Source of the DNA: a virus
Virus record (IMG/VR): IMGVR_UViG_3300032053_000045
Coordinates: 9,818 to 73,817 of that record
Length of the DNA: 64,000 nt
Reading direction: 5' to 3' (one strand)
In this document: piece after piece, positions 1-64,000 of the stretch
Position numbering within the stretch: the first letter of the stretch is position 1
Layout of the letters: each line of letters starts with the position of its first letter
Notes under the pieces: generated by a model
The model's input: only the letters and a program-made list of their open reading frames with translations
Told to the model about the DNA's origin: nothing
The model's database searches: none
Translations under genes and position numbers: made by a program

Positions 1-462
1 AAGACATTATTATTGCAGGGAAAAGCAAAGAATTGGTATGCTGGCGGGATCGGAACATATTTAGCTAAAGAGAAAACAGACCTTTCAAAATATCAAGACG
101 TTCAATTGGATGTTTATGGTCACGGAGCCGGGACATTAAAAATTGAATTAGCAGATGATGATAATGGAAATTGGGATTATGAACAAGATCCTAATAATAA
201 TTGGAATCCAATTTATGATGATCGATGGATTTATGAACAGAGGATTGATTGGCGAGGATGGAAAACAGTTAAAATAAACTTTAATGACTTTGTAGACGAT
301 AATCCTTTAGTGGGAGACGATATTTTCAACATTGAACAAGCAAATGGCTCAGGCGGTTTGTTACAAATGCAATTTATTTGCATTGGAAATAAAGCAGATT
401 CTAATTTCACATGTAATATTGACAATATAAATTTAGTTGAGGAAACAAAAGAAGTAAGATAA
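1..462 (+). CDS. Carbohydrate-binding domain protein (CBM11/CIA30-like), 5' truncated by window
   Basis: Frame open from base 1; motifs DLSKYQDVQLDVYG, IDWRGWKTVKINFNDF and C-terminal IDNINLV fit a CBM11-like beta-sandwich. Confidence 0.55.
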   Translation, partial: KTLLLQGKAKNWYAGGIGTYLAKEKTDLSKYQDVQLDVYGHGAGTLKIELADDDNGNWDYEQDPNNNWNPIYDDRWIYEQRIDWRGWKTVKINFNDFVDDNPLVGDDIFNIEQANGSGGLLQMQFICIGNKADSNFTCNIDNINLVEETKEVR

Positions 463-476
463 AGGAGTGAAGTGAA

Positions 477-863
477 ATGAGTTTATTAGAACACGCAGAA
501 AGAGAAATGAAATTAGTCGGTCTTGATAAAGAAGACAGCGAATATAATGGAATGATTTATGATGCAGTTATGAAAATGATGAAAGTTTTTGCCGACGAAG
601 GTCACAGTGGATTTTCTGCAATGAAGGTTTTAGTAATATTTGATCGGTTGGCAAAATTTAAACCATTATCTCCTTTAACAAATGACCCAAAAGAATGGAA
701 TGATGTTTCAGAAATAAGTGGAGGAAATCCGATGTGGCAGAATAATAGAGATAGTGAATGTTTTTCAAAAGACGGTGGAAAAACTTATTATTGTTTAAGT
801 GACAGGGAAAAAATTATTACGGCAAAGAATAAGGAGGAGAAAAATGGTTGCGAAGAAAACTGA
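477..863 (+). CDS. Hypothetical phage protein
   Basis: ORF with AAGGAG RBS; FADEGHSGFSA...PLSPLT..EW motif. Confidence 0.8.
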   Translation: MSLLEHAEREMKLVGLDKEDSEYNGMIYDAVMKMMKVFADEGHSGFSAMKVLVIFDRLAKFKPLSPLTNDPKEWNDVSEISGGNPMWQNNRDSECFSKDGGKTYYCLSDREKIITAKNKEEKNGCEEN

Positions 864-1107
864 AAGTAAAGATTTAAAAGAATTACAAGTAGAGGTTCAG
901 GATTTGGAAGTTCAGAAATCTCGGCTCACGGAAGAAATCGGAGCGGCGGAAATAAAAATAAAAGAGCTTTCCTTAAAACAACAGCAAATTGTTACAATAA
1001 TTAATCAAGCTGTTTTAGACGCTTATAAGGCCCAAGCTTTTCCTGGGAATATTGTTGTTCCTTCGGGAGGTAACGCTCAGTTTGGGGACAAACAAATAAA
1101 ATTTTAA
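844..1107 (+). CDS. Coiled-coil hypothetical protein
   Basis: ATG at 844 follows AAGGAGG, preferred over the GTG at 799; heptad-like LEVQKSRLTEEI. Confidence 0.7.
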   Translation: MVAKKTESKDLKELQVEVQDLEVQKSRLTEEIGAAEIKIKELSLKQQQIVTIINQAVLDAYKAQAFPGNIVVPSGGNAQFGDKQIKF

Positions 1108-1114
1108 GCCTCTT

Positions 1115-1468
1115 ATGAAGAAAAACATCAAAATACGCTGTATTAAAGGAATTCCTTGTAATACAGAAGTAAAAATCAACAATAAAATCCTTACCAATTA
1201 TGCGATTCTTCGCTACAAAGAAACTTCAAAAGAAAAAAAGTTAATTATTGTTACATTTGACGCTAATGGAAAAGAACATCAAGAAATATTTGAAGAAAAT
1301 TTTGATTTTGTATTATACAGTCCCAAGAAAATAATTAAAATTGTGGTGAAGAATAATAAAACCACAGTTTATTACAAAAGCAAAAAACTTTCAAATATAA
1401 CTAGTATTCTTTGGGAAGTTGAAGTACCAGATATCTCCTCAATAGAATTACAATGGGGACAAGATTAA
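1115..1468 (+). CDS. Hypothetical protein
   Basis: ORF in co-directional run. Confidence 0.65.
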   Translation: MKKNIKIRCIKGIPCNTEVKINNKILTNYAILRYKETSKEKKLIIVTFDANGKEHQEIFEENFDFVLYSPKKIIKIVVKNNKTTVYYKSKKLSNITSILWEVEVPDISSIELQWGQD

Positions 1469-1483
1469 ATTTTTAATTCGGAG

Positions 1484-1672
1484 GTGAATATGAATATTCT
1501 AAAAGCAATTTGGCAGTTTTTGGATGGTAAAAAAGTTTATATTGGTACGGTTGCATTATTTTGTGTTGGTGGATTACTCTATTTAGGATTGATTGATGCT
1601 AAAACAGCGGCAGCATGGGCTTTAATTATTGGGTCTTTGACTGGAGCCGCAATGAGATTAGCGATTTCGTAG
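1484..1672 (+). CDS. Small two-TM membrane protein, holin-like
   Basis: GGAGG RBS; FLDGKKVYIG followed by two hydrophobic segments. Confidence 0.55.
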   Translation: MNMNILKAIWQFLDGKKVYIGTVALFCVGGLLYLGLIDAKTAAAWALIIGSLTGAAMRLAIS

Positions 1673-1695
1673 TTTATTAAAAGTGAGGTGAAAAA

Positions 1696-1875
1696 ATGAA
1701 TTCAGAAGAAAAAACAGTTAAGGTTACGGAAACAGATGCTGAACAGTCCCAGTCTCAACAGCCTTTAACAAAAGATCAGCAAATTGCTAATGTTTTCAAT
1801 CAAATGCTCCAACTTGTCGTGAGAGAAATAAACATTGGGTATTCAAATATTAATGCTATTTTGTCGGGAAAATAA
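1696..1875 (+). CDS. Small hypothetical protein (59 aa, below ORF-track cutoff)
   Basis: GAGGTG RBS, ATG 1696, TAA 1873-1875; MNSEEKTVKV...AILSGK. Confidence 0.65.
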   Translation: MNSEEKTVKVTETDAEQSQSQQPLTKDQQIANVFNQMLQLVVREINIGYSNINAILSGK

Positions 1876-1904
1876 TTGTACTTGAAAAGTAAAGGAGGTT
1901 AAAA

Positions 1905-2282
1905 ATGTCAAGAAGCATCTACCACTCCGGATATTGTTTTATTATTCCCGGTGAAGAAGAAAGAATTCTCATCAAAGACTATAATGATGAAGAATTTCTT
2001 AAAATGGGAGTTGACAGAATTCCTGCTAAAAATGATATTCGTTATTATGATAAGTTTGATCGCTGTGGAAATATCATAGAGAAAAATCATTTTATTGTTG
2101 AGGAGATAATTAGTATAGATGTTATAGATATTAAGAAGCATTCCGGATATGACGAGAAAAATGAGTGGCAAGAAGATATTGACGCGACGGTAAAAGTCAA
2201 GTATAACAATAAGCTTTTCAAAAATCGTTCGGAGATTATTTGGGAACCGGCTTCAACAGTTTTAGACACAAACGCAAAGTAG
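1905..2282 (+). CDS. Hypothetical protein
   Basis: AAGGAGG RBS. Confidence 0.75.
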   Translation: MSRSIYHSGYCFIIPGEEERILIKDYNDEEFLKMGVDRIPAKNDIRYYDKFDRCGNIIEKNHFIVEEIISIDVIDIKKHSGYDEKNEWQEDIDATVKVKYNNKLFKNRSEIIWEPASTVLDTNAK

Positions 2283-2321
2283 AAACGGGGCTGGGGTGCA
2301 GAAAAAGGAGAGGAAATAAAA

Positions 2322-2783
2322 ATGAATGATTTAGTACCATTTTTTGACGTTAATCGTAAATTTGATACTATTATGCAGGAAATGTTGTCGTTCCAAAACG
2401 ATATGTTTTCCGACCAGTTTTTCGCAACCCCAAAAAAATTATGGAAAAGTAGTTCATTGCCAAAAATAAACGTGAAAGAGACAAAGACCGAATATATTGT
2501 AGAGGCTAACGTTGCGGGTTTCCGTAAAGAAGATATAGCCATATTTGTTGAAGATAAGCATTTATGTATTGCCAGTAAACAAAGTGATGAAAAAGTTGTT
2601 GAGAATGAAAATGAAGGCTATGTCTTTAAAGAGTTATCAAGTAAAGCATTTCGACGTGTCATCCCATTTCCCAAGAACATTGATGAAGAAAAAATTATTG
2701 CAACTCTTGAGAATGGGTTTTTGACAGTCAAAATACCAAAAGCTTCTACAAAAGATAAGTCAAGAGAGATAAAAATTATTTAA
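2322..2783 (+). CDS. Small heat-shock protein (Hsp20/alpha-crystallin)
   Basis: PKINVKET..EYIVEANVAGF.KEDI.I, F.R.IPFP.NID...I.A.LENG.L.V.IPK. Confidence 0.93.
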   Translation: MNDLVPFFDVNRKFDTIMQEMLSFQNDMFSDQFFATPKKLWKSSSLPKINVKETKTEYIVEANVAGFRKEDIAIFVEDKHLCIASKQSDEKVVENENEGYVFKELSSKAFRRVIPFPKNIDEEKIIATLENGFLTVKIPKASTKDKSREIKII

Positions 2784-2828
2784 ACGTCAAGCTCCCAGCC
2801 CCATAAAATTTTTCAAGGAGAAGAAAAC

Positions 2829-3098
2829 ATGAAATTTGATTTAAGTCAAGAGGAGAAAGTAAATACGTCTAATATGTTTTATTATTTAAAAGTATTTTTT
2901 GAATCAGAAGAAGGTAAAGGAATTAAAAGTATAGATCAGGTATTAATAAAGATTGGATCTGAAAATTATTTCAAAATATTACCAGAATTAACAGACGATG
3001 TTATTCATGAAAGCAAATTTAGGGGGTTCAGATTTACCATTGATACCGATTTAGAAAAACATGAAATAGAAATATTAAAGGAAAAAGTAATTTGTTAG
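2829..3098 (+). CDS. Hypothetical protein
   Basis: AAGGAG RBS, co-directional. Confidence 0.7.
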   Translation: MKFDLSQEEKVNTSNMFYYLKVFFESEEGKGIKSIDQVLIKIGSENYFKILPELTDDVIHESKFRGFRFTIDTDLEKHEIEILKEKVIC

Positions 3099-4123
3099 AC
3101 GAGAAGAAATATACTTTTTGCTACCCCCCAACTCTTGACTGGAACGTCATGACACAGCGACCCCAGGGACTAATGACGGCTTTTGCAGAATTAGGTCATA
3201 AAGTTTATTATTGCCAGAATTTTCAACAAAGAAAAGGAATCAAGCCATATGAGATTAAAAAAAATCTTTTCATTTGTCCAGATCCAAATTTAATTGAAGA
3301 CAATATAGATATTCTTTGGATTGGTAATCCTGGAATACAAAACGAATGGATAGGAAAATATAAAGAGAAATTAGTAGTTTATGATTGTGTAGATGATTTT
3401 TACAAGTTTTGGGGAAGCAATGAGGACATGTTGACTCGAAAAGCTGATATTATAATCACTACTAGTAAAATACTTTATGACAGAAAGATAAAACAAAAGG
3501 GTGAAGACGTTTATTTGATTTCTAACGGATTTAATGAAGACTTTCTAAATGTTGATAATAAACCTTTTCTTGAAGACTTATCAAAATATGAAGGTAAAAT
3601 TAAAATTGGTTATATCGGGGCATTAGCAAATTGGTTCGATTATGAGTTATTATTTAATCTAGCTTTTCTGTTTAACAAATATGAATTCATTTTGATTGGT
3701 CAAGAATTTCATACAATGCCAGAAGGCATCAAACAAGAGGGATATAAAAACATTCATTGGCTTGGGTTGAAACCCCACTCCCAATTAAAGTATTATATAA
3801 ATGCTATGGATGTATGTATAATACCTTTCAAAAAAAATGAGATAACAGAAGCTACTGATCCAGTTAAATTGTATGAATATTTGGCCGTTGGCAAACCAGT
3901 TGTAGCAACAAGACTAACAACAATAAAGAATTTTGAGTCTCACGTTTATCTTGCAGAAGGATTTAAAGAGTTCACGGAAAAAATTAATATCGCTATGTCC
4001 GAAAGAAAAGAAGTAGACGTTAATTTAAGAAAAAATTATATTAAACAATTTACGTGGAAGTACAGAGCACAAGAAGCTATTAAAATATTGAATGAATTAA
4101 ATAGGTTCACAATAGAGATTTGA
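3092..4123 (+). CDS. Glycosyltransferase, GT-B fold (GT4-like)
   Basis: QRPQ.L...FA..GH.V, VYDCVDD, IGYIGAL..WFD, DVCIIPF...P.KLYEYLAVGKPVV. Confidence 0.9.
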   Translation: MLDEKKYTFCYPPTLDWNVMTQRPQGLMTAFAELGHKVYYCQNFQQRKGIKPYEIKKNLFICPDPNLIEDNIDILWIGNPGIQNEWIGKYKEKLVVYDCVDDFYKFWGSNEDMLTRKADIIITTSKILYDRKIKQKGEDVYLISNGFNEDFLNVDNKPFLEDLSKYEGKIKIGYIGALANWFDYELLFNLAFLFNKYEFILIGQEFHTMPEGIKQEGYKNIHWLGLKPHSQLKYYINAMDVCIIPFKKNEITEATDPVKLYEYLAVGKPVVATRLTTIKNFESHVYLAEGFKEFTEKINIAMSERKEVDVNLRKNYIKQFTWKYRAQEAIKILNELNRFTIEI

Positions 4124-4124
4124 C

Positions 4125-4766
4125 ATGATAGATCATTACAAATGGAGACAGAGATTTCCTAGTGATAATGTGGTTTCAAAAGAACTCGTCGAGAATTTAA
4201 ACACCACATATCAAAGTAAAGCTAAAGTATCTGTTGAAATCCATCGGAACGGAATAGAATCAGCAAGAATAAATTGGTTTTTAGCTAACATAAATGGTAG
4301 AATACTTGATATTGGATGTGCTGATGGAGTCATATTATTTGAAGCCGCCAGAAGAGGATTTGAAATTGTAGGGGTTGATATTGTTGATGCTTGTTTGGAA
4401 AGAGCTAAAGAATTTCTTTCAAAAGAATCTGAAGAAGTTAGAAATAAAATTTCAATACAGAAAGCTTGGTCTGAAGAATTGCCATTTTTTGATATGAGTT
4501 TTAATACAGTTGTTTTGGCAGAAACATTAGAGCATGTAAGTGACCCTATAAAAACTTTGCAAGAAGCTCATAGAGTTTTGATTAATGGTGGCAAAATTCT
4601 GATATCAGTTCCTAATGGAGATAGCTTCTTTCCCAGCCATTTTAGACATTATAATAGAGAAGAAATATTAAAACAAGTAGGGAAATATTTTAATTGCTCT
4701 GTTGACGATAATGTTATTACGAAAAGATGGCAATTCATTAAGGGAAAAAAGGAGAGTAAAGAGTGA
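4125..4766 (+). CDS. Class I SAM-dependent methyltransferase
   Basis: ILDIGCADG, GVDI, LPF.D.SF..V..ETLEHV.DP...L.E..RVL..GG.....VP. Confidence 0.92.
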   Translation: MIDHYKWRQRFPSDNVVSKELVENLNTTYQSKAKVSVEIHRNGIESARINWFLANINGRILDIGCADGVILFEAARRGFEIVGVDIVDACLERAKEFLSKESEEVRNKISIQKAWSEELPFFDMSFNTVVLAETLEHVSDPIKTLQEAHRVLINGGKILISVPNGDSFFPSHFRHYNREEILKQVGKYFNCSVDDNVITKRWQFIKGKKESKE

Positions 4767-5746
4767 TTGGACTTGTGGGATATTACGGCTGGAGTAATTA
4801 TGGGGACGATATTTTTCTTGAGACGTGGAGAGAAAAATTAGGATTTCATAGAGCAGTTTCTATCACTCCATATGATAATTTAGATGGCTTTGATAAAATT
4901 ATTATTGGGGGCGGAGATTTAATATGGGATGTTGTTTTTAATAATAATTATTTTAATGAGAAATGGTATGAAAATGGAAAGAAAGTTTATATTTATGGAA
5001 TAGGAGTAGCAGATCCGTCAATAAAGAAATTTAAAAATGAGAACACTTTTAAGCTATATAAAAATTTCTTTTCAAAAGCCTCATATGTTTCGGCAAGGGA
5101 TATTTTAAGTTGTAATTGGATTAGAGATGTTTTGGATATTAAAAATGTTGAATTAGTTGAAGACATAGCGTGGAATTATGAGAGTAAAATTAGTGAGCCA
5201 AAAGAAAAAGGTAGTGTTGGCATAACTTATAGACGTAATGAATTGTATTCTTTTAGAGAGATGTCTTCTTTGATTATTAATTTGATTGATAGAAGTAAAG
5301 ATAGCGACAAGAGTAAAAACATTAAATTTATACCTTTACAAACTGGTTTTTATAATACTATTTCTTTACACAATTCTTTAAAGGAAGAAATTGTTAGAAG
5401 TGTTAGTTATGCTAATATAAATAGCATGCCCATTCAATATGACACCCAGCATAAATATTCGTATATTAGATCATGTGATTATTATATTACTTGTGCTTTT
5501 CACGGTTTAGTTACTGCATTAAAAGAAAGAGTGCCTGTTTTATGTTTGTTACATTCTAATAAGGCAAAGCAATTAGCTGCAAAAATTAAAATGCCAGAAA
5601 TTATCGTTAATAAAAATAATTTATATAATATGGTGACTCATTTATTTTCTCCAGATTATACCTATAATAATGATATATTAAATAAATTAGAAAATGATGC
5701 CAAGGTTCAAATGAACAGTTTTATTCAGAAATACATTAATAATTAA
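4763..5746 (+). CDS. Polysaccharide pyruvyl transferase family protein
   Basis: GYYG..NYGDD, IIIGGGDL, YGIGV, VSARD..S, AFHG. Confidence 0.85.
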   Translation: MIGLVGYYGWSNYGDDIFLETWREKLGFHRAVSITPYDNLDGFDKIIIGGGDLIWDVVFNNNYFNEKWYENGKKVYIYGIGVADPSIKKFKNENTFKLYKNFFSKASYVSARDILSCNWIRDVLDIKNVELVEDIAWNYESKISEPKEKGSVGITYRRNELYSFREMSSLIINLIDRSKDSDKSKNIKFIPLQTGFYNTISLHNSLKEEIVRSVSYANINSMPIQYDTQHKYSYIRSCDYYITCAFHGLVTALKERVPVLCLLHSNKAKQLAAKIKMPEIIVNKNNLYNMVTHLFSPDYTYNNDILNKLENDAKVQMNSFIQKYINN

Positions 5747-5749
5747 GGA

Positions 5750-6751
5750 GTGCACAAAGTGAAGATTGTATTTTTTGATTCTACAGTAATGCATAAATAT
5801 TGGACCGCATCTTTGAATGAGCTAGAAATAAATCACATTTCATTACTCAAGGATAATGAAGATTTTGAAAAAGTTAGAGATACTTTAGAAAAGTTTAATC
5901 CTGATATTCTTATAGGCTCTGTATTAATAAATCCTAAGAAACTTTCTTATTACGAAAAAATTAAGCAATGGGGAAAACAAAATAACAAATGTCTTGCTTG
6001 GATTACAACACAAGATCCTAATTTTAACTTTGCCACTTGTAAACAAGCATTAGGCTATGACTATGTATTTACTTGTGCTAGTGAATGTGTTGAAGATTAT
6101 AAAAAAATAGGATGTGAAAAAGTCGGGATAGTTCCTTTGGGTTATAATCCTCTATGGAGTAAATATTCTAAAGAAGAAAAAATATATGACGTGGTTTTGT
6201 TAGGCAATTATTATCTACCATCTATTGAAAGAGAATGTTATGAAAAGAAAGTAGATAGACATCAGATAAAGCCTGGATACAAAAACATAATTAGGCCACT
6301 CATCAAAAATGGGTATAATGTTAAAATTTGGGGCCACAAAGATAATTGGTTAAAGTCTGGTTTTGTCTCTGAGAATAACTTAATGGATTACATTTTGTAT
6401 ACACGTCATGCAGAAATTTATAACAAGGCCAAGATTTGTATTTCAATAAATTCTAACCAATATAGTCCGACTATGATGAGTTGGAGAGCTTACGAAATAC
6501 CCGCTTGTAAAGCTTTTTGCTTAAGTGCCTGGAGCAAGGCTACAGAAAATGTATTTACCGACGGAAAAGATTTAGTTATTTCAAATTCCCCAGAAGATAC
6601 TTTAAGATTAGTAGATAAATATTTAAATAATGACACTGAAAGAGATAGAATTGCTAATAATGGATATGAAGCTGTCAAAGATAAGCATTCGGTAAAACAA
6701 AGAATCATCGACATGCTGAAATTCATAGACGAAAACGGAGGAAAGCTGTAG
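5750..6751 (+). CDS. CgeB-like glycosyltransferase
   Basis: YDVVLLG, YN.AKI..SIN....R.YEI.AC..F, YL.ND.ER..IA.NG. Confidence 0.85.
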   Translation: MHKVKIVFFDSTVMHKYWTASLNELEINHISLLKDNEDFEKVRDTLEKFNPDILIGSVLINPKKLSYYEKIKQWGKQNNKCLAWITTQDPNFNFATCKQALGYDYVFTCASECVEDYKKIGCEKVGIVPLGYNPLWSKYSKEEKIYDVVLLGNYYLPSIERECYEKKVDRHQIKPGYKNIIRPLIKNGYNVKIWGHKDNWLKSGFVSENNLMDYILYTRHAEIYNKAKICISINSNQYSPTMMSWRAYEIPACKAFCLSAWSKATENVFTDGKDLVISNSPEDTLRLVDKYLNNDTERDRIANNGYEAVKDKHSVKQRIIDMLKFIDENGGKL

Positions 6752-7926
6752 TGAAAGTTTGTGTTATTGGTCTCGGGTATGTTGGTCTTCCTCTATCAGT
6801 TTTATTAGCGGAAATTGGGTGTGAAATTATCGGAGTAGACACCAATAAAGAATTAATTGCTAAAATAAATTCCGGTGTTTGTATGATTCATGAAACTGAA
6901 TTAGAGGAAAGATTAAAAATGGTTATTGCTTTGAATAAACTAAAAGTTCAGGAGTCTCCAGAAAATGCTGACATTTTTGTTTTCTCGGTTCAAACACCTC
7001 TATTAAATGGGAAACCAAATTTAGATTATCTAAACAAAGCATTTAATTCGGTGAAACCTTTCATCAAAAAAGATAACTTACTTATTATCGAATCCACTTG
7101 TCCTGTTGGTACAAGCAGATTTTTATACGATAAATATCTTGATAATAACTCAGATTATCAATTAGCATATTGTCCAGAGAGAATACTTCCGGGGGATATA
7201 ATGAATGAGCTTGTTATCAATGACAGAGTGATTGGAGGTATAGATGAAGTTTCAACAAATAAAGCTATAGATTTTTATAAATTATTTTGCAAAGGGATGT
7301 TATTAGAAACAACAGCTGAAACTGCTGAATTTGTGAAGCTAATTGAAAATACCTATCGTGATGTTAATATTGCTTTCGCCAATGAATTAGAGAAAATAGC
7401 GAAAGAAAAAAATATTAATTGCTTTGAGGCTATAAGTCTAGCTAATAAACATCCACGGGTCAATATCCATTATCCTGGAATTGGAGTCGGCGGACATTGC
7501 ATCCCTAAAGATCCTGTTTTATTAACATATGATTCTGATAGTGCTAAACTTATAAAAACTGCAAGAAAAATAAATAAAAATAAACCTAAAGAAATTGTTT
7601 CGCGAATAAATGAATTTTATAAAATGAATATAGGTTCATTTGAAAAATCAAGAATTGATATAGGTATTCTTGGACTTGCATATAAGCCAAACACAAATGA
7701 TTTTAGAGAATCACCTGCGATAGAGATAATGAATCAGCTTCAAAATATGCAGTGTTTCAATATCAAATTTCATGATCCTTTTATAACAGATTGTAATTCA
7801 ATTGAAGAGATAAAAAAATGTGATATTGTTGTTTTATTAGTTGGTCACAAAGATTATCTTTCTATAAATAAAGAACTGAAAGACACAAAGGGCGTTAATT
7901 TTATAAATTTTGCAGGGGACAAGTAA
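6751..7926 (+). CDS. wecC: Nucleotide-sugar dehydrogenase (UDP-ManNAc dehydrogenase-like)
   Basis: GLGYVGLP, ESTCPVG, CPERILPG, KLIENTYRDVNIAFANEL, PG.GVGGHCIP.DP, GLAYKPN..D.RESP. Confidence 0.88.
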   Translation: MKVCVIGLGYVGLPLSVLLAEIGCEIIGVDTNKELIAKINSGVCMIHETELEERLKMVIALNKLKVQESPENADIFVFSVQTPLLNGKPNLDYLNKAFNSVKPFIKKDNLLIIESTCPVGTSRFLYDKYLDNNSDYQLAYCPERILPGDIMNELVINDRVIGGIDEVSTNKAIDFYKLFCKGMLLETTAETAEFVKLIENTYRDVNIAFANELEKIAKEKNINCFEAISLANKHPRVNIHYPGIGVGGHCIPKDPVLLTYDSDSAKLIKTARKINKNKPKEIVSRINEFYKMNIGSFEKSRIDIGILGLAYKPNTNDFRESPAIEIMNQLQNMQCFNIKFHDPFITDCNSIEEIKKCDIVVLLVGHKDYLSINKELKDTKGVNFINFAGDK

Positions 7927-8603
7927 TGACAATCAATAGATATATTAAATTATCCGATCCAAAAGTTTTAGAATTGAAAGGACTACTGTTAACAGATTGG
8001 TCAAGACCATACGAATATCTTTATATGGAGAGTTTAATAAAAGATCCTAAAGGCATTGCAGTAGATGTAGGAAGTGGGGAACCAGAAAAATATCCCTTTC
8101 CTTTTGTTTTAACAGAAAAATATGAAAGAGTTTATGGAGTGGATGTAAGAAGAATTATTAATCATAAAGTAGTAAAGAAAGTTACTTATAAAATAGCTGA
8201 AGCATGGAAAATGCCATTTGAATCAGGAAAGATAAATGCCGTGTTTTGTATTTCTGTTCTAGAACATTTTAAAGAAAAAGATATTATAGCCAGCGCAGAA
8301 GAATTTGCTAGAGTATCTGCTCCAGGAAGTTATCTTTATTTGTCTTTTATGATTTCTAATGATATTAATAAACCATCTCCTTCTTGTAATTTTTTTGAAC
8401 ATCAAATAAACGGTAAAGGCATATTTTGTGGAGAAAAATATGGTGTTTCACCTCAGTGTAAGATTCAAGTTACTCCTCAAAAAATGCTATCTTATTTTGA
8501 ACCTTATTTTGTTTTAGACGGAGAAACAAATTATGATAAACCAAACGATATTTTAACAAGTGCAAATCGATTGACATTTTGCTGCAGATTAAAAAAGATA
8601 TAA
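7926..8603 (+). CDS. SAM-dependent methyltransferase
   Basis: WSRPYEY, VDVGSG, FCISVLEH. Confidence 0.8.
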   Translation: MTINRYIKLSDPKVLELKGLLLTDWSRPYEYLYMESLIKDPKGIAVDVGSGEPEKYPFPFVLTEKYERVYGVDVRRIINHKVVKKVTYKIAEAWKMPFESGKINAVFCISVLEHFKEKDIIASAEEFARVSAPGSYLYLSFMISNDINKPSPSCNFFEHQINGKGIFCGEKYGVSPQCKIQVTPQKMLSYFEPYFVLDGETNYDKPNDILTSANRLTFCCRLKKI

Positions 8604-9319
8604 TGAGTATAATCGTCGGTTGTCCCATTAGAAATCGTAAATGGACTTTGCTTAAGTATTTGGAAGCTATCTATAATATTGATTATCCCAAAAAAGATCT
8701 GCTAATCTGTTTTCTCGTGAACGATTCCACAGACGGAACTTTAAAATATTTGAATTCATTAGATTTCAGGCAATATAATTTAGCTATAGTAAAAGAAAAA
8801 AATTATAATTTCGAGTCTTGTGAAAGAGAATTAGGAAGAAATACTGATAAATTTTTGCATTTTGCTCAAGTTAGAAATGATTGGATTAGTTTGTTCAAGG
8901 ATATACCAAATGTTACTCATGTATTTTCTATAGATAGTGACGTGTTGGTCCCTAAAAATTCATTGAGAAAGCTACTGAAGAATAATGTTGATATTTGTTC
9001 CGCTTTAGTAATTAACTCAGATAAAAAAAATGGCTACGGAAAAGACATAACAAATATTTTTAATTTCAGTAAAGAAAGAGAATGTTATGAGAATCTAATG
9101 GAATATCCCAAAAAGAGTTTATTTGAGTGTGATGTGACGGGTTCTTGTATTTTATACACAAAAAAGGTAATTGATAGTATTCAATATCAAGCACATCCTT
9201 TGGGCGAGGACTTCGGTTTTTGTTGTGCATCTCATCAGAGAGGATTTAAAGTTTGGGTAGATACAACAATCGAGACGAAACATGTAATGAAAAAAGAAGA
9301 TTTGGGAAGAATTTTTTAG
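8603..9319 (+). CDS. Glycosyltransferase family 2
   Basis: ATG overlaps upstream stop (TAATG); PIRNR, VNDSTD.T, DSD (DxD), GEDFGFC. Confidence 0.85.
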   Translation: MSIIVGCPIRNRKWTLLKYLEAIYNIDYPKKDLLICFLVNDSTDGTLKYLNSLDFRQYNLAIVKEKNYNFESCERELGRNTDKFLHFAQVRNDWISLFKDIPNVTHVFSIDSDVLVPKNSLRKLLKNNVDICSALVINSDKKNGYGKDITNIFNFSKERECYENLMEYPKKSLFECDVTGSCILYTKKVIDSIQYQAHPLGEDFGFCCASHQRGFKVWVDTTIETKHVMKKEDLGRIF

Positions 9320-9345
9320 AAAAATAAATTAGAGGAGGAATAAAA

Positions 9346-10029
9346 ATGGCACGAACTGGGGCTGGAACAACTACTGGAGGAAGTATTACACAAGCTGTAT
9401 CATCTGCCGGAGTAGCAGCAAATTCTATGGTTACGGTTATTAATACAAGTGATCCTGGTGAAATTGCAGGAGGAGCGGTCGTCGAGTATATTACAAAATC
9501 AGCAGGGGTCGGTTTCCAATTGAATTATAGTTCACCGGTAGAAAATACATGTGGATTTGATTTTTTAAATGCAGGCGTAAGAACAGGAACAGGAACAATT
9601 CCTGCAGGATCTGATTCTGTTGTTGTAGCGAGTGCAGGAGTTGGGGCTGGTACTATAGTGAAAGTAATGTTGACAAGTAATGCAGCGGAGGAAGCAGGTG
9701 GAGCTGTTGTTGAGCATATAATCAAGGATAATGGAGTAGGATTTACGCTTAATATGACAAATGCCGTTCAAAACGCAACGACGTTTGATTATTTGGTAGT
9801 CGCAAGAACTGGGTCAGGAACAATTCCGGCGGGAATGGAAGATTATTATGTTGCTGCTCCAACTGTGGCATCTGATTCAATGATTGACGTTATGCTTACA
9901 AGTAATCCTGGTGATAATGTTGGGGGTGGCGCGGTTGAAGTTGTATATAAAGTACCAGGGTATGGGTTTACTATAGAATTACTCGCAGCTGTACAAAATG
10001 CTACGGGATTTGATTACAAAATTGGATAA
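9346..10029 (+). CDS. Three-repeat beta-rich protein, possible virion decoration
   Basis: GAGGAGG RBS; three ~75-aa repeats RTG.GT...GG(A/G)AVE...K..G.GF......V.N...FD(Y/F). Confidence 0.8.
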   Translation: MARTGAGTTTGGSITQAVSSAGVAANSMVTVINTSDPGEIAGGAVVEYITKSAGVGFQLNYSSPVENTCGFDFLNAGVRTGTGTIPAGSDSVVVASAGVGAGTIVKVMLTSNAAEEAGGAVVEHIIKDNGVGFTLNMTNAVQNATTFDYLVVARTGSGTIPAGMEDYYVAAPTVASDSMIDVMLTSNPGDNVGGGAVEVVYKVPGYGFTIELLAAVQNATGFDYKIG

Positions 10030-10031
10030 TT

Positions 10032-10075
10032 GGCTGGGTGCCTTGAACACCCGGCCTTAATACCTTTCAAGGAGG
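10032..10075 (+). promoter_or_regulatory. RBS-masking pseudoknot upstream of HEG (short form)
   Basis: Stem ggctgggtg/cacccggcc; loop ccttgaa is the exact complement of ttcaagg (10066-72), which overlaps GGAGG. Confidence 0.75.
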
Positions 10076-10084
10076 TAAATAAAA

Positions 10085-11461
10085 ATGAAAGAAAAGTTAG
10101 AATCATTACCTTGTGAATGCGGATGCGGTAGTTTGGCTAAACCTGGAAATAGATTCATTTTGGGACATAGTGGAGGAAGAATAAAAGTAAAGAAAGAATT
10201 GGAAATAAGAATTTGTATTTGTGGATGTAATCAGGCTTTTGAATGTAAAATAGATAGTGAACAAGAATATATTACAGGACATAATCGTAAAGGAGAAAAG
10301 TTATCAGAAGAACAGAAAGAAAAACGTAAAGAGAAAATGAAAGAAAAGAGAGAGAAATATCCTAATGGTATTCCTATTATAACTCGAATTTGTGAGTGTG
10401 GATGTGCCGGAACTTTTCAATGTGAAGAAACAAGTGATCAAAGATTTATCGGTAAACATGCACAGAAAAAAGCTAACACCGGAAGAAAACATATAAAAGA
10501 AATTAGAAAGAAAACAAATAAATGTAAATTTTGCGGAGAAGATTGTAAAAATATTTATTGTAGTAAAAGTTGTTATTTTAGTTTCGTAAGACAGAATGGG
10601 AGTTTTAACAAATTACCAAGAAAAATAATTCATTGTCTAAATTGTGGTAAAGAAAAAGAAGTTAGTATAAATGATAAAATAAAATTTTGTAGTACAAAAT
10701 GTATGCATGCCGGAAGGATAATTCCAGTTGAAACCAGAATCTGTGCTTGTGGATGTGGAGAAACTTTTGTTTGTAAAGTAATAAGTGATCAAAGATATAT
10801 TAATCATCACGCAAGTAGAGCGAAAGAAATCAAAGAAAAAATAGGTTCAAAAATTAAAGGAAGACCTTCCCCGCTTAAAGGAAGAAAACAAACTTTAGAA
10901 CACAGAATAAACAGCGGTCTACCGAAAAGAGGCAGAAAGTATAGTTTGGAACATTGTGAAAATATTGGTAAAGCTCTTACAGGACTTAAACGAACAAAAG
11001 AACAATGTGAAAACATTAGTTTGAGTAAAATGGGGAAGAGCCAAACGGAAGAGTCTAATAGAAAAAGAAGATTAGCAATACTCAAAAGAATTAAAGAAAA
11101 TCATGGCAAAGTTTTTCCTGCTTATAACAAACAAGCTTGTGATATTTTGAAACTTTTCGATGAAAAAAATCACACCCACGGTCAATATGCAGTTTACGGT
11201 GGGGGAGAATATGAAGTTCCGGAACTTGGTTATTTTCTTGATTATATAGAACATGAATATAAAATTATTATGGAAATTTATGAAAAACACCATTTCAATA
11301 AAGATGGATCGTTAAGACAAAAAGATGTGATCCGAGAAAGAGAAATTAAAACATTATATCCAGATCATAAATTCCATACTTTCAAAGAAGAAGAAATGAA
11401 TAAGATATTAGAAATCAGTTTAAGAAAATTAAATTATGTAAAGCGTAAAGCTTTGCAGTAA
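10085..11461 (+). CDS. Free-standing homing endonuclease-like protein (Cys repeats, NUMOD3, Vsr/EDxHD-like nuclease)
   Basis: Repeated C.CGC and FCS..C motifs, NUMOD3-like KGRKQTLEHR, C-terminal GGGEY...GYFLDY...E..EKHH...KD..RE. Confidence 0.8.
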   Translation: MKEKLESLPCECGCGSLAKPGNRFILGHSGGRIKVKKELEIRICICGCNQAFECKIDSEQEYITGHNRKGEKLSEEQKEKRKEKMKEKREKYPNGIPIITRICECGCAGTFQCEETSDQRFIGKHAQKKANTGRKHIKEIRKKTNKCKFCGEDCKNIYCSKSCYFSFVRQNGSFNKLPRKIIHCLNCGKEKEVSINDKIKFCSTKCMHAGRIIPVETRICACGCGETFVCKVISDQRYINHHASRAKEIKEKIGSKIKGRPSPLKGRKQTLEHRINSGLPKRGRKYSLEHCENIGKALTGLKRTKEQCENISLSKMGKSQTEESNRKRRLAILKRIKENHGKVFPAYNKQACDILKLFDEKNHTHGQYAVYGGGEYEVPELGYFLDYIEHEYKIIMEIYEKHHFNKDGSLRQKDVIREREIKTLYPDHKFHTFKEEEMNKILEISLRKLNYVKRKALQ

Positions 11462-11484
11462 AAATAAGAAAAGGAGCAAGTAAA

Positions 11485-11745
11485 ATGGAAGAAGAAGTTA
11501 GAAAGGCAAAAATCGGATATGTTGCCCCTCAAAATAGTGAAGAGGCAATTCAGTCTTTGAAATCTATTTCGGCGAGAGTGTTTTCTGCTTTGAAAGGGAA
11601 AGGCCTCACTCTTGTGGAATCTGTTTTTGAAAAAAGTGATAGTAGACTTTCTCCAACAAAAAGTCTATATTCAGGAATGATTGCGGACGTAATAAACAAA
11701 ATGTCAAGAGAGATTGACGACGCAATAATTGCGTTGGAAAAATAA
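11485..11745 (+). CDS. Hypothetical protein
   Basis: AAGGAG RBS. Confidence 0.7.
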   Translation: MEEEVRKAKIGYVAPQNSEEAIQSLKSISARVFSALKGKGLTLVESVFEKSDSRLSPTKSLYSGMIADVINKMSREIDDAIIALEK

Positions 11746-11807
11746 ATCAGATTATTTAATCTGTTGCGAGAGCAACGTTAGTTTCATTTAAAATAGGAGA
11801 AATTAAA

Positions 11808-12032
11808 ATGAGTTTAAACGAATACGTCAATAAAAACAATAAAATATACAAGGTAGAACTTCCTGATAATAAAATCCTAAAAAGTGAAGATGATTTTATT
11901 GAGCTCGATGATGAATATCAAGTGATTGAAAAATCATTTAGAGTAAGTAAATTTCCCAGGAGTTTTAATAAAGCCCGAGACAAAAAATTTCCTATCGAGA
12001 AAATTGTCAGAGAAGAAGAAAAAAGGAAGTAA
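11808..12032 (+). CDS. Hypothetical protein
   Basis: AGGAG RBS; K-S/K-A motifs. Confidence 0.65.
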   Translation: MSLNEYVNKNNKIYKVELPDNKILKSEDDFIELDDEYQVIEKSFRVSKFPRSFNKARDKKFPIEKIVREEEKRK

Positions 12033-12034
12033 TT

Positions 12035-13471
12035 ATGACGTCAAAATACTTTATAACTGATGGCGATCAGGTTTATAAACTTGAGAAGTCAAAAAAAGAA
12101 GATGTCAAAAAATTACCCAAACTACAAAAGGCTGAACATAAAAAACCAGTTCGTCATCAAAGACATTTGGCATCAGGAAAAATAGTTACGGCTGGTCATG
12201 GAATAACTAAGCCAATTGTTAATCTTAATAAACCTGATAAAATAGTTTCAATCAGAGAATACGAAACAGATAAGCCAAAAGAAAATATTAAAGAAAATGA
12301 AGAATTTAAATTAGGTGATAAGGTCGAGAACCAATATGGAGAAGAAGGGGTTATTGTAAATGGAGAAACTGGTGTTTTTTCTGTTAAATATAAAGACGGA
12401 AGAGTTGAAGATGTTGACGAAGATGAGGTAGGAGATTTTAAGAAAGTGACACCAAAAAAGGAAGTTTTTGAAGAAAAGCATTCTGATACTTCTGAAGAAG
12501 CAAAAAAAGAGGGAGTATCTTTTGAAGTTGGAGGTTATTTAGAATCACGGAGATATAATAAAAATGCTTTGAAACTATTACAAAAAGAAATTAAGAAAAA
12601 TTTAGGAAACGAAACGGGTAATATTGAATTTAGTATGAGTGCTAAATATCAAACTCCTACGATAATTTTTGATAAAAAAGAATTAGAAATACCAATTCAA
12701 AACGCTTTAGATGCCTTAGATATTTCTTATGATGAAACTGAAGAACATTCATATGGATTCAGAATTCCTATGTCAGAGCAAGCATATGATGAAGAAATGG
12801 AAAAATCAAAAGGAACTCACAAAGAATATCGTCCGTATAAAAGAGACGGAAATGTATTTCAACGACTTACCGGTGTAGGAAAAAAATTAAAAGAGTCATA
12901 TGAAGAAAGAAAGTTATCTCATCCTGAAATAAAAGAGAAAATTAAAGATGCTATAGAAGATAAGGTAAACGATATTTATGATAATTTACAACCTGAACTA
13001 AATATTGACAAGATCCTTGAATATGTGGATATAGACCCGGAACAGGCATTTACAGATTATGTTGATAGACCCGACTATAGTTTAGAAAGCATTAAAGAAG
13101 CTTATGATGTTGACATGAACAGTTGGGCAAATGATAAAATATCGGAAGACAGATCCGGTACTGATGAAGAAGATAAAGAGATAAGCGAAGAAGATATCCA
13201 AAATGCTATTGAACAAGCAGATGAAGATGATGTAGTTTTTGCGATTTATGAAGGTAATTATAGAAATGCTTTAGATGATCAACCGTATATTATGAGTGCA
13301 TTATTAGAAGATAAAGAAGATGAGATAAAAAATAATATTAAAGAGCAAGATATTGATGAGGACGAAATAACAGATGAAGTTCTAACTAAATGGAAAGAAG
13401 AAAATCCTAATATAATAAAAAGAGTAGTTAGAGAACTTTTGCATAAATCATTAGAAGAAAGTCGAGAATAA
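12035..13471 (+). CDS. Modular putative internal head protein
   Basis: N-terminus MTSKYFITDGDQVYKLEKS shared with 13936; KKPVRHQRHLASGK module; acidic C-terminal half. Confidence 0.75.
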   Translation: MTSKYFITDGDQVYKLEKSKKEDVKKLPKLQKAEHKKPVRHQRHLASGKIVTAGHGITKPIVNLNKPDKIVSIREYETDKPKENIKENEEFKLGDKVENQYGEEGVIVNGETGVFSVKYKDGRVEDVDEDEVGDFKKVTPKKEVFEEKHSDTSEEAKKEGVSFEVGGYLESRRYNKNALKLLQKEIKKNLGNETGNIEFSMSAKYQTPTIIFDKKELEIPIQNALDALDISYDETEEHSYGFRIPMSEQAYDEEMEKSKGTHKEYRPYKRDGNVFQRLTGVGKKLKESYEERKLSHPEIKEKIKDAIEDKVNDIYDNLQPELNIDKILEYVDIDPEQAFTDYVDRPDYSLESIKEAYDVDMNSWANDKISEDRSGTDEEDKEISEEDIQNAIEQADEDDVVFAIYEGNYRNALDDQPYIMSALLEDKEDEIKNNIKEQDIDEDEITDEVLTKWKEENPNIIKRVVRELLHKSLEESRE

Positions 13472-13926
13472 TGATATTTAATCCAAATTTATTCAATCAA
13501 GCGACGAGAGAAGATCGGGTAAGTCGGATAGCTCAGGATTTAGGATATGATATTGACGATCTAATGGCAGAAACGGCTGCCGACATGACCCAAAAAATAA
13601 TCAGCACTAAGGAGTATTTTAGAATGAGCCAGCAAGTCGCGAGCGAAGAAAAAACAAAAGAGAAAATAAATAATAATTTTGCTACTGAGAATAATATAGC
13701 GTCTAACAGCGGAGAGGTTCAATATAGATTGGTTGGTCGTGATGAGTACCGACTTGAATTTAGAGATAGAAAAGGAATAAATATAAAGCCAGAAATTGAG
13801 TACGAATTAAATTCGGTTATCTCACCTGAGCAACTTTTCAAAGGTAATGATTTTGCCCTAAAACAAATGCCAAAAATTTATGAATCCGAAACTGGCGATA
13901 TTTGGTGCTTAGATATTAAACAATAG
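13471..13926 (+). CDS. Hypothetical protein
   Basis: Translationally coupled (TAATG). Confidence 0.7.
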   Translation: MIFNPNLFNQATREDRVSRIAQDLGYDIDDLMAETAADMTQKIISTKEYFRMSQQVASEEKTKEKINNNFATENNIASNSGEVQYRLVGRDEYRLEFRDRKGINIKPEIEYELNSVISPEQLFKGNDFALKQMPKIYESETGDIWCLDIKQ

Positions 13927-13935
13927 GAGCCTATA

Positions 13936-15294
13936 ATGACATCTAAATTTTTCATTACCGATGGAAATCAAGTTCTCAAATTAGAAAAATCTTTCTTCAC
14001 TAAGGAAGAGCTTAGAGATGAAGATTTTGCTGCAAGAAAAAAACCAGTTCGTCACGAGAGACATCTTAAAACTGGTAAAATCGTTGAAGCAGGACATGGA
14101 GAAAAAGTTTTTAAAGAATTAACTCCTGAAGTTAAAAAAGTAATACATAAACTTCGTTTAGCACAGAATGTAGATAAAAGAATGTCCAAATTACAAAAAG
14201 AAATTGAAAGACTTGACGAAACGAAGAAATCACATTTTAGAAGCGTTCTCCCTATTTTTAACAAATATAAAACTGAGAAGATCAAGTTTAAAAAGTTTCT
14301 AATGTCAGTTCAGGAAAAAGAATATAAACTACCTCAGTATAAACCTCTTTTTACAGAATCTTATAAGCGTTTAACAAAAGACATGAAAAAAGAAGTTGAT
14401 AAACTTTGTAATAAATATCAAACTGACGTTAAGAAACTACTTGGTTATATTAAGATCCAAAAATCTATAGACAGTGATCTTGACTACGAAATTAATCAAA
14501 TGCAAATTATCTTGGAAAATATCGTCGATCTTAGAAGACAAATCAATGACGTGATTATTCCAAATGAAATGAATAAGACGTATGCTCAAATAAAAAAATG
14601 GAATCAGTCCCGTCAAACATACCCCTATATAGATGAGAATGTTACTTCATATCCTGACATGGAAAAAGCTCGTAAGAAACCTGTCCACCACGTCCGTCAT
14701 CTTCCGTCTGGTAAAATCGTCGAAGCTGGTCATGGAGCGCCCAAAGAATATTATCATATTCCTTCTTTCGATGAATTGAAAATCGGGGATACATTTCCAA
14801 ATGCTGTTAATCAAAAGGTTAAAGTAACCCAAAAGAATGACAAATTTGTTAAATTGAATTATTTTGATCAATATGGTGATCTTACTCCAGAATATGAATT
14901 TGTTTATCGTTCTGAATTTAATCCAATAAAGCTTCCTAAGAAAATAATGGAACCTATTAGAGCTCACGGACCAGAAGATGCAAGAAAACAAATGAAAGAG
15001 AAATTAAATGATGAAATAATAGAAAAATTTGGAAGTTATGTAAAACAAGGAATGAGCTCAAGTGATGCTTTAGCCCAAACATCAAAAGATTTAAAAATTA
15101 GTTGGGATGTGATCAGCGGAGTAATTGGTCTCTCGGAAAATAAAAATGAAATTGGTTTAGGCAATACTATTAAAAGTAAAAAAACTGGAAAAGAATATAG
15201 AGTCATAGAAAAAGTAGGAGAGGATATATTGGCTAAAGAAGGTCACACAGGAAAAACATTTAAATTCAAAGAATCCGACGTAGAAAAGATATAA
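13936..15294 (+). CDS. Modular putative internal head protein
   Basis: MTSKFFITDGNQVLKLEKS; two RKKPV.H.RHL..GKIVEAGHG modules. Confidence 0.75.
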   Translation: MTSKFFITDGNQVLKLEKSFFTKEELRDEDFAARKKPVRHERHLKTGKIVEAGHGEKVFKELTPEVKKVIHKLRLAQNVDKRMSKLQKEIERLDETKKSHFRSVLPIFNKYKTEKIKFKKFLMSVQEKEYKLPQYKPLFTESYKRLTKDMKKEVDKLCNKYQTDVKKLLGYIKIQKSIDSDLDYEINQMQIILENIVDLRRQINDVIIPNEMNKTYAQIKKWNQSRQTYPYIDENVTSYPDMEKARKKPVHHVRHLPSGKIVEAGHGAPKEYYHIPSFDELKIGDTFPNAVNQKVKVTQKNDKFVKLNYFDQYGDLTPEYEFVYRSEFNPIKLPKKIMEPIRAHGPEDARKQMKEKLNDEIIEKFGSYVKQGMSSSDALAQTSKDLKISWDVISGVIGLSENKNEIGLGNTIKSKKTGKEYRVIEKVGEDILAKEGHTGKTFKFKESDVEKI

Positions 15295-15303
15295 GGATAT
15301 ATC

Positions 15304-15711
15304 ATGTGGATTTTCGAATGCATGGGGATTGACGAATATAAAATGAATCCTATTCCTGGGGATATATATAAGCGTGGAGATTACTACAACAAAGGAAAAG
15401 TGTTCAGAGATATCTGGACATGGAATCATGGTTATCAATATACTCCAGAACAACTTGGGATTACAGGGATATTGCCAGACACATTTGTAGACACAAATGG
15501 AATAACATATCGAAAGAAAGAAGTAAAGGAAATAAATAATTTCGCATTTTCACAGCAGGGCCGGCAGGGCGTTCGCTTGCATACTCCAAATGAAACAGGA
15601 GAAACATTCATTCCATTTGTAACAGAAAAATCTCATGTACCTGATTCTGGCGGTTGGGAAATGTCCTCCACCTGGTATTCATTAAAACAAAGAGGTCTAT
15701 TAAAATCATGA
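15304..15711 (+). CDS. Hypothetical protein
   Basis: AAGGA RBS. Confidence 0.7.
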   Translation: MWIFECMGIDEYKMNPIPGDIYKRGDYYNKGKVFRDIWTWNHGYQYTPEQLGITGILPDTFVDTNGITYRKKEVKEINNFAFSQQGRQGVRLHTPNETGETFIPFVTEKSHVPDSGGWEMSSTWYSLKQRGLLKS

Positions 15712-16214
15712 CAATTAAAATATTAGAGAAATCAATTTTTAGTTTTGAAAAACGTCAAAAACCAAGAGGTCACAAGGCTTATTCACGGATGACCAGAGCT
15801 GGCAAAGTAGCCCAAGTCAAAGAAAAACCGTATGCCAAAAAACAGAAAATAAACATATCAAAGAGTCATTATAATAAAATCATAAAAGCTGCAGAAGATT
15901 TATTCGAAAAAGCTACAGGTAGAGAGCCAAAATCTTCAGAATTAGAACAGTTTTTTATAAGCTATGAAAAAGCTATTAAAGATCTTGGAGATTTTTATGA
16001 GAAAAAACCTTCAGATAATGATTTAAACTATCCTATAATTTTTGCGTCAAATAAAAAAGATTGGGAAGGATTAAGAAATGCAGGAATGATGAACAAGTTT
16101 GAAAGAACTCACATCCATAAAAATGTTAATGGGATTAGACTTTCTGCAGGTTATATGGGATGGGGTGGAACCGGGGTTAGTTTTAGACTACCTCCTAAAT
16201 TTTGGAGAGGATAG
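15708..16214 (+). CDS. Hypothetical basic protein
   Basis: ATGA overlap with the upstream stop favours start 15708; KPRGHKAYSRMTRAGKVAQVKEKPYAK module shared with 20586. Confidence 0.7.
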   Translation: MTIKILEKSIFSFEKRQKPRGHKAYSRMTRAGKVAQVKEKPYAKKQKINISKSHYNKIIKAAEDLFEKATGREPKSSELEQFFISYEKAIKDLGDFYEKKPSDNDLNYPIIFASNKKDWEGLRNAGMMNKFERTHIHKNVNGIRLSAGYMGWGGTGVSFRLPPKFWRG

Positions 16215-16217
16215 AAT

Positions 16218-16511
16218 ATGCTTAATCATTATGTTATTTCTGGGGAAAATAAAATTGTAAAAGTTTTGAAGGATAAAGAAGGTAAAAATAAAAAAGGAAA
16301 CCCTTATAGAATGGATAACGGAAAATTCGCCAGAAATAAAAAAATAGATGGGGCAATAGATAAATCAATTAATATATATCTATGTAACGGCGAGACCGGG
16401 GAGTCAATATCAAAAGAAGCATACGATGAGAGACTTGGCTGGCTACTATTATGTGGCGATAAAAACAAAGAAAACGAGGAGGATAATAAATGGTCACCTT
16501 CAGATTTGTGA
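16218..16511 (+). CDS. Hypothetical protein
   Basis: GAGGA RBS; GNPY..NGKF motif. Confidence 0.65.
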   Translation: MLNHYVISGENKIVKVLKDKEGKNKKGNPYRMDNGKFARNKKIDGAIDKSINIYLCNGETGESISKEAYDERLGWLLLCGDKNKENEEDNKWSPSDL

Positions 16512-17629
16512 AAAAAGAAAATGAAATTCCTGTAAAAGGAACTTGGAATGATGTTACTCCAAAAGGAGAAAAAATTCAAGACATTGACAAAGAAAACTTT
16601 GAGAAATCATTTCAAGATATACAAACAATAGAAAAAAGTTCTAAAGATGAAGATTTCGAGAAATCAAGGACATTAGGTGCTAAAGATAAACAGAAAAGAA
16701 AGAAAAAAGAACTGGATGAACAATATAAAAAATATGATCAGGGAAAATTAACCGGAAAAGAATCTTACAATCTTGCTCAAAAATTAATAAGACACGAGGA
16801 CGACAGAGGTTATGATATTTTAGGGGATAAACAAAGAGGGGAATCATCGGGCCGGGGGATAAAGAAATCATCTGATGAAGATTTCGACGCAGTTAAAAAT
16901 AACAAAGGTACAGGTATTGTTTATGATTCTGAAATGAACTCAAATGAGAGCGCTTATATTAAAGAAGAAGAAAATACAAATTTTCCTACGGGAAAAATCA
17001 GAAAAGAGAATAAAGTTTCAGTTGCCGATGATGATATGGAGAAATCAAGAATTTTAGGGGCTAAAGATAAGCAAAAAAGAAAAAGAAAAATTGGTGATAT
17101 TCTTAATATATTAAAAAGAAAATTCGGAACAAAGGTTAGTAAAATGGATCCAGCTTCAATTGATGAGTATTTAGTTACGAGAGGTGTAAGTCGATCTATA
17201 GCAGAAAAAATTACTCATAAATTTATTGAAACAATGGAAGATATTTCTAGTTTAAAAGATGAAGATTTTGCTGTCCGCAGAAAACATACTCCCATTGTTT
17301 CTGAAGCTCAAAGAAGATTATTTGGGGCTGTTGCAGGTGGAGCTAAAACTGCCGCAGAAGGTTTATCTCCGGTTGAAGCTAAAAAACATTTAAAAGAAGT
17401 AAAAGGAAAAAAACTTCCTGAAAAAGTTAAAAAATCAATAGGGGATGGTGACAAAAAGAAAGTGAAAACATATGGGATTGTTCTCAGATCCAAAGATAAA
17501 GATCTCATGAATAAAATTGTTAAAGCTGTAAAGAAAAATCTATTTAATAAAGAAGGAGACATTGAGAAGGCTAAGAGCAAGGGAAAAACTGGAATGTACC
17601 AAGGATTCAAAAAATTGGTTCAAGAGTAA
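16490..17629 (+). CDS. Lys-rich modular putative head protein
   Basis: GAGGAGG RBS; two EKSR.LGAKDKQKRK.K modules; SEAQRRLFGA motif. Confidence 0.75.
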   Translation: MVTFRFVKKENEIPVKGTWNDVTPKGEKIQDIDKENFEKSFQDIQTIEKSSKDEDFEKSRTLGAKDKQKRKKKELDEQYKKYDQGKLTGKESYNLAQKLIRHEDDRGYDILGDKQRGESSGRGIKKSSDEDFDAVKNNKGTGIVYDSEMNSNESAYIKEEENTNFPTGKIRKENKVSVADDDMEKSRILGAKDKQKRKRKIGDILNILKRKFGTKVSKMDPASIDEYLVTRGVSRSIAEKITHKFIETMEDISSLKDEDFAVRRKHTPIVSEAQRRLFGAVAGGAKTAAEGLSPVEAKKHLKEVKGKKLPEKVKKSIGDGDKKKVKTYGIVLRSKDKDLMNKIVKAVKKNLFNKEGDIEKAKSKGKTGMYQGFKKLVQE

Positions 17630-17663
17630 ATAATTCTACAAAATTAATTATAAGGAGAGAAAA

Positions 17664-18236
17664 ATGAAAACATATGGTGTAATTCTTAAGTCAACCAACA
17701 AAGCGACCATGAATCGTGTGGTAAAGATGGTAAAAAGTATTCTTAAAGCAAAAGAACCACAGAATGACAGCAAGGTTTTATCCATGATCAAAGCCACACG
17801 AAATAAAGCTATGGGTACTGGCGGATCAGGGGCCGGAGTTGTAGGAGCAGGTATGGGGACAGCTAATCAGAGTTGGTCATACAAAAATCGCAACAAGAAA
17901 AAGAATATTAAAAAAGGTGTTAAGATAGAAACGGGGAAAGAGTACAACGAAAGACAAACTGCTCCAAGCGAAGCTACAGTTACTGCCGGATATCCAAAGG
18001 GAACCGCAAAAATTCAAACAGTTGGCAAAAAGGGCTCTAATGCAGAACGGGGAAGTAATGCTACGACAAAACAAAAGGTTGAAGCCGGGTATCCTCAGGG
18101 AGTTGCCAAGATAAATAAGAATGTGAAAATTCTTGATGGGAAAGAATATATTTCTGGTCAGTCTGCTCCGTCGGAAGCAACTTTAACTGCCGGATATCCA
18201 AAGAATGCAACTAATGGAATTCCTGTAAAACGTTAA
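17664..18236 (+). CDS. Basic protein with internal repeats
   Basis: AAGGAG RBS; three AGYP(K/Q) repeats; N-terminal KTYGVILKS mirrors KTYGIVLRS of the upstream gene. Confidence 0.75.
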   Translation: MKTYGVILKSTNKATMNRVVKMVKSILKAKEPQNDSKVLSMIKATRNKAMGTGGSGAGVVGAGMGTANQSWSYKNRNKKKNIKKGVKIETGKEYNERQTAPSEATVTAGYPKGTAKIQTVGKKGSNAERGSNATTKQKVEAGYPQGVAKINKNVKILDGKEYISGQSAPSEATLTAGYPKNATNGIPVKR

Positions 18237-18249
18237 ATATTAAACAATC

Positions 18250-18323
18250 AAGGGGCTAAGTTTAATTTAGCTAATTAAACGAGGTAGCTTATTCCTACCA
18301 AGCCCTTAAACTCGAATAAGGAG
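18250..18323 (+). promoter_or_regulatory. RBS-masking pseudoknot upstream of HEG (long form)
   Basis: ggggct/agccct stem, side hairpin, ggtag/ctacc stem; loop cttattc pairs with gaataag overlapping AAGGAG. Confidence 0.75.
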
Positions 18324-18330
18324 ATAAAAT

Positions 18331-19209
18331 ATGGAAGAAAAAATAGTAACTTGTCAATTGTGTGGTTTTCAAAGCACTCAGTTACAATTTCATGTTAAAA
18401 AATATCATAATCTTACAGGAAAAGAATATAAAGAAAAATTTCCAAATAGTCAATTAGTTTGTAAAAAAGTTAGAATTTTGACGAGTGAATCAAAAAAAGG
18501 TGATAAAAATCCTCATTACGGTAAACATACTTGGAAATATGGTTTAACTAAAGAGACCGATGAGAGAATAAGAATTGCTGGAGAAAAAACCGGTAAAGCA
18601 TTAAAAGGTAAACCTAATCTTGCTTGGAAAGACAAAAAATTAGAAGACATAGTTGGATCTTTTGAAAAAGCTCAAGAAATTAAAAAAGAACAAAGTAGAT
18701 CAAGAAAAGGAAGATATGCCGGAGATAAAAATCCTGCAAAGAAACCTGGAGTTGGAGCAAAAATTAGTAAAGCGAAAATGGGACATGAGGTTACAAAAGA
18801 AACGAGAATAAAATTAAGATTGAGAAGAATCGAACAGCTTACAGTTAACGGGAAAAAATGGGCTTCTTATAATATAAAAGGTTGTGAATATTTTAAATCC
18901 TGGGATGAACAAAATAATACCAAGGGTCAGTATGCAGTATATGGCGGGGGTGAATATTTGATTCCTGGATTATGGTTTTCTCCCGATTATACAAATCACG
19001 ATATAAAAAAATTCAAAGAATGGGACGAACCTCGTCACTATGATAAATTTGGTAATCTTAAACCAAAAGATGTTCAAAGACAGAAAGAAATCCAAGAAGC
19101 CTATCCGGATCATGAATTTGAAAGAATTAAAGTAGATAGGAATGATAACATTCTTGAGATAAAACTATATCCTGCTTTAAATACTTTATTAAAAGGAGAC
19201 AAGGGATAA
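18331..19209 (+). CDS. Free-standing homing endonuclease-like protein (Zn finger, NUMOD3, Vsr/EDxHD-like nuclease)
   Basis: C..C...H...H finger, GLTKETDER; C-terminal GQYAVYGGGEY...DY...EWDEPRH...KD..RQ homologous to 10085. Confidence 0.8.
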   Translation: MEEKIVTCQLCGFQSTQLQFHVKKYHNLTGKEYKEKFPNSQLVCKKVRILTSESKKGDKNPHYGKHTWKYGLTKETDERIRIAGEKTGKALKGKPNLAWKDKKLEDIVGSFEKAQEIKKEQSRSRKGRYAGDKNPAKKPGVGAKISKAKMGHEVTKETRIKLRLRRIEQLTVNGKKWASYNIKGCEYFKSWDEQNNTKGQYAVYGGGEYLIPGLWFSPDYTNHDIKKFKEWDEPRHYDKFGNLKPKDVQRQKEIQEAYPDHEFERIKVDRNDNILEIKLYPALNTLLKGDKG

Positions 19210-19212
19210 TTC

Positions 19213-19743
19213 ATGCCTCTTTTAGGGAAGGAACCAATCCCCCCCCAGGGAATTAACAATTCGCAGGTAGATACTATCGCCCCAAATAGTGATTATTTAT
19301 TTAAGAACTATTGGGTTGGTAAAGAGTTTATAGCTCCTGGAAATGGACTGTCAAATGTCGGAGGATCCGGATGGGTTGGGGGTGTGTCACAGGTTTCTGA
19401 AGTCGGAAATTATCCACTTCCCCAACCATGGGAACAGACAAGTTTACTTGAGAGTTTGCTTAGGAATAAATTAATCAAAGAAAAAACTCCTCTCCCTCCT
19501 ATTATATCAAGGTCAGGTAAAGTTCCTGGAACAGAAGCAATTTTCTATCCAAAAGAATTACCAGATGATTATGGAGCTTGGATGACTCAGATATATGTAA
19601 AAGGAAAAGGAATTGCGGCTTTTACAGCATTGGGGAATTATAATTATGAGGCACAACATTCATACCCTCCCACAAATTTGTCGGATGAAAAGATGGGAAG
19701 CACTTTACAAGGACTCAAAGCTAGCAAATTAATCAGGAGTTAA
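19213..19743 (+). CDS. Hypothetical Pro/Gly-rich protein
   Basis: Co-directional ORF with RBS. Confidence 0.7.
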   Translation: MPLLGKEPIPPQGINNSQVDTIAPNSDYLFKNYWVGKEFIAPGNGLSNVGGSGWVGGVSQVSEVGNYPLPQPWEQTSLLESLLRNKLIKEKTPLPPIISRSGKVPGTEAIFYPKELPDDYGAWMTQIYVKGKGIAAFTALGNYNYEAQHSYPPTNLSDEKMGSTLQGLKASKLIRS

Positions 19744-19755
19744 AAAGGAAAAATT

Positions 19756-20040
19756 ATGGTAGACTTAGCCTACGAGGATTATCAATACCAATATTACATA
19801 AACCGGGCTATTGCTCCGGGTATAATTTCTGATATGGAAAGGAATTGGTACATTCAAGATTTAGGTGCCGGACCTTCGTTATATTATTTAACAATAAATG
19901 ACTTGGAATTATTGTGGTTGAAATCTAAAACGGCAGATCCTTCAAATGATATAGATGATCAATGGTATATTTATCTTTCACCTCTATACGGAAATCTTTC
20001 TGTAACAGATTTAAAATATGCTTTATATAAGGCTGGATAA
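19756..20040 (+). CDS. Hypothetical protein
   Basis: AAGGA RBS. Confidence 0.7.
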   Translation: MVDLAYEDYQYQYYINRAIAPGIISDMERNWYIQDLGAGPSLYYLTINDLELLWLKSKTADPSNDIDDQWYIYLSPLYGNLSVTDLKYALYKAG

Positions 20041-20451
20041 ATGTTAAAAAATCTAGAAAAAACACTATTCAATAATTTAGCTGATGACGCTTATTTATCT
20101 GCTGATTGGGAATCGCGTGAGAAAGTAATTAAAATTCTTCGTGAAACCTCCAAGCAGATAAAAAGATTGATCGAGCTCAGTGATTTAGTGCAGAGAATTG
20201 GTCCTGATAACATGAAAAGTTTACAGGGAGCAAACGCTGCAGTTGAATTTTCATGTGAAACATTAGATAATCTCGATAAACCTATTGAGGTTGTTAAGCA
20301 GATTCTCCAGGACAAAAGTGATGAGATTGAGAATATCATTCTTGATAATGATAAAGTCCCTAAAAGATTTAATCTCTATGTTTCTTATCTTAATTCTTTT
20401 CTGCGGACTTTGAAGAGAATCATAATAATCACTGAAGGACTGGGTGAATAA
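20041..20451 (+). CDS. Hypothetical protein
   Basis: Abuts upstream stop. Confidence 0.7.
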   Translation: MLKNLEKTLFNNLADDAYLSADWESREKVIKILRETSKQIKRLIELSDLVQRIGPDNMKSLQGANAAVEFSCETLDNLDKPIEVVKQILQDKSDEIENIILDNDKVPKRFNLYVSYLNSFLRTLKRIIIITEGLGE

Positions 20452-20589
20452 ATGCTAAAAAACTGCGAGATAGAAATTGAAGAGATAACTGATCAGCCTC
20501 AAGTTAAAGATTCAATTTTAGCTAATGGAAAAATATTGGCTGATGAGATAATTAGAGATGTATTAGAAAACAATCAGGAGACAAAATGA
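20452..20589 (+). CDS. Small hypothetical protein (45 aa)
   Basis: ATG right after upstream stop; its TGA overlaps the ATG of 20586. Confidence 0.5.
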   Translation: MLKNCEIEIEEITDQPQVKDSILANGKILADEIIRDVLENNQETK

Positions 20590-22334
20590 ATAAAAATCAC
20601 ATAATGTCTATTATAAAAGCTACCCGCAGTAAACCCAAAGGGCATAAAGCCTATCAGCGAATGACTCCTACAGGAAAAGTTGTTCAGGTTAAAGAGAAGC
20701 CTTACGCTAAAGAAAACAATGTTAAAACTTTGCGGAATGAAATTCGACAATTGACCAAAGAGCATGATTATCTAGGAGCACAATCAGAAAAACTTGATAA
20801 AATACTTGACAAATATACAAAATATTTGGGTTCAAGTAATAAGACTGGCCGTAAAAAATTCTATCATTATAGAAATATTATGGGTAAAATTGATAACAAA
20901 TATTATAATATAGAAGAAAAGCTTAATCAATTAAAAGAACAGTATAGAGTAGCAACTGATCCTGCTGCTAGGTTTGAAGGATCTGATTCTGATTCTCTTG
21001 AGATCTTAAGGCAGAAAAAAGACACAGCTGAGCAAGAAAGAGACGTTATTCGGTTGAGTCCTATGTTTCAAGAATTAGAAAGGCTGAGTAGCAAACGGAA
21101 TAATCTAAGAGAAAAAGCTGATATAGCTTCTTGGAAAAATCGTGATAAATGGCTGGCTTTGGCAGATAAAGCTGATGAAGAATATTATGCATACGAAAAA
21201 AAGTTTGATATGACCAGTACTGGCAAATTGTATAAAAAGCTGTATTGGAACATTGATCAAAGAAAAGGTATTTTGAATCAACTAAATTATTTAATAGAAA
21301 GTAAAGAGAAAACAATTAAAAATAAAAAATGGTTAAAAAGAACATTGCAAAGATCACCATTTACTATTGACGAATGGAAAAAAATAGGTGATGCAGCTTC
21401 TAGAACTTGGCATCATGGCGGAGATCAATTCGCTTCTGACGCCATCGCTTTAGTTAGAGAAGGAGAATATAGAGGAGACGATACAGATGTTTATACTGAG
21501 CTTATTTTAGATGGCGACGCAATATACACTTTAGGTAAGCTAGATCCTAAAATATACAAAAAGATTACTCCAAAAACATATAATAAAGCGAGAGAAATCG
21601 TAGCTACTCTTCTTTTTAGTAAAGGACGATATCGAACTGCTCTTGAAGAATTAAAAAATGAAATGTCAGACAATCAATATGAAAAATCAGATGAGAGAAT
21701 TTTGAATCTCATCAAATCAACAAGAACAATGGGAAGACATATGAGAATTAGATCAGGAAAACCATATTCTGCTGGTCAAGGAATTACTAAACAACCAAGA
21801 GGAAGCAAAGAGGCTCCAACAATGACGGAGCAAGATCCATTTGAAGATCTTCGGCCAACAGAGAAAGAGGTAGGAGAACATTATCGCCAATATGGAGATA
21901 TACCTCTCAATGAATTTGAAAAAGCCAAAAATGAACCTACTTTAAAAGAATTAAAAAAACAATATGAAGATTTATTAGAACAAGCTAAAAGACAAACTAC
22001 TCAAGATAATGTTCCTTATTTTGATAAAGAATTAAGTAGATTATCAAAACAAATTAAAGAAAAAGAAAGTTCTGGATTTCGCAAGAAACCAGTTCGTCAT
22101 GAAAGACATTTGAAAACAGGAAAAATTATAGAAGCAGGATCAGGAGAAAAGAGAAAATCTAAAATTAAACAGCTATATAAAATTGTTCTTAATCGATTTG
22201 GGGCTATGTGTGATGAGCAAGGAACTGGAGATCAAGTAGAGAATTTCTTAGTCAAAAGAGGAATTAATCCTTATAAGGCAAATGATTTAGCAGCAAAATT
22301 TATGGATAAAATGCTGGAAGGAAAAACAAGGTAG
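20586..22334 (+). CDS. Modular putative internal head protein
   Basis: Carries KPKGHKAYQRM..GKV and RKKPVRHERHLKTGK modules plus coiled coils. Confidence 0.75.
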   Translation: MNKNHIMSIIKATRSKPKGHKAYQRMTPTGKVVQVKEKPYAKENNVKTLRNEIRQLTKEHDYLGAQSEKLDKILDKYTKYLGSSNKTGRKKFYHYRNIMGKIDNKYYNIEEKLNQLKEQYRVATDPAARFEGSDSDSLEILRQKKDTAEQERDVIRLSPMFQELERLSSKRNNLREKADIASWKNRDKWLALADKADEEYYAYEKKFDMTSTGKLYKKLYWNIDQRKGILNQLNYLIESKEKTIKNKKWLKRTLQRSPFTIDEWKKIGDAASRTWHHGGDQFASDAIALVREGEYRGDDTDVYTELILDGDAIYTLGKLDPKIYKKITPKTYNKAREIVATLLFSKGRYRTALEELKNEMSDNQYEKSDERILNLIKSTRTMGRHMRIRSGKPYSAGQGITKQPRGSKEAPTMTEQDPFEDLRPTEKEVGEHYRQYGDIPLNEFEKAKNEPTLKELKKQYEDLLEQAKRQTTQDNVPYFDKELSRLSKQIKEKESSGFRKKPVRHERHLKTGKIIEAGSGEKRKSKIKQLYKIVLNRFGAMCDEQGTGDQVENFLVKRGINPYKANDLAAKFMDKMLEGKTR

Positions 22335-22345
22335 GTGAAAAAATA

Positions 22346-22783
22346 ATGCAAATACATACATTCGACGAGGGGGGTTACTGCAAACAAGAAGGTATTTTCG
22401 AGAAATCTCAGGAAATTAATAAAACTATGAATACTCTTGGTGGTGATGGAGAGTGGCAAAGTGTTTATGGGGTTAAGCTTTTCGTTGGTCCTGATGGAGT
22501 TATACTAAGGGGACCAGATCAGTTTATTGGAAGAAAATTCGATGATGTTAAAAATTTAAACTATAATGATATTTTTACAGTTGAAAGAAGCGTTGCTCGG
22601 GCTATGATGACGACAAACAAATCGCTGAACCCAGACGACCCTGAAAATAAAGAAGAAAATAAAAAAATTATGGAAGAAACGAAAGATTTTATCGACAAAA
22701 CAATTGCAATTAGAAAAGCAGAAAAGTCCAACGCTCTCGTGGGACACGATCCCTTGTACACAGTTGACAGGTCCAAGATTTAA
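22346..22783 (+). CDS. Hypothetical head-associated protein
   Basis: WQSVYGVKLFVGPDGVILRGP motif; FEKS/AEKS. Confidence 0.7.
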   Translation: MQIHTFDEGGYCKQEGIFEKSQEINKTMNTLGGDGEWQSVYGVKLFVGPDGVILRGPDQFIGRKFDDVKNLNYNDIFTVERSVARAMMTTNKSLNPDDPENKEENKKIMEETKDFIDKTIAIRKAEKSNALVGHDPLYTVDRSKI

Positions 22784-22798
22784 AAAGAGGTGAAGTAA

Positions 22799-23308
22799 AT
22801 GGGAAGATATCAATGCTTCATGTGCGGGACGATAGAGGAGAGGAATGATGATGAAACAGAAAAGATTGACGATAGACCAAATGATGTATCTGGTGAAGTG
22901 GATGATGGACAAACAGAAGAAGTTAGAGAAATTAAATGTAAGCAGTGTGGAGAATCAAAGTGGATTAGACTCGGAGAAGAGAAAAAACCAATAGAAGTAG
23001 ATGACAATATTCTGACTAAAATATCCTTTTTTCTGTCTGATATTTTTAGTCATGTAAATAATTTTCTTGAAGTAATATGGAATAAAATAACTGATATTGT
23101 TAGTCTTATAGTTATTTATTTTATTGTTTTATGGCGGTCGACAACATCTCAAAGACAGAAAATCATCAACAAGATAACCGCTTTCACAGGTTGTGTTTTA
23201 GGGGTATATTTGATTGATTATTTTTTTAAATGTGGTTTTGACAAAGCGGCCATTTTAATCGTTCTGTTATACATTATTTTCAAAATTAATAAATTCGGGG
23301 AGCAATAA
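22799..23308 (+). CDS. Zn-ribbon membrane protein
   Basis: C..C ... C..C followed by three hydrophobic segments. Confidence 0.7.
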   Translation: MGRYQCFMCGTIEERNDDETEKIDDRPNDVSGEVDDGQTEEVREIKCKQCGESKWIRLGEEKKPIEVDDNILTKISFFLSDIFSHVNNFLEVIWNKITDIVSLIVIYFIVLWRSTTSQRQKIINKITAFTGCVLGVYLIDYFFKCGFDKAAILIVLLYIIFKINKFGEQ

Positions 23309-23311
23309 AAC

Positions 23312-24829
23312 ATGGTTCTTAATTCTTTTACTAGCAAGGTGTCACAAGGGCTTGAAAAGGCATTTAAAAATCAATATGGCATGAGAGACGTTTCTGACGG
23401 CAATGGAATGATTTTAGAAAAATCAATGAAAGCCTGGGTGCCTGGTTATCGATCTTATGATAAATACGGTCAAGAGAAAACTGGTACTGATTTTCATCTT
23501 ACTCCAGAGACATTGCGAAGAATGTATCAATATAATTGTGTTGTTAGAATGGCGGTTGACGCAATTATTAACGAGGTCACATCAGCAAAATGGGATATCA
23601 TGCCTAAAGAGAAAGATGACAATATTGAAAAGGATAAGGTTAAGCAAGAAGATCAGAAAAAAAGGATCAAAGAAGTAAAAGGTTTCTTTGAGAAGCCTAA
23701 TAAAAATAAAGAAAATTTCAGAACAATTTTAGAAAAAATGATGAGGGATTTATTATTATTGGATGCTGGAGTAATAGTTAAATCTCATACTCCACAAGGA
23801 AGAATAGCAGAAATATATGCAGCAGATGGTGGGACTATAAAAATAGATGCTGACAGACATGGAATGATAAATTGCTTTTGGCAGGTTATTCAACAAGAAG
23901 GACTGAAACCATTAAAATTAGAGTCTAATGAAGTAATTTATCTGATGATGAATCCAAGCACAAATAGTTTATATGGATTATCTCCATTGGAAACTCTACA
24001 TAACATTGTTACAGCTTTTCTTTACGGGGAAACATATAACCTGAAGTATTTCGAGAATAGTTCTACTCCAAGAGGAATTCTTGATCTCGGTCCTGCAATT
24101 ACTGAGGATCAGTTAGACAGATTTAGAACTTACTGGCAGTCGGAAACTATTCAACAACCTCATCGAACATTTGTTGTAGGTGGAGCGTCTGCAGGCTCAA
24201 AGTGGACCGCAATTGCAATGACCCCCAAAGATATGGAGTTTAACAACTATATGAATTGGTTATTGAAAGTTATTCTTGCAGTTTTTGGAGTTAGCCCTTC
24301 AGAAGCAGGATGGACAGAAGATTTGAGAGGGGCTCCCGCAACAGGACAATTACTTCAATCTCAGGCTTTTAAGAATAAATCTATTTATCCTATGATGGAC
24401 AAAATTTCATATTATTTAACAAGAGATATTATTTGGGATGAATTTGGTTATGACGATTTAAAATTCGAATTCATCGAGGAAATCAGTCTCCAAGAAAAAA
24501 TGTTAAAAGGACAATACGACAACATGAGAGTAATGTCAGGGATTATGTCAGTTGACGAAATTAGAAAGGAATCAGGTCTTAGTCCAAAGCCAAAGGAAGA
24601 AGAAGGAATGGGAGGTATGTTTGGTGGAGGAGAAGAAGAGGAAGAGGACTTTGAAGCTTCACCAGAGAAACCAAATGATCCAAATCAAACACTTGATTTA
24701 GTTAAAAAAGAATTAAATAAAAATTCAACAAACACTCAAAAAATGATTGCGAAAGCTTTTAATAAACTTCGTTTTGAGGTACTACGAGGTCTGGTGCATA
24801 GCCAGTTTTTGAATGAGAACAAACAGTAG
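23312..24829 (+). CDS. Portal protein (HK97 family)
   Basis: YGLSPLE, N..YF.N...P.GIL, KDMEF, I..VFGV.P, G.MSVDEIR...GL.P. Confidence 0.93.
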   Translation: MVLNSFTSKVSQGLEKAFKNQYGMRDVSDGNGMILEKSMKAWVPGYRSYDKYGQEKTGTDFHLTPETLRRMYQYNCVVRMAVDAIINEVTSAKWDIMPKEKDDNIEKDKVKQEDQKKRIKEVKGFFEKPNKNKENFRTILEKMMRDLLLLDAGVIVKSHTPQGRIAEIYAADGGTIKIDADRHGMINCFWQVIQQEGLKPLKLESNEVIYLMMNPSTNSLYGLSPLETLHNIVTAFLYGETYNLKYFENSSTPRGILDLGPAITEDQLDRFRTYWQSETIQQPHRTFVVGGASAGSKWTAIAMTPKDMEFNNYMNWLLKVILAVFGVSPSEAGWTEDLRGAPATGQLLQSQAFKNKSIYPMMDKISYYLTRDIIWDEFGYDDLKFEFIEEISLQEKMLKGQYDNMRVMSGIMSVDEIRKESGLSPKPKEEEGMGGMFGGGEEEEEDFEASPEKPNDPNQTLDLVKKELNKNSTNTQKMIAKAFNKLRFEVLRGLVHSQFLNENKQ

Positions 24830-25172
24830 ATACCTGAAACCCGATTTCGGATATGGTGATAGTGTTTTCTTTAAAACATCAGAAAATGTAGCTATTGGTC
24901 TTGGGGAATTTGAGGGAGTTGTTACAACCCCGGAAGAAATAGAGGCATGGATTTTTAATGAGTTTACCAAAGAGGCTTCACAATTAGGAACCAAAGCTAT
25001 TAATTTTAGAGTAAAATCAAGATTAAAACTTCTTAATCGGCTGAAGAGAAATGTTTCTACTCAAATTGATATTTTGGAATCAGAAAATTTTATTATCGAC
25101 AAAAACTATGACAAAAAACATGACAAATTTAAAACAACAAATTATTCGCATAAAAAAAGCTCTAAACACTGA
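24813..25172 (+). CDS. Hypothetical protein
   Basis: Overlaps portal end; fills the gap. Confidence 0.55.
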   Translation: MRTNSRYLKPDFGYGDSVFFKTSENVAIGLGEFEGVVTTPEEIEAWIFNEFTKEASQLGTKAINFRVKSRLKLLNRLKRNVSTQIDILESENFIIDKNYDKKHDKFKTTNYSHKKSSKH

Positions 25173-26043
25173 CGTTATTGATATCCGGAATGATATCAGA
25201 AATAAATACAATATTTTTATTGATATTGATAACGCCGAGTGGTTGAAAGAAACTGCAGATATTCTTACAAATTCAGATATACCCGATAGTCATATAAAAA
25301 ACAATCCATCATTAAAAGTAATTAATACGGATCCCGCAAAAGACTTTTACAGTAAGTGTAACCGAGAAACTGGTGTAATAACTTTGAGCACCCAATTGTT
25401 CGATCCAGAATTCAGAAAAAAACAACCATTCCACAGAATTAAAGGAGTCCCCACCTTAAAAGAATTACTTATCCATGAAATTGGTCATGCAGTTGGTAAT
25501 GCTCATAATGAGAAACTAAATAAAGATTTTGAAAAAACATTCGGCTGGGCAGTAGCAAATGGAAATAAAAACATTATCGATGAATGTAAAAAAAATGGTT
25601 ATGTCAGTTCATTAGATTCATTTCTTAATGTTCCAATCGAACAATTAACAACTATAGACGATAAGGAAAGAAAAAGAATCGCCGATAAAATTAAATTAGA
25701 CGGTATTTATCAAAAACCAGATAAGCAGATTAAGATGTCCTGGTATGGGATTACCGGACCTAAAGAAGACATGGCCGAAAGCTACGCAAATTATATCTTG
25801 GCTTCAGATAATTTAAAAAGAGTAGAGCCAGAAAGATATCAGTATATGAAAAAAAATGTCTTTGATAATAAAGAATACAGCGCACTACAAAAATCTATTC
25901 AGAATATGAAAAAAATATTGGCTCCATATTCTAATTTAGAAAGTCCATATGGAGATATTCCGGGATCAAAACAAGAACTGGCTACTAAAAAAGTAATCGC
26001 TAATAAAATAAACAGAGTCAAGAAAAAACTAAGGGGGAAGTGA
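25108..26043 (+). CDS. Zincin-like metallopeptidase domain protein
   Basis: LIHEIGHAV (HExxH) and EDMAESYA; start uncertain (25051, 25108 or 25120). Confidence 0.75.
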   Translation: MTKNMTNLKQQIIRIKKALNTDVIDIRNDIRNKYNIFIDIDNAEWLKETADILTNSDIPDSHIKNNPSLKVINTDPAKDFYSKCNRETGVITLSTQLFDPEFRKKQPFHRIKGVPTLKELLIHEIGHAVGNAHNEKLNKDFEKTFGWAVANGNKNIIDECKKNGYVSSLDSFLNVPIEQLTTIDDKERKRIADKIKLDGIYQKPDKQIKMSWYGITGPKEDMAESYANYILASDNLKRVEPERYQYMKKNVFDNKEYSALQKSIQNMKKILAPYSNLESPYGDIPGSKQELATKKVIANKINRVKKKLRGK

Positions 26044-26453
26044 TGCAAAGAACTGAAGAGTTAAATTTATTTTTAAGATCGATTTCAAAATCAGATGTTA
26101 GGACGAGACAAAGAAGAGTTAATCGATTTGAAAAAGGGACATTAAAAATGATTGTATTAAGCATTGATGGCGGAATCTTGGCCGTGACTGGCAGACTAAG
26201 GAATGAGCCGGATAGAAAAATTCAAACATTGATATTTAATAAATCGATTAATCCTTATGGAATAAAATCTTGGTCTTTAAGAAAAGCAAAAGATTGGGTG
26301 CATTTGTACAAAAAATCCATAATAAAATCTATTAACCCAGAAAAAATTTCAAATAGAATAATTATTATGAAAGCAATTAAGGCAGCTGAACATCAAATGA
26401 TAAACAAATTACCGAAAATTATAAATAAGGTATTACAAGGAGATGAGCAATGA
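26040..26453 (+). CDS. Hypothetical basic protein (head module)
   Basis: Coupled to both neighbours. Confidence 0.7.
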   Translation: MMQRTEELNLFLRSISKSDVRTRQRRVNRFEKGTLKMIVLSIDGGILAVTGRLRNEPDRKIQTLIFNKSINPYGIKSWSLRKAKDWVHLYKKSIIKSINPEKISNRIIIMKAIKAAEHQMINKLPKIINKVLQGDEQ

Positions 26454-28222
26454 GTAAATTATTGGGAGGGAATTTTTCTCTTGATATTTCCAAGGCCGTG
26501 GAAGGTAAAATCAATCCGGCAAAGAAAAAACGGATAATCGAGGGATACATGACAACTCCCGCTCTCGATCTAGAAAATGAAGTAACAGACAGCAAGGCGT
26601 ATCCTGAAGCTGCCGAAGAATTGAACCAACATGTTCATGATGGATCTCCAATTCCTATTTTTATTGAGCATCGTAGGAAAGAAATTTCTTTACCTGTTGG
26701 GAGAATTATTTCTGCTGAAGCAAAGCCTAATGGGATATGGTTTAAGGGAGAGATCGCAGAAGGTAAAATAGCAGATCCTGTTTGGGAGCTGATTGAGCAA
26801 GGGATGTTAAACGGATGCTCAATGGGTGGAGATGCCTTAGAAACAGTTCCTGATTTTGATCCTGAGAAAAACAAAGAATTCAAAAGAATAAAAAAGATGA
26901 CTATTAGAGAATTATCATTGACAGGGCTACCTGTTAATCCTCAAGCAGTTTTCTCTATGGCAAAATCTTTAAATATCGAAGAAAGGAAGGTGAGATCAAA
27001 ATTGGAAAAATTAGAAAAAGCAATAGAAACAGAATATGATATTAGTACTATAGAGAAAGCTGTTAATGATGGAAAAATTGATGAAGAGAGTATGAAGAGA
27101 ATAAAATCAGCTCTCGATGGATTAGAACAACTTATTGGAATAAAAACTGATGAAACTCCAACGAAAGAAGAGGCTCCCAAAGAAACAGAAGTAGCAGAAA
27201 AACCCACTGAAGATAAAGGTAAGTTAGATCAAATTTTAGAGAAAATAAATATGCTTGTTGAAAATAAGGAAAAACCTGCAGAAAAACCCGAAGAAACTAT
27301 AGAAGAACCAAAAACTACAGAAGCCCCCAAAGAAGAAAAAGAAGAAGGAGGTGAAATGAATATGGCAAAAATGAAAGATATTGATGAAAAAGAAGAAGAT
27401 AAAAAAGAAGCAGAAACACTGAAATGTAAATCTTGTTCGATGGTCTTCGAAAAAAGTGAAGATGAAGATTACGAGGTTAAATTCTGTCCTAAATGTGGTA
27501 AACCATTCGGCGACGAAGAAGTTGAAGGCGAAGTTGATGCTGAAGATAGTGAAGATGGAGAGGAAATCGTTGACGAGGAATCAGTTGACGAAGAGCCGAT
27601 GGATGAAGAGGAAGACATTGACGATGAAGAATTAGATCTCGATGAAGAAGGCGAAGATGACGAGGATGAATTCGAAGATGACGAGGAAGATGATGTTGAA
27701 ATGGTAAAGTTTGTTGATGATGAGGATGAAGATGACGAGTTTGAGGAAGATGAGGAAGATGAGGATGATGAGTCCTTTGAAAAGAATTTAGAAATTCTTC
27801 AGTCAAAACCGTCAAAAGATTCCGGTCAGTCAATTTCAACATTCAAGGGAGATTATATCAAGCCATCAACTGGTAAACGGACTAATCCTGCTGACACCAC
27901 AGAGCACGAACATCCGAAGCCATTCAAGCCGTTAGAGACTGGAGTTTCAGGTGAACAGTTTGCTAACTATGGTAAGGATCGTACAGAGAAATCTATGAGT
28001 TCGTCCAGAATTAAGAGGATGGTTGAGAAAGCTGTTAAGGATTCCGTAGAAGAGACAATTAAATCTTCTATTGAAAAAGCAATTGACGCTTCTAATGTTG
28101 AAAGAAAAGTTCTTGGTCCGATTGAGAAATCTCAAAATGCGACTCCTGATACTATCAGTGATGACAGAGTTTTCGCTCGTGCCCTTTCCCAAGGTCTGTC
28201 TGATCCGATCCCGATGGAGTAG
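26450..28222 (+). CDS. Prohead maturation protease (HK97-type) fused to acidic scaffold-like region
   Basis: IEGYM...D...E, FIEH....PVG, G.W.KG.I, G.S.GG, ELSL...P.NP.A; then coiled coil, Zn ribbon and D/E tract. Confidence 0.9.
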   Translation: MSKLLGGNFSLDISKAVEGKINPAKKKRIIEGYMTTPALDLENEVTDSKAYPEAAEELNQHVHDGSPIPIFIEHRRKEISLPVGRIISAEAKPNGIWFKGEIAEGKIADPVWELIEQGMLNGCSMGGDALETVPDFDPEKNKEFKRIKKMTIRELSLTGLPVNPQAVFSMAKSLNIEERKVRSKLEKLEKAIETEYDISTIEKAVNDGKIDEESMKRIKSALDGLEQLIGIKTDETPTKEEAPKETEVAEKPTEDKGKLDQILEKINMLVENKEKPAEKPEETIEEPKTTEAPKEEKEEGGEMNMAKMKDIDEKEEDKKEAETLKCKSCSMVFEKSEDEDYEVKFCPKCGKPFGDEEVEGEVDAEDSEDGEEIVDEESVDEEPMDEEEDIDDEELDLDEEGEDDEDEFEDDEEDDVEMVKFVDDEDEDDEFEEDEEDEDDESFEKNLEILQSKPSKDSGQSISTFKGDYIKPSTGKRTNPADTTEHEHPKPFKPLETGVSGEQFANYGKDRTEKSMSSSRIKRMVEKAVKDSVEETIKSSIEKAIDASNVERKVLGPIEKSQNATPDTISDDRVFARALSQGLSDPIPME

Positions 28223-28534
28223 AGAACCTGTTAGACTAAACATAAAATGTTTGTCGTTAACGCGACGCTTTTCTTAATTTAAATCAACGTTGATTCATTT
28301 GATTCAAAAATGCGGCTTTTGTCGCGCGGTTGAAAAAGTCCTGAATGTTTGTGATGGTGATCGAAAGAAAACTATCATAAGTGTGTTATAGACACATCAA
28401 CTTCAGGCAGAAAAAAGAATTTTATTGTGGTTAAAAAACCACGGCTTGAAGGGGGTGACTTCCTGTGCTGACCCCCGAAGATGTTAACAACATCAGCGAT
28501 AATATCCTCAGGAAAAAAGGAGGATAGAAATAAA
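28223..28534 (+). promoter_or_regulatory. Structured 5' leader of capsid gene with RBS hairpin
   Basis: Several inverted repeats; tatcctc/gaggata (28503-28526) covers most of the GGAGG. Confidence 0.5.
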
Positions 28535-31500
28535 ATGCGTACATCATTCAATTTTGGGTGATGTTAAACTCTACTATATCGGAGGAAGGTTTAAAAGAAA
28601 CTAATAAATCAATTCCGAGGAAAGACTGGAATACTCCAGAATCCGTAGAGACTATACGTAGAGCTTCCTGAAAAAGGAAGAAGATATAGTCCAAACTGAA
28701 GATATAAATAAAACTTCAGAGGAATTCAGAAATGAAATTCCCGCCTTGAAAAAAGGTTAATAAGTAATAGAATGTGAAAAAGCTTAAATCTGTGTTTTGG
28801 AGCTTTTAAAATTTGGCTATATGCTGGGACCTCCAATACTGGACAATCAGCAGGAAAGACTCTTAAAAAAGAGAATCCTCAGAGACTATACGCCAAACAT
28901 CTCGTACGCATTCCAGGAAAAAGATGATGATATAGTCCGTTCTATATGGTGACATATAGAGGCAAGTAGAAATATTTGCCCGCCTTGTAAAAGGTAATAA
29001 AAGTAACACGAAGTGAATACAGTTGCCGGAACGGGTGGAGATACCTTGATCCCGCGTTTGGCGGATTTTTAATTTGGTCCGCTTTAAATTGAGCTAAATC
29101 GGTGAACATCTTTTTCTAAAGACAATACCGAGGAAAGACTGGAATACTCCAGAATCCGTAACGACTATACGCTCAACATTGGAATAAAATCCATAAAGAT
29201 ATAGTCTAAACTCCAACTATAGATAAAATTGGAGAGGAATTCAGAAATGAAATTCCCGCCTAAAAAACTTTAGGTTATTAAAGTAATAGAATGCAAATCA
29301 TTCCGTTTTTAAAATAAGCGGAATTCAAATTGGGCTAATTCGGTAAAAACCTGAAAGAGAAAATTTTTCAGGCAATACCGAGCTAAATTCAAGAACAATC
29401 TTGATAAAAGTGTAGAGACTATAAACCCGATGCTAATTCCTTTAATTAGTAATGATATAGTCCAAACTGCAAATATAAAAATTAAATTGCAGAGATAAGA
29501 AGAAATTCTTATCCGCCTCTTAAACAAGAGGTTATAAAAGTAATAAAATGTTATCCGGCAGAAATCGTGTTTAAATATGCGACTTTGAGTAGAGATGCTC
29601 ATCGAAAATCTCGTAAATTGCTGGAAAATCTTAACAGTCTACTAAACTACAAAGTAATTTCTTTAAAATGAAATAAACTTGAATGTTTAAAAATTAGTAG
29701 AATTAGACAATCAGCAGGGAAGCTCGAAAGAGAACCTTCAGAGACTAGAGACGAGACATCTGAAAAGATGATGATATAGTCCGAACTTCAAAGAGATTTG
29801 AAGAGTTCTGTTTTAAAAAAACAGAGAGTAACACAATTGATATGCGCCAATTCCTCCCAACATTCGTATTAACTTGCGACTTTGAGTAGAAATACTCATT
29901 GAAAAATTCCGTAAATTGCTGGAAACCCCGAGTATATTTTGGTACAGAAAAATTAAATATTCTGTAAAAATCCAAAATTGCGGACAATCAGCAGCCAAGC
30001 TTCCTCTAAGGAAGAAGGTTCAGAGACTAAAGACGGAACTTCTGAAAAGAAGATGATATAGTCCGATCTTTATAGCGATATAAAGAGTTGATAGAGAGAA
30101 AATATTTTTCTATCAGAATAACAGAAATGAATGCCGACCCAAGTTTATAGATTTCCTAAGTTAAGTGCTGGTTGATTTTATTGCAGCCACTTCAAGAAGA
30201 AATTCTTGTCGAATAAGCAACTATATCGGGGGAACTCTTCAAGAGAATAAATCTGAAGACAATCCCGACGGAAGAGAATACCAGAAATGGTGGAAAAAAC
30301 TCCCGCTAGAGACTACACGTTGCAACCTTGAATAAAGGTTATGATATAGTCCAAACTGCATAGTGATATGCAGAGGAATTCAGAAATGAAATTCCCGCCT
30401 AAAAAACTTTAGGTTATTAAGTAATAGATTGAGCAATGTTTATTATGTTGGTGAGGCGATTGCGGCTCCAGAATCGGCAATGAGTACCGGAACCGTGGAA
30501 TTGACTGCGAAGAAATTAATGGTTGATTTTAATGCAGCCACTTTTGAGAGAAATCTCAATTGAAAAATCTTACTATATCGGTGAAACTCTCGAAAACTAT
30601 GATATAATATAACTATGGGGCTAAGAAGAGCTTTATAACCTCTTCGAAGGTGCCTAAATCACCAAGCCCCTTCTTTACCTATTTAGGAGGTAATAAATGA
30701 ATAAATTTAGAAAATGTTTGTATTGTGATAATTTAGTTAAAGTAAATAAACCTCATATTGCCAGAATTCTTTGTCAAGAATGTAAAGATAAGAAAAACAT
30801 TCCTATTTTTAAAGATATTCAGGGGATAGAAAATGTTAATTATGTGATTTGCAAAATTTGCGGATATAAAAGTACGCAATTATTTTGGCATATTAAAAAA
30901 CATCACAAATTAACAGGTAAACAATATAGATCTTTATTCCCTGGAGAAAAATTAATGATTTCTTGGAATTTAGGATTAACATCTGAAACAGACATTAGAG
31001 TTAAGAAAAATGCTGAAAATTCTGGTAAGGTTAGAAAAGGAAAGAAAAATCAAAAATCCAGTGAAACTAAGAAGAAAAAATTTAAATTGGGTTTATTAAA
31101 AATTTGGAATAAAGGCTTAACAATAGAAGATCAAAGAGTTAAAAATTATACAAAAAATCGTGAAAAGACAATAAAAGAAAAATTTGCTTCTGGTGAATTA
31201 GTTGTTTGGAATAAAGGACAGACAAAATATTCACACCCAAGTATAGCTAAGTCAATAATAACAAGACGAGAAACGATGGCAAAAATTTAGCTTTAGATCC
31301 TCATTATTATGATCTTGACTTTGGTGAACCAAGTAATTTAGATTTAGCTCTATATGCCGAGTTAGAAAAACATAACATAAAATATATTCCACAATATTAT
31401 TTCGTTTGTTCTGAATTAGAAACAATAATAGATGCGTTTATAGAACCAAATATTTGTGTTTATGTAGATGGTACATATTGGCATAGTCCTGGTCATATGA

Positions 31501-34500
31501 GAAGTAAAGATAGTTATCAAAAACTTATTCTAAGAAATAAAGGATTCATTCCTTTAAGATTTTCTGAAGAATATTTTTATTCAAACAAACATTTAGTTAT
31601 AGAAGAAATTAAAAAAGTTATTCGAGACAATACCGAGGCAACCTGAGAAATCAGAGAGTCCGTAGAGACTACACGTAAGAATCCTATCTAATCACATAGG
31701 AAAAAGATATAGTCCGAACTCTATAGTGATATAGAGAGATAAATAGAAATATTTACCCGCCTCGAAAGAGGTTATAAAGTAACAAATTTGTGCCCTCGCC
31801 ATCAGTGCCGAGTTACAAGAGGATAAATTGTTGTCCTCTAAAAATTGTATTAAAACGGTGAAACGCTTCGAGAATATATGTTATAATTAATAGGGGCTAA
31901 GATTGACCTCATGAATCAATCGACGGTTGCCCTAACAACCAAGCCCTTCTTTACCTTAGGGGGTATGAAATGAAGAATGATAAGATTCAATGTCCAATTT
32001 GTAAAAATTGGTATCATAATTTGACAGGAAAACATTTGCAAAAACATGGTTATAATTCAGTAAAACAGTTTTTATTAGATTATCCTAATTCTAAAACAAT
32101 ATCTAATAGAGTATCAAAAATTCTTTCAAAACATTGGCATAAGAAATTAAAACCAATGCGTAAAGAAATAGGTAGAAAATCTAGTGAGACTAAAAAAGAA
32201 AGATTTAAACTAGGTTTATTGGAACCTTGGAATAAAGGATTAACTAAAGAGACTGATAAAAGAATTAAGAAAAATGGTGAAAGTGTTTCTAATACATGGA
32301 AAAGAAAATCAAAAAGGGAAAAGAAAAAATATGGAAAAGTCGTCAGCAAAAGATTAAAAGGTAGAAGTTGGAAAGATCTTTGGGGTGAAGAACAAGCAGA
32401 AATAAGAAGTGAAAAACAAAGTAAGAGGTTGAAAGGAAAAGGTAGTCCTTTTTATAAAGATGGAAGATGTTCAGATAAATTAAATTATATTAATGATTAC
32501 GGACCAAATTGGCCAAAGATAAGAAAGGCTATTTATAAAAGAGATAATTGGACTTGTCAAGAATGTTTGGCAAAAGATAGAAAAGTACTTTGTCATCACA
32601 TAATAGATTATTTTGATTTTCCGGTAGAAAAAAGAAAAGAATTTGCTCACCATGGATTGAATTTAATTACATTATGTTTTTCTTGTCATTCAAAATTAAT
32701 TAACAAAAAGATTCTTAAAGTCAATACCGTGAGGTATTTAGAGATTACAAAATCTAAGTATCTTGTAACGACTACGTATTCAAAGGCAACTTTGAGTGCT
32801 ACGTACAACATGCTAAAAAGCATGATGATATAGTCTAAACTGTAGACATAATTCATAAACTGCAGAGATAAGAAGAAATTCTTATTCGCTTATTTCAGAA
32901 TTAGGTTTTCTAAATAAGTTATTAAAGTAATAAATTGGCAATTTTGCCGATTGTGCCAGTTGTCAGAGATGACATGGCCAAAGCGTTCGCGCTGGCAGAA
33001 GAAGATGTGTTCGAATTGATGAGCACCTTTTGAGAGAAATCTCAATCGAAAATTCTACTATATCGGTGGAACTCTTTGTAATCTATTTGAAATCTATGAT
33101 ATAATATAACTATGGGGCTAAGTTTGAATTAATTACTCAAACGAGGTTGCCTGAACAACCAAGCCCCGTTACTTTTCAGGAGGTAAATATATGGTTTTTC
33201 CAAAAGGAAAAAAGTTTCCAAAATCTGGTATTGAAAAATTAAAAAAGACTTTCAAAAAACGTAAAGAATTAAAATTACACATAGGAACGAAGAAGATCAA
33301 TGAAAAAAAGATTAATTATTGTTTAAATTGTGACAAAGAAATAATCGTTTCTGTAAATGGGTGTAATAAGGATAAGAAATTTTGTTCTTCAAGCTGCGCT
33401 TCTTCTTACAATAATAAAATTAGATGGAGCGATAATGAAAAGAAACAAAATTGGATAAGAAAAATCAATGAGACAAGAAAAAATAATAATAGTTATCATA
33501 CTGGAAGTTTAAAAGCAATTCAAACCAGAAGACAAAATAATAATTTATATAGTTGGAACACAGGTTTAACAAAAGAAACTGATGAACGTTTGAAAAAAGC
33601 TAGTGAAAAACAAAGTAAAGATAGGAAAGGAGTTTCTTGGGTAGATCGCTTTGGAGATGAAACAGCAAAAGATATGAAAAGACAAGCTAGACAGAGATTG
33701 ACAGGTATGATTATCGACGGAAAATTAGAATTAAATTATGGTTTAGAATGGATAAAAATCCGAAAAGAAATTTTAATTAGAGATAATTACACTTGTTGTG
33801 TTTGTAATGTTGAAAAAGCTGAAAAAGTTCATCACATTGTTCCATATAGAATTATTAAAAAACATGAGAAATTTTTATTAGTATCAGTTTGTAAAAAATG
33901 TCATTTAAAAATAGAACCAAAGAATATACCGACGGAAGAGATTACCTTTGAATCGTATATAAATTATTATATAAATAAAGGTGGAAAACTCCCGCTAGAG
34001 ACTACACGTAGAACCCCTATAACGGGTGATGATATAGTCCGAACCTCAGATATAAAATAAAACTGAGGAGTTATCTAGAAATAAGATAACCTCTTAAGAA
34101 ATTAAGAAGTAACAAAATTGTTATCAATGGTAACACGGCTGGTGCTTTTGCGGCTAACGACCCTAAGTTTGCATGGATATGAAAAATATTTAGTGCCTTA
34201 CAAGAGAAATCTTGTATAGAAAATTCAGAGAATTGCTGGAAGATCCTAAGAGCTTGTTTAACTACAAAGTAGATTCTGTAAAATGAATCAAGCTTGATAG
34301 TTTGAAAATAAACAAGATTGGATAATCAGCAGGGGAGCCCGAAAGGGAACCTTCAGAGACTATGTACTGAACTTCCTGAAAAAGGAAGATGATATAGTCC
34401 GTACTTTAGGGAAACTTAAAGAGTTCTGTTTAATAAAACAGAGAATAACACAATAGTCAATGGTATTCGGATTTCAGGAACTGGTACAGATGTCAATGCT

Positions 34501-36314
34501 AGCTCGGCTGCACTTACGCTCGCGAACATCTCGACTTCAATTCAAAATTTGGGCGTCTACGGACGCGACAAATCAGAATTGCTGCTCGTCGTTTCGTTGA
34601 GAGAAGAAAGCAGACTGCGTCAGCTACTTGGTATCAATCTGGCGGTCAACGCACTTGGCCTTACCGGTACGGCACTTCCGGGAGAGATCGGTAAAGTCTG
34701 GGGGGTTCCTGTAGTTGCTACAAACCTCTTACCTACGACTCTTGCCCCGGGAACCTTGTCTGTGGCCCTGATGATCAACAGAAATTGTGCAGTTATTGGT
34801 GGAAAAATTCGCCAATGTAAAAACTCGTAAATTCGGTGGAACTCCTGCAAAGGACAATACCGAGCCAAGCTTAATAGAGAAACTCTCGAAATAGAATTTT
34901 TTTATTATGAAGGTGTAACGACTATACACGAGTCTTCTTTAGAAAAAAGAATGAAGATATAGTCTGAGCTGAATAGTAATATTCAGATGTAGACAGAAAT
35001 GATCTACATTTGGAAGATAAATTCTTCCAAGATAACAGTCTGGATAGAAGGATCTTCACAATCAAGTCCTCAAATACATCTGGGGTCTTATAAAAAACTT
35101 CGAGAATTGCTGGAAGCCTTTAGAGCTTGTTTAACTACAAAGTAACTTCTCAAATGAAGTAAACTTGAATGTTCTAAAAATAAACAAGATTAGGTAATCA
35201 GCAGCCGAGCCCGTGAGGGAAGGTTCAGAGACTATGCACGAAGCATTTGTTAAAAATAGATGATGATATAGTCCGATCCTTGTTGAAAAACAAGCAAATT
35301 TTATTATGGGTCTAAGTTGAGAATAATTAACTCCATGTATAAAATTTTGGAATTAAAAATATGCAGATGAGATTTTGATTAGGTCCGATCAGTTAAAACA
35401 TAATAGCTGCTTCATAAAGAAATTTATGAATGGGACTTGGCTAATTCGGTGAAACTCCAGAAGTGGAAAACACCGAGCTAAATTGAGAAGAGAGTTTCTC
35501 TCTCATAAATGTGTAACGACTATATACCAGGCATCCTAAAAGGATGAAGAGATAGTCTGATCTACAAATATAACCAAATGAAATTGTAGAGTTGGTAATT
35601 CTTATACTTCGTCAATATAAGACAATCCAACACTCAGAAATGAGTTAACAAAATGTACTTGTCGTCGCGTCCGAAAGGATTATGAAAAATTAGTCCGTTT
35701 AGATAGAAATATCTAAATAAAATAATCTCGAAAATTGCTGGAAGGTCATGAGAGTCAAACAAGCTACAAAATGAATCCTTAAATGGATTGAGTTCGAATG
35801 CTTTAAAAATTGTTTGAATTTGATAATCAGCAGCCGAGCCCGAAAGGGAAGGTTCAACGACTACGCCCGAGACATCTCTAAATGAGATGATGATATAGTC
35901 TGATCTTATGGGAAACCTTAAGAGTTGACAGGAAATGTTTCTTGTCAGAATAACACAAATGTGGTTTCGCTATGCAATACGCCGACGCCTCGGTTCGGAT
36001 TATTAATATAAATAGTTCCATTTAAGAGTAATCTTAAATTGCAAACTCAGAGAATTGCTGGAAGGTCCTTAGAGCTTGTTTAACTACAACATAATCTATG
36101 TTATAATAGATAAGTGTGAATGTTTGAAAATAAACAAGATTGGATAATCAGCAGCCGAGCCCGAAAGGGAAGGTTCAGAGACTATGTACTGAGTTTCCTC
36201 GAGAGAGGAAAATGATATAGTCCGATCTCATAGGAAACTATGAGAGTTGTAGAGAGAATATTTAAAAATATTTCATCTGCAGAATAACACAAATGTATTA
36301 ATATCGCACCTTAG
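28535..36314 (+). CDS. Major capsid protein (HK97 fold, 305 aa), split by 16 group I introns
   Basis: join(28535-28548,28775-28785,29014-29066,29294-29306,29551-29568,29840-29867,30130-30172,30432-30523,31791-31824,32938-33010,34121-34174,34457-34800,35043-35070,35364-35393,35656-35680,35962-36000,36296-36314) = 918 nt with no internal stop. AAGGAGG RBS; lies directly after the prohead protease; HK97 motifs GG..IP, VGE, V.L..KKL, IS.EL.ED, ING, GVPVV, ER.GF. Confidence 0.93.
28549..28774 (+). ncRNA. Group I intron 1 (226 nt)
   Basis: P1 acatcatt/gggtgatgt with U.G; P3 ctctac/gtagag; P7 gagact/gatatagtcc; ends aatG. Confidence 0.9.
28786..29013 (+). ncRNA. Group I intron 2 (228 nt)
   Basis: P1 aaaagctt/gagctttt; P3 tttggc/gccaaa; P4 tgctgg/tcagca; P7 gagact/tagtcc. 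Confidence 0.9.
29067..29293 (+). ncRNA. Group I intron 3 (227 nt)
   Basis: P1 gcggat/gtccgc; P3 ttgagc/gctcaa; P7 acgact/tagtct. Confidence 0.9.
29307..29550 (+). ncRNA. Group I intron 4 (244 nt)
   Basis: P1 attccgt/gcggaat; P3 ttggg/cccga; P7 gagact/tagtcc. Confidence 0.9.
29569..29839 (+). ncRNA. Group I intron 5 (271 nt)
   Basis: P1 tcgt/gcga; P3 tctcgt/acgaga; P/Q aattgctgg/aatcagcag; P7 gagact/tagtcc. Confidence 0.9.
29868..30129 (+). ncRNA. Group I intron 6 (262 nt)
   Basis: P1 tcgt/gcga; P3 ttccgt/acggaa; P7 gagact/tagtcc. Confidence 0.9.
30173..30431 (+). ncRNA. Group I intron 7 (259 nt)
   Basis: P1 tggt/gcca; P3 gcaac/gttgc; P7 gagact/tagtcc. Confidence 0.9.
30600..30690 (+). 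promoter_or_regulatory. Intron-internal extended -10 promoter plus RBS-masking pseudoknot
   Basis: TGATATAAT 30600-08; ggggct/agcccc; ggtg-cctaaat-cacc loop pairs with atttagg in atttaggagg. Confidence 0.75.
30697..31646 (+). pseudogene. Intron-encoded endonuclease (Zn finger, NUMOD3, Vsr/DUF559-like), split by a -1 frameshift near 31285
   Basis: ORF 30697-31290 has WN.GLT repeats; the -1 frame 31287-31646 reads ...DAFIEPNICVYVDGTYWH...KD.YQ..IL..KG...LRFSE. Confidence 0.75.
31879..31964 (+). promoter_or_regulatory. Intron-internal extended -10 promoter plus RBS-masking pseudoknot
   Basis: TGTTATAAT 31879-87; ggggct/agccct; ggttg-ccctaa-caacc loop pairs with ttaggg in ttagggggt. Confidence 0.75.
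31970..32833 (+). CDS. Intron-encoded HNH homing endonuclease
   Basis: C..C..H..H finger, WNKGLTKETD, RDNWTCQEC...HHI...NLITLC..CH. Confidence 0.88.
   Translation: MKNDKIQCPICKNWYHNLTGKHLQKHGYNSVKQFLLDYPNSKTISNRVSKILSKHWHKKLKPMRKEIGRKSSETKKERFKLGLLEPWNKGLTKETDKRIKKNGESVSNTWKRKSKREKKKYGKVVSKRLKGRSWKDLWGEEQAEIRSEKQSKRLKGKGSPFYKDGRCSDKLNYINDYGPNWPKIRKAIYKRDNWTCQECLAKDRKVLCHHIIDYFDFPVEKRKEFAHHGLNLITLCFSCHSKLINKKILKVNTVRYLEITKSKYLVTTTYSKATLSATYNMLKSMMI
33097..33183 (+). promoter_or_regulatory. Intron-internal extended -10 promoter plus RBS-masking pseudoknot
   Basis: TGATATAAT 33097-105; ggggct/agcccc; ggttg-cctgaa-caacc loop pairs with ttcagg in ttcaggagg. Confidence 0.75.
33191..34060 (+). CDS. 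Intron-encoded HNH homing endonuclease
   Basis: C..C...FCS..C, WNTGLTKETD, RDNYTC..C....VHHI.P...LVSVC..CH. Confidence 0.88.
   Translation: MVFPKGKKFPKSGIEKLKKTFKKRKELKLHIGTKKINEKKINYCLNCDKEIIVSVNGCNKDKKFCSSSCASSYNNKIRWSDNEKKQNWIRKINETRKNNNSYHTGSLKAIQTRRQNNNLYSWNTGLTKETDERLKKASEKQSKDRKGVSWVDRFGDETAKDMKRQARQRLTGMIIDGKLELNYGLEWIKIRKEILIRDNYTCCVCNVEKAEKVHHIVPYRIIKKHEKFLLVSVCKKCHLKIEPKNIPTEEITFESYINYYINKGGKLPLETTRRTPITGDDIVRTSDIK
34175..34456 (+). ncRNA. Group I intron 11 (282 nt)
   Basis: P1 gcat/gtgc; P3 ttcag/ctgaa; P/Q aattgctgg/aatcagcag; P7 gagact/tagtcc. Confidence 0.9.
34801..35042 (+). ncRNA. Group I intron 12 (242 nt)
   Basis: P1 attggt/gccaat; P3 actcgt/acgagt; P7 acgact/tagtct. Confidence 0.9.
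35071..35363 (+). ncRNA. Group I intron 13 (293 nt)
   Basis: P1 aagtcct/gggtctt; P3 cttcg/cgaag; P7 gagact/tagtcc; divergent 3' (P9) region. Confidence 0.85.
35394..35655 (+). ncRNA. Group I intron 14 (262 nt)
   Basis: P1 cagt/gctg; P3 cttgg/ccagg; P7 acgact/tagtct. Confidence 0.88.
35681..35961 (+). ncRNA. Group I intron 15 (281 nt)
   Basis: P1 ggat/gtcc; P3 tctcg/cgaga; P7 acgact/tagtct. Confidence 0.9.
36001..36295 (+). ncRNA. Group I intron 16 (295 nt)
   Basis: P1 ggat/gttcc; P3 actcag/ctgagt; P7 gagact/tagtcc. Confidence 0.9.
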
Positions 36315-36474
36315 TTGTAAGACGATATTTCAGTTGAATATATCAACGGCAATGATGGAGGGGGTGCTTCAGACTAACCTCTAAAGTCCCCTCCTCTTGC
36401 AAAAGAAAATGATTTCAAAAAATAAATTTTAATTTAAAAGCTTCAGTGAAGCTGAAGTATAAGGAGGAAAAGAA

Positions 36475-36807
36475 ATGAAGTTTAAATTGTCAGAATCCGT
36501 TTCCCTGAATTGGAACCGGAGAGATGGAAAAGATACTGTTGATGCATACGAAATTAGGGCTGGTGTTTTTTCAGTCGATCTTCCTAAAGATGTTTCTGAG
36601 TATATGTTAGATTATTATAAAGATAAAATTCTGGACATCGACGATAAAAAAGAGGAAGTAAAACCGGTTGAAGAAGTAATTAAAGAAGTCAAAGCTCAAA
36701 GTGCAGAAAAAACAAAGAAATTTGAAGAGGAAAAAGCCGAGGAAGAGAAGCAGAAATCTAAACCTACACCCGGGTTATCTTTGGCTGACCTCGCTAAAAA
36801 CGCTTGA
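36475..36807 (+). CDS. Hypothetical protein downstream of capsid gene
   Basis: AAGGAGG RBS. Confidence 0.8.
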   Translation: MKFKLSESVSLNWNRRDGKDTVDAYEIRAGVFSVDLPKDVSEYMLDYYKDKILDIDDKKEEVKPVEEVIKEVKAQSAEKTKKFEEEKAEEEKQKSKPTPGLSLADLAKNA

Positions 36808-37026
36808 TAATATAGGTTAGATATGCCCTCCGAAGCCTTAGATTAAAATTTGTTTATCTTATAGCTAAAACATCACTTTCGCGTGTAGTCTGGTCACCTC
36901 AGAGGTGTGTTAATCCCAAAGACATAGAGATATATGTATTTCTTGTGAAAACATCTCTGGGGTCATCAGAGGTGTCGACTGTAGTGCTTGGTACTTCATC
37001 ATTAAAAATTATTAATCAATTCAAAA

Positions 37027-37782
37027 ATGAATTATAAACTACCTAAAAGAATACCTCGAATTTATAAGTTTCCCAAGTCTCTTGGGTATGTAGCTCCTCC
37101 GTATTCATATCAACAATCTGAGCCTTTATATGTCCCGTTTTACAATAGGCTCAGTAGATTATTTGATCGACAGAGAATCGACTTAGAGAATAGTGGGACT
37201 GTAAATAAACTTCTTAACAAGAAAATAATAGAGGCTGATTATATAAAGAATTACCTAGATAATAACTCGAACATTTTCCTAAAAGACACTTATAAAGCTC
37301 TTAAGAACTACTACTTGAAACAATATAATTTAACTCGGGAAATTCTTCAAGAAGAAATTGTTCCTGATTTGAATAGAAAACAAAAACTATATATTAAGAA
37401 AATATCTCAGGGAATAAATGATCACACAAAAGATAGAGTGACGAGTTTAATCCAGAGATTGATTAGAGAGCAGACTCCCTCTAATAAAGCAAAAATTGAA
37501 ATCGAATCTCTTTTTAACGATATGGGGCAATATAGATCAGAAAGAATAAGCCGAACAGAATTAACTAAAGCAGACAATGAAAGCAAATTCGATATTGCGA
37601 AAGAGAACAATAACACAAAGAAAAAATGGATTTTAAGTGAGATATGTAAAACAAAACATTGTAGAGTTTGCAGAGAGAATAGTAATATTGGTTGGATAAA
37701 AATTAATGAGAGATTTTCGTCTGGCAATCTATATCCACCACCGCATCCTAATTGCTCATGCGGAATAATTTTTAAAGGATGA
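37027..37782 (+). CDS. Head morphogenesis protein (MuF/SPP1 gp7-like)
   Basis: RSERISRTE..A, K.W, C..C, PPPHPNC.C. Confidence 0.88.
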   Translation: MNYKLPKRIPRIYKFPKSLGYVAPPYSYQQSEPLYVPFYNRLSRLFDRQRIDLENSGTVNKLLNKKIIEADYIKNYLDNNSNIFLKDTYKALKNYYLKQYNLTREILQEEIVPDLNRKQKLYIKKISQGINDHTKDRVTSLIQRLIREQTPSNKAKIEIESLFNDMGQYRSERISRTELTKADNESKFDIAKENNNTKKKWILSEICKTKHCRVCRENSNIGWIKINERFSSGNLYPPPHPNCSCGIIFKG

Positions 37783-37795
37783 AATAGGAAAAAAT

Positions 37796-38470
37796 ATGGC
37801 AGAAAATATAAATTCAACACATTATACATCATATTCTCTTGTAGCCGATTTTTTAAAAGGATTTAATCTGGGTAACATTGTCTCTCAAGATAATGTTAAT
37901 GATACTCTATTGTCTTTTTGCGACTCCTATTTTGATTCCAATTGTTTTCGAGATTTTAAACTTCACAGTGGAGTTGTTGAATTTCATCATGGGTCAGGAA
38001 AAGATAATATTAATACTTATTTCTTTCCCATCGTAAGAATTAGTCGTATGGTTATGTATAATCAACTTTTACAAGCAATGAGAGTATTTTTAGACTCTGA
38101 ATTAATTGTACATCCCCAGAGAGGAGAAATATTTCTTCCTCCAATTTATCCAGCATTTTTGGCGGATAAACCATTCGCGGCAATTTTGGGAAATATTTTT
38201 ATTCCGGGTAGATATAATATTGAGGTCGATTATGATTATGGTTATGATCCTACTCCTCCTGATATTCAAATGGCAGCAACCAAATGGGTGTCAATACAAT
38301 TACTACAGAAACATGGGGCATTTATGACAGGCGGCACTTCTAGCAGAAGCATTGATGGATATTCTGAAAGCTATGGGAAAATACCATATGATGGACTTAT
38401 TTCGATGTGGATGAAAGAAATAGATGGAGTTGTGGCCAGGAACGCCAAAGTTTACGGACGAGCAATTTAG
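37796..38470 (+). CDS. Head-tail adaptor
   Basis: NIEVDYDYGY..TPPDIQMA, S.SIDGYSESY; position. Confidence 0.75.
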   Translation: MAENINSTHYTSYSLVADFLKGFNLGNIVSQDNVNDTLLSFCDSYFDSNCFRDFKLHSGVVEFHHGSGKDNINTYFFPIVRISRMVMYNQLLQAMRVFLDSELIVHPQRGEIFLPPIYPAFLADKPFAAILGNIFIPGRYNIEVDYDYGYDPTPPDIQMAATKWVSIQLLQKHGAFMTGGTSSRSIDGYSESYGKIPYDGLISMWMKEIDGVVARNAKVYGRAI

Positions 38471-41400
38471 ATGACTAAATTGCCAAAACAATCTCGTCAT
38501 CAAAGAATCTCTAAATTAGGAAAACCATTCCAAGCAGGAAGTGGAGAAAAGCTTTTAAAAGAGAATGATTATCTATATCATGCAACTTATAGACCACTTT
38601 TAAACAAAATTAAAAAAGAAGGATTACAAGGTGGAAAAAGAAAAAATTATGAAGATTCCGCGACAAATAAAGTGTATTTAGATAAAACTCCGGAGGGAGC
38701 AGAGTCGTATGCAGAAACTTCCGACACCATTCCTGAAGAATGGCTTGATCAAATAGTAATTTTGAAGATACCTAAAAATAAGTTAAATAAAAAATTACTT
38801 AATGTAGATAAAAATGTATTGCAAACTGATGACGAAGAGGCACAAACATTTGAATATAGTGATACAATTTCTCCTCAATTATTAAGTGAGTACAAAAAAG
38901 ATAGTGAAAAAATGAATTTAAATAAATCATATAAAATACCTTCTTCAATTGAAAAAAGTAGTAAACTAAGTAATACCATACTTCCATTTCCCCGGATGAT
39001 TATGCAACCTCCAAAAGAGGGGGCCGTCGATCCTATAATGAAATTACCTAATGGGAGACAGATTACAATTAAACTACCTAAAGAAAAAAGACAAAATTTA
39101 TCTTCTGAGAAATCTCTACCTAAAGCTCTGAGCTCGAAACCTGTGAAAGTTAATAAACTTCCTTTGCAGGGAGAGATTATTTCTAAATCATTGCTTCCGA
39201 AAATTATTAAACCTTCAACCACGAAAGCGTGGACTGGTAAAAAATCTCCTACAGGAGCAAAAAAAATGCCAGGAATATCTCGTTCTGGGAAAGTTTCTGG
39301 AGCCACAGGAACGGGAATTCCTAAAGGTACAAGTGCCCCATCTAAAACTGGTCAAACAGGTAGTGGAGAAAGAGCGGGACACAAATATGTTAAACGTGAA
39401 GGCACTCCTGGAGCTTATAAATATTGGTATAGGCTACCTAATGGAAAACTTGGAACTAAAAAACAATTAAATGAAGCGGTCAAACAAAAAGAATCAGCTG
39501 GGGTAAAAGGTGTAAAGCCAGTTGAAACAGTAAAGAAAAAACCAATCGAGAAGCCTTCTAAACTTCCCAGTGGTAAAAAAGAAGTTTCTAAATTACCTAA
39601 GGCTAAAGAAGTAACTCCTAAAATTGAAACTAAAGAAGTTGTTCCAGAAGCATATAATAAAATTTTTCCAACTGTCCCAAAAGAACAAAAAGCCGGGATG
39701 TTTTCCAAGGTCAAAGACGTTTTAGGTAACATCGCCGGAAAAATTAAAGATTTTGTTAATTCGACAGCTGGTAAAAGAAGTGAAGAACAAGAAGACGCAC
39801 TTACAAAAGAAGTTCAAAGACTTTATGACATGTTATATATGATGTCTACTCTTGATAAATTTATGGTCGAAACAAAAGCTGGTAAAAAAATCGCTAAAGA
39901 ATTCAAATTTAGTAAAGAGAAAATTGATTCGATGAATTCTATTACTGATTTAGACAATTTAATGAATGAGGCAAAAGATCCTGAAAAACCTCAGGCGGAA
40001 CAAGTGGTTCATAAAATTCAAAAAAGAATTAATTTCCTATCGAAATTAGAGGCTGATCAACAGGATGAAGAAAGCAAGAAGAAGTTCCAAAAAGATGTAG
40101 AAATTGTTTCTGATCCTAAAAATAGAGTTTCTGCCTCTACGATAAAGAAAGTTCAAATAAGCCCTTCTGCGAAAATTAAATCAGAGGTTAATAAGGCATC
40201 TAGTGATTATTTATTAAAATTAGTAAATAAAAAAAGAACTGTTCCGTTTAAAACAGCTGATGATTATTTTAATCATAATAAAAAATTAATTGAGTCTACT
40301 TTAAAGAAAACCTCAGATATTTCAAAAGGTTATGTAATCGATCCGAAAACTGGAATCGTTACTTTCTCTGATAATAAAAAAGCTGAAGAAGCAGCAAAGC
40401 AGTTAAGGAAATATAAAACTGTTATTTTTAGAGATTCAGAAGATCCCAAAACACTCAAAAAACAAATAGTATTTTCTAAAGTTGGGGATGAGAGTATATT
40501 ATCCCCCATGAATTCTTCTTATTTGGATGCAGCTCAAGCGATAGCAAATAAGTCAAAAAATGGGTCATCGACAGCGTGGGTTCCGTTAGGATTTGATGGT
40601 AAAACTTTTACACTCAAACCATCTGACGGAAGTGAAGACGCGGAAACTTCTTCATTGACATTTGCTATGCCGGGTGTTGGAAAATCTGTAAATATTAGAG
40701 GAACTACATTAGCTTCATTGATGGGCAATCCGGAAGGCACATACAAAGCTGTAATAGTTGATCCGTCAAGCAGTATATTTACAGAATTGGATAAAAATGA
40801 TAGTGAATTAACTCCAGAAGAACGGACAACAAAAGCTACATTACAACATTATACTGACAAAGGTCTTCTAACTATTATAACGCCAAAAAGTGTAACTGGT
40901 AAAGATGAATTAGGTGATGATAATTCACGACAATTTATGGAAGCGGTGTTAGATAAAATAAACAAGGATAGGACACTACAAACTGCAAGAAGAACATCTC
41001 AAAATTTGGATAATCTTGCATCCAGTTCTAATGTTGAACCTACTGTACATTATCAAATAGATGAGTTAAATAAAATGGCTCTGTTGAATATTCCTAAGGA
41101 TTTAAAAGAAAAATTTGGGGCGTCATTATCTGCTGGTATTAACGACACAGCAAGAAAAGGAAAAATGATTTTTCATGGCTATGGCCAATCACCAGAAGGA
41201 TTATCGGATTCAATAAAAGGCGCTAATTGGAAACGAATTGAAAGTATGGGGAGGGCGAATGACAGAGTAATAGCATCAACTTTTAAAATAAAAGGCGGTC
41301 CGGAAATGATTCGTAGAACCCCTGAGAATGGAATTATTAGTATTGACAGAGGAACTGGCGGCACCGAATATTTTCAAAAACCAGTTGGTGGATCCGCTGT

Positions 41401-41491
41401 AGAGGGGGCAATGGCTCAAACTCCTGTGAGTACCAAGTCATCTCTGCCTAAAGCAAAAATCAACAAGGTTCCTAAACAGGCGAAAACTTAA
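38471..41491 (+). CDS. 1006-aa multidomain protein: ADP-ribosyltransferase-like N-terminus, FtsK/HerA-like P-loop C-terminus
   Basis: LYHAT..L..I..EGL...VYL...A..YA...FEY; GHKY.KREG..G.YKYWY; AMPGVGKS, IVDP, HYQIDE. Confidence 0.65.
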   Translation: MTKLPKQSRHQRISKLGKPFQAGSGEKLLKENDYLYHATYRPLLNKIKKEGLQGGKRKNYEDSATNKVYLDKTPEGAESYAETSDTIPEEWLDQIVILKIPKNKLNKKLLNVDKNVLQTDDEEAQTFEYSDTISPQLLSEYKKDSEKMNLNKSYKIPSSIEKSSKLSNTILPFPRMIMQPPKEGAVDPIMKLPNGRQITIKLPKEKRQNLSSEKSLPKALSSKPVKVNKLPLQGEIISKSLLPKIIKPSTTKAWTGKKSPTGAKKMPGISRSGKVSGATGTGIPKGTSAPSKTGQTGSGERAGHKYVKREGTPGAYKYWYRLPNGKLGTKKQLNEAVKQKESAGVKGVKPVETVKKKPIEKPSKLPSGKKEVSKLPKAKEVTPKIETKEVVPEAYNKIFPTVPKEQKAGMFSKVKDVLGNIAGKIKDFVNSTAGKRSEEQEDALTKEVQRLYDMLYMMSTLDKFMVETKAGKKIAKEFKFSKEKIDSMNSITDLDNLMNEAKDPEKPQAEQVVHKIQKRINFLSKLEADQQDEESKKKFQKDVEIVSDPKNRVSASTIKKVQISPSAKIKSEVNKASSDYLLKLVNKKRTVPFKTADDYFNHNKKLIESTLKKTSDISKGYVIDPKTGIVTFSDNKKAEEAAKQLRKYKTVIFRDSEDPKTLKKQIVFSKVGDESILSPMNSSYLDAAQAIANKSKNGSSTAWVPLGFDGKTFTLKPSDGSEDAETSSLTFAMPGVGKSVNIRGTTLASLMGNPEGTYKAVIVDPSSSIFTELDKNDSELTPEERTTKATLQHYTDKGLLTIITPKSVTGKDELGDDNSRQFMEAVLDKINKDRTLQTARRTSQNLDNLASSSNVEPTVHYQIDELNKMALLNIPKDLKEKFGASLSAGINDTARKGKMIFHGYGQSPEGLSDSIKGANWKRIESMGRANDRVIASTFKIKGGPEMIRRTPENGIISIDRGTGGTEYFQKPVGGSAVEGAMAQTPVSTKSSLPKAKINKVPKQAKT

Positions 41492-41494
41492 AAC

Positions 41495-42298
41495 ATGACA
41501 ACGCCAGGACAACAAGCTTTTGGTGGAAGAATTAATGTCGTTGCTAATCAGCTCGAACGAGGCGGGATGCCGGCCGTTGTTTATGCTCCGACAAAATGTG
41601 AACTTGCTATTTATCCGGTTGTCGACGAAGTTCATCAGTTAATTCCTCGAACTTATAGCACTGATGATTACTGTACTTTGACTGGTGAAGAATCAATAAT
41701 TGGTGCAACAACGGATTGGACAGCCCCTGACACAAAAATAAAATTAAGAAGTGTGACAGTGAAAAATGTTGATAAAACAATAACATATATTGAGAGCTCA
41801 ACCGGTGATTATACAGTTGATTATGAGGCTGGAGAGATTATTAGAAATGATGTAAGTAGAATTCCCGTAGGAAGTAGTATTAGTGTATCATATAGATGGC
41901 AAGAACCTTGTTTAAATCCCGAAACTGGAGCTCCAAGACCGGATTGTCCAATTTGTGGAGGGAATGGAGTTATATATACTTTGGCCGCTAACATTATAGG
42001 GTTGTTTCATATACCAAATTATGACAGTCAATTAGCTAAAGTTGGTTATTTTGAAATAGGAGATGCCTTTTTCACGACATCATCTACTTATAATTTTGGG
42101 GCCGGTGGAGATGGAACTGGAAATTTATATACAAGAGATATTTTGGTCATCAATGATGGAACAATTGACCAAGTATGGAGAGTTTTAGCAAAGCCCAACA
42201 CAATACAATTGGCCGGAGAATATCTTGCTAAAAAACTTCATATAAGAAAAATCAAAGAGGGTGAAACTATTACTGATTTGATTCAAGGTTCTACATAA
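41495..42298 (+). CDS. Putative neck/head-closure protein
   Basis: Position; C...C..C.G.G motif; G.FE.GDA. Confidence 0.55.
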   Translation: MTTPGQQAFGGRINVVANQLERGGMPAVVYAPTKCELAIYPVVDEVHQLIPRTYSTDDYCTLTGEESIIGATTDWTAPDTKIKLRSVTVKNVDKTITYIESSTGDYTVDYEAGEIIRNDVSRIPVGSSISVSYRWQEPCLNPETGAPRPDCPICGGNGVIYTLAANIIGLFHIPNYDSQLAKVGYFEIGDAFFTTSSTYNFGAGGDGTGNLYTRDILVINDGTIDQVWRVLAKPNTIQLAGEYLAKKLHIRKIKEGETITDLIQGST

Positions 42299-42834
42299 TG
42301 CCAATTTTAAAAAAAGACGCTTTGTGGTTTAGATTTAACAAATTAACTCATGAAGAAAGAAGAAAGTTAAGTAGAGTTGTTGAGGATGGAGCAAAAGATA
42401 TGGTAAAATCAGTTCAAAACATGATAACTGATGTTGGAATTAAAACCAGGACTGGTAATTTAAAAAAAGCCGTTAAATATCAAATGACAAGCATGCTTCA
42501 TGCAAAAATATATGTTGACGCCAAAGAGGCTCCTTATGCAGAATATTTAGAAGAGGGATATTCTCCATTTGATCTCAAAAGTGGACTTTTCAATAGTCCT
42601 AAGGCAAAAACTTCTAAAAAAGGAAATAGATATATTCGTGTTCCAATTGGCGGAAAAATTGTTACACTTTCAGAAAGTAAACAATATACAAAAGCTGGAA
42701 AAATAAGTAAAAGATTCCCAAGCTCATGGAGACATCCAGGATATACAGGAAAATTATTTTTTAAACAGGGTATCGAAGAAATAGAACCACACATCGTTTC
42801 GAGAATAGAAGATTTCATGAAGGAGAAAACTTAA
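42298..42834 (+). CDS. Tail completion/neck protein (HK97 gp10-like)
   Basis: RTGNLK, APYAEYLEEG, W.HPG....FF. Confidence 0.7.
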   Translation: MPILKKDALWFRFNKLTHEERRKLSRVVEDGAKDMVKSVQNMITDVGIKTRTGNLKKAVKYQMTSMLHAKIYVDAKEAPYAEYLEEGYSPFDLKSGLFNSPKAKTSKKGNRYIRVPIGGKIVTLSESKQYTKAGKISKRFPSSWRHPGYTGKLFFKQGIEEIEPHIVSRIEDFMKEKT

Positions 42835-43373
42835 TGGCACTGACAGACGTTAAAGCAATTTTATATAAAGTAATGAATGATGAATTTGCAAAGAGAAATT
42901 TGGACATTAAAGTAACCAGAGCTTATCCAAAAGTCGTTGAACAGGTCCAGCAAAAACCAGTTATTTCAATTGCGAGGGTTAGTGGAGCAGAAGAAATAAT
43001 GATGGTCGCAGATTTGATTTCAAATGCTGTTCTTAATGATTCTTATTCAGAGACTCTTGGGTATCTTAATCAAGAAATTTATGAATTAAGCATCTGGACA
43101 ACAATATCAGAAATGCGTGATGACTTGATGATCCTTTTAAGACAAATTTTATTTGAAAATAGACTGTTATTTAATTCTTATGGTTTTCAAAAAATGGTAT
43201 TAGTTGGATGTACCGATGAAGAACTTGATGTATCAAAAATTCCATTAACAATTTATCGAGGAGTTTTGAGATTTTTGATCATGAGTAAAGTTAGAGTTGT
43301 AAACTTAGATCAGTTAGTAGAGCAGATATTGCCAAATCTTTTGCTATACAGTCAGACGACAGAGCCAGAATAG
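42834..43373 (+). CDS. Putative tail terminator
   Basis: Size and position before sheath; AYP....P.ISI. Confidence 0.55.
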   Translation: MALTDVKAILYKVMNDEFAKRNLDIKVTRAYPKVVEQVQQKPVISIARVSGAEEIMMVADLISNAVLNDSYSETLGYLNQEIYELSIWTTISEMRDDLMILLRQILFENRLLFNSYGFQKMVLVGCTDEELDVSKIPLTIYRGVLRFLIMSKVRVVNLDQLVEQILPNLLLYSQTTEPE

Positions 43374-43393
43374 ATTTGTAAGGAGGTTAAATA

Positions 43394-43651
43394 ATGAGCG
43401 AGAACACACAAGAAAAGAAAATAGTTGATAAAGATATGCCCAATGAAGAAATAAAAATTAAAGATAAGAAGCATGAAGAGGTAAAACAACCTGTATCAAA
43501 AATGAATTTTGCTGAATATAAACTTAATTTAAAGCCAGAATTATCGGCAGCACTAAAAGTATACGCCGATGTTAAGCATGATATGGAAGAAAAAACAAAA
43601 GAAGAATGGGATAGTTTATTTGACAAAATGCAAAATAGAAAAATTGGATAA
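43394..43651 (+). CDS. Hypothetical protein
   Basis: AAGGAGG RBS. Confidence 0.75.
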   Translation: MSENTQEKKIVDKDMPNEEIKIKDKKHEEVKQPVSKMNFAEYKLNLKPELSAALKVYADVKHDMEEKTKEEWDSLFDKMQNRKIG

Positions 43652-43673
43652 ATAAAAATTAAGGAGGAACAAA

Positions 43674-45071
43674 ATGGTTACTTTTCAAGGACGCAGTTAT
43701 AAGCAACCAGGGTCGTACTCATACACCGACCCCACAGCATTGGTCGGAGTTGGTTTAGGAACAGGTGGAGTAGTTGCTATCATAGGTACTGCAACTGGTG
43801 GACGGCCAGGTCAAGTTACTTTATTTTCGGATCCAGTTTCTGCAAAAAATGCATATAGGGGTGGAAATTTAATAAACGCCGCAAATTATGCTTGGGCAGC
43901 TGGAGCAAATTTAATTTATTTAACACGCCCAGGAAATCCTCTTCAAGCATCATTGTTACTTAATGCTACCGGCCCTGCAGCTTGTATCACTGCCACTTCA
44001 ATTGATTATGGTTCTTGGTGTAATAGTATTCAAACAAAAGTAGAAAATGCTACATCTGGTCCAACGAATTGCAAAATTACGGTTCAATATTATAATACAT
44101 CAACTGGACAAACAACGACTGAAGTTGCTGATGAAATGGCTACTGGCACTGCTATTATAGCGTATTGGGCGGCTAATTATCCTCAAGGATTAGTTGCATT
44201 TACAGGAGGAGTAGCTGTTGCGAATCGTCCATTGAATATTGTATTTACTCCATTAGCGAGTGGAACCGATGATTTAACCCCGTTAGCGGCAGCATGGCAA
44301 ACGGCAATTGATTTTTATAATAAATATGAAGTTAATCTTATGCATCCTGCCGGTTGTGAGGACGCTGTGACTCAAGCCTATTTGTTAGCACATTGTATTA
44401 CAAATTCAAATAATAGAAAAGAAAGAATTTGTATTGTCGGAGGTCCGGCTTCTGAAACAGCAACTCAATCAACGACAAGAGCCGTTAATCTTAATAGTAG
44501 CAGAGCCGTATTTGTTGCCCCGGGAACTGACAGCGAATCCGGAACAATGACAGCAGCCAGAATTACTGGTATGCTTGCTGGAGTTGATGTTGCTACAGCG
44601 TTAACACATCAAACAATTCAAGCGTCTACTGTTGCTGTAAAATATACAGACACGGAAAAAGATAGTTTAATAACACTTGGTGTTTGTGCAATTGAAGAAG
44701 TTCCACAGGGAAAAAGAGTTTTAAGATCAATTACTACAGCCCAAGATTTATCTACGACTCAAGAAAATCCGTTCAAAGAAATTTCAATTCAAAGAATTGC
44801 CGATTATGTTAATTACAATATGAGAACCAATTTAGAAACTGCATTTGTCGGGAAAAAGGGAGTCACGGGAATTGAGGCCTCAATAAATGCTTCAACGACT
44901 TCTATTTTGGTAAGACTAAGAGAAGCAGAAATTATTCAAGGATTTAGAAATGTTAATGTTAAAAGAGATACAAGTAATCCACAAATAGTTTATGTGAGTT
45001 ATGAAGTTGCCCCTATCAGCCCGATCAATTTCATTCTAATTACTACCCGGCTAGTTCCCATAATTGCATAA
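43674..45071 (+). CDS. Contractile tail sheath protein
   Basis: PGSYS, VAIIG.A.GG, RI.DY....R, FVGK, V.PI.PI.FI.I. Confidence 0.92.
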   Translation: MVTFQGRSYKQPGSYSYTDPTALVGVGLGTGGVVAIIGTATGGRPGQVTLFSDPVSAKNAYRGGNLINAANYAWAAGANLIYLTRPGNPLQASLLLNATGPAACITATSIDYGSWCNSIQTKVENATSGPTNCKITVQYYNTSTGQTTTEVADEMATGTAIIAYWAANYPQGLVAFTGGVAVANRPLNIVFTPLASGTDDLTPLAAAWQTAIDFYNKYEVNLMHPAGCEDAVTQAYLLAHCITNSNNRKERICIVGGPASETATQSTTRAVNLNSSRAVFVAPGTDSESGTMTAARITGMLAGVDVATALTHQTIQASTVAVKYTDTEKDSLITLGVCAIEEVPQGKRVLRSITTAQDLSTTQENPFKEISIQRIADYVNYNMRTNLETAFVGKKGVTGIEASINASTTSILVRLREAEIIQGFRNVNVKRDTSNPQIVYVSYEVAPISPINFILITTRLVPIIA

Positions 45072-45099
45072 AAAATATTAATAAAGGGAGGGGAAATTA

Positions 45100-45672
45100 A
45101 TGGTTGTTTCATTTGACCCAACTTGGACTTCAGTAACAGCAGAAATAGACTTTTTAGGTCAATCAGTTGGCGAACTGCAAGATTTTACGGTCGATGAACA
45201 GTTCAATGTTCAAAGAATGATTGCAATTGGATCGCCAGTTGATATAAAACATGTTCCTGGAATCTATCAAGCAAACATCACATCTCGAAGAGCATTTCTT
45301 GACATGAATATTTTATTCTCCGCAATGACAACTCTTGATGCGTCACAGATTCCTGCATCAGGGTTAGTTACTTCAACAGGGACCAGTTCTACTGTTGATA
45401 TCGATGCTTTAAAAGCTGCAATACAAAATACAACTCTTGCCACCGGAATGGTTATAGCTTCATTAGATTTTGACATTGTATTATATGAAAAATTGCTGGA
45501 TCCTACAACGAAAGTCGCCACAAAATCTCATAAATATACATTCAATAGTTGTACCGTTGGAAGCAGAAATATGACAATGTCTTCTGGCAATATAATCTTA
45601 ATGGAAAATGTCACAATACTCGCAAGGTCAAGAAGTATGGGTTCTGGAATATCCGGTGAAGGAGTTTTATAG
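45100..45672 (+). CDS. Tail tube protein
   Basis: Follows sheath; VGELQ.F...E.F......IG......VPG...IT..RAF...ILMENVTI.A. Confidence 0.8.
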   Translation: MVVSFDPTWTSVTAEIDFLGQSVGELQDFTVDEQFNVQRMIAIGSPVDIKHVPGIYQANITSRRAFLDMNILFSAMTTLDASQIPASGLVTSTGTSSTVDIDALKAAIQNTTLATGMVIASLDFDIVLYEKLLDPTTKVATKSHKYTFNSCTVGSRNMTMSSGNIILMENVTILARSRSMGSGISGEGVL

Positions 45673-45678
45673 TAACAA

Positions 45679-46269
45679 ATGGTCAATGAAGTTTCACAAT
45701 TTATAACGTCAACAACAGTAAACATACTGTTTGATGATTATATAATAGGGGAGCTACAAAACTTTTCAGCATCAGAAGACTTTGGTGTTGCAGAGGTTTA
45801 CGGTGTGGGCTCCCCTATTCCAAACTTCATGCCAGGAAATTATTCGGGAAATATAACGGCTCGAAAAGGGTTTATTGATCCAAATGCTTTTTTTACAAAA
45901 TTTCATCCATTTGGAAACAAAATAGAGACGAATAACATTCCAAGTATTAATTCTTTAGTCAATGGGTTTGCTAACTTCCTTAGAAGTCCAAACACGATTG
46001 GGACCATCAATGATGCGATAGTAAATTATGCCATAAGGAATCCAATATCTTCTTCACTTGTTTTTCCTGCAGATAATGAGAGAAAAACATCAATGATATT
46101 CTTTGATATCAAGCTTGCTTATAACGGAATGTCTCCCTCTGGTGGAGTCGAACAAAAAATTATCAATATATACAAAGATTGCATAATTACCAGCAGGAAA
46201 ATAATAGTTGACACCACCAATATAATTATAATGGAAGATATTACTATTAAATTTAGGCAGAGGATATAG
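45679..46269 (+). CDS. Tail tube-like paralog
   Basis: IGELQNF...EDFG....GVG......PG...ITARK.F...IIMEDITI. Confidence 0.75.
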   Translation: MVNEVSQFITSTTVNILFDDYIIGELQNFSASEDFGVAEVYGVGSPIPNFMPGNYSGNITARKGFIDPNAFFTKFHPFGNKIETNNIPSINSLVNGFANFLRSPNTIGTINDAIVNYAIRNPISSSLVFPADNERKTSMIFFDIKLAYNGMSPSGGVEQKIINIYKDCIITSRKIIVDTTNIIIMEDITIKFRQRI

Positions 46270-46968
46270 ATGAGGGAACAAATTTTTGTTAGTCCTAAAA
46301 ACGTAGTTATTACTTTTGCAGAAGCAGAGGTAGGACATCTGCAGTCTTTGACTATCTCTGAAAGATATAATCTTCAGCCGATAAAGCATCTTTGGCAATC
46401 TACGGTTGTTGGATTTGTTCCAGGTATATCTGAATTTAGCGCAACAGCATCGAAGGCTTACATTGAATATAGTAGCTTTCTTGGTACAGTTCAAGATATT
46501 GTTAACACGATCAACACAATGAAGAATGCAAATACTACATGGGAGAGTGTAACAGGAGTTAATATTGCAGACAAGATCTACTCTTCAATATCAAGTGGTA
46601 TATCATCAAGTGTCGATTGGTTGGCCCAAGGAAAATTAAAAATAAATTCTCCTATTCAGATTCCCTCAAGTGTGCTGACTTTGTTTGATAACATTTTAAA
46701 TGGAGTTGCGTCATTAGGCGAAATATTTTCTTCAGTTGCTTTTGATATTAAAGTCAAAAATCCCGCTATTCAAAGCAATTTATTTGCTTCAGGTTCTACT
46801 TTAGGAATGCCTGATTTGTGGGTATTGAGAGGTTGTCAAATTGATTCAAGAAATATAAATATTTCGGCCGGTAATGTTGTGATTTTAGAAGATATAACTA
46901 TTAAAGCCAAAAATAATTATGACAGCGGTATTTCGACAGCAGTTAATGGGTATGTTCCGTTAATATAA
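46270..46968 (+). CDS. Tail tube-like paralog
   Basis: VGHLQSL...E.YN.....FVPG.....TA.KAY...VILEDITIKA. Confidence 0.75.
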   Translation: MREQIFVSPKNVVITFAEAEVGHLQSLTISERYNLQPIKHLWQSTVVGFVPGISEFSATASKAYIEYSSFLGTVQDIVNTINTMKNANTTWESVTGVNIADKIYSSISSGISSSVDWLAQGKLKINSPIQIPSSVLTLFDNILNGVASLGEIFSSVAFDIKVKNPAIQSNLFASGSTLGMPDLWVLRGCQIDSRNINISAGNVVILEDITIKAKNNYDSGISTAVNGYVPLI

Positions 46969-46985
46969 AGTAAGGAGGTATTGTT

Positions 46986-47417
46986 ATGGCAGAGGAACAA
47001 AAAGTATTAGATAAAAAAAATGATGAAAAGATAGCGAAGATAATTATGGGTAAAGATTATACAGGTGTTATAAAGCTTAGAGAATATGAATTTGAAATAC
47101 ACGGGCTGAGCATTGAGGATCAGATTAAAAGTATTGTGAAGTCAAAAAATCTAAGAAAAGATCTTGAACAGGAAGATGATAATATTTCGTCATTAACAGA
47201 TATGTTAGCAACATTGGAATGTGCAGTTGGGAATATATACAAGGTAAATTCAACCGGTGAAAAAACAAAATTACAAGGAAGTTTTTTGGATAATTTTAAA
47301 AGCAACAGAAATCCAAGATTATTTAATGATATTGTTATTCCTTTATTTCAGAAATACGTTGAATTTGTTTCAGAATTAAGTATTTCCTTGGAGGACAGAG
47401 AAATAAAAAACGGATAG
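46986..47417 (+). CDS. Tail assembly chaperone (G-like)
   Basis: Between tube and tape measure genes; ends in A AAA AAC GGA TAG. Confidence 0.75.
   Translation: MAEEQKVLDKKNDEKIAKIIMGKDYTGVIKLREYEFEIHGLSIEDQIKSIVKSKNLRKDLEQEDDNISSLTDMLATLECAVGNIYKVNSTGEKTKLQGSFLDNFKSNRNPRLFNDIVIPLFQKYVEFVSELSISLEDREIKNG
47405..47411 (+). other. Programmed -1 frameshift heptamer A AAA AAC
   Basis: X XXY YYZ in the correct phase; the -1 frame is open into ORF 47435-47662. Confidence 0.8.
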
Positions 47418-47662
47418 CGGCAGGTTTAGGGTATATGTATTATATTGCGATGAAAACGATTAATTCATATCCATGGCCTGCCGGAGAAATAACTCTTTCA
47501 CAATTACAATATTTGATAATATGTCAAGGAATAGAAAAAGAAATTTTAGAAGGAAAACAACCACAATTTGCCAATAGTGAATTTGATCAACGATTAAAAG
47601 AAGCACAAATACGCGGAGAAGAACTTAGAAAATCTGGAAAAAACATAAACATAAACTTATAA
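47411..47662 (+). CDS. Tail assembly chaperone T segment (G-T fusion)
   Basis: -1 frame RIAAGLGY-MYYIAMK...; no clear RBS of its own. Confidence 0.7.
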   Translation, partial: RIAAGLGYMYYIAMKTINSYPWPAGEITLSQLQYLIICQGIEKEILEGKQPQFANSEFDQRLKEAQIRGEELRKSGKNININL

Positions 47663-47663
47663 A

Positions 47664-49706
47664 ATGTTGGAATACAATTTAAACTTTGAAAATATGTTCG
47701 GCTCTGCTGATATAAATCAGGGCAGCGTTAATGCTATCAAAATGCAAATGGATCATTTGCGGACAATGATAGGCAGTAACCAACCAAGACAAGTTCCCGC
47801 AGGTGTTTATGGAAGAAGTTTTATGAGAAGTGCAGGAGTTGATGGTTATACTCCTCAAGAAGCAACCTATGTTGGAACTCAAATGCGCCCTCAGTTTGAA
47901 AGACTTTTACCAAAATTTTCGACAGCGATGGCCGGAGTTACCGGAGCACAGGGTGAAGATGAAATAAAAAAATCATATTCTGAGTTGACCAAGGTTACTA
48001 AAGATTACATGAATATCTTAAGAGATACAGTAAAGACAAGTAAAGAGTATCGTGGAGCTCAAGAAGACGCTACTAAAGCTATTACTGGATTCGGTGGTTC
48101 GATTGTAAGTTTAGTTTCTAATCTTGGAAGGATGAATTTAGCTGGTGCGGCCGGAGATATTCAAGGTATGGGTGGGGGGATGGGAGGTTTAGCTGGTTTA
48201 GCAGGTAAAGGGATGCTAAGCGGCGGAGCGATTGCTGCGGGAGTTGGCGGTGGATTATTGATGGCTGTAGCAGCAGCCGCGACTATGGGTATTAGTACTT
48301 TAGCGGGAAGATTTGAAAGTCAAGCCGGATCCACACTTGACTATATGCGGACTTTGAATCAAATGGGGATACTTCCTTCTCGAAATTTATTAGGAGTGGG
48401 AGCAAAGCCAGGAATGTATGAGACTCCTGTAACTGTTGGATATGATAAACTTAGTCTTCAAGCGTATGGTGTATCCGAGATAGTAGGTAATACAATTGGG
48501 GGGATGGCTGGTACTTATACAGGCCCTATTGGAGCAGCTCTTATTGGCAGAAAGATAAATACGGGAATAGGTATTGGTGGTACAGTAGAAAGACAAGAAA
48601 TTGAAACAAGATCAGTAATGAAAGAATTTGCAAAATCGTCGGCTGATTTCGGCAGACAAGTTGGAATAATTGCACAAGGAGTTGTTAGACCAACAGAAGG
48701 ACTGGATAACAAAAATATTACTGAATTGGTCAAAACTTTAAATCGTTTAGAAGTGACAACAGGAACTGCAGCAGAACAATGGGCACAAACAACAGCAAAA
48801 ATGATTGAGCAGAGAGGAATTTCTACTCAGCAAGCTACAGACGAGTTGACACAAATGTATGGTATAGGAAAAACAATGGGCATGAGAGGAAAAGAATTCA
48901 AATCATGGCAGGATGTTTCGACAGATTTAGCAAGAAGAGCATTTTTGGGAGGTCCAGGAGCTCAAGAGCCTATTGAGGCGATGAAAGCCGCAGTCGCCAA
49001 TATGAGAAATAATTATAGACCAGAAGAGGCAGCGAATATTTTACAAACAATGACCGGATTTACTGCGGCTGGGTTAACTAATCAAAAAGCATTTATGACA
49101 TATTCAACAATTGGCGGACTTTCTATGCAAGAAATGCTTCATCCTTGGAATCCTGCTGTACAAAGAAAACTTGCGGCTAATATGGGTCGTGGGGCAAGAG
49201 AAATGGCGGGAGGATCTGTTATTCCTTCCGAATTTATGCTAATGTCATTGACCGGTGCTACTCCAGGAACTGATTTATATGGGTATTTTGCTAAAACAGC
49301 TTTTGGCGGGGCAGCATTTACAGGACCAACATATGATGAAGCAAAAAAGATAGAGATAAATAGAAAAAAGATAGTGGATGGTGTCAAAAGTATAATGGGT
49401 CCAAGTGCTACTATTAACGCAGAAGGATCACTCGTAGTTGATTCGTCAAAGTGGACAAACCAAGAAATTGTAAAAAAATCCGGTGAGTTGAAAGAAGATA
49501 AAGATCGTAGGGATCTTATTGATAAAGGAGCTTTAGATGCCGCATCAGCTAAAGAATGGGGAACAAATTTGGCAGAAGGATTTACAACATTTTTAGCAAA
49601 AGGAGCACTAACAATTGGTAAAATGACGGTTATGAATATGGAACCAATTAAATATACTCGTGGTTCTGAAAATAGAGGAGCTTCTATAGCCCCGGCTAAT
49701 AGATAA
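47664..49706 (+). CDS. Tape measure protein
   Basis: Ala/Gly-rich 680 aa, directly after the chaperones. Confidence 0.8.
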   Translation: MLEYNLNFENMFGSADINQGSVNAIKMQMDHLRTMIGSNQPRQVPAGVYGRSFMRSAGVDGYTPQEATYVGTQMRPQFERLLPKFSTAMAGVTGAQGEDEIKKSYSELTKVTKDYMNILRDTVKTSKEYRGAQEDATKAITGFGGSIVSLVSNLGRMNLAGAAGDIQGMGGGMGGLAGLAGKGMLSGGAIAAGVGGGLLMAVAAAATMGISTLAGRFESQAGSTLDYMRTLNQMGILPSRNLLGVGAKPGMYETPVTVGYDKLSLQAYGVSEIVGNTIGGMAGTYTGPIGAALIGRKINTGIGIGGTVERQEIETRSVMKEFAKSSADFGRQVGIIAQGVVRPTEGLDNKNITELVKTLNRLEVTTGTAAEQWAQTTAKMIEQRGISTQQATDELTQMYGIGKTMGMRGKEFKSWQDVSTDLARRAFLGGPGAQEPIEAMKAAVANMRNNYRPEEAANILQTMTGFTAAGLTNQKAFMTYSTIGGLSMQEMLHPWNPAVQRKLAANMGRGAREMAGGSVIPSEFMLMSLTGATPGTDLYGYFAKTAFGGAAFTGPTYDEAKKIEINRKKIVDGVKSIMGPSATINAEGSLVVDSSKWTNQEIVKKSGELKEDKDRRDLIDKGALDAASAKEWGTNLAEGFTTFLAKGALTIGKMTVMNMEPIKYTRGSENRGASIAPANR

Positions 49707-49708
49707 TA

Positions 49709-51649
49709 ATGACAAAAATATATTCTCCCGAATATTATATTAGAATATTTAACAGAGTAGACATTAAAAAAACGGTTAACGTTATAAATCCAACAAATGT
49801 TTTGTCAATTGAAGTAAACAAAGATCTTTATCAAGCGGCTGGAACATGGGCCATAACTTTTGATTATAGAGATGGAACAATAGATGATAACGGTTGGTTT
49901 CTGCAAGTTGAACCAATGGATTATGTTGAAATATATATACGAAGAGAACCGGTAATATCTAAAAACTCTGATGGAGTTGACGGTGATTGGGGATTCGGTG
50001 TCTATAAAAAATCAGATGAGGGATCGTATACATTTGTTGATGATTTCAGTATAGCAGCAGTAGAACTTGTTGAAAATGCTTCTCCCTCTACAGCAAATTT
50101 ATCAGTTATCCCCTCATCAACTTTTAACAGTGTTTCTACGGTTCCTACGGCTGGACTATCTTCAACTTCATTGTTAAATGGAACAAGTTTAAAATATAAC
50201 AGTAATCAGCGCCCGTTAAATGTGGACGAAAAAGTACAAAATCCATATTTTGTATATTCAGGATATGTCGATAAAGTAATTAATAATTTTAATATTACAA
50301 ATGGAACTCCTAATAATTCATTAGTTATAACAGGTCGTGGTGTTGAGAAAATTTTACAAGAGCATAGTATATTTTTTAATATTCAGGAAAGCAAAACATA
50401 TCTCGCCAAACAAGCCGAGGCATTTTTTGCTTTACCTAACCTGAAGCCAGCCGAAGCAATCGGTTATGTTTTATTAAGATTTTTTTTAGATTATTTTGAT
50501 CCGGAACAAGCTCCTCTTAAAACTAATACTTCCTCAGGGCTAAATACTTTAGTAGGGGATAAGTTTACTTTAGAATTACACACTGATTTATCAACACTGC
50601 AGGAAGATGATGTCCAAAATAGAATCAGATATTTGCAAAATGAAATAAAAAATGATCCCAACAATACAACTGCCAAAAATGAGCTTCAAAACATTAAAGA
50701 CGAAAAAGTATTAAGAATTATTTATAATCAAATGCCAGCGATGAGAAATATTTATTGGGCATTGGACAACGATCCCAAATATAATAGTTGGGGAAGACTT
50801 ATATCGAAATCAACTGGTAGAGCGAGGACAATAGCTAATGTTGTTGACGGCCCTCTTTGGGCAACATTACAAAGAATATCAGATTCTTTCTTAAATGAAT
50901 TTTTTGTTGATGAAACAGGAAATATTGTTCTTAGATTAGCAGAAGATGCTTGGAGTCAAACTAAAGATAAACCATTAGATGCAACAGCAAATTGGGGAAG
51001 CTGGTATGAAATAAAAAATTCTGAAATTCATTCTTGGTCTTTTACTCGAAGTGACGATCAATTAAAAACATTAGTTCAAGTTATTCCTGTTGCCTTTATT
51101 GCCGGAACAGAATCAGTTATTTCTGGCTATTATGGACAATCTCCGTTAACAAATAGAGCTAAGGATTTTTTGTTTCAACAATTTAAAAGTGGACAAGTTA
51201 GTTCAGGAGAGACTCAGGTCCAAATAGATTTTGCTCTCAATGATAAAAGAAATCAGTTAAAAAATAAAGTAAGCTCTTATAGTTTAGATACTGACATAAA
51301 AATTCAACAATTTTTTCAAAGATTCGGAGTAAGGCCATTACAAATTCATGATATTTATCATTTCAATCTTAATGAAATTCTCGATGTTGCGAGAACAGCG
51401 TTTACCAGAATGGCTAATAATTTCTGGACTGGTGTCATAACAGTTAAGGGAGATCAGAAATATAAAATTGGAAGAATTGTGTTTTTATCGGATATCAATG
51501 CTAAATTCTATTGTCACGGAGTTCAACATAGTTTTAAATGGGGGGCTGGGTGGACAACAACACTTCAATTAACAAGAGGAGAAGTAATAAATTCGTATAC
51601 GAATAATAATGCATTTCCCATTGCTACTACGGATACTACAACATTATGA
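49709..51649 (+). CDS. Baseplate hub protein (T4 gp27/Mu gp44-like)
   Basis: K.L..AAG.W.I, V.PMD.VEI, ITGR, NEFFVD, G.ITVKG....KIG, FY..GV.HSF....W.T.L..TRG. Confidence 0.8.
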   Translation: MTKIYSPEYYIRIFNRVDIKKTVNVINPTNVLSIEVNKDLYQAAGTWAITFDYRDGTIDDNGWFLQVEPMDYVEIYIRREPVISKNSDGVDGDWGFGVYKKSDEGSYTFVDDFSIAAVELVENASPSTANLSVIPSSTFNSVSTVPTAGLSSTSLLNGTSLKYNSNQRPLNVDEKVQNPYFVYSGYVDKVINNFNITNGTPNNSLVITGRGVEKILQEHSIFFNIQESKTYLAKQAEAFFALPNLKPAEAIGYVLLRFFLDYFDPEQAPLKTNTSSGLNTLVGDKFTLELHTDLSTLQEDDVQNRIRYLQNEIKNDPNNTTAKNELQNIKDEKVLRIIYNQMPAMRNIYWALDNDPKYNSWGRLISKSTGRARTIANVVDGPLWATLQRISDSFLNEFFVDETGNIVLRLAEDAWSQTKDKPLDATANWGSWYEIKNSEIHSWSFTRSDDQLKTLVQVIPVAFIAGTESVISGYYGQSPLTNRAKDFLFQQFKSGQVSSGETQVQIDFALNDKRNQLKNKVSSYSLDTDIKIQQFFQRFGVRPLQIHDIYHFNLNEILDVARTAFTRMANNFWTGVITVKGDQKYKIGRIVFLSDINAKFYCHGVQHSFKWGAGWTTTLQLTRGEVINSYTNNNAFPIATTDTTTL

Positions 51650-52467
51650 TGGGAGATTCATTACATCAAACTGAATTATTTGTTGGGAGAGTAACATCTG
51701 TATATCCTGAAACATATACTCTTTCTGTAATGCCGTTGGCAGGAAGAATGGGTATGAAATATGTTAGAGTGACAACTCAAAATGCCTGTGCATTAAGAAA
51801 TAATCAAACTCAGGGTTATTTTTGGATGCCACATGTTAATGATACTGTTGTTTGTGCTTTTGTTGAAGGAATGCCAGATTATCCAATTTGTTTGGGTGTA
51901 TTATTCACTGATACTTTTACAAAACCGCCACAGGCAGCAACAAAAAGTGTTGGAGGAATAGATGTTTATCAACATTATGATTACGTTGTTCAACATCAAA
52001 CTGGTTCATTTATAAGAATAAGAAATTTAAATCAACCAACACAGTCCAGTAGCGGATCGACAACCGGGGAATGGCAACTTCCAACAACAGATTTACCAGA
52101 AATTGTTATTCAGCAGCAATTAGCTAACAAAACTGATTATAATGAAATCAAATTAACAGAGACTGTAGCAGGAACTTCTACAGTGAATATAACACATCAC
52201 TCCGGGGCAACAATTCAAATAGACAAAGATGGAAATGTTATCATAACTCCGGCATCTGGTAAAAAAATAGAATTAGGTAGTAGTTCTTCAAGTGAAAGTT
52301 TAGTTTTGGGAAATTCATTTAAAACGTTATTTAATACTCATATTCATGCAACAGGTATGGGACCAAGTGGACCAGCTTTAGATTCTACTCTTGCTGCAAA
52401 TCCAATGGATAATCCAGCAGTTCCAAGTTATCCGCATTTGAGTGTTAAAGCAAAAACGGAAGTATGA
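51646..52467 (+). CDS. Baseplate spike (gpV/gp5 OB-fold)
   Basis: GRV..V, MP.V.D.VV.AF..G...PI.LG; H.SG..I.ID.DG; FNTHIH tip motif. Confidence 0.85.
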   Translation: MMGDSLHQTELFVGRVTSVYPETYTLSVMPLAGRMGMKYVRVTTQNACALRNNQTQGYFWMPHVNDTVVCAFVEGMPDYPICLGVLFTDTFTKPPQAATKSVGGIDVYQHYDYVVQHQTGSFIRIRNLNQPTQSSSGSTTGEWQLPTTDLPEIVIQQQLANKTDYNEIKLTETVAGTSTVNITHHSGATIQIDKDGNVIITPASGKKIELGSSSSSESLVLGNSFKTLFNTHIHATGMGPSGPALDSTLAANPMDNPAVPSYPHLSVKAKTEV

Positions 52468-53012
52468 GTTTAAATAAAACAATATTAAAAACAGCAATCA
52501 AAAATATAACACTTACTGGGTATACAACTATTTCTTCCGCCGCGACCGCGTGGTCCAATTCCTACGATGATTATACAAACGGAGTTACGTCTTATGCTCA
52601 AGATCAGTCTACAGATAGGGTTGTAACCGTGAATAAATCTGCACTACAAGCTGGATTAGTAACTGCTTTTTCTTCAGGAACAGCAATTGGAGCTGCCAAT
52701 GGAATAGAAACTGCCTGTATTTCTTATTGGGCTGGAGCTATTTTTGGAATATCATTTCCTCCAACTTTATTGGATCCATTAGCCATAAGCGATGTCTCTG
52801 CTGTAGTTAGTTTTCCAGGAAGTGGATTGTCAGCTTCTCTTCAAGCTATTTTTTCTGTATTAAGTTCGGATGCTGATAGTAAAGCAAATGATATTGCAAC
52901 TGCATTTGATAATTATACAAAAACAGTTCGAGTGTTATGTAATTATTTAAAAACAAATCCGGCTCCACCCCCTCCAATTATACCAGGTGTAATAACGTTA
53001 TCAATAAATTAA
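52464..53012 (+). CDS. Hypothetical baseplate-region protein
   Basis: ATGA-coupled; Ala/Thr-rich. Confidence 0.7.
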   Translation: MSLNKTILKTAIKNITLTGYTTISSAATAWSNSYDDYTNGVTSYAQDQSTDRVVTVNKSALQAGLVTAFSSGTAIGAANGIETACISYWAGAIFGISFPPTLLDPLAISDVSAVVSFPGSGLSASLQAIFSVLSSDADSKANDIATAFDNYTKTVRVLCNYLKTNPAPPPPIIPGVITLSIN

Positions 53013-53022
53013 AGGAGAAACA

Positions 53023-53655
53023 ATGACTGATTTAGGGCTAAGACTATATTATATTTATAATCAGCAAGAGACTCCAACACAACCTGGTTTAAAAGTAGTT
53101 TATTTAATTGATTTTAATTATATCTCTCAATTAATTCCTATTGGAGTAGAAAGATTCGATGTTGCTGGGGACTCGAGAAAAACAATTCAACAAACTATTG
53201 GTATTTATGACCAAAATAAAGAATCTTATTCAGATAATTTTTACGTAGATACATGGGCTAATTCTCCCGATAAAATTGTTTTATCTGGAACTGTTAAAAT
53301 GCCTGAAGCAGTAGAACAACCAATAATTTCAGCCAGAACAACAAATACTTTAGGTTCAAATAAAACTGGAATATTTGGAACTCTTCTTAATGTATTAACA
53401 CTTAATACTAATTCTAAAGCTCCTCAATCAATGTCTTTTATTGGAGCATTGGAGCAATTTTATAAATGGAATTCTTTAGCGAGTAGGGTCCACGGAGGAG
53501 ATAGTTTGATATTATTCGATTTTTTAAAACAACAAATGTTTACAGTAACAATTGCAAGTAAAAGATATTCAATGACTGTAGATAAGCCAATGCTAATTCC
53601 ATGGGAAATTAGTTTGACAGTTATAGATCAAACCGATATGAGCACAATTAAATGA
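53023..53655 (+). CDS. Putative baseplate/tube initiator protein
   Basis: QQT....YVD.W......I.LSG; position. Confidence 0.55.
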   Translation: MTDLGLRLYYIYNQQETPTQPGLKVVYLIDFNYISQLIPIGVERFDVAGDSRKTIQQTIGIYDQNKESYSDNFYVDTWANSPDKIVLSGTVKMPEAVEQPIISARTTNTLGSNKTGIFGTLLNVLTLNTNSKAPQSMSFIGALEQFYKWNSLASRVHGGDSLILFDFLKQQMFTVTIASKRYSMTVDKPMLIPWEISLTVIDQTDMSTIK

Positions 53656-54320
53656 TGGCAACAACTACAGATTTATATGGAGTAGATTTTAAACTGGAAG
53701 AAAAAGACTTAACTCTAAGTTCTTCTGGGGGGTATGACATATATAGTAGTGAAGATAATTTACTGCAGTCCATAAATAATAGATTATCAACTGAATTAGG
53801 AAGTTTGGTATATGATCCGGCATATGGAGTTGATCTTAGTTTGGTTATTGGAGAGAAAAATATCCCAATAAAAACTCAAATTTTAAGATCTTCTATTGCA
53901 ACAGCATTAAAGGCGGAGCCGAGAATTGCCACGATAACAAGATTAGAAGTTATAAATAATCCAACTAATCCGCAGATTATTTATGTTTCAATAGAAGTTT
54001 TACCTATAAATTCTATGACAACAATAACGACCAATTTAATTTATCCAACATATCTTAATCAGACAAACTTAAGAGTATCGGACGAGACTACCACATCTGT
54101 TAGTAAATTTGTTGTCGATACTCAATATGATATTTATTCAGTCGCTGGAATATATTTATATACTGACACAAATAAAGCTGGTAAAAATTATTTTTACGAT
54201 CCAGCTTCCAATGAATCGGGATATTTTTCAAGTAAAAGAATAACATTACTGGAAGAACTCCCTACAACAACTACTCAGGTAATTATTGATTATAATAGAA
54301 GCGGAGTTGAATTAGTTTAA
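53652..54320 (+). CDS. Baseplate wedge protein (gp25/GpW-like) with C-terminal extension
   Basis: NLLQSI.NRL.TE.G....P.YG, L..EPRI. Confidence 0.85.
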   Translation: MMATTTDLYGVDFKLEEKDLTLSSSGGYDIYSSEDNLLQSINNRLSTELGSLVYDPAYGVDLSLVIGEKNIPIKTQILRSSIATALKAEPRIATITRLEVINNPTNPQIIYVSIEVLPINSMTTITTNLIYPTYLNQTNLRVSDETTTSVSKFVVDTQYDIYSVAGIYLYTDTNKAGKNYFYDPASNESGYFSSKRITLLEELPTTTTQVIIDYNRSGVELV

Positions 54321-55036
54321 GGTAATGTGATTGTTTTGGAATTTGTAATTTTATTATTTGATGAAGTTATCTGTTTTAAATAATAAGTCCAGTTTCCAGA
54401 TGAAAAACTATTTTCAGAATCAATATATTCTCCATTTGGGCCAACTCCTTCGTAGCCAGCTTCTGCGGTTGGTGCAAACTTATAATATCCAGAAGAAGCT
54501 TCTAAAGTCATCTTATCTTGAGTAGCAGAATATATAAGTGTTGAAATTCCCATTGGGTAATTATATATTCTAAAAATATCATATGAAACTATATCATTAT
54601 CTTTAACAACTCTTATATTGATTCCGAACCACGGAGGTGATGAGTTATAATAATCAACCTCAAAAGAAATAGCTGAAGTAAATAAATGAATCGTCGTTGA
54701 AGTTGTACTTGTCGTGGTACTTGTCGTGGTACTTGTCGTGGTACTTGTTGAAGTCGAAGTAGAGGTTGAACTAGTAGAAGTAGTAGAGGTAGTTAAAATA
54801 GTTGTTGTAGTTTGAAGCGCGGTTGTCGTAGTTGAATTTGCGGTGGTTGTTGTTGAGATAGCAATAGAAGTAGTAGTAACCGATAGACTTGTAGTTGTAG
54901 TAGTTTGAGAGGTAGATGTAGTTGTCAATGAAACATTGTTTATTTGATCATTGACAGTATTTCCACATCCCACAATCAAGACTGTTGACATAATAATCAA
55001 CAAAAGACCAATTAAAAAATATACTCGTTTAATCAT
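54317..55036 (-). CDS. Thr/Ser-rich lipoprotein (moron-like)
   Basis: Signal peptide with lipobox LIVGC, long Thr/Ser linker, GAGGTG RBS, own promoter. Confidence 0.8.
   Translation of the reverse strand: MIKRVYFLIGLLLIIMSTVLIVGCGNTVNDQINNVSLTTTSTSQTTTTTSLSVTTTSIAISTTTTANSTTTTALQTTTTILTTSTTSTSSTSTSTSTSTTTSTTTSTTTSTTSTTIHLFTSAISFEVDYYNSSPPWFGINIRVVKDNDIVSYDIFRIYNYPMGISTLIYSATQDKMTLEASSGYYKFAPTAEAGYEGVGPNGEYIDSENSFSSGNWTYYLKQITSSNNKITNSKTITLP
54705..54748. repeat. 12-bp tandem repeat (gtacttgtcgtg, ~3.7 copies)
   Basis: Direct reading; encodes STTT repeats of the lipoprotein. Confidence 0.85.
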
Positions 55037-55056
55037 ATTTGCACCTCTATATGTAT

Positions 55057-55085
55057 ATTATAACATATATCTCGGTGAATGTACA
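55057..55085 (-). promoter_or_regulatory. Sigma70/SigA-type promoter of the lipoprotein gene
   Basis: Minus strand TGTACA-17 nt-TATAAT with extended TG. Confidence 0.65.
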
Positions 55086-55115
55086 CTGTTATTTTTAAAA
55101 AAGGAGCTATAAGGA

Positions 55116-57287
55116 ATGTCAATCACCCCCAAAACAAGAGCGGCTATTTTCAATGACCTCCAGGCTTATCTGCAGTCATTAGATCCCAGAATAATAGACT
55201 TTAATATTGGCTCAGTATTAAATTCTATTTTAGATGCTCCTGCAGCAGAAATGGAGCAGATTTGGAATGCATTAACAAATGCTTTTACCGCAGCATATGT
55301 ATCAACTGCAACAGGAGAAGATTTAGATAATAAAGCTGCAGATTTTGGTTTAGTCAGAAGAGAGGCTACTTATTCTACAGGATATGTGACATTTGGAAGA
55401 AGCTCTTCATTTAACCAAGATTTTACTATTCCTGTCGGAACTATTGTTCAGACTATTTCTACAACGACGACTTCTGGTACTCAATTTCAAACTACTGCCG
55501 ATGTAATTTTGCCGGCAAATCAATTAAATGTTTCAAGTGTTCCTATTCAAGCTGTTACAGCGGGGTCAACTGGGAATATAGCGGCTAATGCTATTTCTGT
55601 TATTTCATCACCTCCGGCTGGTATTGAAACTGTAGCAAATCCCGCAGTAACTGCTGGAGGAACAGACCAAGAATCTGATGCTGATCTAAGAGCAAGAATT
55701 CCTCTTTATCTAAGTTCGCTCGCCAGGGGAACGAGAGATTCATTAGAGGCAGCTGCATTGTCGGTTAATGGAGTTGCTTCAGTTTCTATATTTGAAGATT
55801 TTTATGACGATCCAATTACTCCTGGATATGTAGAAGTTTATGTTGCAGATTCGTCCGGAAACGCTACTGACGCCATGATCGCCGCAGTTCAAACTCAAAT
55901 GGATGATTATCGAGCAGTTGCAGTAACAGTAATGGTGAAAAAACCAATTTCTCTGGACATGAATGTAAAATGCTGGATAACTGTTGAAGCTGGATATTCA
56001 ACTTCTACAGTTAGTGCAAATGTCGCAACGGCAATTACTGATTTCTTTTCAAGGTTGAAATTAGGAGATGAAGTTTATCGCTCTGAGTTAATTGCAGCGA
56101 TATCAGAAGTTCAAGGTGTTTCTGAAGTAAATACACAAACAGAAGAATTATATGAAAATGACGCTAAAAATTGTTCAATAGTTCATACATTTACTCCTCC
56201 TAATTTGGAATATGAAACATCTTCTTCATTTACTCAAATTGATACAGTAGTTACTCCATATCAGGTTGATCATATTTGGTTGAAACATGATTTGGCGTTA
56301 GCGGGAACAGATTATAGAGGTGCCGCACCCGGAGATATAAGCTTATCATTTAGAACAATAACTCTTAATACATTAAAACTTCCTATTGTTAATGAACATT
56401 TAACAACTTTAAACGGTGGGATTCAAGATTTAAGTACTTTAATTTTACAGCATAAATCAAACCCTGGTTCAATGCCAACTGCTGTGTCTGTGACAAGTAA
56501 TGGAATTTGGCTAAGAACTGATTCTTTTATACTAACCCCTGTTTATTTTGTCGGTGGTGGATTGAATAATATGACAGCCGGGGGAACGTTTACTGGTGAT
56601 GAAATTAAATATTATCGAATTCAAATTGATTACAAAGATCCGGCAGGACTTGGAGGTATAGATGCATTTAAATGGTCGGAGGATTTTGGAGCAACTTGGC
56701 ATTCTACTCGTGTTCCAATTACAGGGGCTGCTCAAACTTTAAGTTCTGGGGTCACTGTAACTTTTGCTACAACTGGGGGACATACATTAAATGATTATTG
56801 GAATTTTACATTAATCCATAATGGAGCAGGAACCAATTATGCTAGATTTGGAGGGGCTCCCAATACTGCTACTGTTGGAGCCGATGGAGTGACAGTTACA
56901 CTTTCATTCCCTCTTCCTTTAGGAACAACTGAAGTTTTTGTTCAATATCCTGAAGAAGCAACAGCCGGAGAAAATACTCAAACTGATGTTTCAATTGATT
57001 ATTGGAAACAAATTGTTAATCCTACAAATACGCCAATTGCTGATGTTAAAGGAATATGGCTTGCTACTGATATAAATAAAGTTGGAACAAATTATTATAC
57101 TGATGGAACATTTACTACTACACAAATAACTCTTGGAACTATAACTCCTATTTCGCCAACAGAAGCAGTTATTATTGATTATTGGAAAGACATTGGAAAT
57201 CACGGATTAAAACCATATGATAATGTGGTCATTCCTGATACACGGGTTGCAAGAGCTGGGACATCAACTATAACCGTTAATATCTAA
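55116..57287 (+). CDS. Baseplate J-like wedge protein
   Basis: DFN.GS, ATG.DLD.....G..R..A, GG.D.ESD..LR.R, V.GV..V, PG.V.V. Confidence 0.92.
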   Translation: MSITPKTRAAIFNDLQAYLQSLDPRIIDFNIGSVLNSILDAPAAEMEQIWNALTNAFTAAYVSTATGEDLDNKAADFGLVRREATYSTGYVTFGRSSSFNQDFTIPVGTIVQTISTTTTSGTQFQTTADVILPANQLNVSSVPIQAVTAGSTGNIAANAISVISSPPAGIETVANPAVTAGGTDQESDADLRARIPLYLSSLARGTRDSLEAAALSVNGVASVSIFEDFYDDPITPGYVEVYVADSSGNATDAMIAAVQTQMDDYRAVAVTVMVKKPISLDMNVKCWITVEAGYSTSTVSANVATAITDFFSRLKLGDEVYRSELIAAISEVQGVSEVNTQTEELYENDAKNCSIVHTFTPPNLEYETSSSFTQIDTVVTPYQVDHIWLKHDLALAGTDYRGAAPGDISLSFRTITLNTLKLPIVNEHLTTLNGGIQDLSTLILQHKSNPGSMPTAVSVTSNGIWLRTDSFILTPVYFVGGGLNNMTAGGTFTGDEIKYYRIQIDYKDPAGLGGIDAFKWSEDFGATWHSTRVPITGAAQTLSSGVTVTFATTGGHTLNDYWNFTLIHNGAGTNYARFGGAPNTATVGADGVTVTLSFPLPLGTTEVFVQYPEEATAGENTQTDVSIDYWKQIVNPTNTPIADVKGIWLATDINKVGTNYYTDGTFTTTQITLGTITPISPTEAVIIDYWKDIGNHGLKPYDNVVIPDTRVARAGTSTITVNI

Positions 57288-57307
57288 AAAAGGAAAGAAA
57301 AAAATTC

Positions 57308-60300
57308 ATGCCCACTTTAGTTTTAAATCCTTCTGCTGATACATATATAGCATCTAACGCGGCTGCCGTAAATTATGGGGCTTTGCCGACTTTTCTTGTT
57401 GGGAACAACAAAATAATAAATCCTCTTCCGGCTCCTCCAACATATGAAATTTGGAAAGGATTATTAAAATTTGATTTGTCGGCTATTCCATTAAATGCTT
57501 ATGTATTTTCTGCTTCTCTTTCAATTTATGATTTAGGTACAGATCTATCTAGTGATTTACCCGTTTCAATTTATTCAATTTTACAAAATTGGATTGAACT
57601 CCAAGCAACATGGAATGAAAGAACAACTGGAGTTTCATGGAGTGGAGCTGGTTGTAGTGTGGATAATGCTGATTATAATCCTAATCCAATTACTACCCAA
57701 ACAATTAGTTTTGCAACTGTCCAATGGTATAATTTTAATGTTGCATATCAAGCACAGAATTGGATATGGGGAACATCAAATTATGGATTTTTATTAGCTA
57801 ATTTAAGTCCAAGTTTATTCTTTGGTCCTAATAAAGAATTTTATTCAAGAAATTTTGGAACACCAGCATCAAGACCAAAATTAACAATTGTATATGAATT
57901 AGCAGCTAATATTCCTACATTAACATCAGAGCCAACGTATACAAAGGGTATTTCAAATACAATAACATGGTCAGATGAGAGTTCATCTGGAGCACTTGAA
58001 TATTATCCTCAGGCTTCTTCCAGTAGTAATTTTGCAACAGGAATAAAAAATCTTTCTAATATACAAAGAGTAGAATATATTGCTCCTACGACTTACAACC
58101 AGGTAGAAACATTTTATTCTATTGGGCAAATTACTGGAGTATTTTTAAATTCTTCTCAAACAGGAACTAATTATTATTCTCCGGGAATATTTACAAAAAA
58201 TGTAATTAATCTTGGCGTAAATATTCCATCAATAACAACTTTGATTCAAACGGGAACTGGTTTGAGTGATATTCAGGCAACTGGAAATTATACTGGTGGC
58301 TCGACTCGCAGAACATATGTTGTAAAAATATCTACTAATGGGACACCTGATAAATTTGATTGGTCAGATGATGGTGGAAATACTTGGACTACTACCGTTA
58401 ATATTACAGGAGCTCCTCAATTATTAAGCCATGGAATTTCTATCACATTTGCTTCTACTACTGGACATACAATAGGAAATTACTGGACATTTTTTGGGCA
58501 AGTTAAACCCGTGTATGTTTTTTACATAACAAACGGATGGGTGCCTGCCAGAACAACAGCGACTTTTGAAGATTTAATTGATGGGACTAAATATTATTAT
58601 CGGGTAAAGTCAAGAAATATATTACTTGCGGAAAGTAATTGGTCTAATATTGTTTTTTCAACACAAGATAATGGAATTAATTTATTGACATTAATTTCTC
58701 CAAATGGAACAGAGGTATGGGATGGCGGATTTAATAAAGTAGTCCAATGGATCGCTGATGATGATTCTACCACAACGAAGGGATCAAGTGGATTAACAAC
58801 GGATGCCATAGTTTATCACAGTGTAGATAGTGGAACAAATTGGACTCAATTAGCAACTTCTCCCAATTATAATAATGTTTATCAAGAAGCACAAACTTCT
58901 ATAACAGATAGAAGAGTTTATACTGAGTATTATATATATGATGTTTATGGGGTTTGGTTGTCAACTGATCCAATGGTTATCGGAACTGCTACTTTTACTG
59001 GAACTGGATTAAATGATTTAGCAACTTCAGGAACATATACAGCTAATAATACGAGAACATACAGAATTAAAATTGATTCTGTTGGAGGAACTGATACTTT
59101 TAGTTGGTCAGACAGTAATGGAGTATCTTGGAATGCAACCGGAGTAGCAATTACCGGAGGAATTCAAGCCTTAAACAATGGAGTAAGAATAACTTTCGGA
59201 GCTGTTACTGGACATACATTGTCTGATTATTGGAGATTTACAACCGGACATCTTGGAATAAATTATTATTATAATTCAACTACTAATCAATATGGCTCAT
59301 TTGACAGAAGAGAAATAACATTAGTAACTCCACTGGCAACTGACACAACTGATGTAGTTATTGAATATGCTACATATGGAAAATATACATGGACTTTGCC
59401 AATAAATCAAGATTCAACAACAACCAGAATAAAAGTTAAAGTTACAGATAACGTCGGTAATGAGGCTGAAGATTATAGTGATAAAGATTTTACTGTAATA
59501 ACTATTAAAAATAGGCTTCATGATAGTGTCTATGATACATCCCCCGGAAGTAATATAAATAATTTGATGAAGACTTATGCTTATAATAACCAACAAATAA
59601 GTCACGGGACCGATAATGTTAAAAGAGGATATACGATTAATCACGCAGAAAATACTGATTTGGATCTACAAGGATATGGATATGGAGTTTTAAGGGACAC
59701 GGACGAAAATGATGAAGACTATAGAGTAAGAATAATCAACAGTCTTTCGGCTCTTAAAAATACAAGACAGGCCATCTTAGATTGTGTTGCTCCATATACA
59801 ACAAGAGCGTGGATATATGAATGGATGGGTGATTGGGAACATGATTATTGTTTTTATTTAGATTGGTCATTTCTTGATTACCGAGACTATATTAGTGGGG
59901 GTATGATTCCCGGAAGAGAAGGAATGCCGTATACCTTCGAGCTCCATGTTATTCCTAAACAGATCAAAAGAATAGAATTGGTTGATGTAACAACAACTTC
60001 AAGTTTGTATACAGATTATCCAATATTGTATCTTGATGGCGTTTTTGCTAATGAAGATTTATCCGGAACGAATTATTATTTACCTAAGCCACCTGGAAAT
60101 TTTTCAGTAGGTCCTGCAGTTTTTACTGGAGTAGGCTTGAATGATATGACAAGTGGGGGATATTATTTATTAGGAACAACAAAAACTTATCGTGTTGAAA
60201 TAGATTCTCTTGGGGCGGTTGACACATTTAAATGGTCAAATAATAATGGAGTTAATTGGGTTCAATCAGGGGTTTCAATAATACCTGGAGGGCAAGTACT

Positions 60301-60592
60301 TTCTTTTGGGACTGTCGCGGATAATGTTTATATAACTTTTGCCGCCGTAAATGGTCATTCAATGGGAGATTATTGGAGTTTTGAATTAAATAATAGATTA
60401 ATTTCTTTAGGTACTTTGTTAGCAACAAGCCAAACAGAAGTATATGTAAGTTATACTCCTCAAACAGTTTTGAGAAAAATTGCAGATGCAGTTTTGAGAA
60501 CAAGGCCGGCCGGAGTATTGCCGTATATCATATTACATCTTGGTGGATATTACGGAGAAAATCTCTACGCCCAAATTATATACGGAAGTTAA
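57308..60592 (+). CDS. Large baseplate protein with N-terminal DNRLRE-like domain, FN3-like part and gpI-like C-terminus
   Basis: PSADTYI...NYG...LLKFDLS.IP; YYYRVK; DLD..G..YG..R...E.DEDYR.RI; RPAGV. Confidence 0.75.
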   Translation: MPTLVLNPSADTYIASNAAAVNYGALPTFLVGNNKIINPLPAPPTYEIWKGLLKFDLSAIPLNAYVFSASLSIYDLGTDLSSDLPVSIYSILQNWIELQATWNERTTGVSWSGAGCSVDNADYNPNPITTQTISFATVQWYNFNVAYQAQNWIWGTSNYGFLLANLSPSLFFGPNKEFYSRNFGTPASRPKLTIVYELAANIPTLTSEPTYTKGISNTITWSDESSSGALEYYPQASSSSNFATGIKNLSNIQRVEYIAPTTYNQVETFYSIGQITGVFLNSSQTGTNYYSPGIFTKNVINLGVNIPSITTLIQTGTGLSDIQATGNYTGGSTRRTYVVKISTNGTPDKFDWSDDGGNTWTTTVNITGAPQLLSHGISITFASTTGHTIGNYWTFFGQVKPVYVFYITNGWVPARTTATFEDLIDGTKYYYRVKSRNILLAESNWSNIVFSTQDNGINLLTLISPNGTEVWDGGFNKVVQWIADDDSTTTKGSSGLTTDAIVYHSVDSGTNWTQLATSPNYNNVYQEAQTSITDRRVYTEYYIYDVYGVWLSTDPMVIGTATFTGTGLNDLATSGTYTANNTRTYRIKIDSVGGTDTFSWSDSNGVSWNATGVAITGGIQALNNGVRITFGAVTGHTLSDYWRFTTGHLGINYYYNSTTNQYGSFDRREITLVTPLATDTTDVVIEYATYGKYTWTLPINQDSTTTRIKVKVTDNVGNEAEDYSDKDFTVITIKNRLHDSVYDTSPGSNINNLMKTYAYNNQQISHGTDNVKRGYTINHAENTDLDLQGYGYGVLRDTDENDEDYRVRIINSLSALKNTRQAILDCVAPYTTRAWIYEWMGDWEHDYCFYLDWSFLDYRDYISGGMIPGREGMPYTFELHVIPKQIKRIELVDVTTTSSLYTDYPILYLDGVFANEDLSGTNYYLPKPPGNFSVGPAVFTGVGLNDMTSGGYYLLGTTKTYRVEIDSLGAVDTFKWSNNNGVNWVQSGVSIIPGGQVLSFGTVADNVYITFAAVNGHSMGDYWSFELNNRLISLGTLLATSQTEVYVSYTPQTVLRKIADAVLRTRPAGVLPYIILHLGGYYGENLYAQIIYGS

Positions 60593-60640
60593 TTAAAAGA
60601 AATGAAAAAAATAATTACTAATAATTGGAGAAAATATTAA

Positions 60641-63505
60641 ATGGAAAAACAGGTCTTTTATCCGAGAGAAAAACTGCTGGCAACAGATCTAAATAATACA
60701 ATAACAGACACTGAAACTTTCGGAAAAACAATAATAACAGATTTGTTAATACAAAAATCTGGATTAAATTATCCAATTATTTTAAGTGGATTAACTGGTT
60801 CTCCGGCAATTGTTCCTGATGACACTGTGACAGTTTCAGCCGGACTTGCCTATAGTTCTGCTGGTGAAAGAATAGAAGTTCCTTCTCCTGTAACTCTTGT
60901 ATGGGATGGGACAAATGCCCCTGGATTTCCAACAAATCATGCATTTAGAAGAATAGATGTTGTTTTAATAAGAAGAGCTTCTGTAAACGTTAATTCAACA
61001 AGATATTTTATTGATGCTAATCCCGCTTCATCAACATTTGGACAACAGATAGTTTCATCTGTAACAATTGGACAAACTGATGGATATGAATTTTTTGTTC
61101 AAACAGGAACTGAGGCTGCTGATCCCCCAATTCCAACACCAATTGCAGGATGGATTCCATTATTCCTTGTCTATGTTCATTCATTCAATGATGCAGGAGG
61201 TCCTCTTACATTTGTCGACACTGGGGCCACACACCCTGGATCGAGTTTTTGGAGAGGCTGTCCTTCACCCCCCGGACCAGATTATGGTTCCGATATAGAT
61301 AATTATTATTATCAAAATTATAACAAAATAACATTATCTGCATTAGAAGACAAACTATTCGATATTCCCATTGATGAGAACATTGGAGCTGGAACTACCA
61401 GAGCAACAGATACAATTTCTCCTAATTGGACAAATGGGGTTGTGACTTTAGCTACTACTGTGGATGTTACCTCTCCGATAACAAGAACTGAATTTGTTGG
61501 TTCAGGACTCAATGATATGGATAATTTTGGAAGTGACTATGATCCAAGTATTAGTGGATATGGCCCATGGCAATATCATATAGAAATTGATACTATTGGG
61601 GCGACAGATAAATTTAAATGGAGAGAACTTGACTCAGGAGCTTGGACTCTTGCAGTTCCGATAACAGCTGGAGCTCCACAGGTTTTAAGTAATGGAATTC
61701 AAGTCACATTTGCGGCCGGAACAGGACATAAACTTGGAGATTATTGGGAATTTGATGTTTCAACAATATCAAGACAACCTGTTTATGGAGCTAATAATAC
61801 TGCGGAGCCTGAACCGGAAAATTTTATATTTGGAAAAATAACAAGTATTATTCCCGGGGCCGTTACAGTAACATTTTATAGAGGCAATCCAGAAGGAACT
61901 CTTGGTGTAGATTATTGGGCTTCAAATTGTAACACGGATGTTTATTTAACTTATCCATTGAGAGTTCCATTAAGAAATTTACCTACAGATGTTTTTAGAA
62001 ATAATTTCCAGACTGGTGTTTCTATTGATATGAATTTAGAAAAAAGAATTGAAGAAATAGAAACTGGAATAACTTTAGATCCTTTGTATCTTCGTAGAGA
62101 TGTTTCTGCTCCTGCCGGTAATACTCTTAATCGTCAAATTTCAATCAGATCAGATTTATTTTCAGTTCCAGGAGTAGCACCATTTATTGTTACTCCGACA
62201 GCTCCTGGAGTTCCAACTGGAATTTGTGCAGAATTAAATGCAGACAGATTAGACAGTTTACATATTGGGCAAGGAGTTTCACCAACCACCAATTATATTC
62301 CTTATGCAGATGGGGCAGGAAACGTAGGTATCGGAACTGCTCCTTCTTATGCCATTGATATTTCGTCTAACCGGGCAATTAGAATTCAAGGGGCAAGCGG
62401 TTATTTATACACAAACAATATTAATCCAGCAACAGGTGGCAATCTTCGTATAAATGCAAATGTTGGAGTAAATACAGTTCCGAGTTATACTTTCGATGTT
62501 AGTGGATCTGGTAGATTTACTAGCAGTTTATATGCTAATTCTACTTTGACTGTCACTAGTACTACTACCTGCAATGGAACTTTAATTGCAAATAGTTATT
62601 TAAATAGCTATGCTTATGCATATTTTGATTCTCATGTTGGAATTGGATTTCCAATTTACACTGGTTCTTGCAGATGTGATATAAAAAATACTAGCGGATA
62701 TAATGGAGCTTTAAGTGTGGAAGATACTGTGTCTGGGCACACTGCTATGTGGGTTAATGCGAGTGCGACGGGACCTGGCTCTAGTATAGGAATTTATGCT
62801 GAGTCTCATCAAGATGCCGGATATGGAGTTCACGGGCAAGGACCGGTGGGTATTTATGGAACAGGAACTGTAGGTGTTTCGGGGGCCGGAGTATTTACTG
62901 GACTTAGCACAACCGGGGTGCAGGGGACTGGAGACGTTGGCATTTATGGATATGGAAGTTTATATGGGGGTTACTTTTTTGGTAATACTGGAATTTATGC
63001 GAATTCTTTAGCTCCAACAACTCAATATAGTGGATATTTTGCTGCTGGAATTTTTGTAGAAAAAGATTCGACATCGGGCGGAGCAGGCCCGGTGACCCTT
63101 GGAATCAGAGAACATTGGATACCTTCTGGAGTTGGAACTGTTGCGGTATGGATAGATAGAGGCGGAGCTGTCGGAGAACTAGCCTTACAAGCTTCATCGA
63201 TAAAATTTAAAAAAGACATCAATGATTTATCAATCGATTTAGAAAAAATTTATCAATTAAGACCCGTATCTTTTAAATGGAAAGATTCTATCATTGATAA
63301 CCAGAAAGGAGAATATGATTTTGGTTTATTGGCTGAAGATACATATAAAATAATCCCAAGATTAGTTTCTCTGTCAAACGAAGGTGAACCAATATCGGTT
63401 AGTTATGAAAAATTGGGAGTTTTACTTCTAATGGTAGTAAAAGATCAGAAAAATAAAATGGATCAACTAGAGAAAAGAATTTCTCTATTGGAAAAAGGTA
63501 AATAA
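60641..63505 (+). CDS. Tail fiber/spike with C-terminal intramolecular chaperone (peptidase S74-like)
   Basis: LNADRLD, GNVGIGT, G(I/V)YG repeats, SS.KFKKDI..L......LRPV.F.WK...GLLAED. Confidence 0.85.
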   Translation: MEKQVFYPREKLLATDLNNTITDTETFGKTIITDLLIQKSGLNYPIILSGLTGSPAIVPDDTVTVSAGLAYSSAGERIEVPSPVTLVWDGTNAPGFPTNHAFRRIDVVLIRRASVNVNSTRYFIDANPASSTFGQQIVSSVTIGQTDGYEFFVQTGTEAADPPIPTPIAGWIPLFLVYVHSFNDAGGPLTFVDTGATHPGSSFWRGCPSPPGPDYGSDIDNYYYQNYNKITLSALEDKLFDIPIDENIGAGTTRATDTISPNWTNGVVTLATTVDVTSPITRTEFVGSGLNDMDNFGSDYDPSISGYGPWQYHIEIDTIGATDKFKWRELDSGAWTLAVPITAGAPQVLSNGIQVTFAAGTGHKLGDYWEFDVSTISRQPVYGANNTAEPEPENFIFGKITSIIPGAVTVTFYRGNPEGTLGVDYWASNCNTDVYLTYPLRVPLRNLPTDVFRNNFQTGVSIDMNLEKRIEEIETGITLDPLYLRRDVSAPAGNTLNRQISIRSDLFSVPGVAPFIVTPTAPGVPTGICAELNADRLDSLHIGQGVSPTTNYIPYADGAGNVGIGTAPSYAIDISSNRAIRIQGASGYLYTNNINPATGGNLRINANVGVNTVPSYTFDVSGSGRFTSSLYANSTLTVTSTTTCNGTLIANSYLNSYAYAYFDSHVGIGFPIYTGSCRCDIKNTSGYNGALSVEDTVSGHTAMWVNASATGPGSSIGIYAESHQDAGYGVHGQGPVGIYGTGTVGVSGAGVFTGLSTTGVQGTGDVGIYGYGSLYGGYFFGNTGIYANSLAPTTQYSGYFAAGIFVEKDSTSGGAGPVTLGIREHWIPSGVGTVAVWIDRGGAVGELALQASSIKFKKDINDLSIDLEKIYQLRPVSFKWKDSIIDNQKGEYDFGLLAEDTYKIIPRLVSLSNEGEPISVSYEKLGVLLLMVVKDQKNKMDQLEKRISLLEKGK

Positions 63506-63542
63506 TATATGGATAAGACAGTTTTTAATTGATAAGATTTAT

Positions 63543-63588
63543 GGGGTTAGTGCTCTAACCATTAGCCCCTTACTTCGTTAGAGGGGGT
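63543..63588 (+). promoter_or_regulatory. RBS-masking pseudoknot upstream of HEG-like gene (short form)
   Basis: Stem ggggttagtg/cattagcccc; loop ctctaac pairs with gttagag (63577-83) overlapping GAGGGGG. Confidence 0.75.
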
Positions 63589-63593
63589 AAAAA

Positions 63594-63873
63594 ATGAGTA
63601 ACAAATTACCAAGAATAAAAAAGAATTGTTTGAATTGTAATAAAGAATTAAAAGTTAGTATAAATGATAAAAGAAAATTTTGTAGTCATAAGTGTTCTAC
63701 TGATTATAATTGTTGGCCAAGAATAAAGAAAAACTGTTTATATTGTGGAAAAGAATTTGAATCATTAGAAAGTTCACACAGAAAATTTTGTAGTAAATCA
63801 TGTTCTCAAAAAAGAAATTGGACTAATCCTGAATATAGAGAAAAAATGGTTAGTATAGCAGAAATAATGAGAG
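63594..63873 (+). pseudogene. N-terminal part of a Cys-repeat endonuclease-like gene, probably interrupted
   Basis: MSNKLPRIKKNCLNC.KE..VSINDK.KFCS..C matches an internal block of ORF 10085; composition changes after 63873. Confidence 0.6.
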
Positions 63874-64000
63874 GTGAACTAATGCTACCTAAAGGTATGC
63901 ATCTTCTTTCTGTAAACGAATCCATGATGGATTCTGAGAAAGCTTCGATTCAGGCAGTTCCTGCCTTACTACTCCGAGTTTTCTTTCTTTGGTCCTTGAT
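63874..64000 (-). mobile_element. Probable right end of an IS200/IS605- or IS607-type (tnpB) element
   Basis: Minus strand reads ggcaggaactgcctgaa...gaagatgcatacc-ttta-ggtagcattagttcac, resembling tnpB omegaRNA/right ends; remainder lies outside the window. Confidence 0.55.

Follow-up and report, generated by a model that had tools for sequence, protein, structure and literature searches.

A Covarying Leader RNA over the Shine-Dalgarno Sequence of Homing-Endonuclease-Like Genes in Related Uncultured Phages

In a single clade of related phages, genes of several nuclease families are preceded by a structured leader RNA in which the Shine-Dalgarno (SD) sequence is enclosed by two covarying helices. 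The leader is probably a cis-acting translational damper that lowers translation of these homing-endonuclease-like genes by covering the SD, a reading that takes repression from the geometry of the fold and is given a probability of about 0.7. Six copies, all on the + strand, lie in the 64,000-nucleotide stretch of viral DNA analyzed here (the window). The original prediction, made from the letters of the window, had proposed a covariance model and a search of phage genomes as checks; a model built from seven copies found further ones in related contigs, bringing the family to 25 copies across seven related uncultured-phage contigs, with covarying helices. Every copy found lies immediately 5' of a nuclease-type open reading frame (ORF), these ORFs representing at least four families.

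Leader copies and the genes that follow them

The anti-SD loop of the leader, L2, is carried on one of two types of rigid stem: a single hairpin of 9-11 bp in plain-hairpin leaders or, in the others, a three-way junction formed by P1 (6 bp), P2 (4-5 bp), and a side hairpin, P1a. The first copy in the window (10032-10084) is a plain-hairpin leader that starts 2 nt past the stop codon of the upstream gene (MFE z = -4.1). Its stem pairs 10032-10040 with 10048-10056, L2 (10041-10047, CCTTGAA) is the exact complement of its target (10066-10072, TTCAAGG), and a second hairpin, P3, pairs 10061-10065 with 10073-10077. The gene behind it (10085-11461) encodes a nuclease-like protein of 458 aa with an N-terminal Zn-ribbon and NUMOD3-like repeats, its C terminus being of the same family as the 292-aa product of the gene at 18331-19209. 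That gene, whose product combines a MucR-like zinc finger with a domain of PD-(D/E)XK fold (RAP/Vsr-like) at its C terminus, follows the second copy (18252-18330), a three-way-junction leader located 15 nt past the upstream stop codon, in which L2 (18288-18294, CTTATTC) exactly matches its target (18314-18320, GAATAAG). Fold comparison for this gene family gave Z scores of 10.6 and 7.9, with 6.8 for Vsr and 5.9 for I-Bth0305I.

Three further junction leaders follow. The third copy (30617-30696), which lies within an intron-rich head-gene region, has L2 at 30653-30659 (CCTAAAT), an exact target at 30681-30687 (ATTTAGG), and a P3 of TTACCT with AGGTAA; it precedes a 197-aa gene (30697-31290) whose product has a MucR-like zinc finger and is a relative of Vsr/DUF559-like nucleases in related phages. 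The fourth (31893-31969) pairs L2 at 31930-31935 (CCCTAA) exactly with 31956-31961 (TTAGGG), carries TCATGA in its side-hairpin loop, and stands before an HNH endonuclease gene of 287 aa (31970-32833; PF01844). In the fifth (33114-33190; z = -3.2), L2 at 33150-33155 (CCTGAA) is exactly complementary to 33175-33180 (TTCAGG), P3 is TTACTT with AGGTAA, and the gene that follows (33191-34060) encodes an HNH endonuclease of 289 aa. The sixth copy (63543-63593) is again a plain hairpin, pairing 63543-63552 with 63560-63569, with L2 at 63553-63559 (CTCTAAC), an exact target at 63577-63583 (GTTAGAG), and P3 formed by 63570-63576 and 63584-63590. This copy reads as a junction copy minus its side hairpin. 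Its gene, for an HNH-type nuclease with Zn ribbons (phrog_1271, 5.9e-13), occupies 63594-63998 and continues past the window end. All six sites carry the structure originally described for them, the sole shift being the start of the second at 18252, rather than 18250, and each loop is, as predicted, the exact complement of the bases overlapping the SD.

Across the family, the genes 3' of the leaders belong to the HNH, Vsr/DUF559-like, and endonuclease VII types and to one additional family with a PD-(D/E)XK fold. They include intronic and free-standing genes, in support of the proposed sharing of the motif between gene contexts and between HNH and Vsr-like nucleases. The claim that the leader precedes all six endonuclease-like genes holds within the window, where no other HNH, GIY-YIG, or LAGLIDADG gene was matched; however, a seventh paralogue upstream of the window on the same contig (contig positions 636-1694) has no leader. 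In a related 178-kb phage, about 18 nuclease paralogues are likewise without one. The leader is optional, with many paralogous nucleases lacking it, and because every copy found belongs to one clade of related phages, the view of it as a module traveling with nucleases is established for that clade only.

Two covarying helices over the Shine-Dalgarno sequence

L2 is a loop of 6-7 nt whose first letters are always C-Y-Y, and its target is an equally short segment of 6-7 nt whose 3' end forms the first 2-3 nt of the SD. Their pairing is entirely Watson-Crick in every copy, with neither G.U pairs nor mismatches, across about 20 distinct loop sequences. In the 22 parsed copies this amounts to 143/143 Watson-Crick pairs, with compensatory change at five of six positions and at the seventh position as well, and in three additional copies the match is perfect by reading. 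When loops were permuted against tails, 0 of 20000 permutations reached the observed complementarity, which bears out the compensating loop and partner changes first noticed in the six window copies.

A short covarying hairpin, P3, presents this target as its loop. The 3' strand of P3 consists of the remaining SD bases, so that the entire SD is covered, and its 5' strand is the 6-10 nt spacer ahead of the target, which is of constant length across both architectural types. P3 appears in the MFE folds of the six window copies, covaries (TACCT/AGGTA, TAATCT/AGATTA, TAATAC/GTATTA, ACTTC/GGGGT, CTC/GAG), and was matched by 0 of 20000 permutations. In 22/22 parsed copies the SD core spans the boundary between the L2-target helix and P3, and both helices covary. 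The SDs at the six window sites are near-consensus (AGGAGGT, AAGGAG, GGGGGT), with the ATG 6-9 nt away, so the masked site is a strong one and not a weak one left alone. Each helix is weak alone, with mean energies of -5.5 kcal/mol for the L2-target duplex and -2.2 kcal/mol for P3, and masking may thus be partial.

With linkers between these elements as short as 0-4 nt, reasoning from A-form geometry indicates that a single molecule cannot form the complete loop-loop helix while keeping both P3 and the stem intact. For the plain-hairpin copies, the same linker lengths make a cis kissing complex with both hairpins intact unlikely. The fold amounts to a lock of two helices, which either form a kissing-type complex or alternate with each other; its candidate states are a strained kissing complex and an H-type pseudoknot that interchanges with P3. 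The proposal of a pseudoknot masking the ribosome-binding site is thus right in positing a covarying structure of the mRNA strand over the SD, although the partner of L2 is the loop of P3, not a free tail, and the fold is not a simple H-type pseudoknot.

Further evidence comes from the 21 junction copies, in whose model-made alignment pairs fill 95.8% of cells, as compared with 78.6% in shuffles (0/500), a proportion that falls to 36-59% when partners are slid. Compensatory change occurs at 21/26 pairs in this alignment and all helices covary; 11 G.U pairs on the mRNA strand assign the fold to that strand. RNAfold predicts P1, P1a, P2, and P3 independently (6/6 window copies). Of the window copies, the two plain hairpins are supported more by architecture than by sequence homology: the covariance model detects the one at 63543 with E = 0.0016, and neither covariance model detects the one at 10032. 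A descriptor that demands 8 bp or more in the stem matches the contig twice, compared with 0.18 matches on average over 60 simulations. Chance is excluded as the origin of the family by the model-found copies, the loop-target pairing, the permutations, and the shuffles; the helices, their covariation, their placement on the SD, and their association with nuclease genes are matters of observation.

As a damper, such a leader would occlude the GGAGG core whichever of the two helices forms, 30S binding would be rare, and little nuclease would be made. The likely benefits would be protection of the phage genome from the nuclease and, for intronic copies, keeping ribosomes away from the folding intron, as demonstrated for T4 I-TevI. 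Masking would likely be relieved by thermal breathing. Five free-standing copies begin 0-15 nt past the stop codon of a long upstream ORF, where a terminating ribosome would melt the 5' strand of the stem, allowing translational coupling.

The three-way junction and the palindromic loop of its side hairpin

The junction copies in the window (18252, 30617, 31893, and 33114) share a GGGGCTAAG...CGA...CCAAGCCC pattern that has four matches in the window and none in 100 shuffles, in agreement with the four side hairpins and conserved junction originally reported. Among the 21 copies in which the junction letters are conserved, its nucleotides (CUAA, a G-C closing pair, and GA) are nearly invariant while stems and loops vary. 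The 9-nt loop of P1a is also unusual, consisting of 2 nt, a 6-nt palindrome, and 1 nt. This palindrome covaries and is perfect in 17/18 junction copies, with five different sequences and a single exception that self-pairs through a G.U, and palindromy is confined to this loop offset (16/17 there versus 0-3/17 elsewhere; chance about 0.03 per loop). Neither P3 nor the palindrome had been noticed in the original prediction, which leaves the covarying side-hairpin loop unexplained. As neither the near-invariant junction (CUAA-G...C-GA) nor the palindromic loop is needed for simple masking, a further function is suggested.

One such function, unlikely but ahead of the other alternatives, is RNA dimerization, in which P1a loops would pair tip to tip and each L2 would kiss the P3 loop of its partner in trans, tightening the SD lock as mRNA accumulates. 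The palindromes and their specific offset argue for this, as does the finding of no second copy of the hexamer nearby in cis, and reciprocal kissing in trans would lift the steric conflict of the cis model. The layout is also that of retroviral dimerization loops: the HIV-1 dimerization initiation site has a 9-nt loop of 2 nt, a variable self-complementary 6-nt palindrome, and 1 nt. Unlike that loop, P1a has flanks that are not conserved purines and many hexamers that are all A/U; 8/18 are UAAUUA, for which kissing would be very weak. Moreover, P1a is part of an mRNA leader and not of a packaged genome, its dimer is hypothetical, and the plain-hairpin copies have no P1a loop. We know of no established precedent for dimerization of bacterial or phage mRNA leaders, which also counts against it. 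Dimerization is compatible with the damper and would refine the account of its closing.

Slightly less probable is a regulated switch, riboswitch-like or protein-operated, in which binding of a ligand at the junction, or of a protein from phage or host, would shift the balance between the two SD-covering helices and an open state. Near-invariance of the junction fits such a role, the combination of a strong SD with weak helices over it is more usual in gated than in constitutive designs, and two covarying, probably mutually exclusive helices would suit a switch. Yet four functional-looking copies, two of them in the window, pair loop and SD without any junction, no Rfam riboswitch matches, and a small-molecule sensor on nuclease genes has no metabolic logic. 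The downstream proteins have no common domain able to autoregulate, making autoregulation by the encoded nuclease unlikely. Damper, autoregulation, and riboswitch are indistinguishable by computation.

Relation to known regulatory RNAs and to promoters

Hairpins that sequester the SD regulate I-TevI, I-TevII, I-TevIII, segB, and mobE, and td intron splicing is impaired when the I-TevI hairpin is lost (reviewed in PMC2988022). The leader shares with this class the enclosure of a nuclease gene's SD in a conserved base-paired structure. In both the T-even cases (with mobE from Aeh1) and the present phages, homing-endonuclease genes, intron-encoded as well as free-standing and carried on late, polycistronic, or intronic transcripts, have their consensus SD covered by a cis RNA structure, presumably to keep nuclease synthesis low or late and to leave intron folding undisturbed. 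The T-even elements, however, are single unrelated hairpins, whereas here one conserved fold is common to many genes of different nuclease families and the SD lies under two covarying helices, one of them from a distant preformed loop. T-even hairpins are opened by an internal late promoter that yields late transcripts without the 5' strand. In the present leaders, a consensus scan, which may not represent the phage's late promoter type, found no promoter inside the fold; promoter-like sites end 5-8 nt upstream of P1, ahead of the whole fold, and promoter choice therefore cannot open the leader as in T-even phages.

These sites are extended -10 matches to consensus only, on the + strand: a sigma-70-like match (TGnTATAAT) at 30581-30608, ending 8 nt before the leader at 30617, and matches at 31858-31887 and 33076-33105, ending 5 nt and 8 nt before the leaders at 31893 and 33114. 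The same TATGATATAAT box recurs ahead of one copy from a different phage, and several further copies have -10-like boxes upstream. Because Gram-positive mRNAs can be stabilized by 5'-terminal stem-loops, the leader might instead, in copies with a promoter of their own, be mainly a 5' cap or stabilizer on transcripts that would begin at the first G of P1, its stem blocking 5'-end-dependent RNases and SD coverage being secondary. This is improbable, as it leaves the base-for-base tracking of the SD by L2 and P3 unexplained, and many copies, lacking any promoter-like box, are internal to longer transcripts, where they follow an upstream ORF or sit deep within an intron. The box also aligns with a conserved core segment of ORF-less introns, from which it may be partly inherited.

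Comparison with Rfam 15, a further check proposed at the outset, gave no family at the leader sites; the window's only matches above threshold are group I introns, and permissive scans returned only chance-level matches to unrelated eukaryotic families. A similar layout is that of int-alpA (RF02996), an orphan motif of Rfam type gene/sRNA with no assigned function, likewise a three-way junction, which shares with the leader the order P1, CUA(A), G-C-closed hairpin, GA..., second hairpin with a CCU-containing loop, and P1'. Junction strand lengths differ, however, and the two models do not cross-detect: int-alpA has no match in the window at its gathering threshold (35.8 bits) and, at E <= 10, none in 30400-33300, in 33105-33200 (96 bases), or at 25 leader copies in five phage records, and the leader covariance models do not detect the int-alpA-like site of one related phage, a sub-threshold int-alpA match (26.9 bits) that precedes a nuclease paralogue. 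The two motifs could be distant relatives or convergent.

The IncI-alpha/IncB repZ/repA pseudoknot, which activates translation and needs translation of a leader peptide, likewise has an upstream hairpin loop that pairs beside a locally sequestered SD, but a corresponding role here, with loop pairing opening or positioning the ribosome site beside a P3-covered SD, is highly improbable, as L2 engages 2-3 bases within the SD core, not the strand that sequesters it, and so cannot free the site and should repress.

The leader is most likely, by analogy, an elaborated form of the SD hairpins found at T4 homing-endonuclease genes, damping translation through two helices. If the dimer reading were also true, these would be self-counting leaders through which nuclease translation shuts itself down as its mRNA accumulates, and their differing palindromes and loop pairs would prevent cross-talk among the leaders of one phage.

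Leaders and the nuclease genes behind them

At six sites in the window (10032, 18252, 30617, 31893, 33114 and 63543), inspection of the sequence bears out what had been noticed in it originally: a G+C-rich stem presents a 6–7-nt loop with perfect complementarity to the stretch that overlaps the Shine-Dalgarno (SD) sequence of the downstream ORF. The three-way junction described as common to four of the copies (18252, 30617, 31893 and 33114) is likewise found, the pattern GGGGCTAAG...CCAAGCCC giving four matches in the window and none in shuffled sequences. The genes that follow are of several kinds. Two encode HNH enzymes (ORFs at 31970 and 33191), one is an HNH-type gene with zinc ribbons (63594), and one encodes a MucR-finger protein related to Vsr/DUF559-like nucleases (30697), while the ORFs at 10085 and 18331 are members of a family without a Pfam name. 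The C-terminal domain of this last family has a PD-(D/E)XK-like fold, with VIA Z scores of 10.6 to a RAP domain, 7.9 to a restriction-endonuclease-like protein, 6.8 to Vsr and 5.9 to I-Bth0305I. Sequence comparison of the 18331 ORF and its family yielded no relative in the PDB; the nuclease fold is visible only in structure search, and profile comparison gave no relationship between this family and the Vsr/DUF559 group.

The source is a 73.8-kb IMG/VR phage contig of 34% G+C, about 59% complete, of which the window comprises bases 9818–73817. In the window, the structural module includes a portal gene (23312–24829), a head protease/major head-like gene (26450–28222), an intron-crowded region (28.7–36.3 kb) and a tail fibre gene (60641–63505). 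Ten group I introns recognized by Rfam (58–83 bits) crowd positions 28776–30373 and 34154–36244. As three leader-bearing nuclease ORFs lie between these introns in intron-like flanks, at least 13 introns occupy some 7.5 kb (28776–36244) just 3' of the head protease/major head-like gene. Searches of INPHARED for named-phage relatives, by megablast with the 9-kb intron region, by blastn with one leader and by tblastn with a 1006-aa protein, returned nothing meaningful.

A covarying RNA fold

The anatomy of the leader was taken from an explicit parse of the copies and from a model-made alignment, because MAFFT alignments put helix P2 and the loops in the wrong places. Read 5' to 3', the junction type begins with P1, a helix of 6 bp (usually GGGGCU with AGCCCC), followed by AA and by P1a, which consists of a G-C closing pair and 5 bp under a 9-nt loop. 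After P1a come GA and 0–1 nt, then P2 (4–5 bp) with its anti-SD loop L2, a further 0–1 nt and the 3' strand of P1. L2 has 6–7 nt and starts C-Y-Y. The plain type (in the window, 10032 and 63543) is a single hairpin of 9–11 bp with a loop of the same kind, and at 63543 it looks like a former junction type that has lost P1a. In both types the order on the 3' side is a spacer of 6–10 nt, the L2 target, which ends in the first two or three bases of the SD, the remaining SD, 1–7 nt and the ATG.

Across 22 parsed copies, canonical pairs fill 108/108 positions in P1, 107/108 in P1a and 72/72 in P2, and the helix between L2 and its target is Watson-Crick throughout (143/143, with no G.U pair). Compensatory double changes occur at three of six positions in P1, five of six in P1a, three of four in P2 and, in the L2-target helix, five of six and the seventh as well. 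Sixteen distinct loops are present among the first 20 copies; set against the tails of other copies they pair over only 3–4 nt, and the observed sum was reached by none of 20,000 permutations. A pair-counting tool applied to the alignment of 21 junction copies made with the second covariance model (R2) agrees: 95.8% of cells are paired, versus 78.6% in shuffles and 36–59% with the partners slid, both sides change in 21 of 26 pairs, and the covariation score is 0.489 versus 0.176, with 0/500 for every measure. Owing to the placement of insertions in 7-nt loops, this count is too low for the distal half of the loop helix (74.6%).

Eleven G.U pairs, which would read A.C on the opposite strand, assign the fold to RNA of the sense transcript. 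A DNA-level operator or repeat was considered and rejected, as the stems vary in sequence yet still pair and these wobbles are confined to the mRNA strand. A terminator is rejected as well, there being neither a U-tract nor a plus-strand terminator call at the sites. The leader is a real, covarying RNA over the ribosome-binding site of mobile nuclease genes, and it is uncatalogued. Rfam 15 gave no match at the leader sites at any threshold tried, and a full-text literature search found no published description of such a leader.

Two helices on the SD and a palindromic loop

The original prediction was of an SD masked by loop pairing. The exact complementarity of L2 stands, but a second helix on the SD had been overlooked. 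This hairpin, P3, uses the end of the spacer as its 5' strand and the remainder of the SD as its 3' strand, and has the L2 target itself as its loop, as in TTACCT[ATTTAGG]AGGTAA, TACCT[TTCAAGG]AGGTA, TAATCT[TTAAAGG]AGATTA, TAATAC[TTGGAG]GTATTA and ACTTC[GTTAGAG]GGGGT (loops bracketed). It surfaced as minus-strand mirror matches of a generic descriptor (a hairpin loop plus its downstream complement), to which it was afterwards added. P3 covaries, with an own-pair score of 5.4 versus 3.5 for non-self pairs and none of 20,000 permutations as high; it is 97.5% paired by the pair-counting tool in the R2 alignment, and the RNAfold minimum-energy structure holds it together with P1, P1a and P2 in all six window copies (z −1.5 to −4.1).

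Since P3 shares the SD with the L2-target helix, the GGAGG core straddles two covarying helices, each weak alone (mean energies of −2.2 kcal/mol for P3 and −5.5 kcal/mol for the L2-target duplex). By the geometry of A-form helices, a true kissing complex would have the stems stacked at either end of the loop-loop helix and their bases at least 20 bp apart, whereas in the plain copies only 0–4 nt join them. With its constant length of 6–10 nt, the spacer is, by the same reasoning, about as long as is required to span the minor groove of a stem of 10–11 bp (P1 stacked on P2), and it fits an H-type pseudoknot with a stretched spacer and an open P3. Helix geometry and spacer together suggest that, in cis, P3 and the L2-target helix probably alternate, each over part of the SD. 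Alternatively, two molecules could form both helices between them in trans.

The side hairpin recorded earlier is indeed present in four copies, but its self-complementary loop had escaped notice. In 17 of 18 junction copies the 9-nt P1a loop consists of 2 nt, a self-complementary hexamer (TAATTA, TCATGA, TAGCTA, TGATCA or TTATAA) and 1 nt; the lone exception, TGGCTA, self-pairs via G.U. Palindromy is bound to that offset (16/17 versus 0–3/17 at others), the chance expectation being about 0.03 per loop. A second intramolecular partner was rejected, as the hexamer does not recur within −400 to +1200 nt. Retroviral dimerisation loops have the same layout. Simple masking of the SD leaves the palindromic loop unexplained, though many of the hexamers consist entirely of A/U and would pair weakly. 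The conserved junction and this loop hint at an additional layer of control.

Distribution, setting and likely function

Exact-pattern scans of IMG/VR, followed by covariance model R1 on whole records and a structural descriptor, gave a total of 25 copies in seven contigs: six in this contig, seven in a complete 178-kb phage, three each in contigs of 28 and 11 kb, and two each in contigs of 113, 17 and 152 kb. In four leader-bearing contigs compared, the structural genes are syntenic at 25–66% protein identity, so that at least those four represent one phage clade. The genes behind the copies in other contigs include HNH, Vsr/DUF559, endonuclease VII and NUMOD3-bearing ORFs. In the 178-kb relative, an intact leader at L215:19294–19372 (loop CTTGTA with TACAAG; good P1, P1a, P2 and P3) precedes a 21-codon remnant with a NUMOD-like motif at its start; here the leader fold has outlasted its nuclease gene.

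Specificity of the searches varied. The first exact-pattern scan of viral contigs returned 71 stretches, only three of them true and the remainder chance, and the generic descriptor, unspecific alone (57 matches versus about 40 expected), becomes specific only with the added requirement of P3, a start codon and an ORF. Two pattern scans of 185,579 species genomes found no true leader, one giving chance matches and a repeat of Burkholderiales MAGs, the other nothing. The Burkholderiales matches (L102–L179) fall in dozens of contigs of a few MAGs, one Casimicrobium bin appearing more than 10 times, with a mostly constant 58 nt; they have no match to the leader model and seem to represent some unrelated repeat dispersed in those genomes. 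In a metagenome pattern scan with 14 fixed bases, too loose to inform, the model fits none of 80 loci among the matches listed. A single-protein search found no related loci, and a family-profile search found 45 nuclease homologues, with leaders only on those in contigs already known.

An extended −10 promoter match ends 5–8 nt before each of the three leaders of the intron-rich region (30617, 31893 and 33114), and the same box stands before one copy in another phage. These boxes, TATGATATAAT or TATGTTATAAT (30581–30608, 31858–31887 and 33076–33105), align with a core segment, GATGATATAGTC, conserved in ORF-less introns, and may therefore be partly inherited from the intron; the promoter may derive from the intron core strand, or the reverse. 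Five free-standing copies follow a long ORF, starting 0–15 nt past its stop codon (2 nt at 10032, 15 nt at 18252). A ribosome terminating there would unwind the 5' strand of the leader stem, which suggests translational coupling. Some nuclease paralogues do without the leader, which is absent from one further gene here (contig positions 636–1694, outside the window) and from about 18 in the 178-kb phage. Many leaderless paralogues start at or overlap the upstream stop codon (e.g. ...TAATATG), a different way to tie their translation to the neighbouring gene.

Among known systems, the closest mechanism is that of the T-even homing-endonuclease genes, in which hairpins sequester the SD. A late promoter lying within it opens each such hairpin, and splicing of the intron suffers when the I-TevI hairpin is lost (PMC2988022). 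The promoter-like sites of the leaders described here lie outside the fold, in contrast to the T-even late promoter, so that this means of opening is not applicable to them. A second comparison is with int-alpA (RF02996), an orphan Rfam motif with no assigned function, whose consensus arranges its parts in the same order as the leaders and resembles them in its junction letters. As its model nevertheless scores none of the 25 leader copies, int-alpA is treated as a possible distant relative and not as the family of the copies. The int-alpA model does give a sub-threshold match (L369:793–839; 26.9 bits versus a cut-off of 35.8) in the 152-kb relative, where the start of a paralogous nuclease gene follows some 40 nt downstream. 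The second loop of this match, AUUCUGA, finds its partner not in the SD but in CAGAA, some 12 nt 5' of it.

The leader is most likely a translational damper, a reading to which we give a probability of about 70%. Homing endonucleases must be expressed sufficiently for spread without harming the carrier or disturbing intron splicing, and to our knowledge such control has been worked out only for T4-type phages, with their one-off hairpins. In the present phages, one portable RNA fold is reused before at least four unrelated nuclease families, within introns and between genes, with covariation clean enough for the base-pairing scheme to be read straight from sequence. It constitutes a well-defined, uncatalogued family of cis-regulatory RNA suitable for Rfam, and supplies some 20 naturally occurring orthogonal loop/SD pairs as possible tunable translation dampers. 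The palindromic loop and the int-alpA-like junction offer a testable lead to the role of an orphan Rfam motif and to a possible dimerisation of phage mRNA.

Follow-up and report, generated by a model that had tools for sequence, protein, structure and literature searches.

A putative HK97-fold capsid gene of an uncultured phage divided into 17 exons by 16 group I introns

The capsid locus described here occupies positions 28535-36314 (+) of a 64,000-nt window, the whole stretch of DNA analysed (positions 9,818 to 73,817 of the virus record IMGVR_UViG_3300032053_000045). It comprises 17 exons and 16 introns, 7780 nt in total, and very probably represents a functional HK97-fold capsid gene of an uncultured contractile-tailed phage that carries 16 group I introns. 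If so, a pre-mRNA of about 7.8 kb would be processed by 16 independent ribozymes, and only the completely spliced 918-nt message would encode the 305-residue capsid protein. In each intron, a guide near the 5' end would pair with the last 4-8 bases of the preceding exon to form P1, in which a U.G pair marks the cleavage site, and then with the start of the following exon to form P10, whereupon guanosine-initiated transesterification would excise the intron after its terminal G. Splicing would most likely proceed co-transcriptionally, from 5' to 3'.

Exons were placed by tblastn with the intact 306-aa homolog P0001 as template, independently of the original prediction. This placement reproduced the predicted arrangement of 17 exons with phase-consistent junctions: the joined exons form a single 918-nt frame of 305 codons plus stop, which is stop-free within all 17 exons. 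Introns account for 6862 of the 7780 nt (88.2%; predicted, 88%), corresponding to one intron per 57 coding nt. Each of the 16 exons that precede an intron ends in T (U) and each of the 16 introns ends in G. Sixteen exons are only 11-92 nt long, some of them just 11-14 nt, and 13 of the introns are compact (226-295 nt) and free of ORFs. In the unspliced RNA the reading frame closes after 8 codons, and no capsid gene is visible to ORF callers at the locus. In-frame stops occur 0-64 nt into the introns; their mean position of about 21 nt approximates the chance expectation for AT-rich sequence, so that an adaptive reading of these early stops was discarded.

All features lie on the plus strand. 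Exon 1 (28535-28548, 14 nt) starts with ATG, has a GGAGG about 11 nt upstream, ends in T and forms an 8-bp P1 with the guide of intron I1 (28549-28774, 226 nt, family A; Rfam score 45.1 bits, E 4e-9), in which P7 reads GAGACT/TAGTCC and the last base is G. The 11-nt micro-exon 2 (28775-28785) holds both the P10 of I1 (5 bp) and the P1 of I2 (8 bp), with 2 nt common to the two. I2 (28786-29013, 228 nt; 81.6 bits) is followed by exon 3 (29014-29066, 53 nt), which tblastn aligns with P0001 residues 10-26, and by I3 (29067-29293, 227 nt; 39 bits, E 3e-7), a family A intron with P7 ACGACT/TAGTCT and I1 as closest sibling. The 13-nt micro-exon 4 (29294-29306), exon 5 (29551-29568, 18 nt) and exon 6 (29840-29867, 28 nt) were placed by tblastn together with a frame check. 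Between them lie I4 (29307-29550, 244 nt, family A; 49.1 bits, E 3e-10) and I5 (29569-29839, 271 nt, family B; 82.6 bits), for which a structure was predicted and whose guide GCGA recurs in I6 (29868-30129, 262 nt, family B; 83.3 bits). The covariance-model alignment sets the U.G pair at the exon 5/I5 and exon 6/I6 junctions, in agreement with the exon ends obtained by tblastn.

The remaining exons up to exon 16 were located by tblastn. Exon 7 (30130-30172, 43 nt) precedes I7 (30173-30431, 259 nt, family A; 58.1 bits), which shares the guide GCCA with I8, and exon 8 (30432-30523, 92 nt) precedes I8 itself (30524-31790, 1267 nt, family A), where a 35-bit Rfam match covers the 3' half only. Exon 9 (31791-31824, 34 nt) and exon 10 (32938-33010, 73 nt; 24 of 24 residues as in P0001) are each followed by an intron with an HNH endonuclease ORF, namely I9 (31825-32937, 1113 nt) and I10 (33011-34120, 1110 nt). 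Downstream of exon 11 (34121-34174, 54 nt) and I11 (34175-34456, 282 nt, family B, closest sibling I16; 68.6 bits) lies the sole large exon, exon 12 (34457-34800, 344 nt), with 84% identity to P0001 residues 146-260. The 3' part of the gene comprises I12 (34801-35042, 242 nt; 73.1 bits), exon 13 (35043-35070, 28 nt), I13 (35071-35363, 293 nt, family B; 74 bits), exon 14 (35364-35393, 30 nt), I14 (35394-35655, 262 nt; 62.5 bits), exon 15 (35656-35680, 25 nt), I15 (35681-35961, 281 nt, family B; 82.1 bits), exon 16 (35962-36000, 39 nt), I16 (36001-36295, 295 nt, family B; 76.8 bits) and exon 17 (36296-36314, 19 nt including the TAG stop), which encodes the same C-terminus, IINIAP, as the homolog P0002.

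The original prediction of 16 tandem group I cores within the gene, and of none elsewhere in the window, was examined with the covariance model it had proposed, using Rfam RF00028 (gathering score 50 bits) aligned in full (model positions 1-253). Matches were obtained in 14 of the 16 intervals, 10 of them reaching the gathering score (58-83 bits) and four falling short of it (35-49 bits, E <= 4.5e-6), all on the plus strand within 28538-36244. I9 and I10, with ORFs of about 870 nt, gave no match, yet the same core is present in both. Searching the rest of the window and the whole 73.8-kb record with RF00028 returned no match. In line with this, exactly 16 plus-strand copies of the core signature GACTA-N25-55-ATAGTC are present, all within the gene, compared to 0.58 expected by chance, and the invariant P7 and J8/7 bases are retained in all 16 cores. 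Both parts of the prediction are thus borne out. A further Rfam match, to lysM-Prevotella at 35667-35726, reached 35 bits (cut-off 66.6) and was taken as chance. Phage group I introns usually belong to class IA2, which possesses the extra helices P7.1 and P7.2 beside P7. In the introns described here the gap between the two P7 strands measures 35-62 nt and is filled by P3' and P8, a short spacing that may speak against membership of IA2.

The splice-site pairings were evaluated against random sites. As predicted, all 16 introns show a U.G pair in P1 at the 5' splice site together with the terminal G; P1 has a mean length of 5.3 bp compared to 1.6 bp at random sites, and P10 of 3.2 bp compared to 0.65 bp, a value reached by none of 2000 random sets. 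P7 covaries throughout by a G-C to A-U exchange, with GAGACT/TAGTCC in 11 introns, ACGACT/TAGTCT in five and no mixed pair, which is the split noted originally. Of the base pairs predicted for family B, 38 of 55 show compensatory changes, as do 30 of the 35 predicted for family A, the helices concerned being P3, P4, P6, P7 and P8. Moreover, between the orthologous I10 introns of two phages (the gene described here and that of a relative, L009) the exon reads GTGT versus GCGT and the guide correspondingly GCAC versus GCGC, so that the exon change is compensated in the guide. From these sequence features we infer that the 16 introns self-splice, and that they do so efficiently. At an assumed efficiency of 90% per intron, about 18% of the transcripts would be complete. 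Since P1 is as short as 4 bp in several introns and the corresponding target words are repeated in the message (TGGT 10 times, GGAT 6 times), mis-splicing could take place. Exon skipping would be expected at I5/I6 (GCGA), I7/I8 (GCCA) and I15/I16, because the guides are common to both introns of each pair.

Regarding the encoded protein, residues 1-305 of the spliced product align with residues 1-306 of the uninterrupted homolog P0002 at 87% identity with one gap, while exon 12 alone yields no Pfam match. Pfam and fold assignments were assessed on this full-length ortholog, standing in for the spliced sequence. P0002 matches Pfam PF05065 (Phage_capsid) with an E-value of 7.5e-30 over profile positions 3-278 of 280. 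Its AlphaFold2 model, built on a 51-sequence alignment, reaches a pLDDT of 83.1 (a 15-sequence alignment gave 46 and was unusable), and the best Foldseek matches in the PDB are the capsids of DT57C, T5 and HK97 (E 2e-17 to 5e-16, TM 0.60-0.68). Profile and structure comparison with HK97 families, the check originally suggested, is hence positive on both counts for the ortholog and supports the assignment of the predicted spliced product as an HK97-fold major capsid protein. In a phage collection only distant capsid homologs (24-33% identity) were found. Compared to the ortholog of the relative L001, pN is 0.126 and pS 0.81 (saturated), indicating strong amino-acid conservation. The insertion sites show a non-significant trend towards conserved protein segments (0.84 versus 0.79, P = 0.10).

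This conservation bears on the notion that the gene is decaying in a defective or dead-end phage, at least one intron no longer splicing and no capsid protein being made from this copy. Such decay would fit the four cores below the Rfam cut-off, the broken appearance of the I8 endonuclease gene and the heavy requirement of 16 serial splicing events. We nevertheless regard it as very improbable, given that the 17 exons remain in frame without stops at a low pN and saturated pS, that no core has lost its invariant bases, that helices are maintained by compensatory changes rather than lost, and that P1 and P10 are intact at all junctions.

The genomic surroundings consist of portal, orf330, orf137, S78 protease, the capsid gene and then head-completion genes, the same order as in the intron-free L001; annotation of the head and tail ORFs drew mainly on PHROGs. 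An intact capsid gene elsewhere would have spoken against the original prediction. No second one was found in the 73.8-kb record, which is estimated to be 59% complete, so that a further capsid gene could lie in the remainder of the genome. A Pfam scan of the 20 upstream ORFs revealed no reverse transcriptase, maturase or RNA-repair gene. Scans of metagenomes and genome collections added few relatives and provided no clue to the host. The capsid genes of relatives contain 0-3 introns at partly different sites, two of which are identical to sites used here: I9 and I10 occupy these positions in L009 as well and are missing from L001, L002, L004 and L008. RF00028 gave no match in the relatives at gathering and E-value thresholds, though blastn and motif scans show introns there; because ORF-bearing introns escape the model, the lack of a match does not indicate that introns are lacking. 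Truncated homologs in the databases include P0005, P0006, P0008, P0010 and P0012, and fragmentary capsid proteins there start or stop at positions corresponding to junctions of the capsid gene.

The architecture is known from a single metagenome assembly, and the record is one metagenome contig. It could accordingly be a composite in which alleles with fewer introns were merged, the intron branch being chosen each time, so that no genome holds all 16 introns. The range of 0-3 introns at partly different sites among relatives would be compatible with such merging, as would the lack of confirmation of the junctions on a second contig: an exact search of viral contigs for the I1-exon 2-I2 junction retrieved no independent copy. 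Yet 16 of the 17 exons are, at 11-92 nt, shorter than ordinary short reads (a read length that we presume), and spanning reads would thus physically link neighbouring introns. Exon 12, at 344 nt, is consequently the only possible break, separating I1-I11 from I12-I16. Collapse of repeats is likewise unlikely, since similarity between the introns does not go beyond about 81% over 195 nt. Taken together, we consider a composite assembly improbable.

Three introns of the proposed capsid gene differ from the compact type. The I9 ORF (31970-32833, 287 aa) matches the Pfam HNH profile with 25.0 bits (cut-off 21.4) and a PHROG HNH profile with 5e-13, and the I10 ORF (33191-34060, 289 aa) matches PHROG HNH with 5e-12. 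The I8 ORF (30697-31290, 197 aa) is devoid of an in-frame nuclease domain; since a DUF559-like piece lies out of frame at 31497-31646, the I8 endonuclease gene has probably decayed. All three endonuclease genes have promoter-like sites of their own. Phage T4 carries one intron each in td, nrdB and nrdD, genes of nucleotide metabolism, with the endonucleases I-TevI to I-TevIII. I8-I10 resemble these T4 introns in that the endonuclease gene is looped out of the ribozyme and in their fixed-site presence or absence among relatives, whereas the endonucleases of I9 and I10 are of the HNH type and their ORFs reach into the P7-P8 core. Given their identical sites in L009, I9 and I10 are best read as ordinary homing introns with putative cleavage and homing activity.

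The 13 compact ORF-less introns are copies of two families, and nine introns have their closest relative within the same capsid gene. Four-nucleotide target words at the 5' exon ends are shared by 10 pairs, compared to 2.1 +/- 1.5 expected (P = 0.0006). The intron load is best read as selfish accumulation, and the recurring exon words fit either guide-matched ectopic spread or a filter that spares only spliceable insertions. One may instead suppose that the array is kept for a benefit, be it that splicing delays the late capsid protein or that endonuclease-marked alleles exclude co-infecting relatives. Intron endonucleases in competition between co-infecting phages and introns as switches are indeed discussed in the literature (PMC11878797), transcription of 7.8 kb rather than 0.9 kb would add minutes as estimated from typical bacterial elongation rates, and the gene contains three endonuclease genes that have promoter-like sites. 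However, close relatives thrive with zero introns, 13 of the 16 introns encode nothing, and sequence cannot tell benefit from tolerance, so that we deem such retention unlikely. A doubtful but conceivable combination would be that the 13 ORF-less introns multiplied within the gene by guide-directed integration, that the array is near a physical limit and that it is perhaps beneficial. Integration would then use a reverse-splicing-like or other endonuclease-independent route, the annotated ORFs including no reverse transcriptase. The limit would be set by a micro-exon barely long enough for the P10 of the upstream intron and the P1 of the downstream one, and the benefit would lie in timing late expression or in keeping out co-infecting relatives.

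The intron count is unmatched in the phage papers found. The original prediction that the intron density lies beyond that of known phage genes holds for the published phage genes compared, which have at most four introns; 16 is thus about 4 times the most reported for any of them, but it is exceeded elsewhere in biology by the 18 of Agaricus cox1. In the crAss-like Zeta-group cMAG OLRF01000054 the major capsid gene is split into five fragments by four intervening segments, and the density of 14 introns and 3 inteins in a whole genome was described as unprecedented (Yutin et al. 2021, PMC7886860). In both cases several group I introns interrupt a major capsid gene that ORF callers overlook, and the lineage is rich in introns, whereas here 16 introns reside in one 918-nt gene and none in the rest of the record. 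Orf142 of Staphylococcus phage Twort has 3 introns (Landthaler and Shub 1999, cited in PMC11878797), classed as IA2, with documented exon skipping. Tandem group I introns, a late structural gene and short intervening exons are common to both, in contrast to the 16 introns here and a P7 spacing with room for P3' and P8 only. Jumbo gut (Jug) phages average about 18.5 introns over a 360-400 kb genome, with 1-2 introns in terL (2-3 pieces) and a mean intron length of about 206 nt, roughly half of those tested being validated by metatranscriptome reads (PMC12880540). They likewise have many small ORF-less group I introns in essential genes, while a similar number is here packed into one gene of a 74 kb record. 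The record-holding mitochondrial cox1 of the fungus Agaricus bisporus (Ferandon et al. 2010, PMC2987802) contains 18 group I introns and one group II intron, exons down to 3 nt and about 95% intron sequence. Each of its introns is longer than 1 kb, and intact endonuclease genes are present in 15 of the 18. Like the capsid locus, it is a single conserved protein gene that harbours numerous group I introns together with micro-exons, but cox1 is organellar, whereas the viral gene has 13 of 16 introns compact and ORF-less and is denser (1 intron per 57 nt of coding sequence versus 1 per 84).

If the gene works as read, the most abundant structural protein of this phage would need 16 correct ribozyme actions per transcript across exons down to 11 nt, which, if true, would set a new upper bound on the intron load tolerated by a phage gene. 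Since ORF callers miss the gene and database fragments end at its junctions, metagenomic phage catalogues probably list too few intron-split capsid genes. The array would provide a natural system for the co-transcriptional folding of adjacent ribozymes and for splice-site choice, especially among siblings with the same 4-nt guide. It might also show if exons are skipped, and by what endonuclease-independent means group I introns colonise new sites.

Exon 12, the one large open frame of the interrupted gene at 28535-36314 (+), was used as the protein database query and retrieved uninterrupted 306-aa proteins with the Pfam Phage_capsid domain. With one of these intact homologs (P0001) as tblastn template, collinear + strand pieces covering residues 10-304 were found in the window. 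The junctions were set by group I rules, according to which a U ends the exon and a G ends the intron. Hereby, 17 exons of 14, 11, 53, 13, 18, 28, 43, 92, 34, 73, 54, 344, 28, 30, 25, 39 and 19 nt are obtained, which join to 918 nt with the first stop at the end. Homolog-guided exon placement thus reproduces the single 918-nt frame of the original prediction with an identical translation, and the figure of 88% intron likewise holds (6862 of 7780 nt, 88.2%).

The spliced sequence was compared by computed alignments, while the Pfam, PHROG and structure tests were made on P0002, an intact ortholog with 87% identity (residues 1-305 vs 1-306 of P0002, single gap); identity to P0001 is 83%. P0002 aligns with positions 3-278 of the 280-position Phage_capsid profile (7.5e-30), nearly its whole length, and one domain therefore needs all 17 exons. 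It also matches PHROG major head protein families and, by sequence, solved capsid proteins, HK97 among them. Its structure model, based on 51 diverse homologs (pLDDT 83), matches the capsid chains of DT57C, T5 and HK97 with E-values of 2e-17 to 5e-16. Via P0002, the assignment of the spliced gene as major capsid gene is thus borne out, with an HK97-type fold. Compared to the ortholog of the intron-free relative L001, the non-synonymous difference is 0.126 per site and synonymous sites are saturated (0.81). The source record, a virus record of IMG/VR, is linear, 73.8 kb long and 59% complete (CheckV), and the window corresponds to its bases 9818-73817; a capsid gene could be present in the missing part of the genome. 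A second capsid gene was sought in the record and none was found; moreover, the gene order around the capsid locus is the same in L001 as in the window, and this conserved synteny argues that the window gene is the head-module copy.

Nearly all genes of the window (GC content ~33%) lie on the + strand. Since they encode a portal (23312-24829), an S78 prohead protease (26450-28222) that carries a long C-terminal extension, a tail sheath (43674-45071) and head-completion proteins, the source virus is, by gene content, an uncultured contractile-tailed phage. The S78 domain lies within the first ~230 residues of the 590-aa protease ORF; the extension behind it is partly conserved in relatives and is possibly a fused scaffold. 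The N-terminal part of this ORF is also matched by one PHROG labelled major head protein. A sugar-modification gene block at 3092-9319 (glycosyltransferases, SAM methyltransferases, polysaccharide pyruvyl transferase, UDP-glucose/GDP-mannose dehydrogenase) represents unusual phage cargo.

The intervals between the exons had been proposed to be 16 tandem group I introns (I1-I16, 5' to 3') with cores seen nowhere else in the window. Searching with the Rfam group I covariance model RF00028 gives 10 matches at or above the gathering score (58-83 bits), and a laxer search adds four (35-49 bits, E ≤ 4.5e-6), all on the + strand within 28538-36244; across the rest of the window and of the record there are zero further matches. 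The two intervals lacking an Rfam match, I9 and I10, each contain an ORF of ~870 nt, have a core identical in signature to those of the other introns, and resemble sibling introns. The core signature GACTA-(25-55 nt)-ATAGTC is present 16 times on the + strand, always within the capsid gene, as compared to 0.58 expected by chance. Both the number of cores (RF00028 matches in 14/16) and their confinement to the gene are thereby confirmed, and the predicted P7 covariation is exact, with GAGACT/TAGTCC in 11 introns, ACGACT/TAGTCT in five and no mixed pairs. A sub-threshold match to lysM-Prevotella RNA at 35667-35726 (35.4 bits vs a cut-off of 66.6), which overlaps exon 15 and the 5' end of intron 15, is regarded as chance.

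In all 16 introns, a guide 9-19 nt from the intron 5' end forms P1 with the terminal 4-8 bases of the preceding exon, and the predicted U.G pair lies at the cleavage site. P1 has a mean of 5.3 bp vs 1.6 bp at random U-ending sites, a comparison biased by guide positions chosen to maximise P1. With these positions fixed, P10, formed between the adjoining guide bases and the beginning of the downstream exon, averages 3.2 bp vs 0.65 ± 0.27 bp at random, and 0 of 2000 random sets reach the observed value. For I5 and I6, the Rfam alignment spans model positions 1-253 and places the U.G pair at the assigned junctions; in 11 of the 14 Rfam matches the model start lies 9-13 nt upstream of the assigned 5' splice site. 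Within exon 2 (11 nt), 5 bp of I1 P10 and 8 bp of I2 P1 overlap by 2 nt, and exon 4 (13 nt) accommodates a P10 of 5 bp and a P1 of 7 bp; each micro-exon appears to be just long enough for these two roles. Intron 16 and exon 17 begin with the same 9 nt (TATTAATAT; 36001-36009 and 36296-36304, respectively). Here, the same guide bases can form either P10 or a P1 extension, and recombination between the direct repeats would remove intron 16 precisely.

By blastn the introns form two families, A (I1, I3, I4, I7-I10; weak members I12, I14) and B (I5, I6, I11, I13, I15, I16; weak member I2). RNAalifold recovers P2 to P9 in each family, and at least one double pair-preserving change is found in 30/35 predicted pairs of family A and 38/55 of family B, which indicates that the copies diverged while the predicted fold was kept. 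I9 and I10 have orthologs in the related locus L009, at identical CDS positions (306 and 379). For I10, the exon word reads GTGT in the window gene and GCGT in L009, and the I10 guide matches this change (GCAC and GCGC, respectively). At the sequence level, selection for splicing is most directly supported by this compensated exon/guide change.

The gene architecture is known from one metagenome contig, and the 16 introns could have been brought together by the assembler. Such a composite assembly is weakened as an explanation because all exons but exon 12 are at most 92 nt long and should be bridged by short reads, which is an argument and not a test. Relatives of the gene (positions in window gene numbering) range from complete genes without introns (L001, L002, L004, L008) to one intron in L005/L006 (CDS position 245), two in L007 (~71 and 329), three in L009 (306, 379, 636) and at least one in L014, just before residue 209. 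At least 20 distinct insertion sites exist in the capsid family, 16 of them occupied in the window copy. Since L010 (1474-1680) and L014 (2290-2560, 930-1157) also have family-B-like group I introns outside the capsid gene or downstream of it, the intron family is not restricted to this gene in the lineage. Among database capsid fragments, residue 103 is the first of P0024 and the last of P0036, and P0159 covers 47-111; together with P0008/P0009, these proteins have fragment ends at 47, 103 and 111, all intron sites in the window gene or L007. This hints at split capsid genes in further relatives, where introns probably truncated the ORF calls. A P7 signature scan of viral contigs gives at least 119 loci, with at most 4 copies per locus among the matches listed.

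I9 and I10, each with an HNH ORF and inserted at the same sites as in L009, look like ordinary homing introns. The I8 ORF (starting at 30697; 197 aa) shows a weak ROS_MUCR-like zinc-finger match and 38% identity to the N-terminal part of a free-standing 292-aa ORF (18331-19209). Given this resemblance and the out-of-frame DUF559-like piece that follows (31497-31646), the ORF has probably decayed; the region 30697-31646 probably represents the degraded copy of a mobile nuclease cassette. Each of the three intron ORFs is closely preceded by an extended -10 promoter-like site (TG-n-TATAAT, 10/12 matches; 30581-30608, 31858-31887, 33076-33105) within a conserved leader. Among ~1.2 Mb of loci, nine introns have a sibling from within the window gene as closest relative, and an external intron is equally close or closer for I2, I6, I12 and I15. 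In 10 intron pairs, both members have the same 4-nt target word, vs 2.1 pairs expected (P = 0.0006). We read the intron load as partly imported and partly spread locally to sites compatible with the guides; the sharing of target words would fit a guide choosing its site, or selection keeping spliceable insertions.

The whole gene would be transcribed as a single long RNA, each ribozyme folding and splicing while it emerges. A terminator-like hairpin is present 3' of the protease gene (28252-28267), and none was found on the + strand inside the capsid gene. The unspliced RNA encodes only 8 residues, with the in-frame TGA (28559-28561) located within the I1 guide (28557-28564). Given this position, a ribosome on unspliced RNA would unwind I1 P1, and translation is probably in competition with the splicing of I1, a conflict known from T4 introns. 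Siblings have guides in common (GCGA in I5/I6, GCCA in I7/I8), cleavage follows GGAT in I3, I9, I15 and I16, and the shared guide/target words occur repeatedly in the message. Exon skipping as described for Twort orf142 and SIOphi (PMC11878797) would, with such shared guides and recurring words, be a real risk in the window gene.

Twort orf142 holds three group I introns, and Bastillevirinae have up to three per gene (PMC11878797). Jug phages, with ~18.5 introns per 360-400 kb genome, encode terL in 2-3 pieces (PMC12880540), and the MCP gene of a crAss-like Zeta phage comprises five fragments, its 14 introns per genome being termed unprecedented (PMC7886860). The cox1 gene of A. bisporus contains 18 group I introns and one group II intron in a CDS of 1587 nt, with smallest exons of 3 nt (PMC2987802). 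Compared to cox1, the window capsid gene shows a higher intron density and mostly compact, ORF-less introns. In conclusion, it is an extreme arrangement rather than a new kind of element.

Follow-up and report, generated by a model that had tools for sequence, protein, structure and literature searches.

Sixteen group I introns in one phage capsid gene: related introns at guide-matched sites and exchange of segments between them

In an uncultured tailed phage, the major capsid gene carries 16 introns, and exact removal of all of them restored its reading frame. Both here and in capsid genes of related phages, introns that are kin to each other lie at different sites where the last 4-8 bases of the exon pair with the internal guide of the intron, and the introns have exchanged segments with each other (the guide domain P1-P2, the P5/P6 arms, the core, and the P9 tail). 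We assign a probability of about 0.65 to the reading that this pattern arose by recombination together with ectopic copying to guide-matched sites, by whichever route. The window, i.e., the whole stretch of DNA analyzed, is 64 kb long. Intron ends were set by splicing to an open frame, and junctions in spliced alignments were refined under a rule placing T before the intron and G at its end, together with reading by eye. All 16 introns have T just upstream and a terminal G, and the outer bounds obtained from the spliced frame, 28549 and 36295, were the same as those in the initial annotation of this DNA. The gene, its exons and its introns (I1 to I16) are as follows.

28535..36314, + strand: major capsid protein gene, HK97-fold, with 17 exons and 16 group I introns
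28535-28548, 28775-28785, 29014-29066, 29294-29306, + strand: capsid exons 1-4
29551-29568, 29840-29867, 30130-30172, 30432-30523, + strand: capsid exons 5-8
31791-31824, 32938-33010, 34121-34174, 34457-34800, + strand: capsid exons 9-12
35043-35070, 35364-35393, 35656-35680, 35962-36000, 36296-36314, + strand: capsid exons 13-17
28549..28774, + strand: intron 1, class A, 226 nt; 8 bp P1; Rfam 45.1 bits
28786..29013, + strand: intron 2, class B core without the long P5 arm, 228 nt; Rfam 81.6 bits
29067..29293, + strand: intron 3, class A, 227 nt; after GGAT; Rfam 39 bits
29307..29550, + strand: intron 4, class A, 244 nt; after CCGT; Rfam 49.1 bits
29569..29839, + strand: intron 5, class B, 271 nt; after TCGT; Rfam 82.6 bits
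29868..30129, + strand: intron 6, class B, 262 nt; after TCGT; Rfam 83.3 bits
30173..30431, + strand: intron 7, class A mosaic, 259 nt; after TGGT; Rfam 58.1 bits
30524..31790, + strand: intron 8, class A, 1267 nt; after TGGT; Rfam 35 bits, 3' half only
31825..32937, + strand: intron 9, class A, 1113 nt; after GGAT; HNH endonuclease ORF
33011..34120, + strand: intron 10, class A, 1110 nt; after GTGT; HNH-like ORF
34175..34456, + strand: intron 11, class B, 282 nt; after GCAT; Rfam 68.6 bits
34801..35042, + strand: intron 12, class A, 242 nt; after ATTGGT; Rfam 73.1 bits
35071..35363, + strand: intron 13, class B, 293 nt; Rfam 74 bits; boundaries from the spliced frame
35394..35655, + strand: intron 14, class A, 262 nt; after CAGT; Rfam 62.5 bits
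35681..35961, + strand: intron 15, class B, 281 nt; after GGAT; Rfam 82.1 bits
36001..36295, + strand: intron 16, class B, 295 nt; after GGAT; Rfam 76.8 bits

Removal of the introns, 6,862 bases in total, left an open coding sequence of 918 nt for 305 aa. Most exons are 11-54 nt long, and exons 8, 10, and 12 have 92, 73, and 344 nt. The spliced protein was colinear with uninterrupted homologues, which carry PF05065, and 266 of 306 positions (87%) were identical to one of them, P0003. No match was obtained when the largest exon was compared as protein with GenBank phages, and an exact search of IMG/VR placed exon 16 only in the window's own record. Weak DNA matches of the flanking genes at 27512-27771 had pointed to kinship with jumbo phages; this candidate was rejected, as the matches came from an acidic low-complexity stretch and not from homology.

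The interrupting sequences are predicted to be self-splicing group I introns. When compared with the Rfam model RF00028, 10 of them reached at least the gathering score and 14 had E ≤ 5e-6; I9 and I10, both interrupted by an ORF, were unmatched by this model, and their assignment rests on homology to class A siblings. A P1 helix with U.G at the 5' splice site is present in all 16, with 4-8 bp on the exon side and the guide at intron positions 9-22. In the 64 kb window there are 15 copies of the P7 word GATATAGTC, every one inside the capsid gene. Two classes were distinguished, class A (I1, 3, 4, 7, 8, 9, 10, 12, and 14) and class B (I2, 5, 6, 11, 13, 15, and 16), and the two P4 types, tgctgg/tcagca in the latter and cgg/ccg in the former, split the introns as the initial annotation had listed them; both map to P4/P4' of the Rfam model. 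I2 has a class-A-like 3' tail resembling that of I8, and the tree placed it in a class B clade other than that of the remaining six. The 3' tail of I13 is atypical for class B, and the Rfam start of I12 lies 41 nt too early relative to the spliced-frame boundary. In this record and in a 152 kb relative, the Rfam-detectable introns are confined to the capsid gene. On the related loci L164, L010, L140, and L143, the model detected one class B intron and nothing more, indicating that class A is poorly covered by RF00028; relatives of both classes were sought and compared with nhmmer profiles.

The insertion sites share short words upstream. The tetramers TCGT before I5 and I6, TGGT before I7 and I8, and GGAT before I3, I9, I15, and I16 were as first reported, and TGGT was also seen before I12. 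Taking 16 random T positions in the capsid coding sequence as the null, 10 identical tetramer pairs were observed versus 2.1 expected (P = 0.0009). The sites of sibling introns have 4-6 nt in common upstream and nothing in common downstream. For the guide domain, I5 and I6, I7 and I8, and I15 and I16 were nearest neighbors, each pair following the same exon tetramer, and their cores had other nearest relatives. Related introns at different sites with a common 4-6 nt guide complement were thus found in I5/I6, in I15/I16, and, for the guide module, in I7/I8. Comparison with other phages gave two further cases of related introns at different guide-matched sites. I12 follows ATTGGT and has the guide GCCAAT, whereas the introns at codon 222 of L012, L263, and L140 follow ATCGGT and have GCCGAT, so that a one-base difference in the exon word is matched by a compensating one in the guide, the next 27 nt being common to all. 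Similarly, I4 and the codon-33 introns of L164 and L140 have TCCGT words upstream, 8 nt apart. In the orthologue of I10 at the same site in L013, exon and guide have changed together in a compensatory manner.

Exchange of segments between the introns was also evident. There were 73 exact common runs of at least 14 nt between introns versus 0.5 in shuffled sequences, and the longest were of 49 nt (I3-I7, in the tail), 35 nt (I15-I16), 33 nt (I11-I16), and 33 nt (I1-I3); I4 and I9 have a 25-nt exact block in common. The gene-conversion permutation test was significant for I1/I3/I7 (global P ≤ 0.0005), I4-I9 (0.011), and I11-I16 (0.025). These data bear out the earlier claim that the introns had recombined, and the blocks quoted for it were all exact, in the introns named, and absent elsewhere in the 64 kb window. 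The tail block of I1, I3, and I7 had no copy outside the window's own record in an exact search of IMG/VR. In I5, the guide domain is nearest to I6, and the core and tail to I11; in I16, the guide domain is nearest to I15, and the arm and core to I11. I7 is a composite: its first 21 nt match I8, its tail matches I3, and the tree put its core with the I10 lineage (100/96). The common guide of I7 and I8 belongs to a swapped 5' module and not to a whole-intron copy. The part of the earlier proposal that related introns lie at different sites behind the same or a similar guide-paired word was supported by I5/I6, I15/I16, and the I12 and I4 comparisons with other phages, and by I7/I8 at the level of the guide module. 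Trees of such mosaic introns are averages over segments with different histories.

With this reading of the trees in mind, I1 and I3 were sisters (100/94), as were I11 and I16 (90/94; 80% identical over 245 nt), I5 and I6 were paired (84/77), and I4 was sister to the lineage at the I9 site (98/95). Among the matches listed, the best relative was another intron of the same gene for 8 of the 16; external relatives were taken from these matches, which needed exact patterns, and "closest relative in the same gene" is to be read as provisional. Also among the matches listed, I8, I12, I14, and I15 have nearer relatives in other phages than in this gene: I12 was sister to the codon-222 introns of L263 and L012 (99/90), the nearest relative of I14 was in L216, and the core of I15 was nearest to an intron in the 3' end of the capsid gene of L143. 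A single clade for six class B introns was rejected (p-AU 0.028). Hence, spread within the gene, as first proposed, was sustained for part of the set, including the class B pairs I11/I16 and I5/I6, and not for these four introns or for class B as one clade. Beyond this phage group, introns of Staphylococcus, Vibrio ICP1, and Streptococcus phages showed ~72% identity to class B over ~130 nt; the class A intron I3 gave no match among GenBank phages.

The occupancy of sites in related capsid genes varies widely, from 0 to at least 6 introns, the latter in L164 within 5.4 kb. Among the relatives found, sites of this gene are matched at codons 26, 102, and 126 only, i.e., 3 of its 16 sites were occupied among at least 15 related capsid genes, and at least 11 further sites differ, giving at least 27 insertion sites in ~305 codons; L010 has at least 3 sites whose positions are imprecise. 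The I3 site in L161 holds an endonuclease-bearing intron unrelated to I3. Relatives at the homologous site in other phages, named in the initial annotation as evidence against spread within the gene, were found for I9 (L013 and L164, with the same guide) and I10 (L013). Third codon positions are saturated relative to the nearest intron-free relatives (~41% identity) and sibling introns are 75-80% identical, so the introns spread after the host genes had diverged; at only 75-80% identity, none of the copying events is recent.

The intron-encoded endonucleases were restricted to I8, I9, and I10, in line with the earlier count of thirteen introns lacking one.

30697-31290: I8 endonuclease gene, DNA-binding part
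31251-31646: I8 endonuclease gene, DUF559/PD-(D/E)XK-like part, in a second frame
31970-32833: I9 HNH endonuclease ORF, matching PF01844
33191-34060: I10 HNH-like ORF, matching PHROG HNH families

The Pfam matches of the I8 nuclease were weak, DUF559-like, and below the curated cut-offs. Among the related capsid genes found, none had a same-site orthologue of the 13 ORF-less introns. I8 to I10 may spread by ordinary homing at fixed sites, and their co-conversion tracts probably take in adjoining ORF-less introns.

For the introns as a whole, we propose that two families of small group I ribozymes have colonized the capsid gene 16 times. Ectopic insertion would give rise to new copies, of which only those behind an exon word matching their guide would persist, with the guide subsequently tuned to its new exon. 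As direct repeats separated by a few hundred bases, the copies would go on converting one another. In the ectopic step, the intron RNA could reverse splice into the capsid transcript, which is abundant, and the product could then be copied into cDNA and recombined. We favor this route since, to our knowledge, no other described process selects a guide-matched site and also inserts the intron exactly. It is compatible with the intron pattern, and taken on its own, we place it a little short of even odds. Whatever the mode of insertion, guide and exon would end up equally well matched through selection for splicing, and module swapping alone could explain the common guides of I7 and I8. In addition, searches for an RVT_1 (PF00078) reverse transcriptase were negative both for this record (73.8 kb, 59% complete) and for three related ones, a complete record of 178 kb and two others of 152 and 113 kb, so the RNA route would need a host enzyme. 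A more tentative extension is that, in this clade of phages, reverse-splicing transposition has its sink in the capsid transcript, with the exchange of guide modules between cores opening new exon words. If this were true, it would be the first natural protein-coding-gene system for a site-by-site test of the reverse-splicing route, and unoccupied matching words, such as ATCGGT at codon 222 of this gene, would be predictions.

Alternatively, site-specific lineages circulating in the phage population could have accumulated here by homing or by recombination of capsid alleles during co-infection, the similarity within the gene being due to later gene conversion between neighbors. The same-site orthologues of I9 and I10, the intron also held by the I3 site of L161, the four introns with nearer relatives outside among the matches listed, the rejected class B clade, and a gene conversion that is demonstrably active agree with such a collection. 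However, only 3 of the 16 sites were found occupied among at least 15 related capsid genes, the L161 occupant is not a relative of I3, and thirteen introns have no endonuclease. Moreover, the same lineages lie at different look-alike sites in different phages, so ectopic copying must have occurred somewhere in this gene family even if the introns were collected. We regard this origin as unlikely, with about one chance in four in its favor.

Slightly less probable is an ectopic insertion at the DNA level, either where an endonuclease cuts relaxed or look-alike sites or as a product of repair, illegitimate or microhomology-mediated. Since the capsid gene is essential, only insertions behind a guide-matching word would survive. 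That three introns encode endonucleases and that the phage records searched lack a detected reverse transcriptase are in keeping with this explanation, and possible repair scars were observed: the first 9 nt of I16 are identical to the start of the following exon, and at the start of related introns in L143 and L007 there are a repeat of 7 nt and a diverged copy, 36 nt long, of the 3' exon. Nevertheless, I16 is the only one of the 16 introns with a 3'-exon repeat, and the first 4 nt of it are explained by P1-extension/P10 pairing. The 4-6 nt common upstream, with none downstream, are far below what a homing endonuclease target needs, and exact insertion at 27 or more sites is hard to obtain in this way, as we know of no DNA mechanism that recognizes both intron ends. 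Finally, a contig assembled from strains with fewer introns, joined via common exons or repeated intron blocks, is very improbable: although the record is metagenome-derived, exons 8, 10, and 12 are long enough for chimeric joins, and repeats reach 49 nt, the exons keep perfect colinearity and frame, none being lost or duplicated, most of them are below read length, meaning that neighboring introns must share one molecule, and several introns are also on other contigs of the clade, the cluster in L164 among them.

Classical phage group I introns, such as those of T4 td, nrdB, and sunY, of SPO1, and of Twort orf142 (three introns), are small and self-splicing, some are mobile via HNH or GIY-YIG endonucleases, and they number one to three per gene at conserved homing sites. 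Class B has the phage matches given above, whereas class A had no GenBank phage match with I3 as the query and gave weak Rfam scores. Among protein-coding genes, fungal mitochondrial cox1, of ~1.6 kb, has a comparable number of group I introns, up to ~18, many of which have or have lost endonuclease genes. Those are mostly large, ORF-bearing, site-specific lineages, whereas the present introns come from two families in a virus, and 13 of the 16 have no ORF and measure 226-295 nt.

The crAss-like (Zeta/Delta) and Jug gut phages are, like the present one, uncultured and have group I introns, some with endonucleases, that interrupt the major capsid gene and other core genes (PMC7886860, PMC12880540). 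The example termed intron-rich there has its capsid gene split into five pieces, and the highest counts given are 14 introns per genome, or ~18.5 for genomes of 360-400 kb, compared with 16 introns in one 918-nt coding sequence here, with exons down to 11 nt. In the passages compared, no analysis of sibling sites or guides appears, and the present load is the densest reported for a phage gene. Spread by reverse splicing was proposed for nuclear rDNA group I introns (PMC1299323; reviewed in PMC3984707), where, as here, related introns occupy different, often neighboring sites of one highly transcribed gene, target choice follows a 4-6 nt guide complement, and the evidence is circumstantial. A 2014 review of bacterial group I introns found the route to be without direct evidence, rDNA being the best circumstantial case (PMC3984707). 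In contrast to rRNA, the host here is a protein-coding phage gene, with covariation of guide and target between phages, extensive module exchange, and no obvious reverse transcriptase. These capsid introns may provide rare natural evidence on how group I introns reach new sites, with sibling introns, covariation, and swapped guide modules visible in the sequence, and the system yields concrete predictions for in vitro reverse splicing and population surveys. Capsid genes split by introns in this manner will be missed entirely by gene callers.

With the largest exon as the query, uninterrupted HK97-type capsid proteins (PF05065, approximately 306-340 aa) were retrieved, and tblastn located all the residues of these homologues, in colinear order, in 17 short pieces of the window. 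The junctions were set by three criteria, i.e., an open frame, a T preceding every intron, and a G closing every intron. The spliced coding sequence has 918 nt and encodes 305 aa, identical to the uninterrupted homologue P0003 at 266 of 306 aligned positions; its shortest exons have 11, 13, 14, and 18 nt, and the 16 introns add up to 6,862 nt. Ten group I introns reached the Rfam gathering score, and 14 were detected with E ≤ 5e-6; these matches all fall within 28538-36244. Moreover, a P1 helix was found in each of the 16 introns, with the last 4-8 exon bases paired with a guide at intron positions 9-22 and a U.G pair at the splice site. As judged from the spliced frame, the gene is split into 17 exons by 16 group I introns (I1-I16), and the outer coordinates of the array agreed with those of the initial annotation. 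The source record, an IMG/VR virus, has 73.8 kb with an estimated completeness of 59%; all window genes are on the + strand, the G+C content is approximately 33%, and the capsid gene has the following neighbours:

upstream of the capsid gene, + strand: prohead protease (PF04586), domain match
28535-36314, + strand: split major capsid gene
downstream of the capsid gene, + strand: Mu-F-like head protein, domain match

An acidic, D/E-rich low-complexity stretch (27512-27772) is found in the prohead protease/scaffold ORF, in its C-terminal half, and the nucleotide matches to jumbo phages at these positions (Pseudomonas, Erwinia, Xanthomonas, and Bacillus; 66-73% identity) were discarded as spurious. 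Within the capsid gene, the introns are placed towards both ends, 11 in the first 433 coding nt and five in the last 141; the 344-nt exon at 34457-34800 is intron-free in the window, and codons 212 and 222 inside it are used by relatives.

The two P4 types recognized in the initial annotation align to P4/P4' of the Rfam model and split the introns into class A (I1, I3, I4, I7, I8, I9, I10, I12, and I14) and class B (I2, I5, I6, I11, I13, I15, and I16). The sequence blocks that it quoted were all exact, found in the introns named, and within the window unique to the capsid gene. Trees were built with 114 class A and 32 class B sequences, and for such mosaic introns they average over segments with different histories. 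In class A, I1 and I3 were sisters (100/94), I10 grouped with the same-site intron of the related locus L013 (100/93) and I7 joined both (100/96), I9 grouped with the same-site introns of L164 and L013 (100/100) with I4 as their sister (98/95), and I12 was placed with the codon-222 introns of L263 and L012 (99/90). In class B, I11 paired with I16 (90/94) and I5 with I6 (84/77), and a 14-member clade held six window introns, the capsid-gene introns of L143, L007/L133, and L012, and introns from the contigs L063, L112, L083, and L108; I2 was found elsewhere in the tree. A single clade of the six window introns was rejected (p-AU 0.028), and the clade without I15 was not (p-AU 0.095). Among the matches listed, the best relative by BLAST score was inside the gene for I1, I3, I4, I5, I7, I11, I13, and I16, outside it for I8, I9, I10, I12, I14, and I15, and tied for I2 and I6. 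The expectation that siblings are nearest within the gene was borne out for eight of the 16 introns but not for the six with outside relatives, I9 and I10 going with those at the same site. Class B reached at most approximately 72% identity over approximately 130 nt with GenBank phages, where class A gave no match.

The introns have in common 73 exact runs of at least 14 nt, the longest of 49 nt, versus 0.5 in shuffled introns. A permutation test of runs of identical polymorphic sites, in the GENECONV manner, gave a global P ≤ 0.0005 for I1-I3, I1-I7, and I3-I7, 0.011 for I4-I9, 0.025 for I11-I16, and 0.07 for I15-I16. When the guide domain (P1-P2), P5 arm, core, and tail were compared separately, the nearest neighbour differed by domain: I5 has a guide domain of the I6 type and core and tail of the I11 type; I16 has an I15-like guide domain with the arm and core of I11; and in I7 the opening 21 nt match I8, the core belongs to the I10 lineage, and the tail matches I3. 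Both analyses support the proposed recombination among sibling introns. Some common blocks are conserved cores, not recent exchanges: those of I15/I16 (35 nt) and I1/I3 recur in other phages with 1-3 changes. No tail or P2 block was found in other phages. Exact direct repeats of 29-49 nt are present among I1, I3, and I7 (28549-29293 versus 30173-30431), 0.5-1.3 kb apart; recombination between them would remove essential exons, so this arrangement should yield defective genomes at some rate.

As reported initially, the exon words preceding the introns recur, with GGAT found four times, TGGT three times, and TCGT twice; there were 10 identical tetramer pairs versus 2.1 expected from random draws of 16 T positions from the coding sequence (P = 0.0009). 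The pairs with a common guide domain (I5/I6, I7/I8, and I15/I16) are neighbouring introns, and for the TCGT and GGAT pairs the occupied sites are the two nearest occurrences of the word. The clearest guide-target cases were found between phages. The exon word of I12 is ATTGGT with guide GCCAAT, and that of the codon-222 introns is ATCGGT with guide GCCGAT; I12 and the codon-222 intron of L012 do not differ over the 27 nt 3' of the guide, and the window gene has an unoccupied ATCGGT at codon 222. I4 and the codon-33 introns of L164 and L140 follow TCCGT words 8 nt apart and have common sequence past the guide; codon 33 of the window gene (exon 5, 29551-29568) is CGG versus CGT in the intron-bearing relatives, so the U required for the 5' splice site there is gone. 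The orthologous I10 site shows a compensatory pair, GTGT with guide GCAC in the window and GCGT with guide GCGC in L013. The other intron of L012 carries an I12-like guide segment on a class-B core, so guide modules are exchanged between classes. Collectively, these comparisons show that a given intron lineage can occupy different sites, each with a look-alike word that matches its guide, and that the copies recombine. The claim of copying to guide-matched sites stands in this respect, although the ectopic copying step itself is one that we infer.

Group I introns in phage capsid genes were already known. One report applied the term intron-rich to a crAss-like capsid gene split into five fragments and gave 14 introns as the maximum per genome (PMC7886860), and Jug phages have a mean of 18.5 introns spread over genomes of 360-400 kb (PMC12880540), whereas here 16 introns lie in one gene. 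What is new beside these is this number in a 918-nt coding sequence, the visible sibling relations, and the guide-module exchange.

Capsid-gene introns in related phage loci (codons of the window gene)
L008: 1 intron; codon 82
L006: 2 introns; codons 24 and 110
L012: 2 introns; a lineage-specific insert and codon 222
L013: 3 introns; codons 102, 126, and 212
L010: at least 3 introns; sites imprecise
L164: at least 6 introns in 5.4 kb; codons 24, 33, ~63, 102, 110, and more
L141: 1 intron; codon 21
L140: 2 introns; codons 33 and 222
L263: 1 intron; codon 222
L161: 1 intron; codon 26
L143 and L007/L133: 1 intron each; two sites within the last 20 codons

We compared 25 loci with capsid homologues, and more were found among at least 236 loci matching intron patterns. 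The closest capsid genes (L001, L002, L003, and P0003; 83-87% aa identity) are intron-free, and the clade has at least 27 insertion sites, including the 16 of the window. Most window sites were not found occupied in the relatives, as expected for spread within the gene, but codons 26, 102, and 126 are common to relatives, the only ones among the matches listed. Third codon positions of the window gene and its intron-free relatives are saturated (approximately 41% identity), and sibling introns, like those common to several phages, are 75-81% identical; the introns therefore move faster than their host genes diverge. Neither the window's record nor a 152 kb relative has Rfam-detectable introns outside the capsid gene. 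The proteins of the window phage are singletons in the protein collection, so no near-identical strain could be compared.

We propose that introns would be copied ectopically to new sites, with subsequent tuning of the guide, and that homing of I8-I10, with co-conversion, would help ORF-less neighbours persist. For the ectopic step, reverse splicing, the RNA route invoked initially, is given slightly less than even odds. It would explain the 4-6 nt specificity, the exact insertion at so many sites, and the concentration in the most abundant late transcript, and an analogous argument has been made for rDNA (PMC1299323). A 2014 review (PMC3984707) described this route as without direct evidence and in need of reverse transcription, and RVT_1 enzymes were found neither in the window's record nor in the records of three related phages, of which one is complete; moreover, any insertion route followed by selection for splicing would give the same pattern. 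Less likely is that site-specific introns were simply collected from other phages, which would fit I9 and I10 with their same-site relatives. A DNA-level route of insertion, which would also be compatible with selection for splicing, is slightly less likely again.

In line with the few endonucleases noted initially, endonuclease ORFs are confined to I8, I9, and I10. The I8 endonuclease (30697-31646) lies in two overlapping frames, the first of 197 aa with zinc-finger and NUMOD-like repeats (DNA-binding part), and the second of 131 aa with a weak DUF559/PD-(D/E)XK-like nuclease part, with Pfam scores below the curated cut-offs; it is either a frameshifted pseudogene or read by frameshifting. 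The three ORFs have a common leader, in which a TATAAT-like box precedes a conserved segment that looks structured:

30597-30625, 33094-33122, and ~31880-31960: leaders upstream of the I8, I10, and I9 endonuclease ORFs, respectively

The I8 and I10 leaders have 29 identical nt, and the same leader precedes endonuclease genes in related phages (L143:1445-1500 and L006:20135-20169), one of them outside the capsid gene.

The start of I16 (36001-36009) repeats the first 9 nt of the next exon (36296-36304), a repeat that the other 15 introns lack; P1-extension/P10 pairing accounts for the first 4 nt but not for the other 5. Unspliced read-through into I16 would give a near-normal capsid C-terminus (..RIININSSI* versus ..RIINIAP*). 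A class-B intron in the last 20 capsid codons of L007 (893-1950), L133, and L143 (1430-2620) carries its endonuclease ORF within the P1 loop, after the 5' splice site and ahead of the guide. The L007 intron opens with 36 nt that are a diverged copy of the segment coding for the C-terminus, together with a stop codon; the unspliced ORF is therefore annotated by gene callers as if it were a complete capsid protein.
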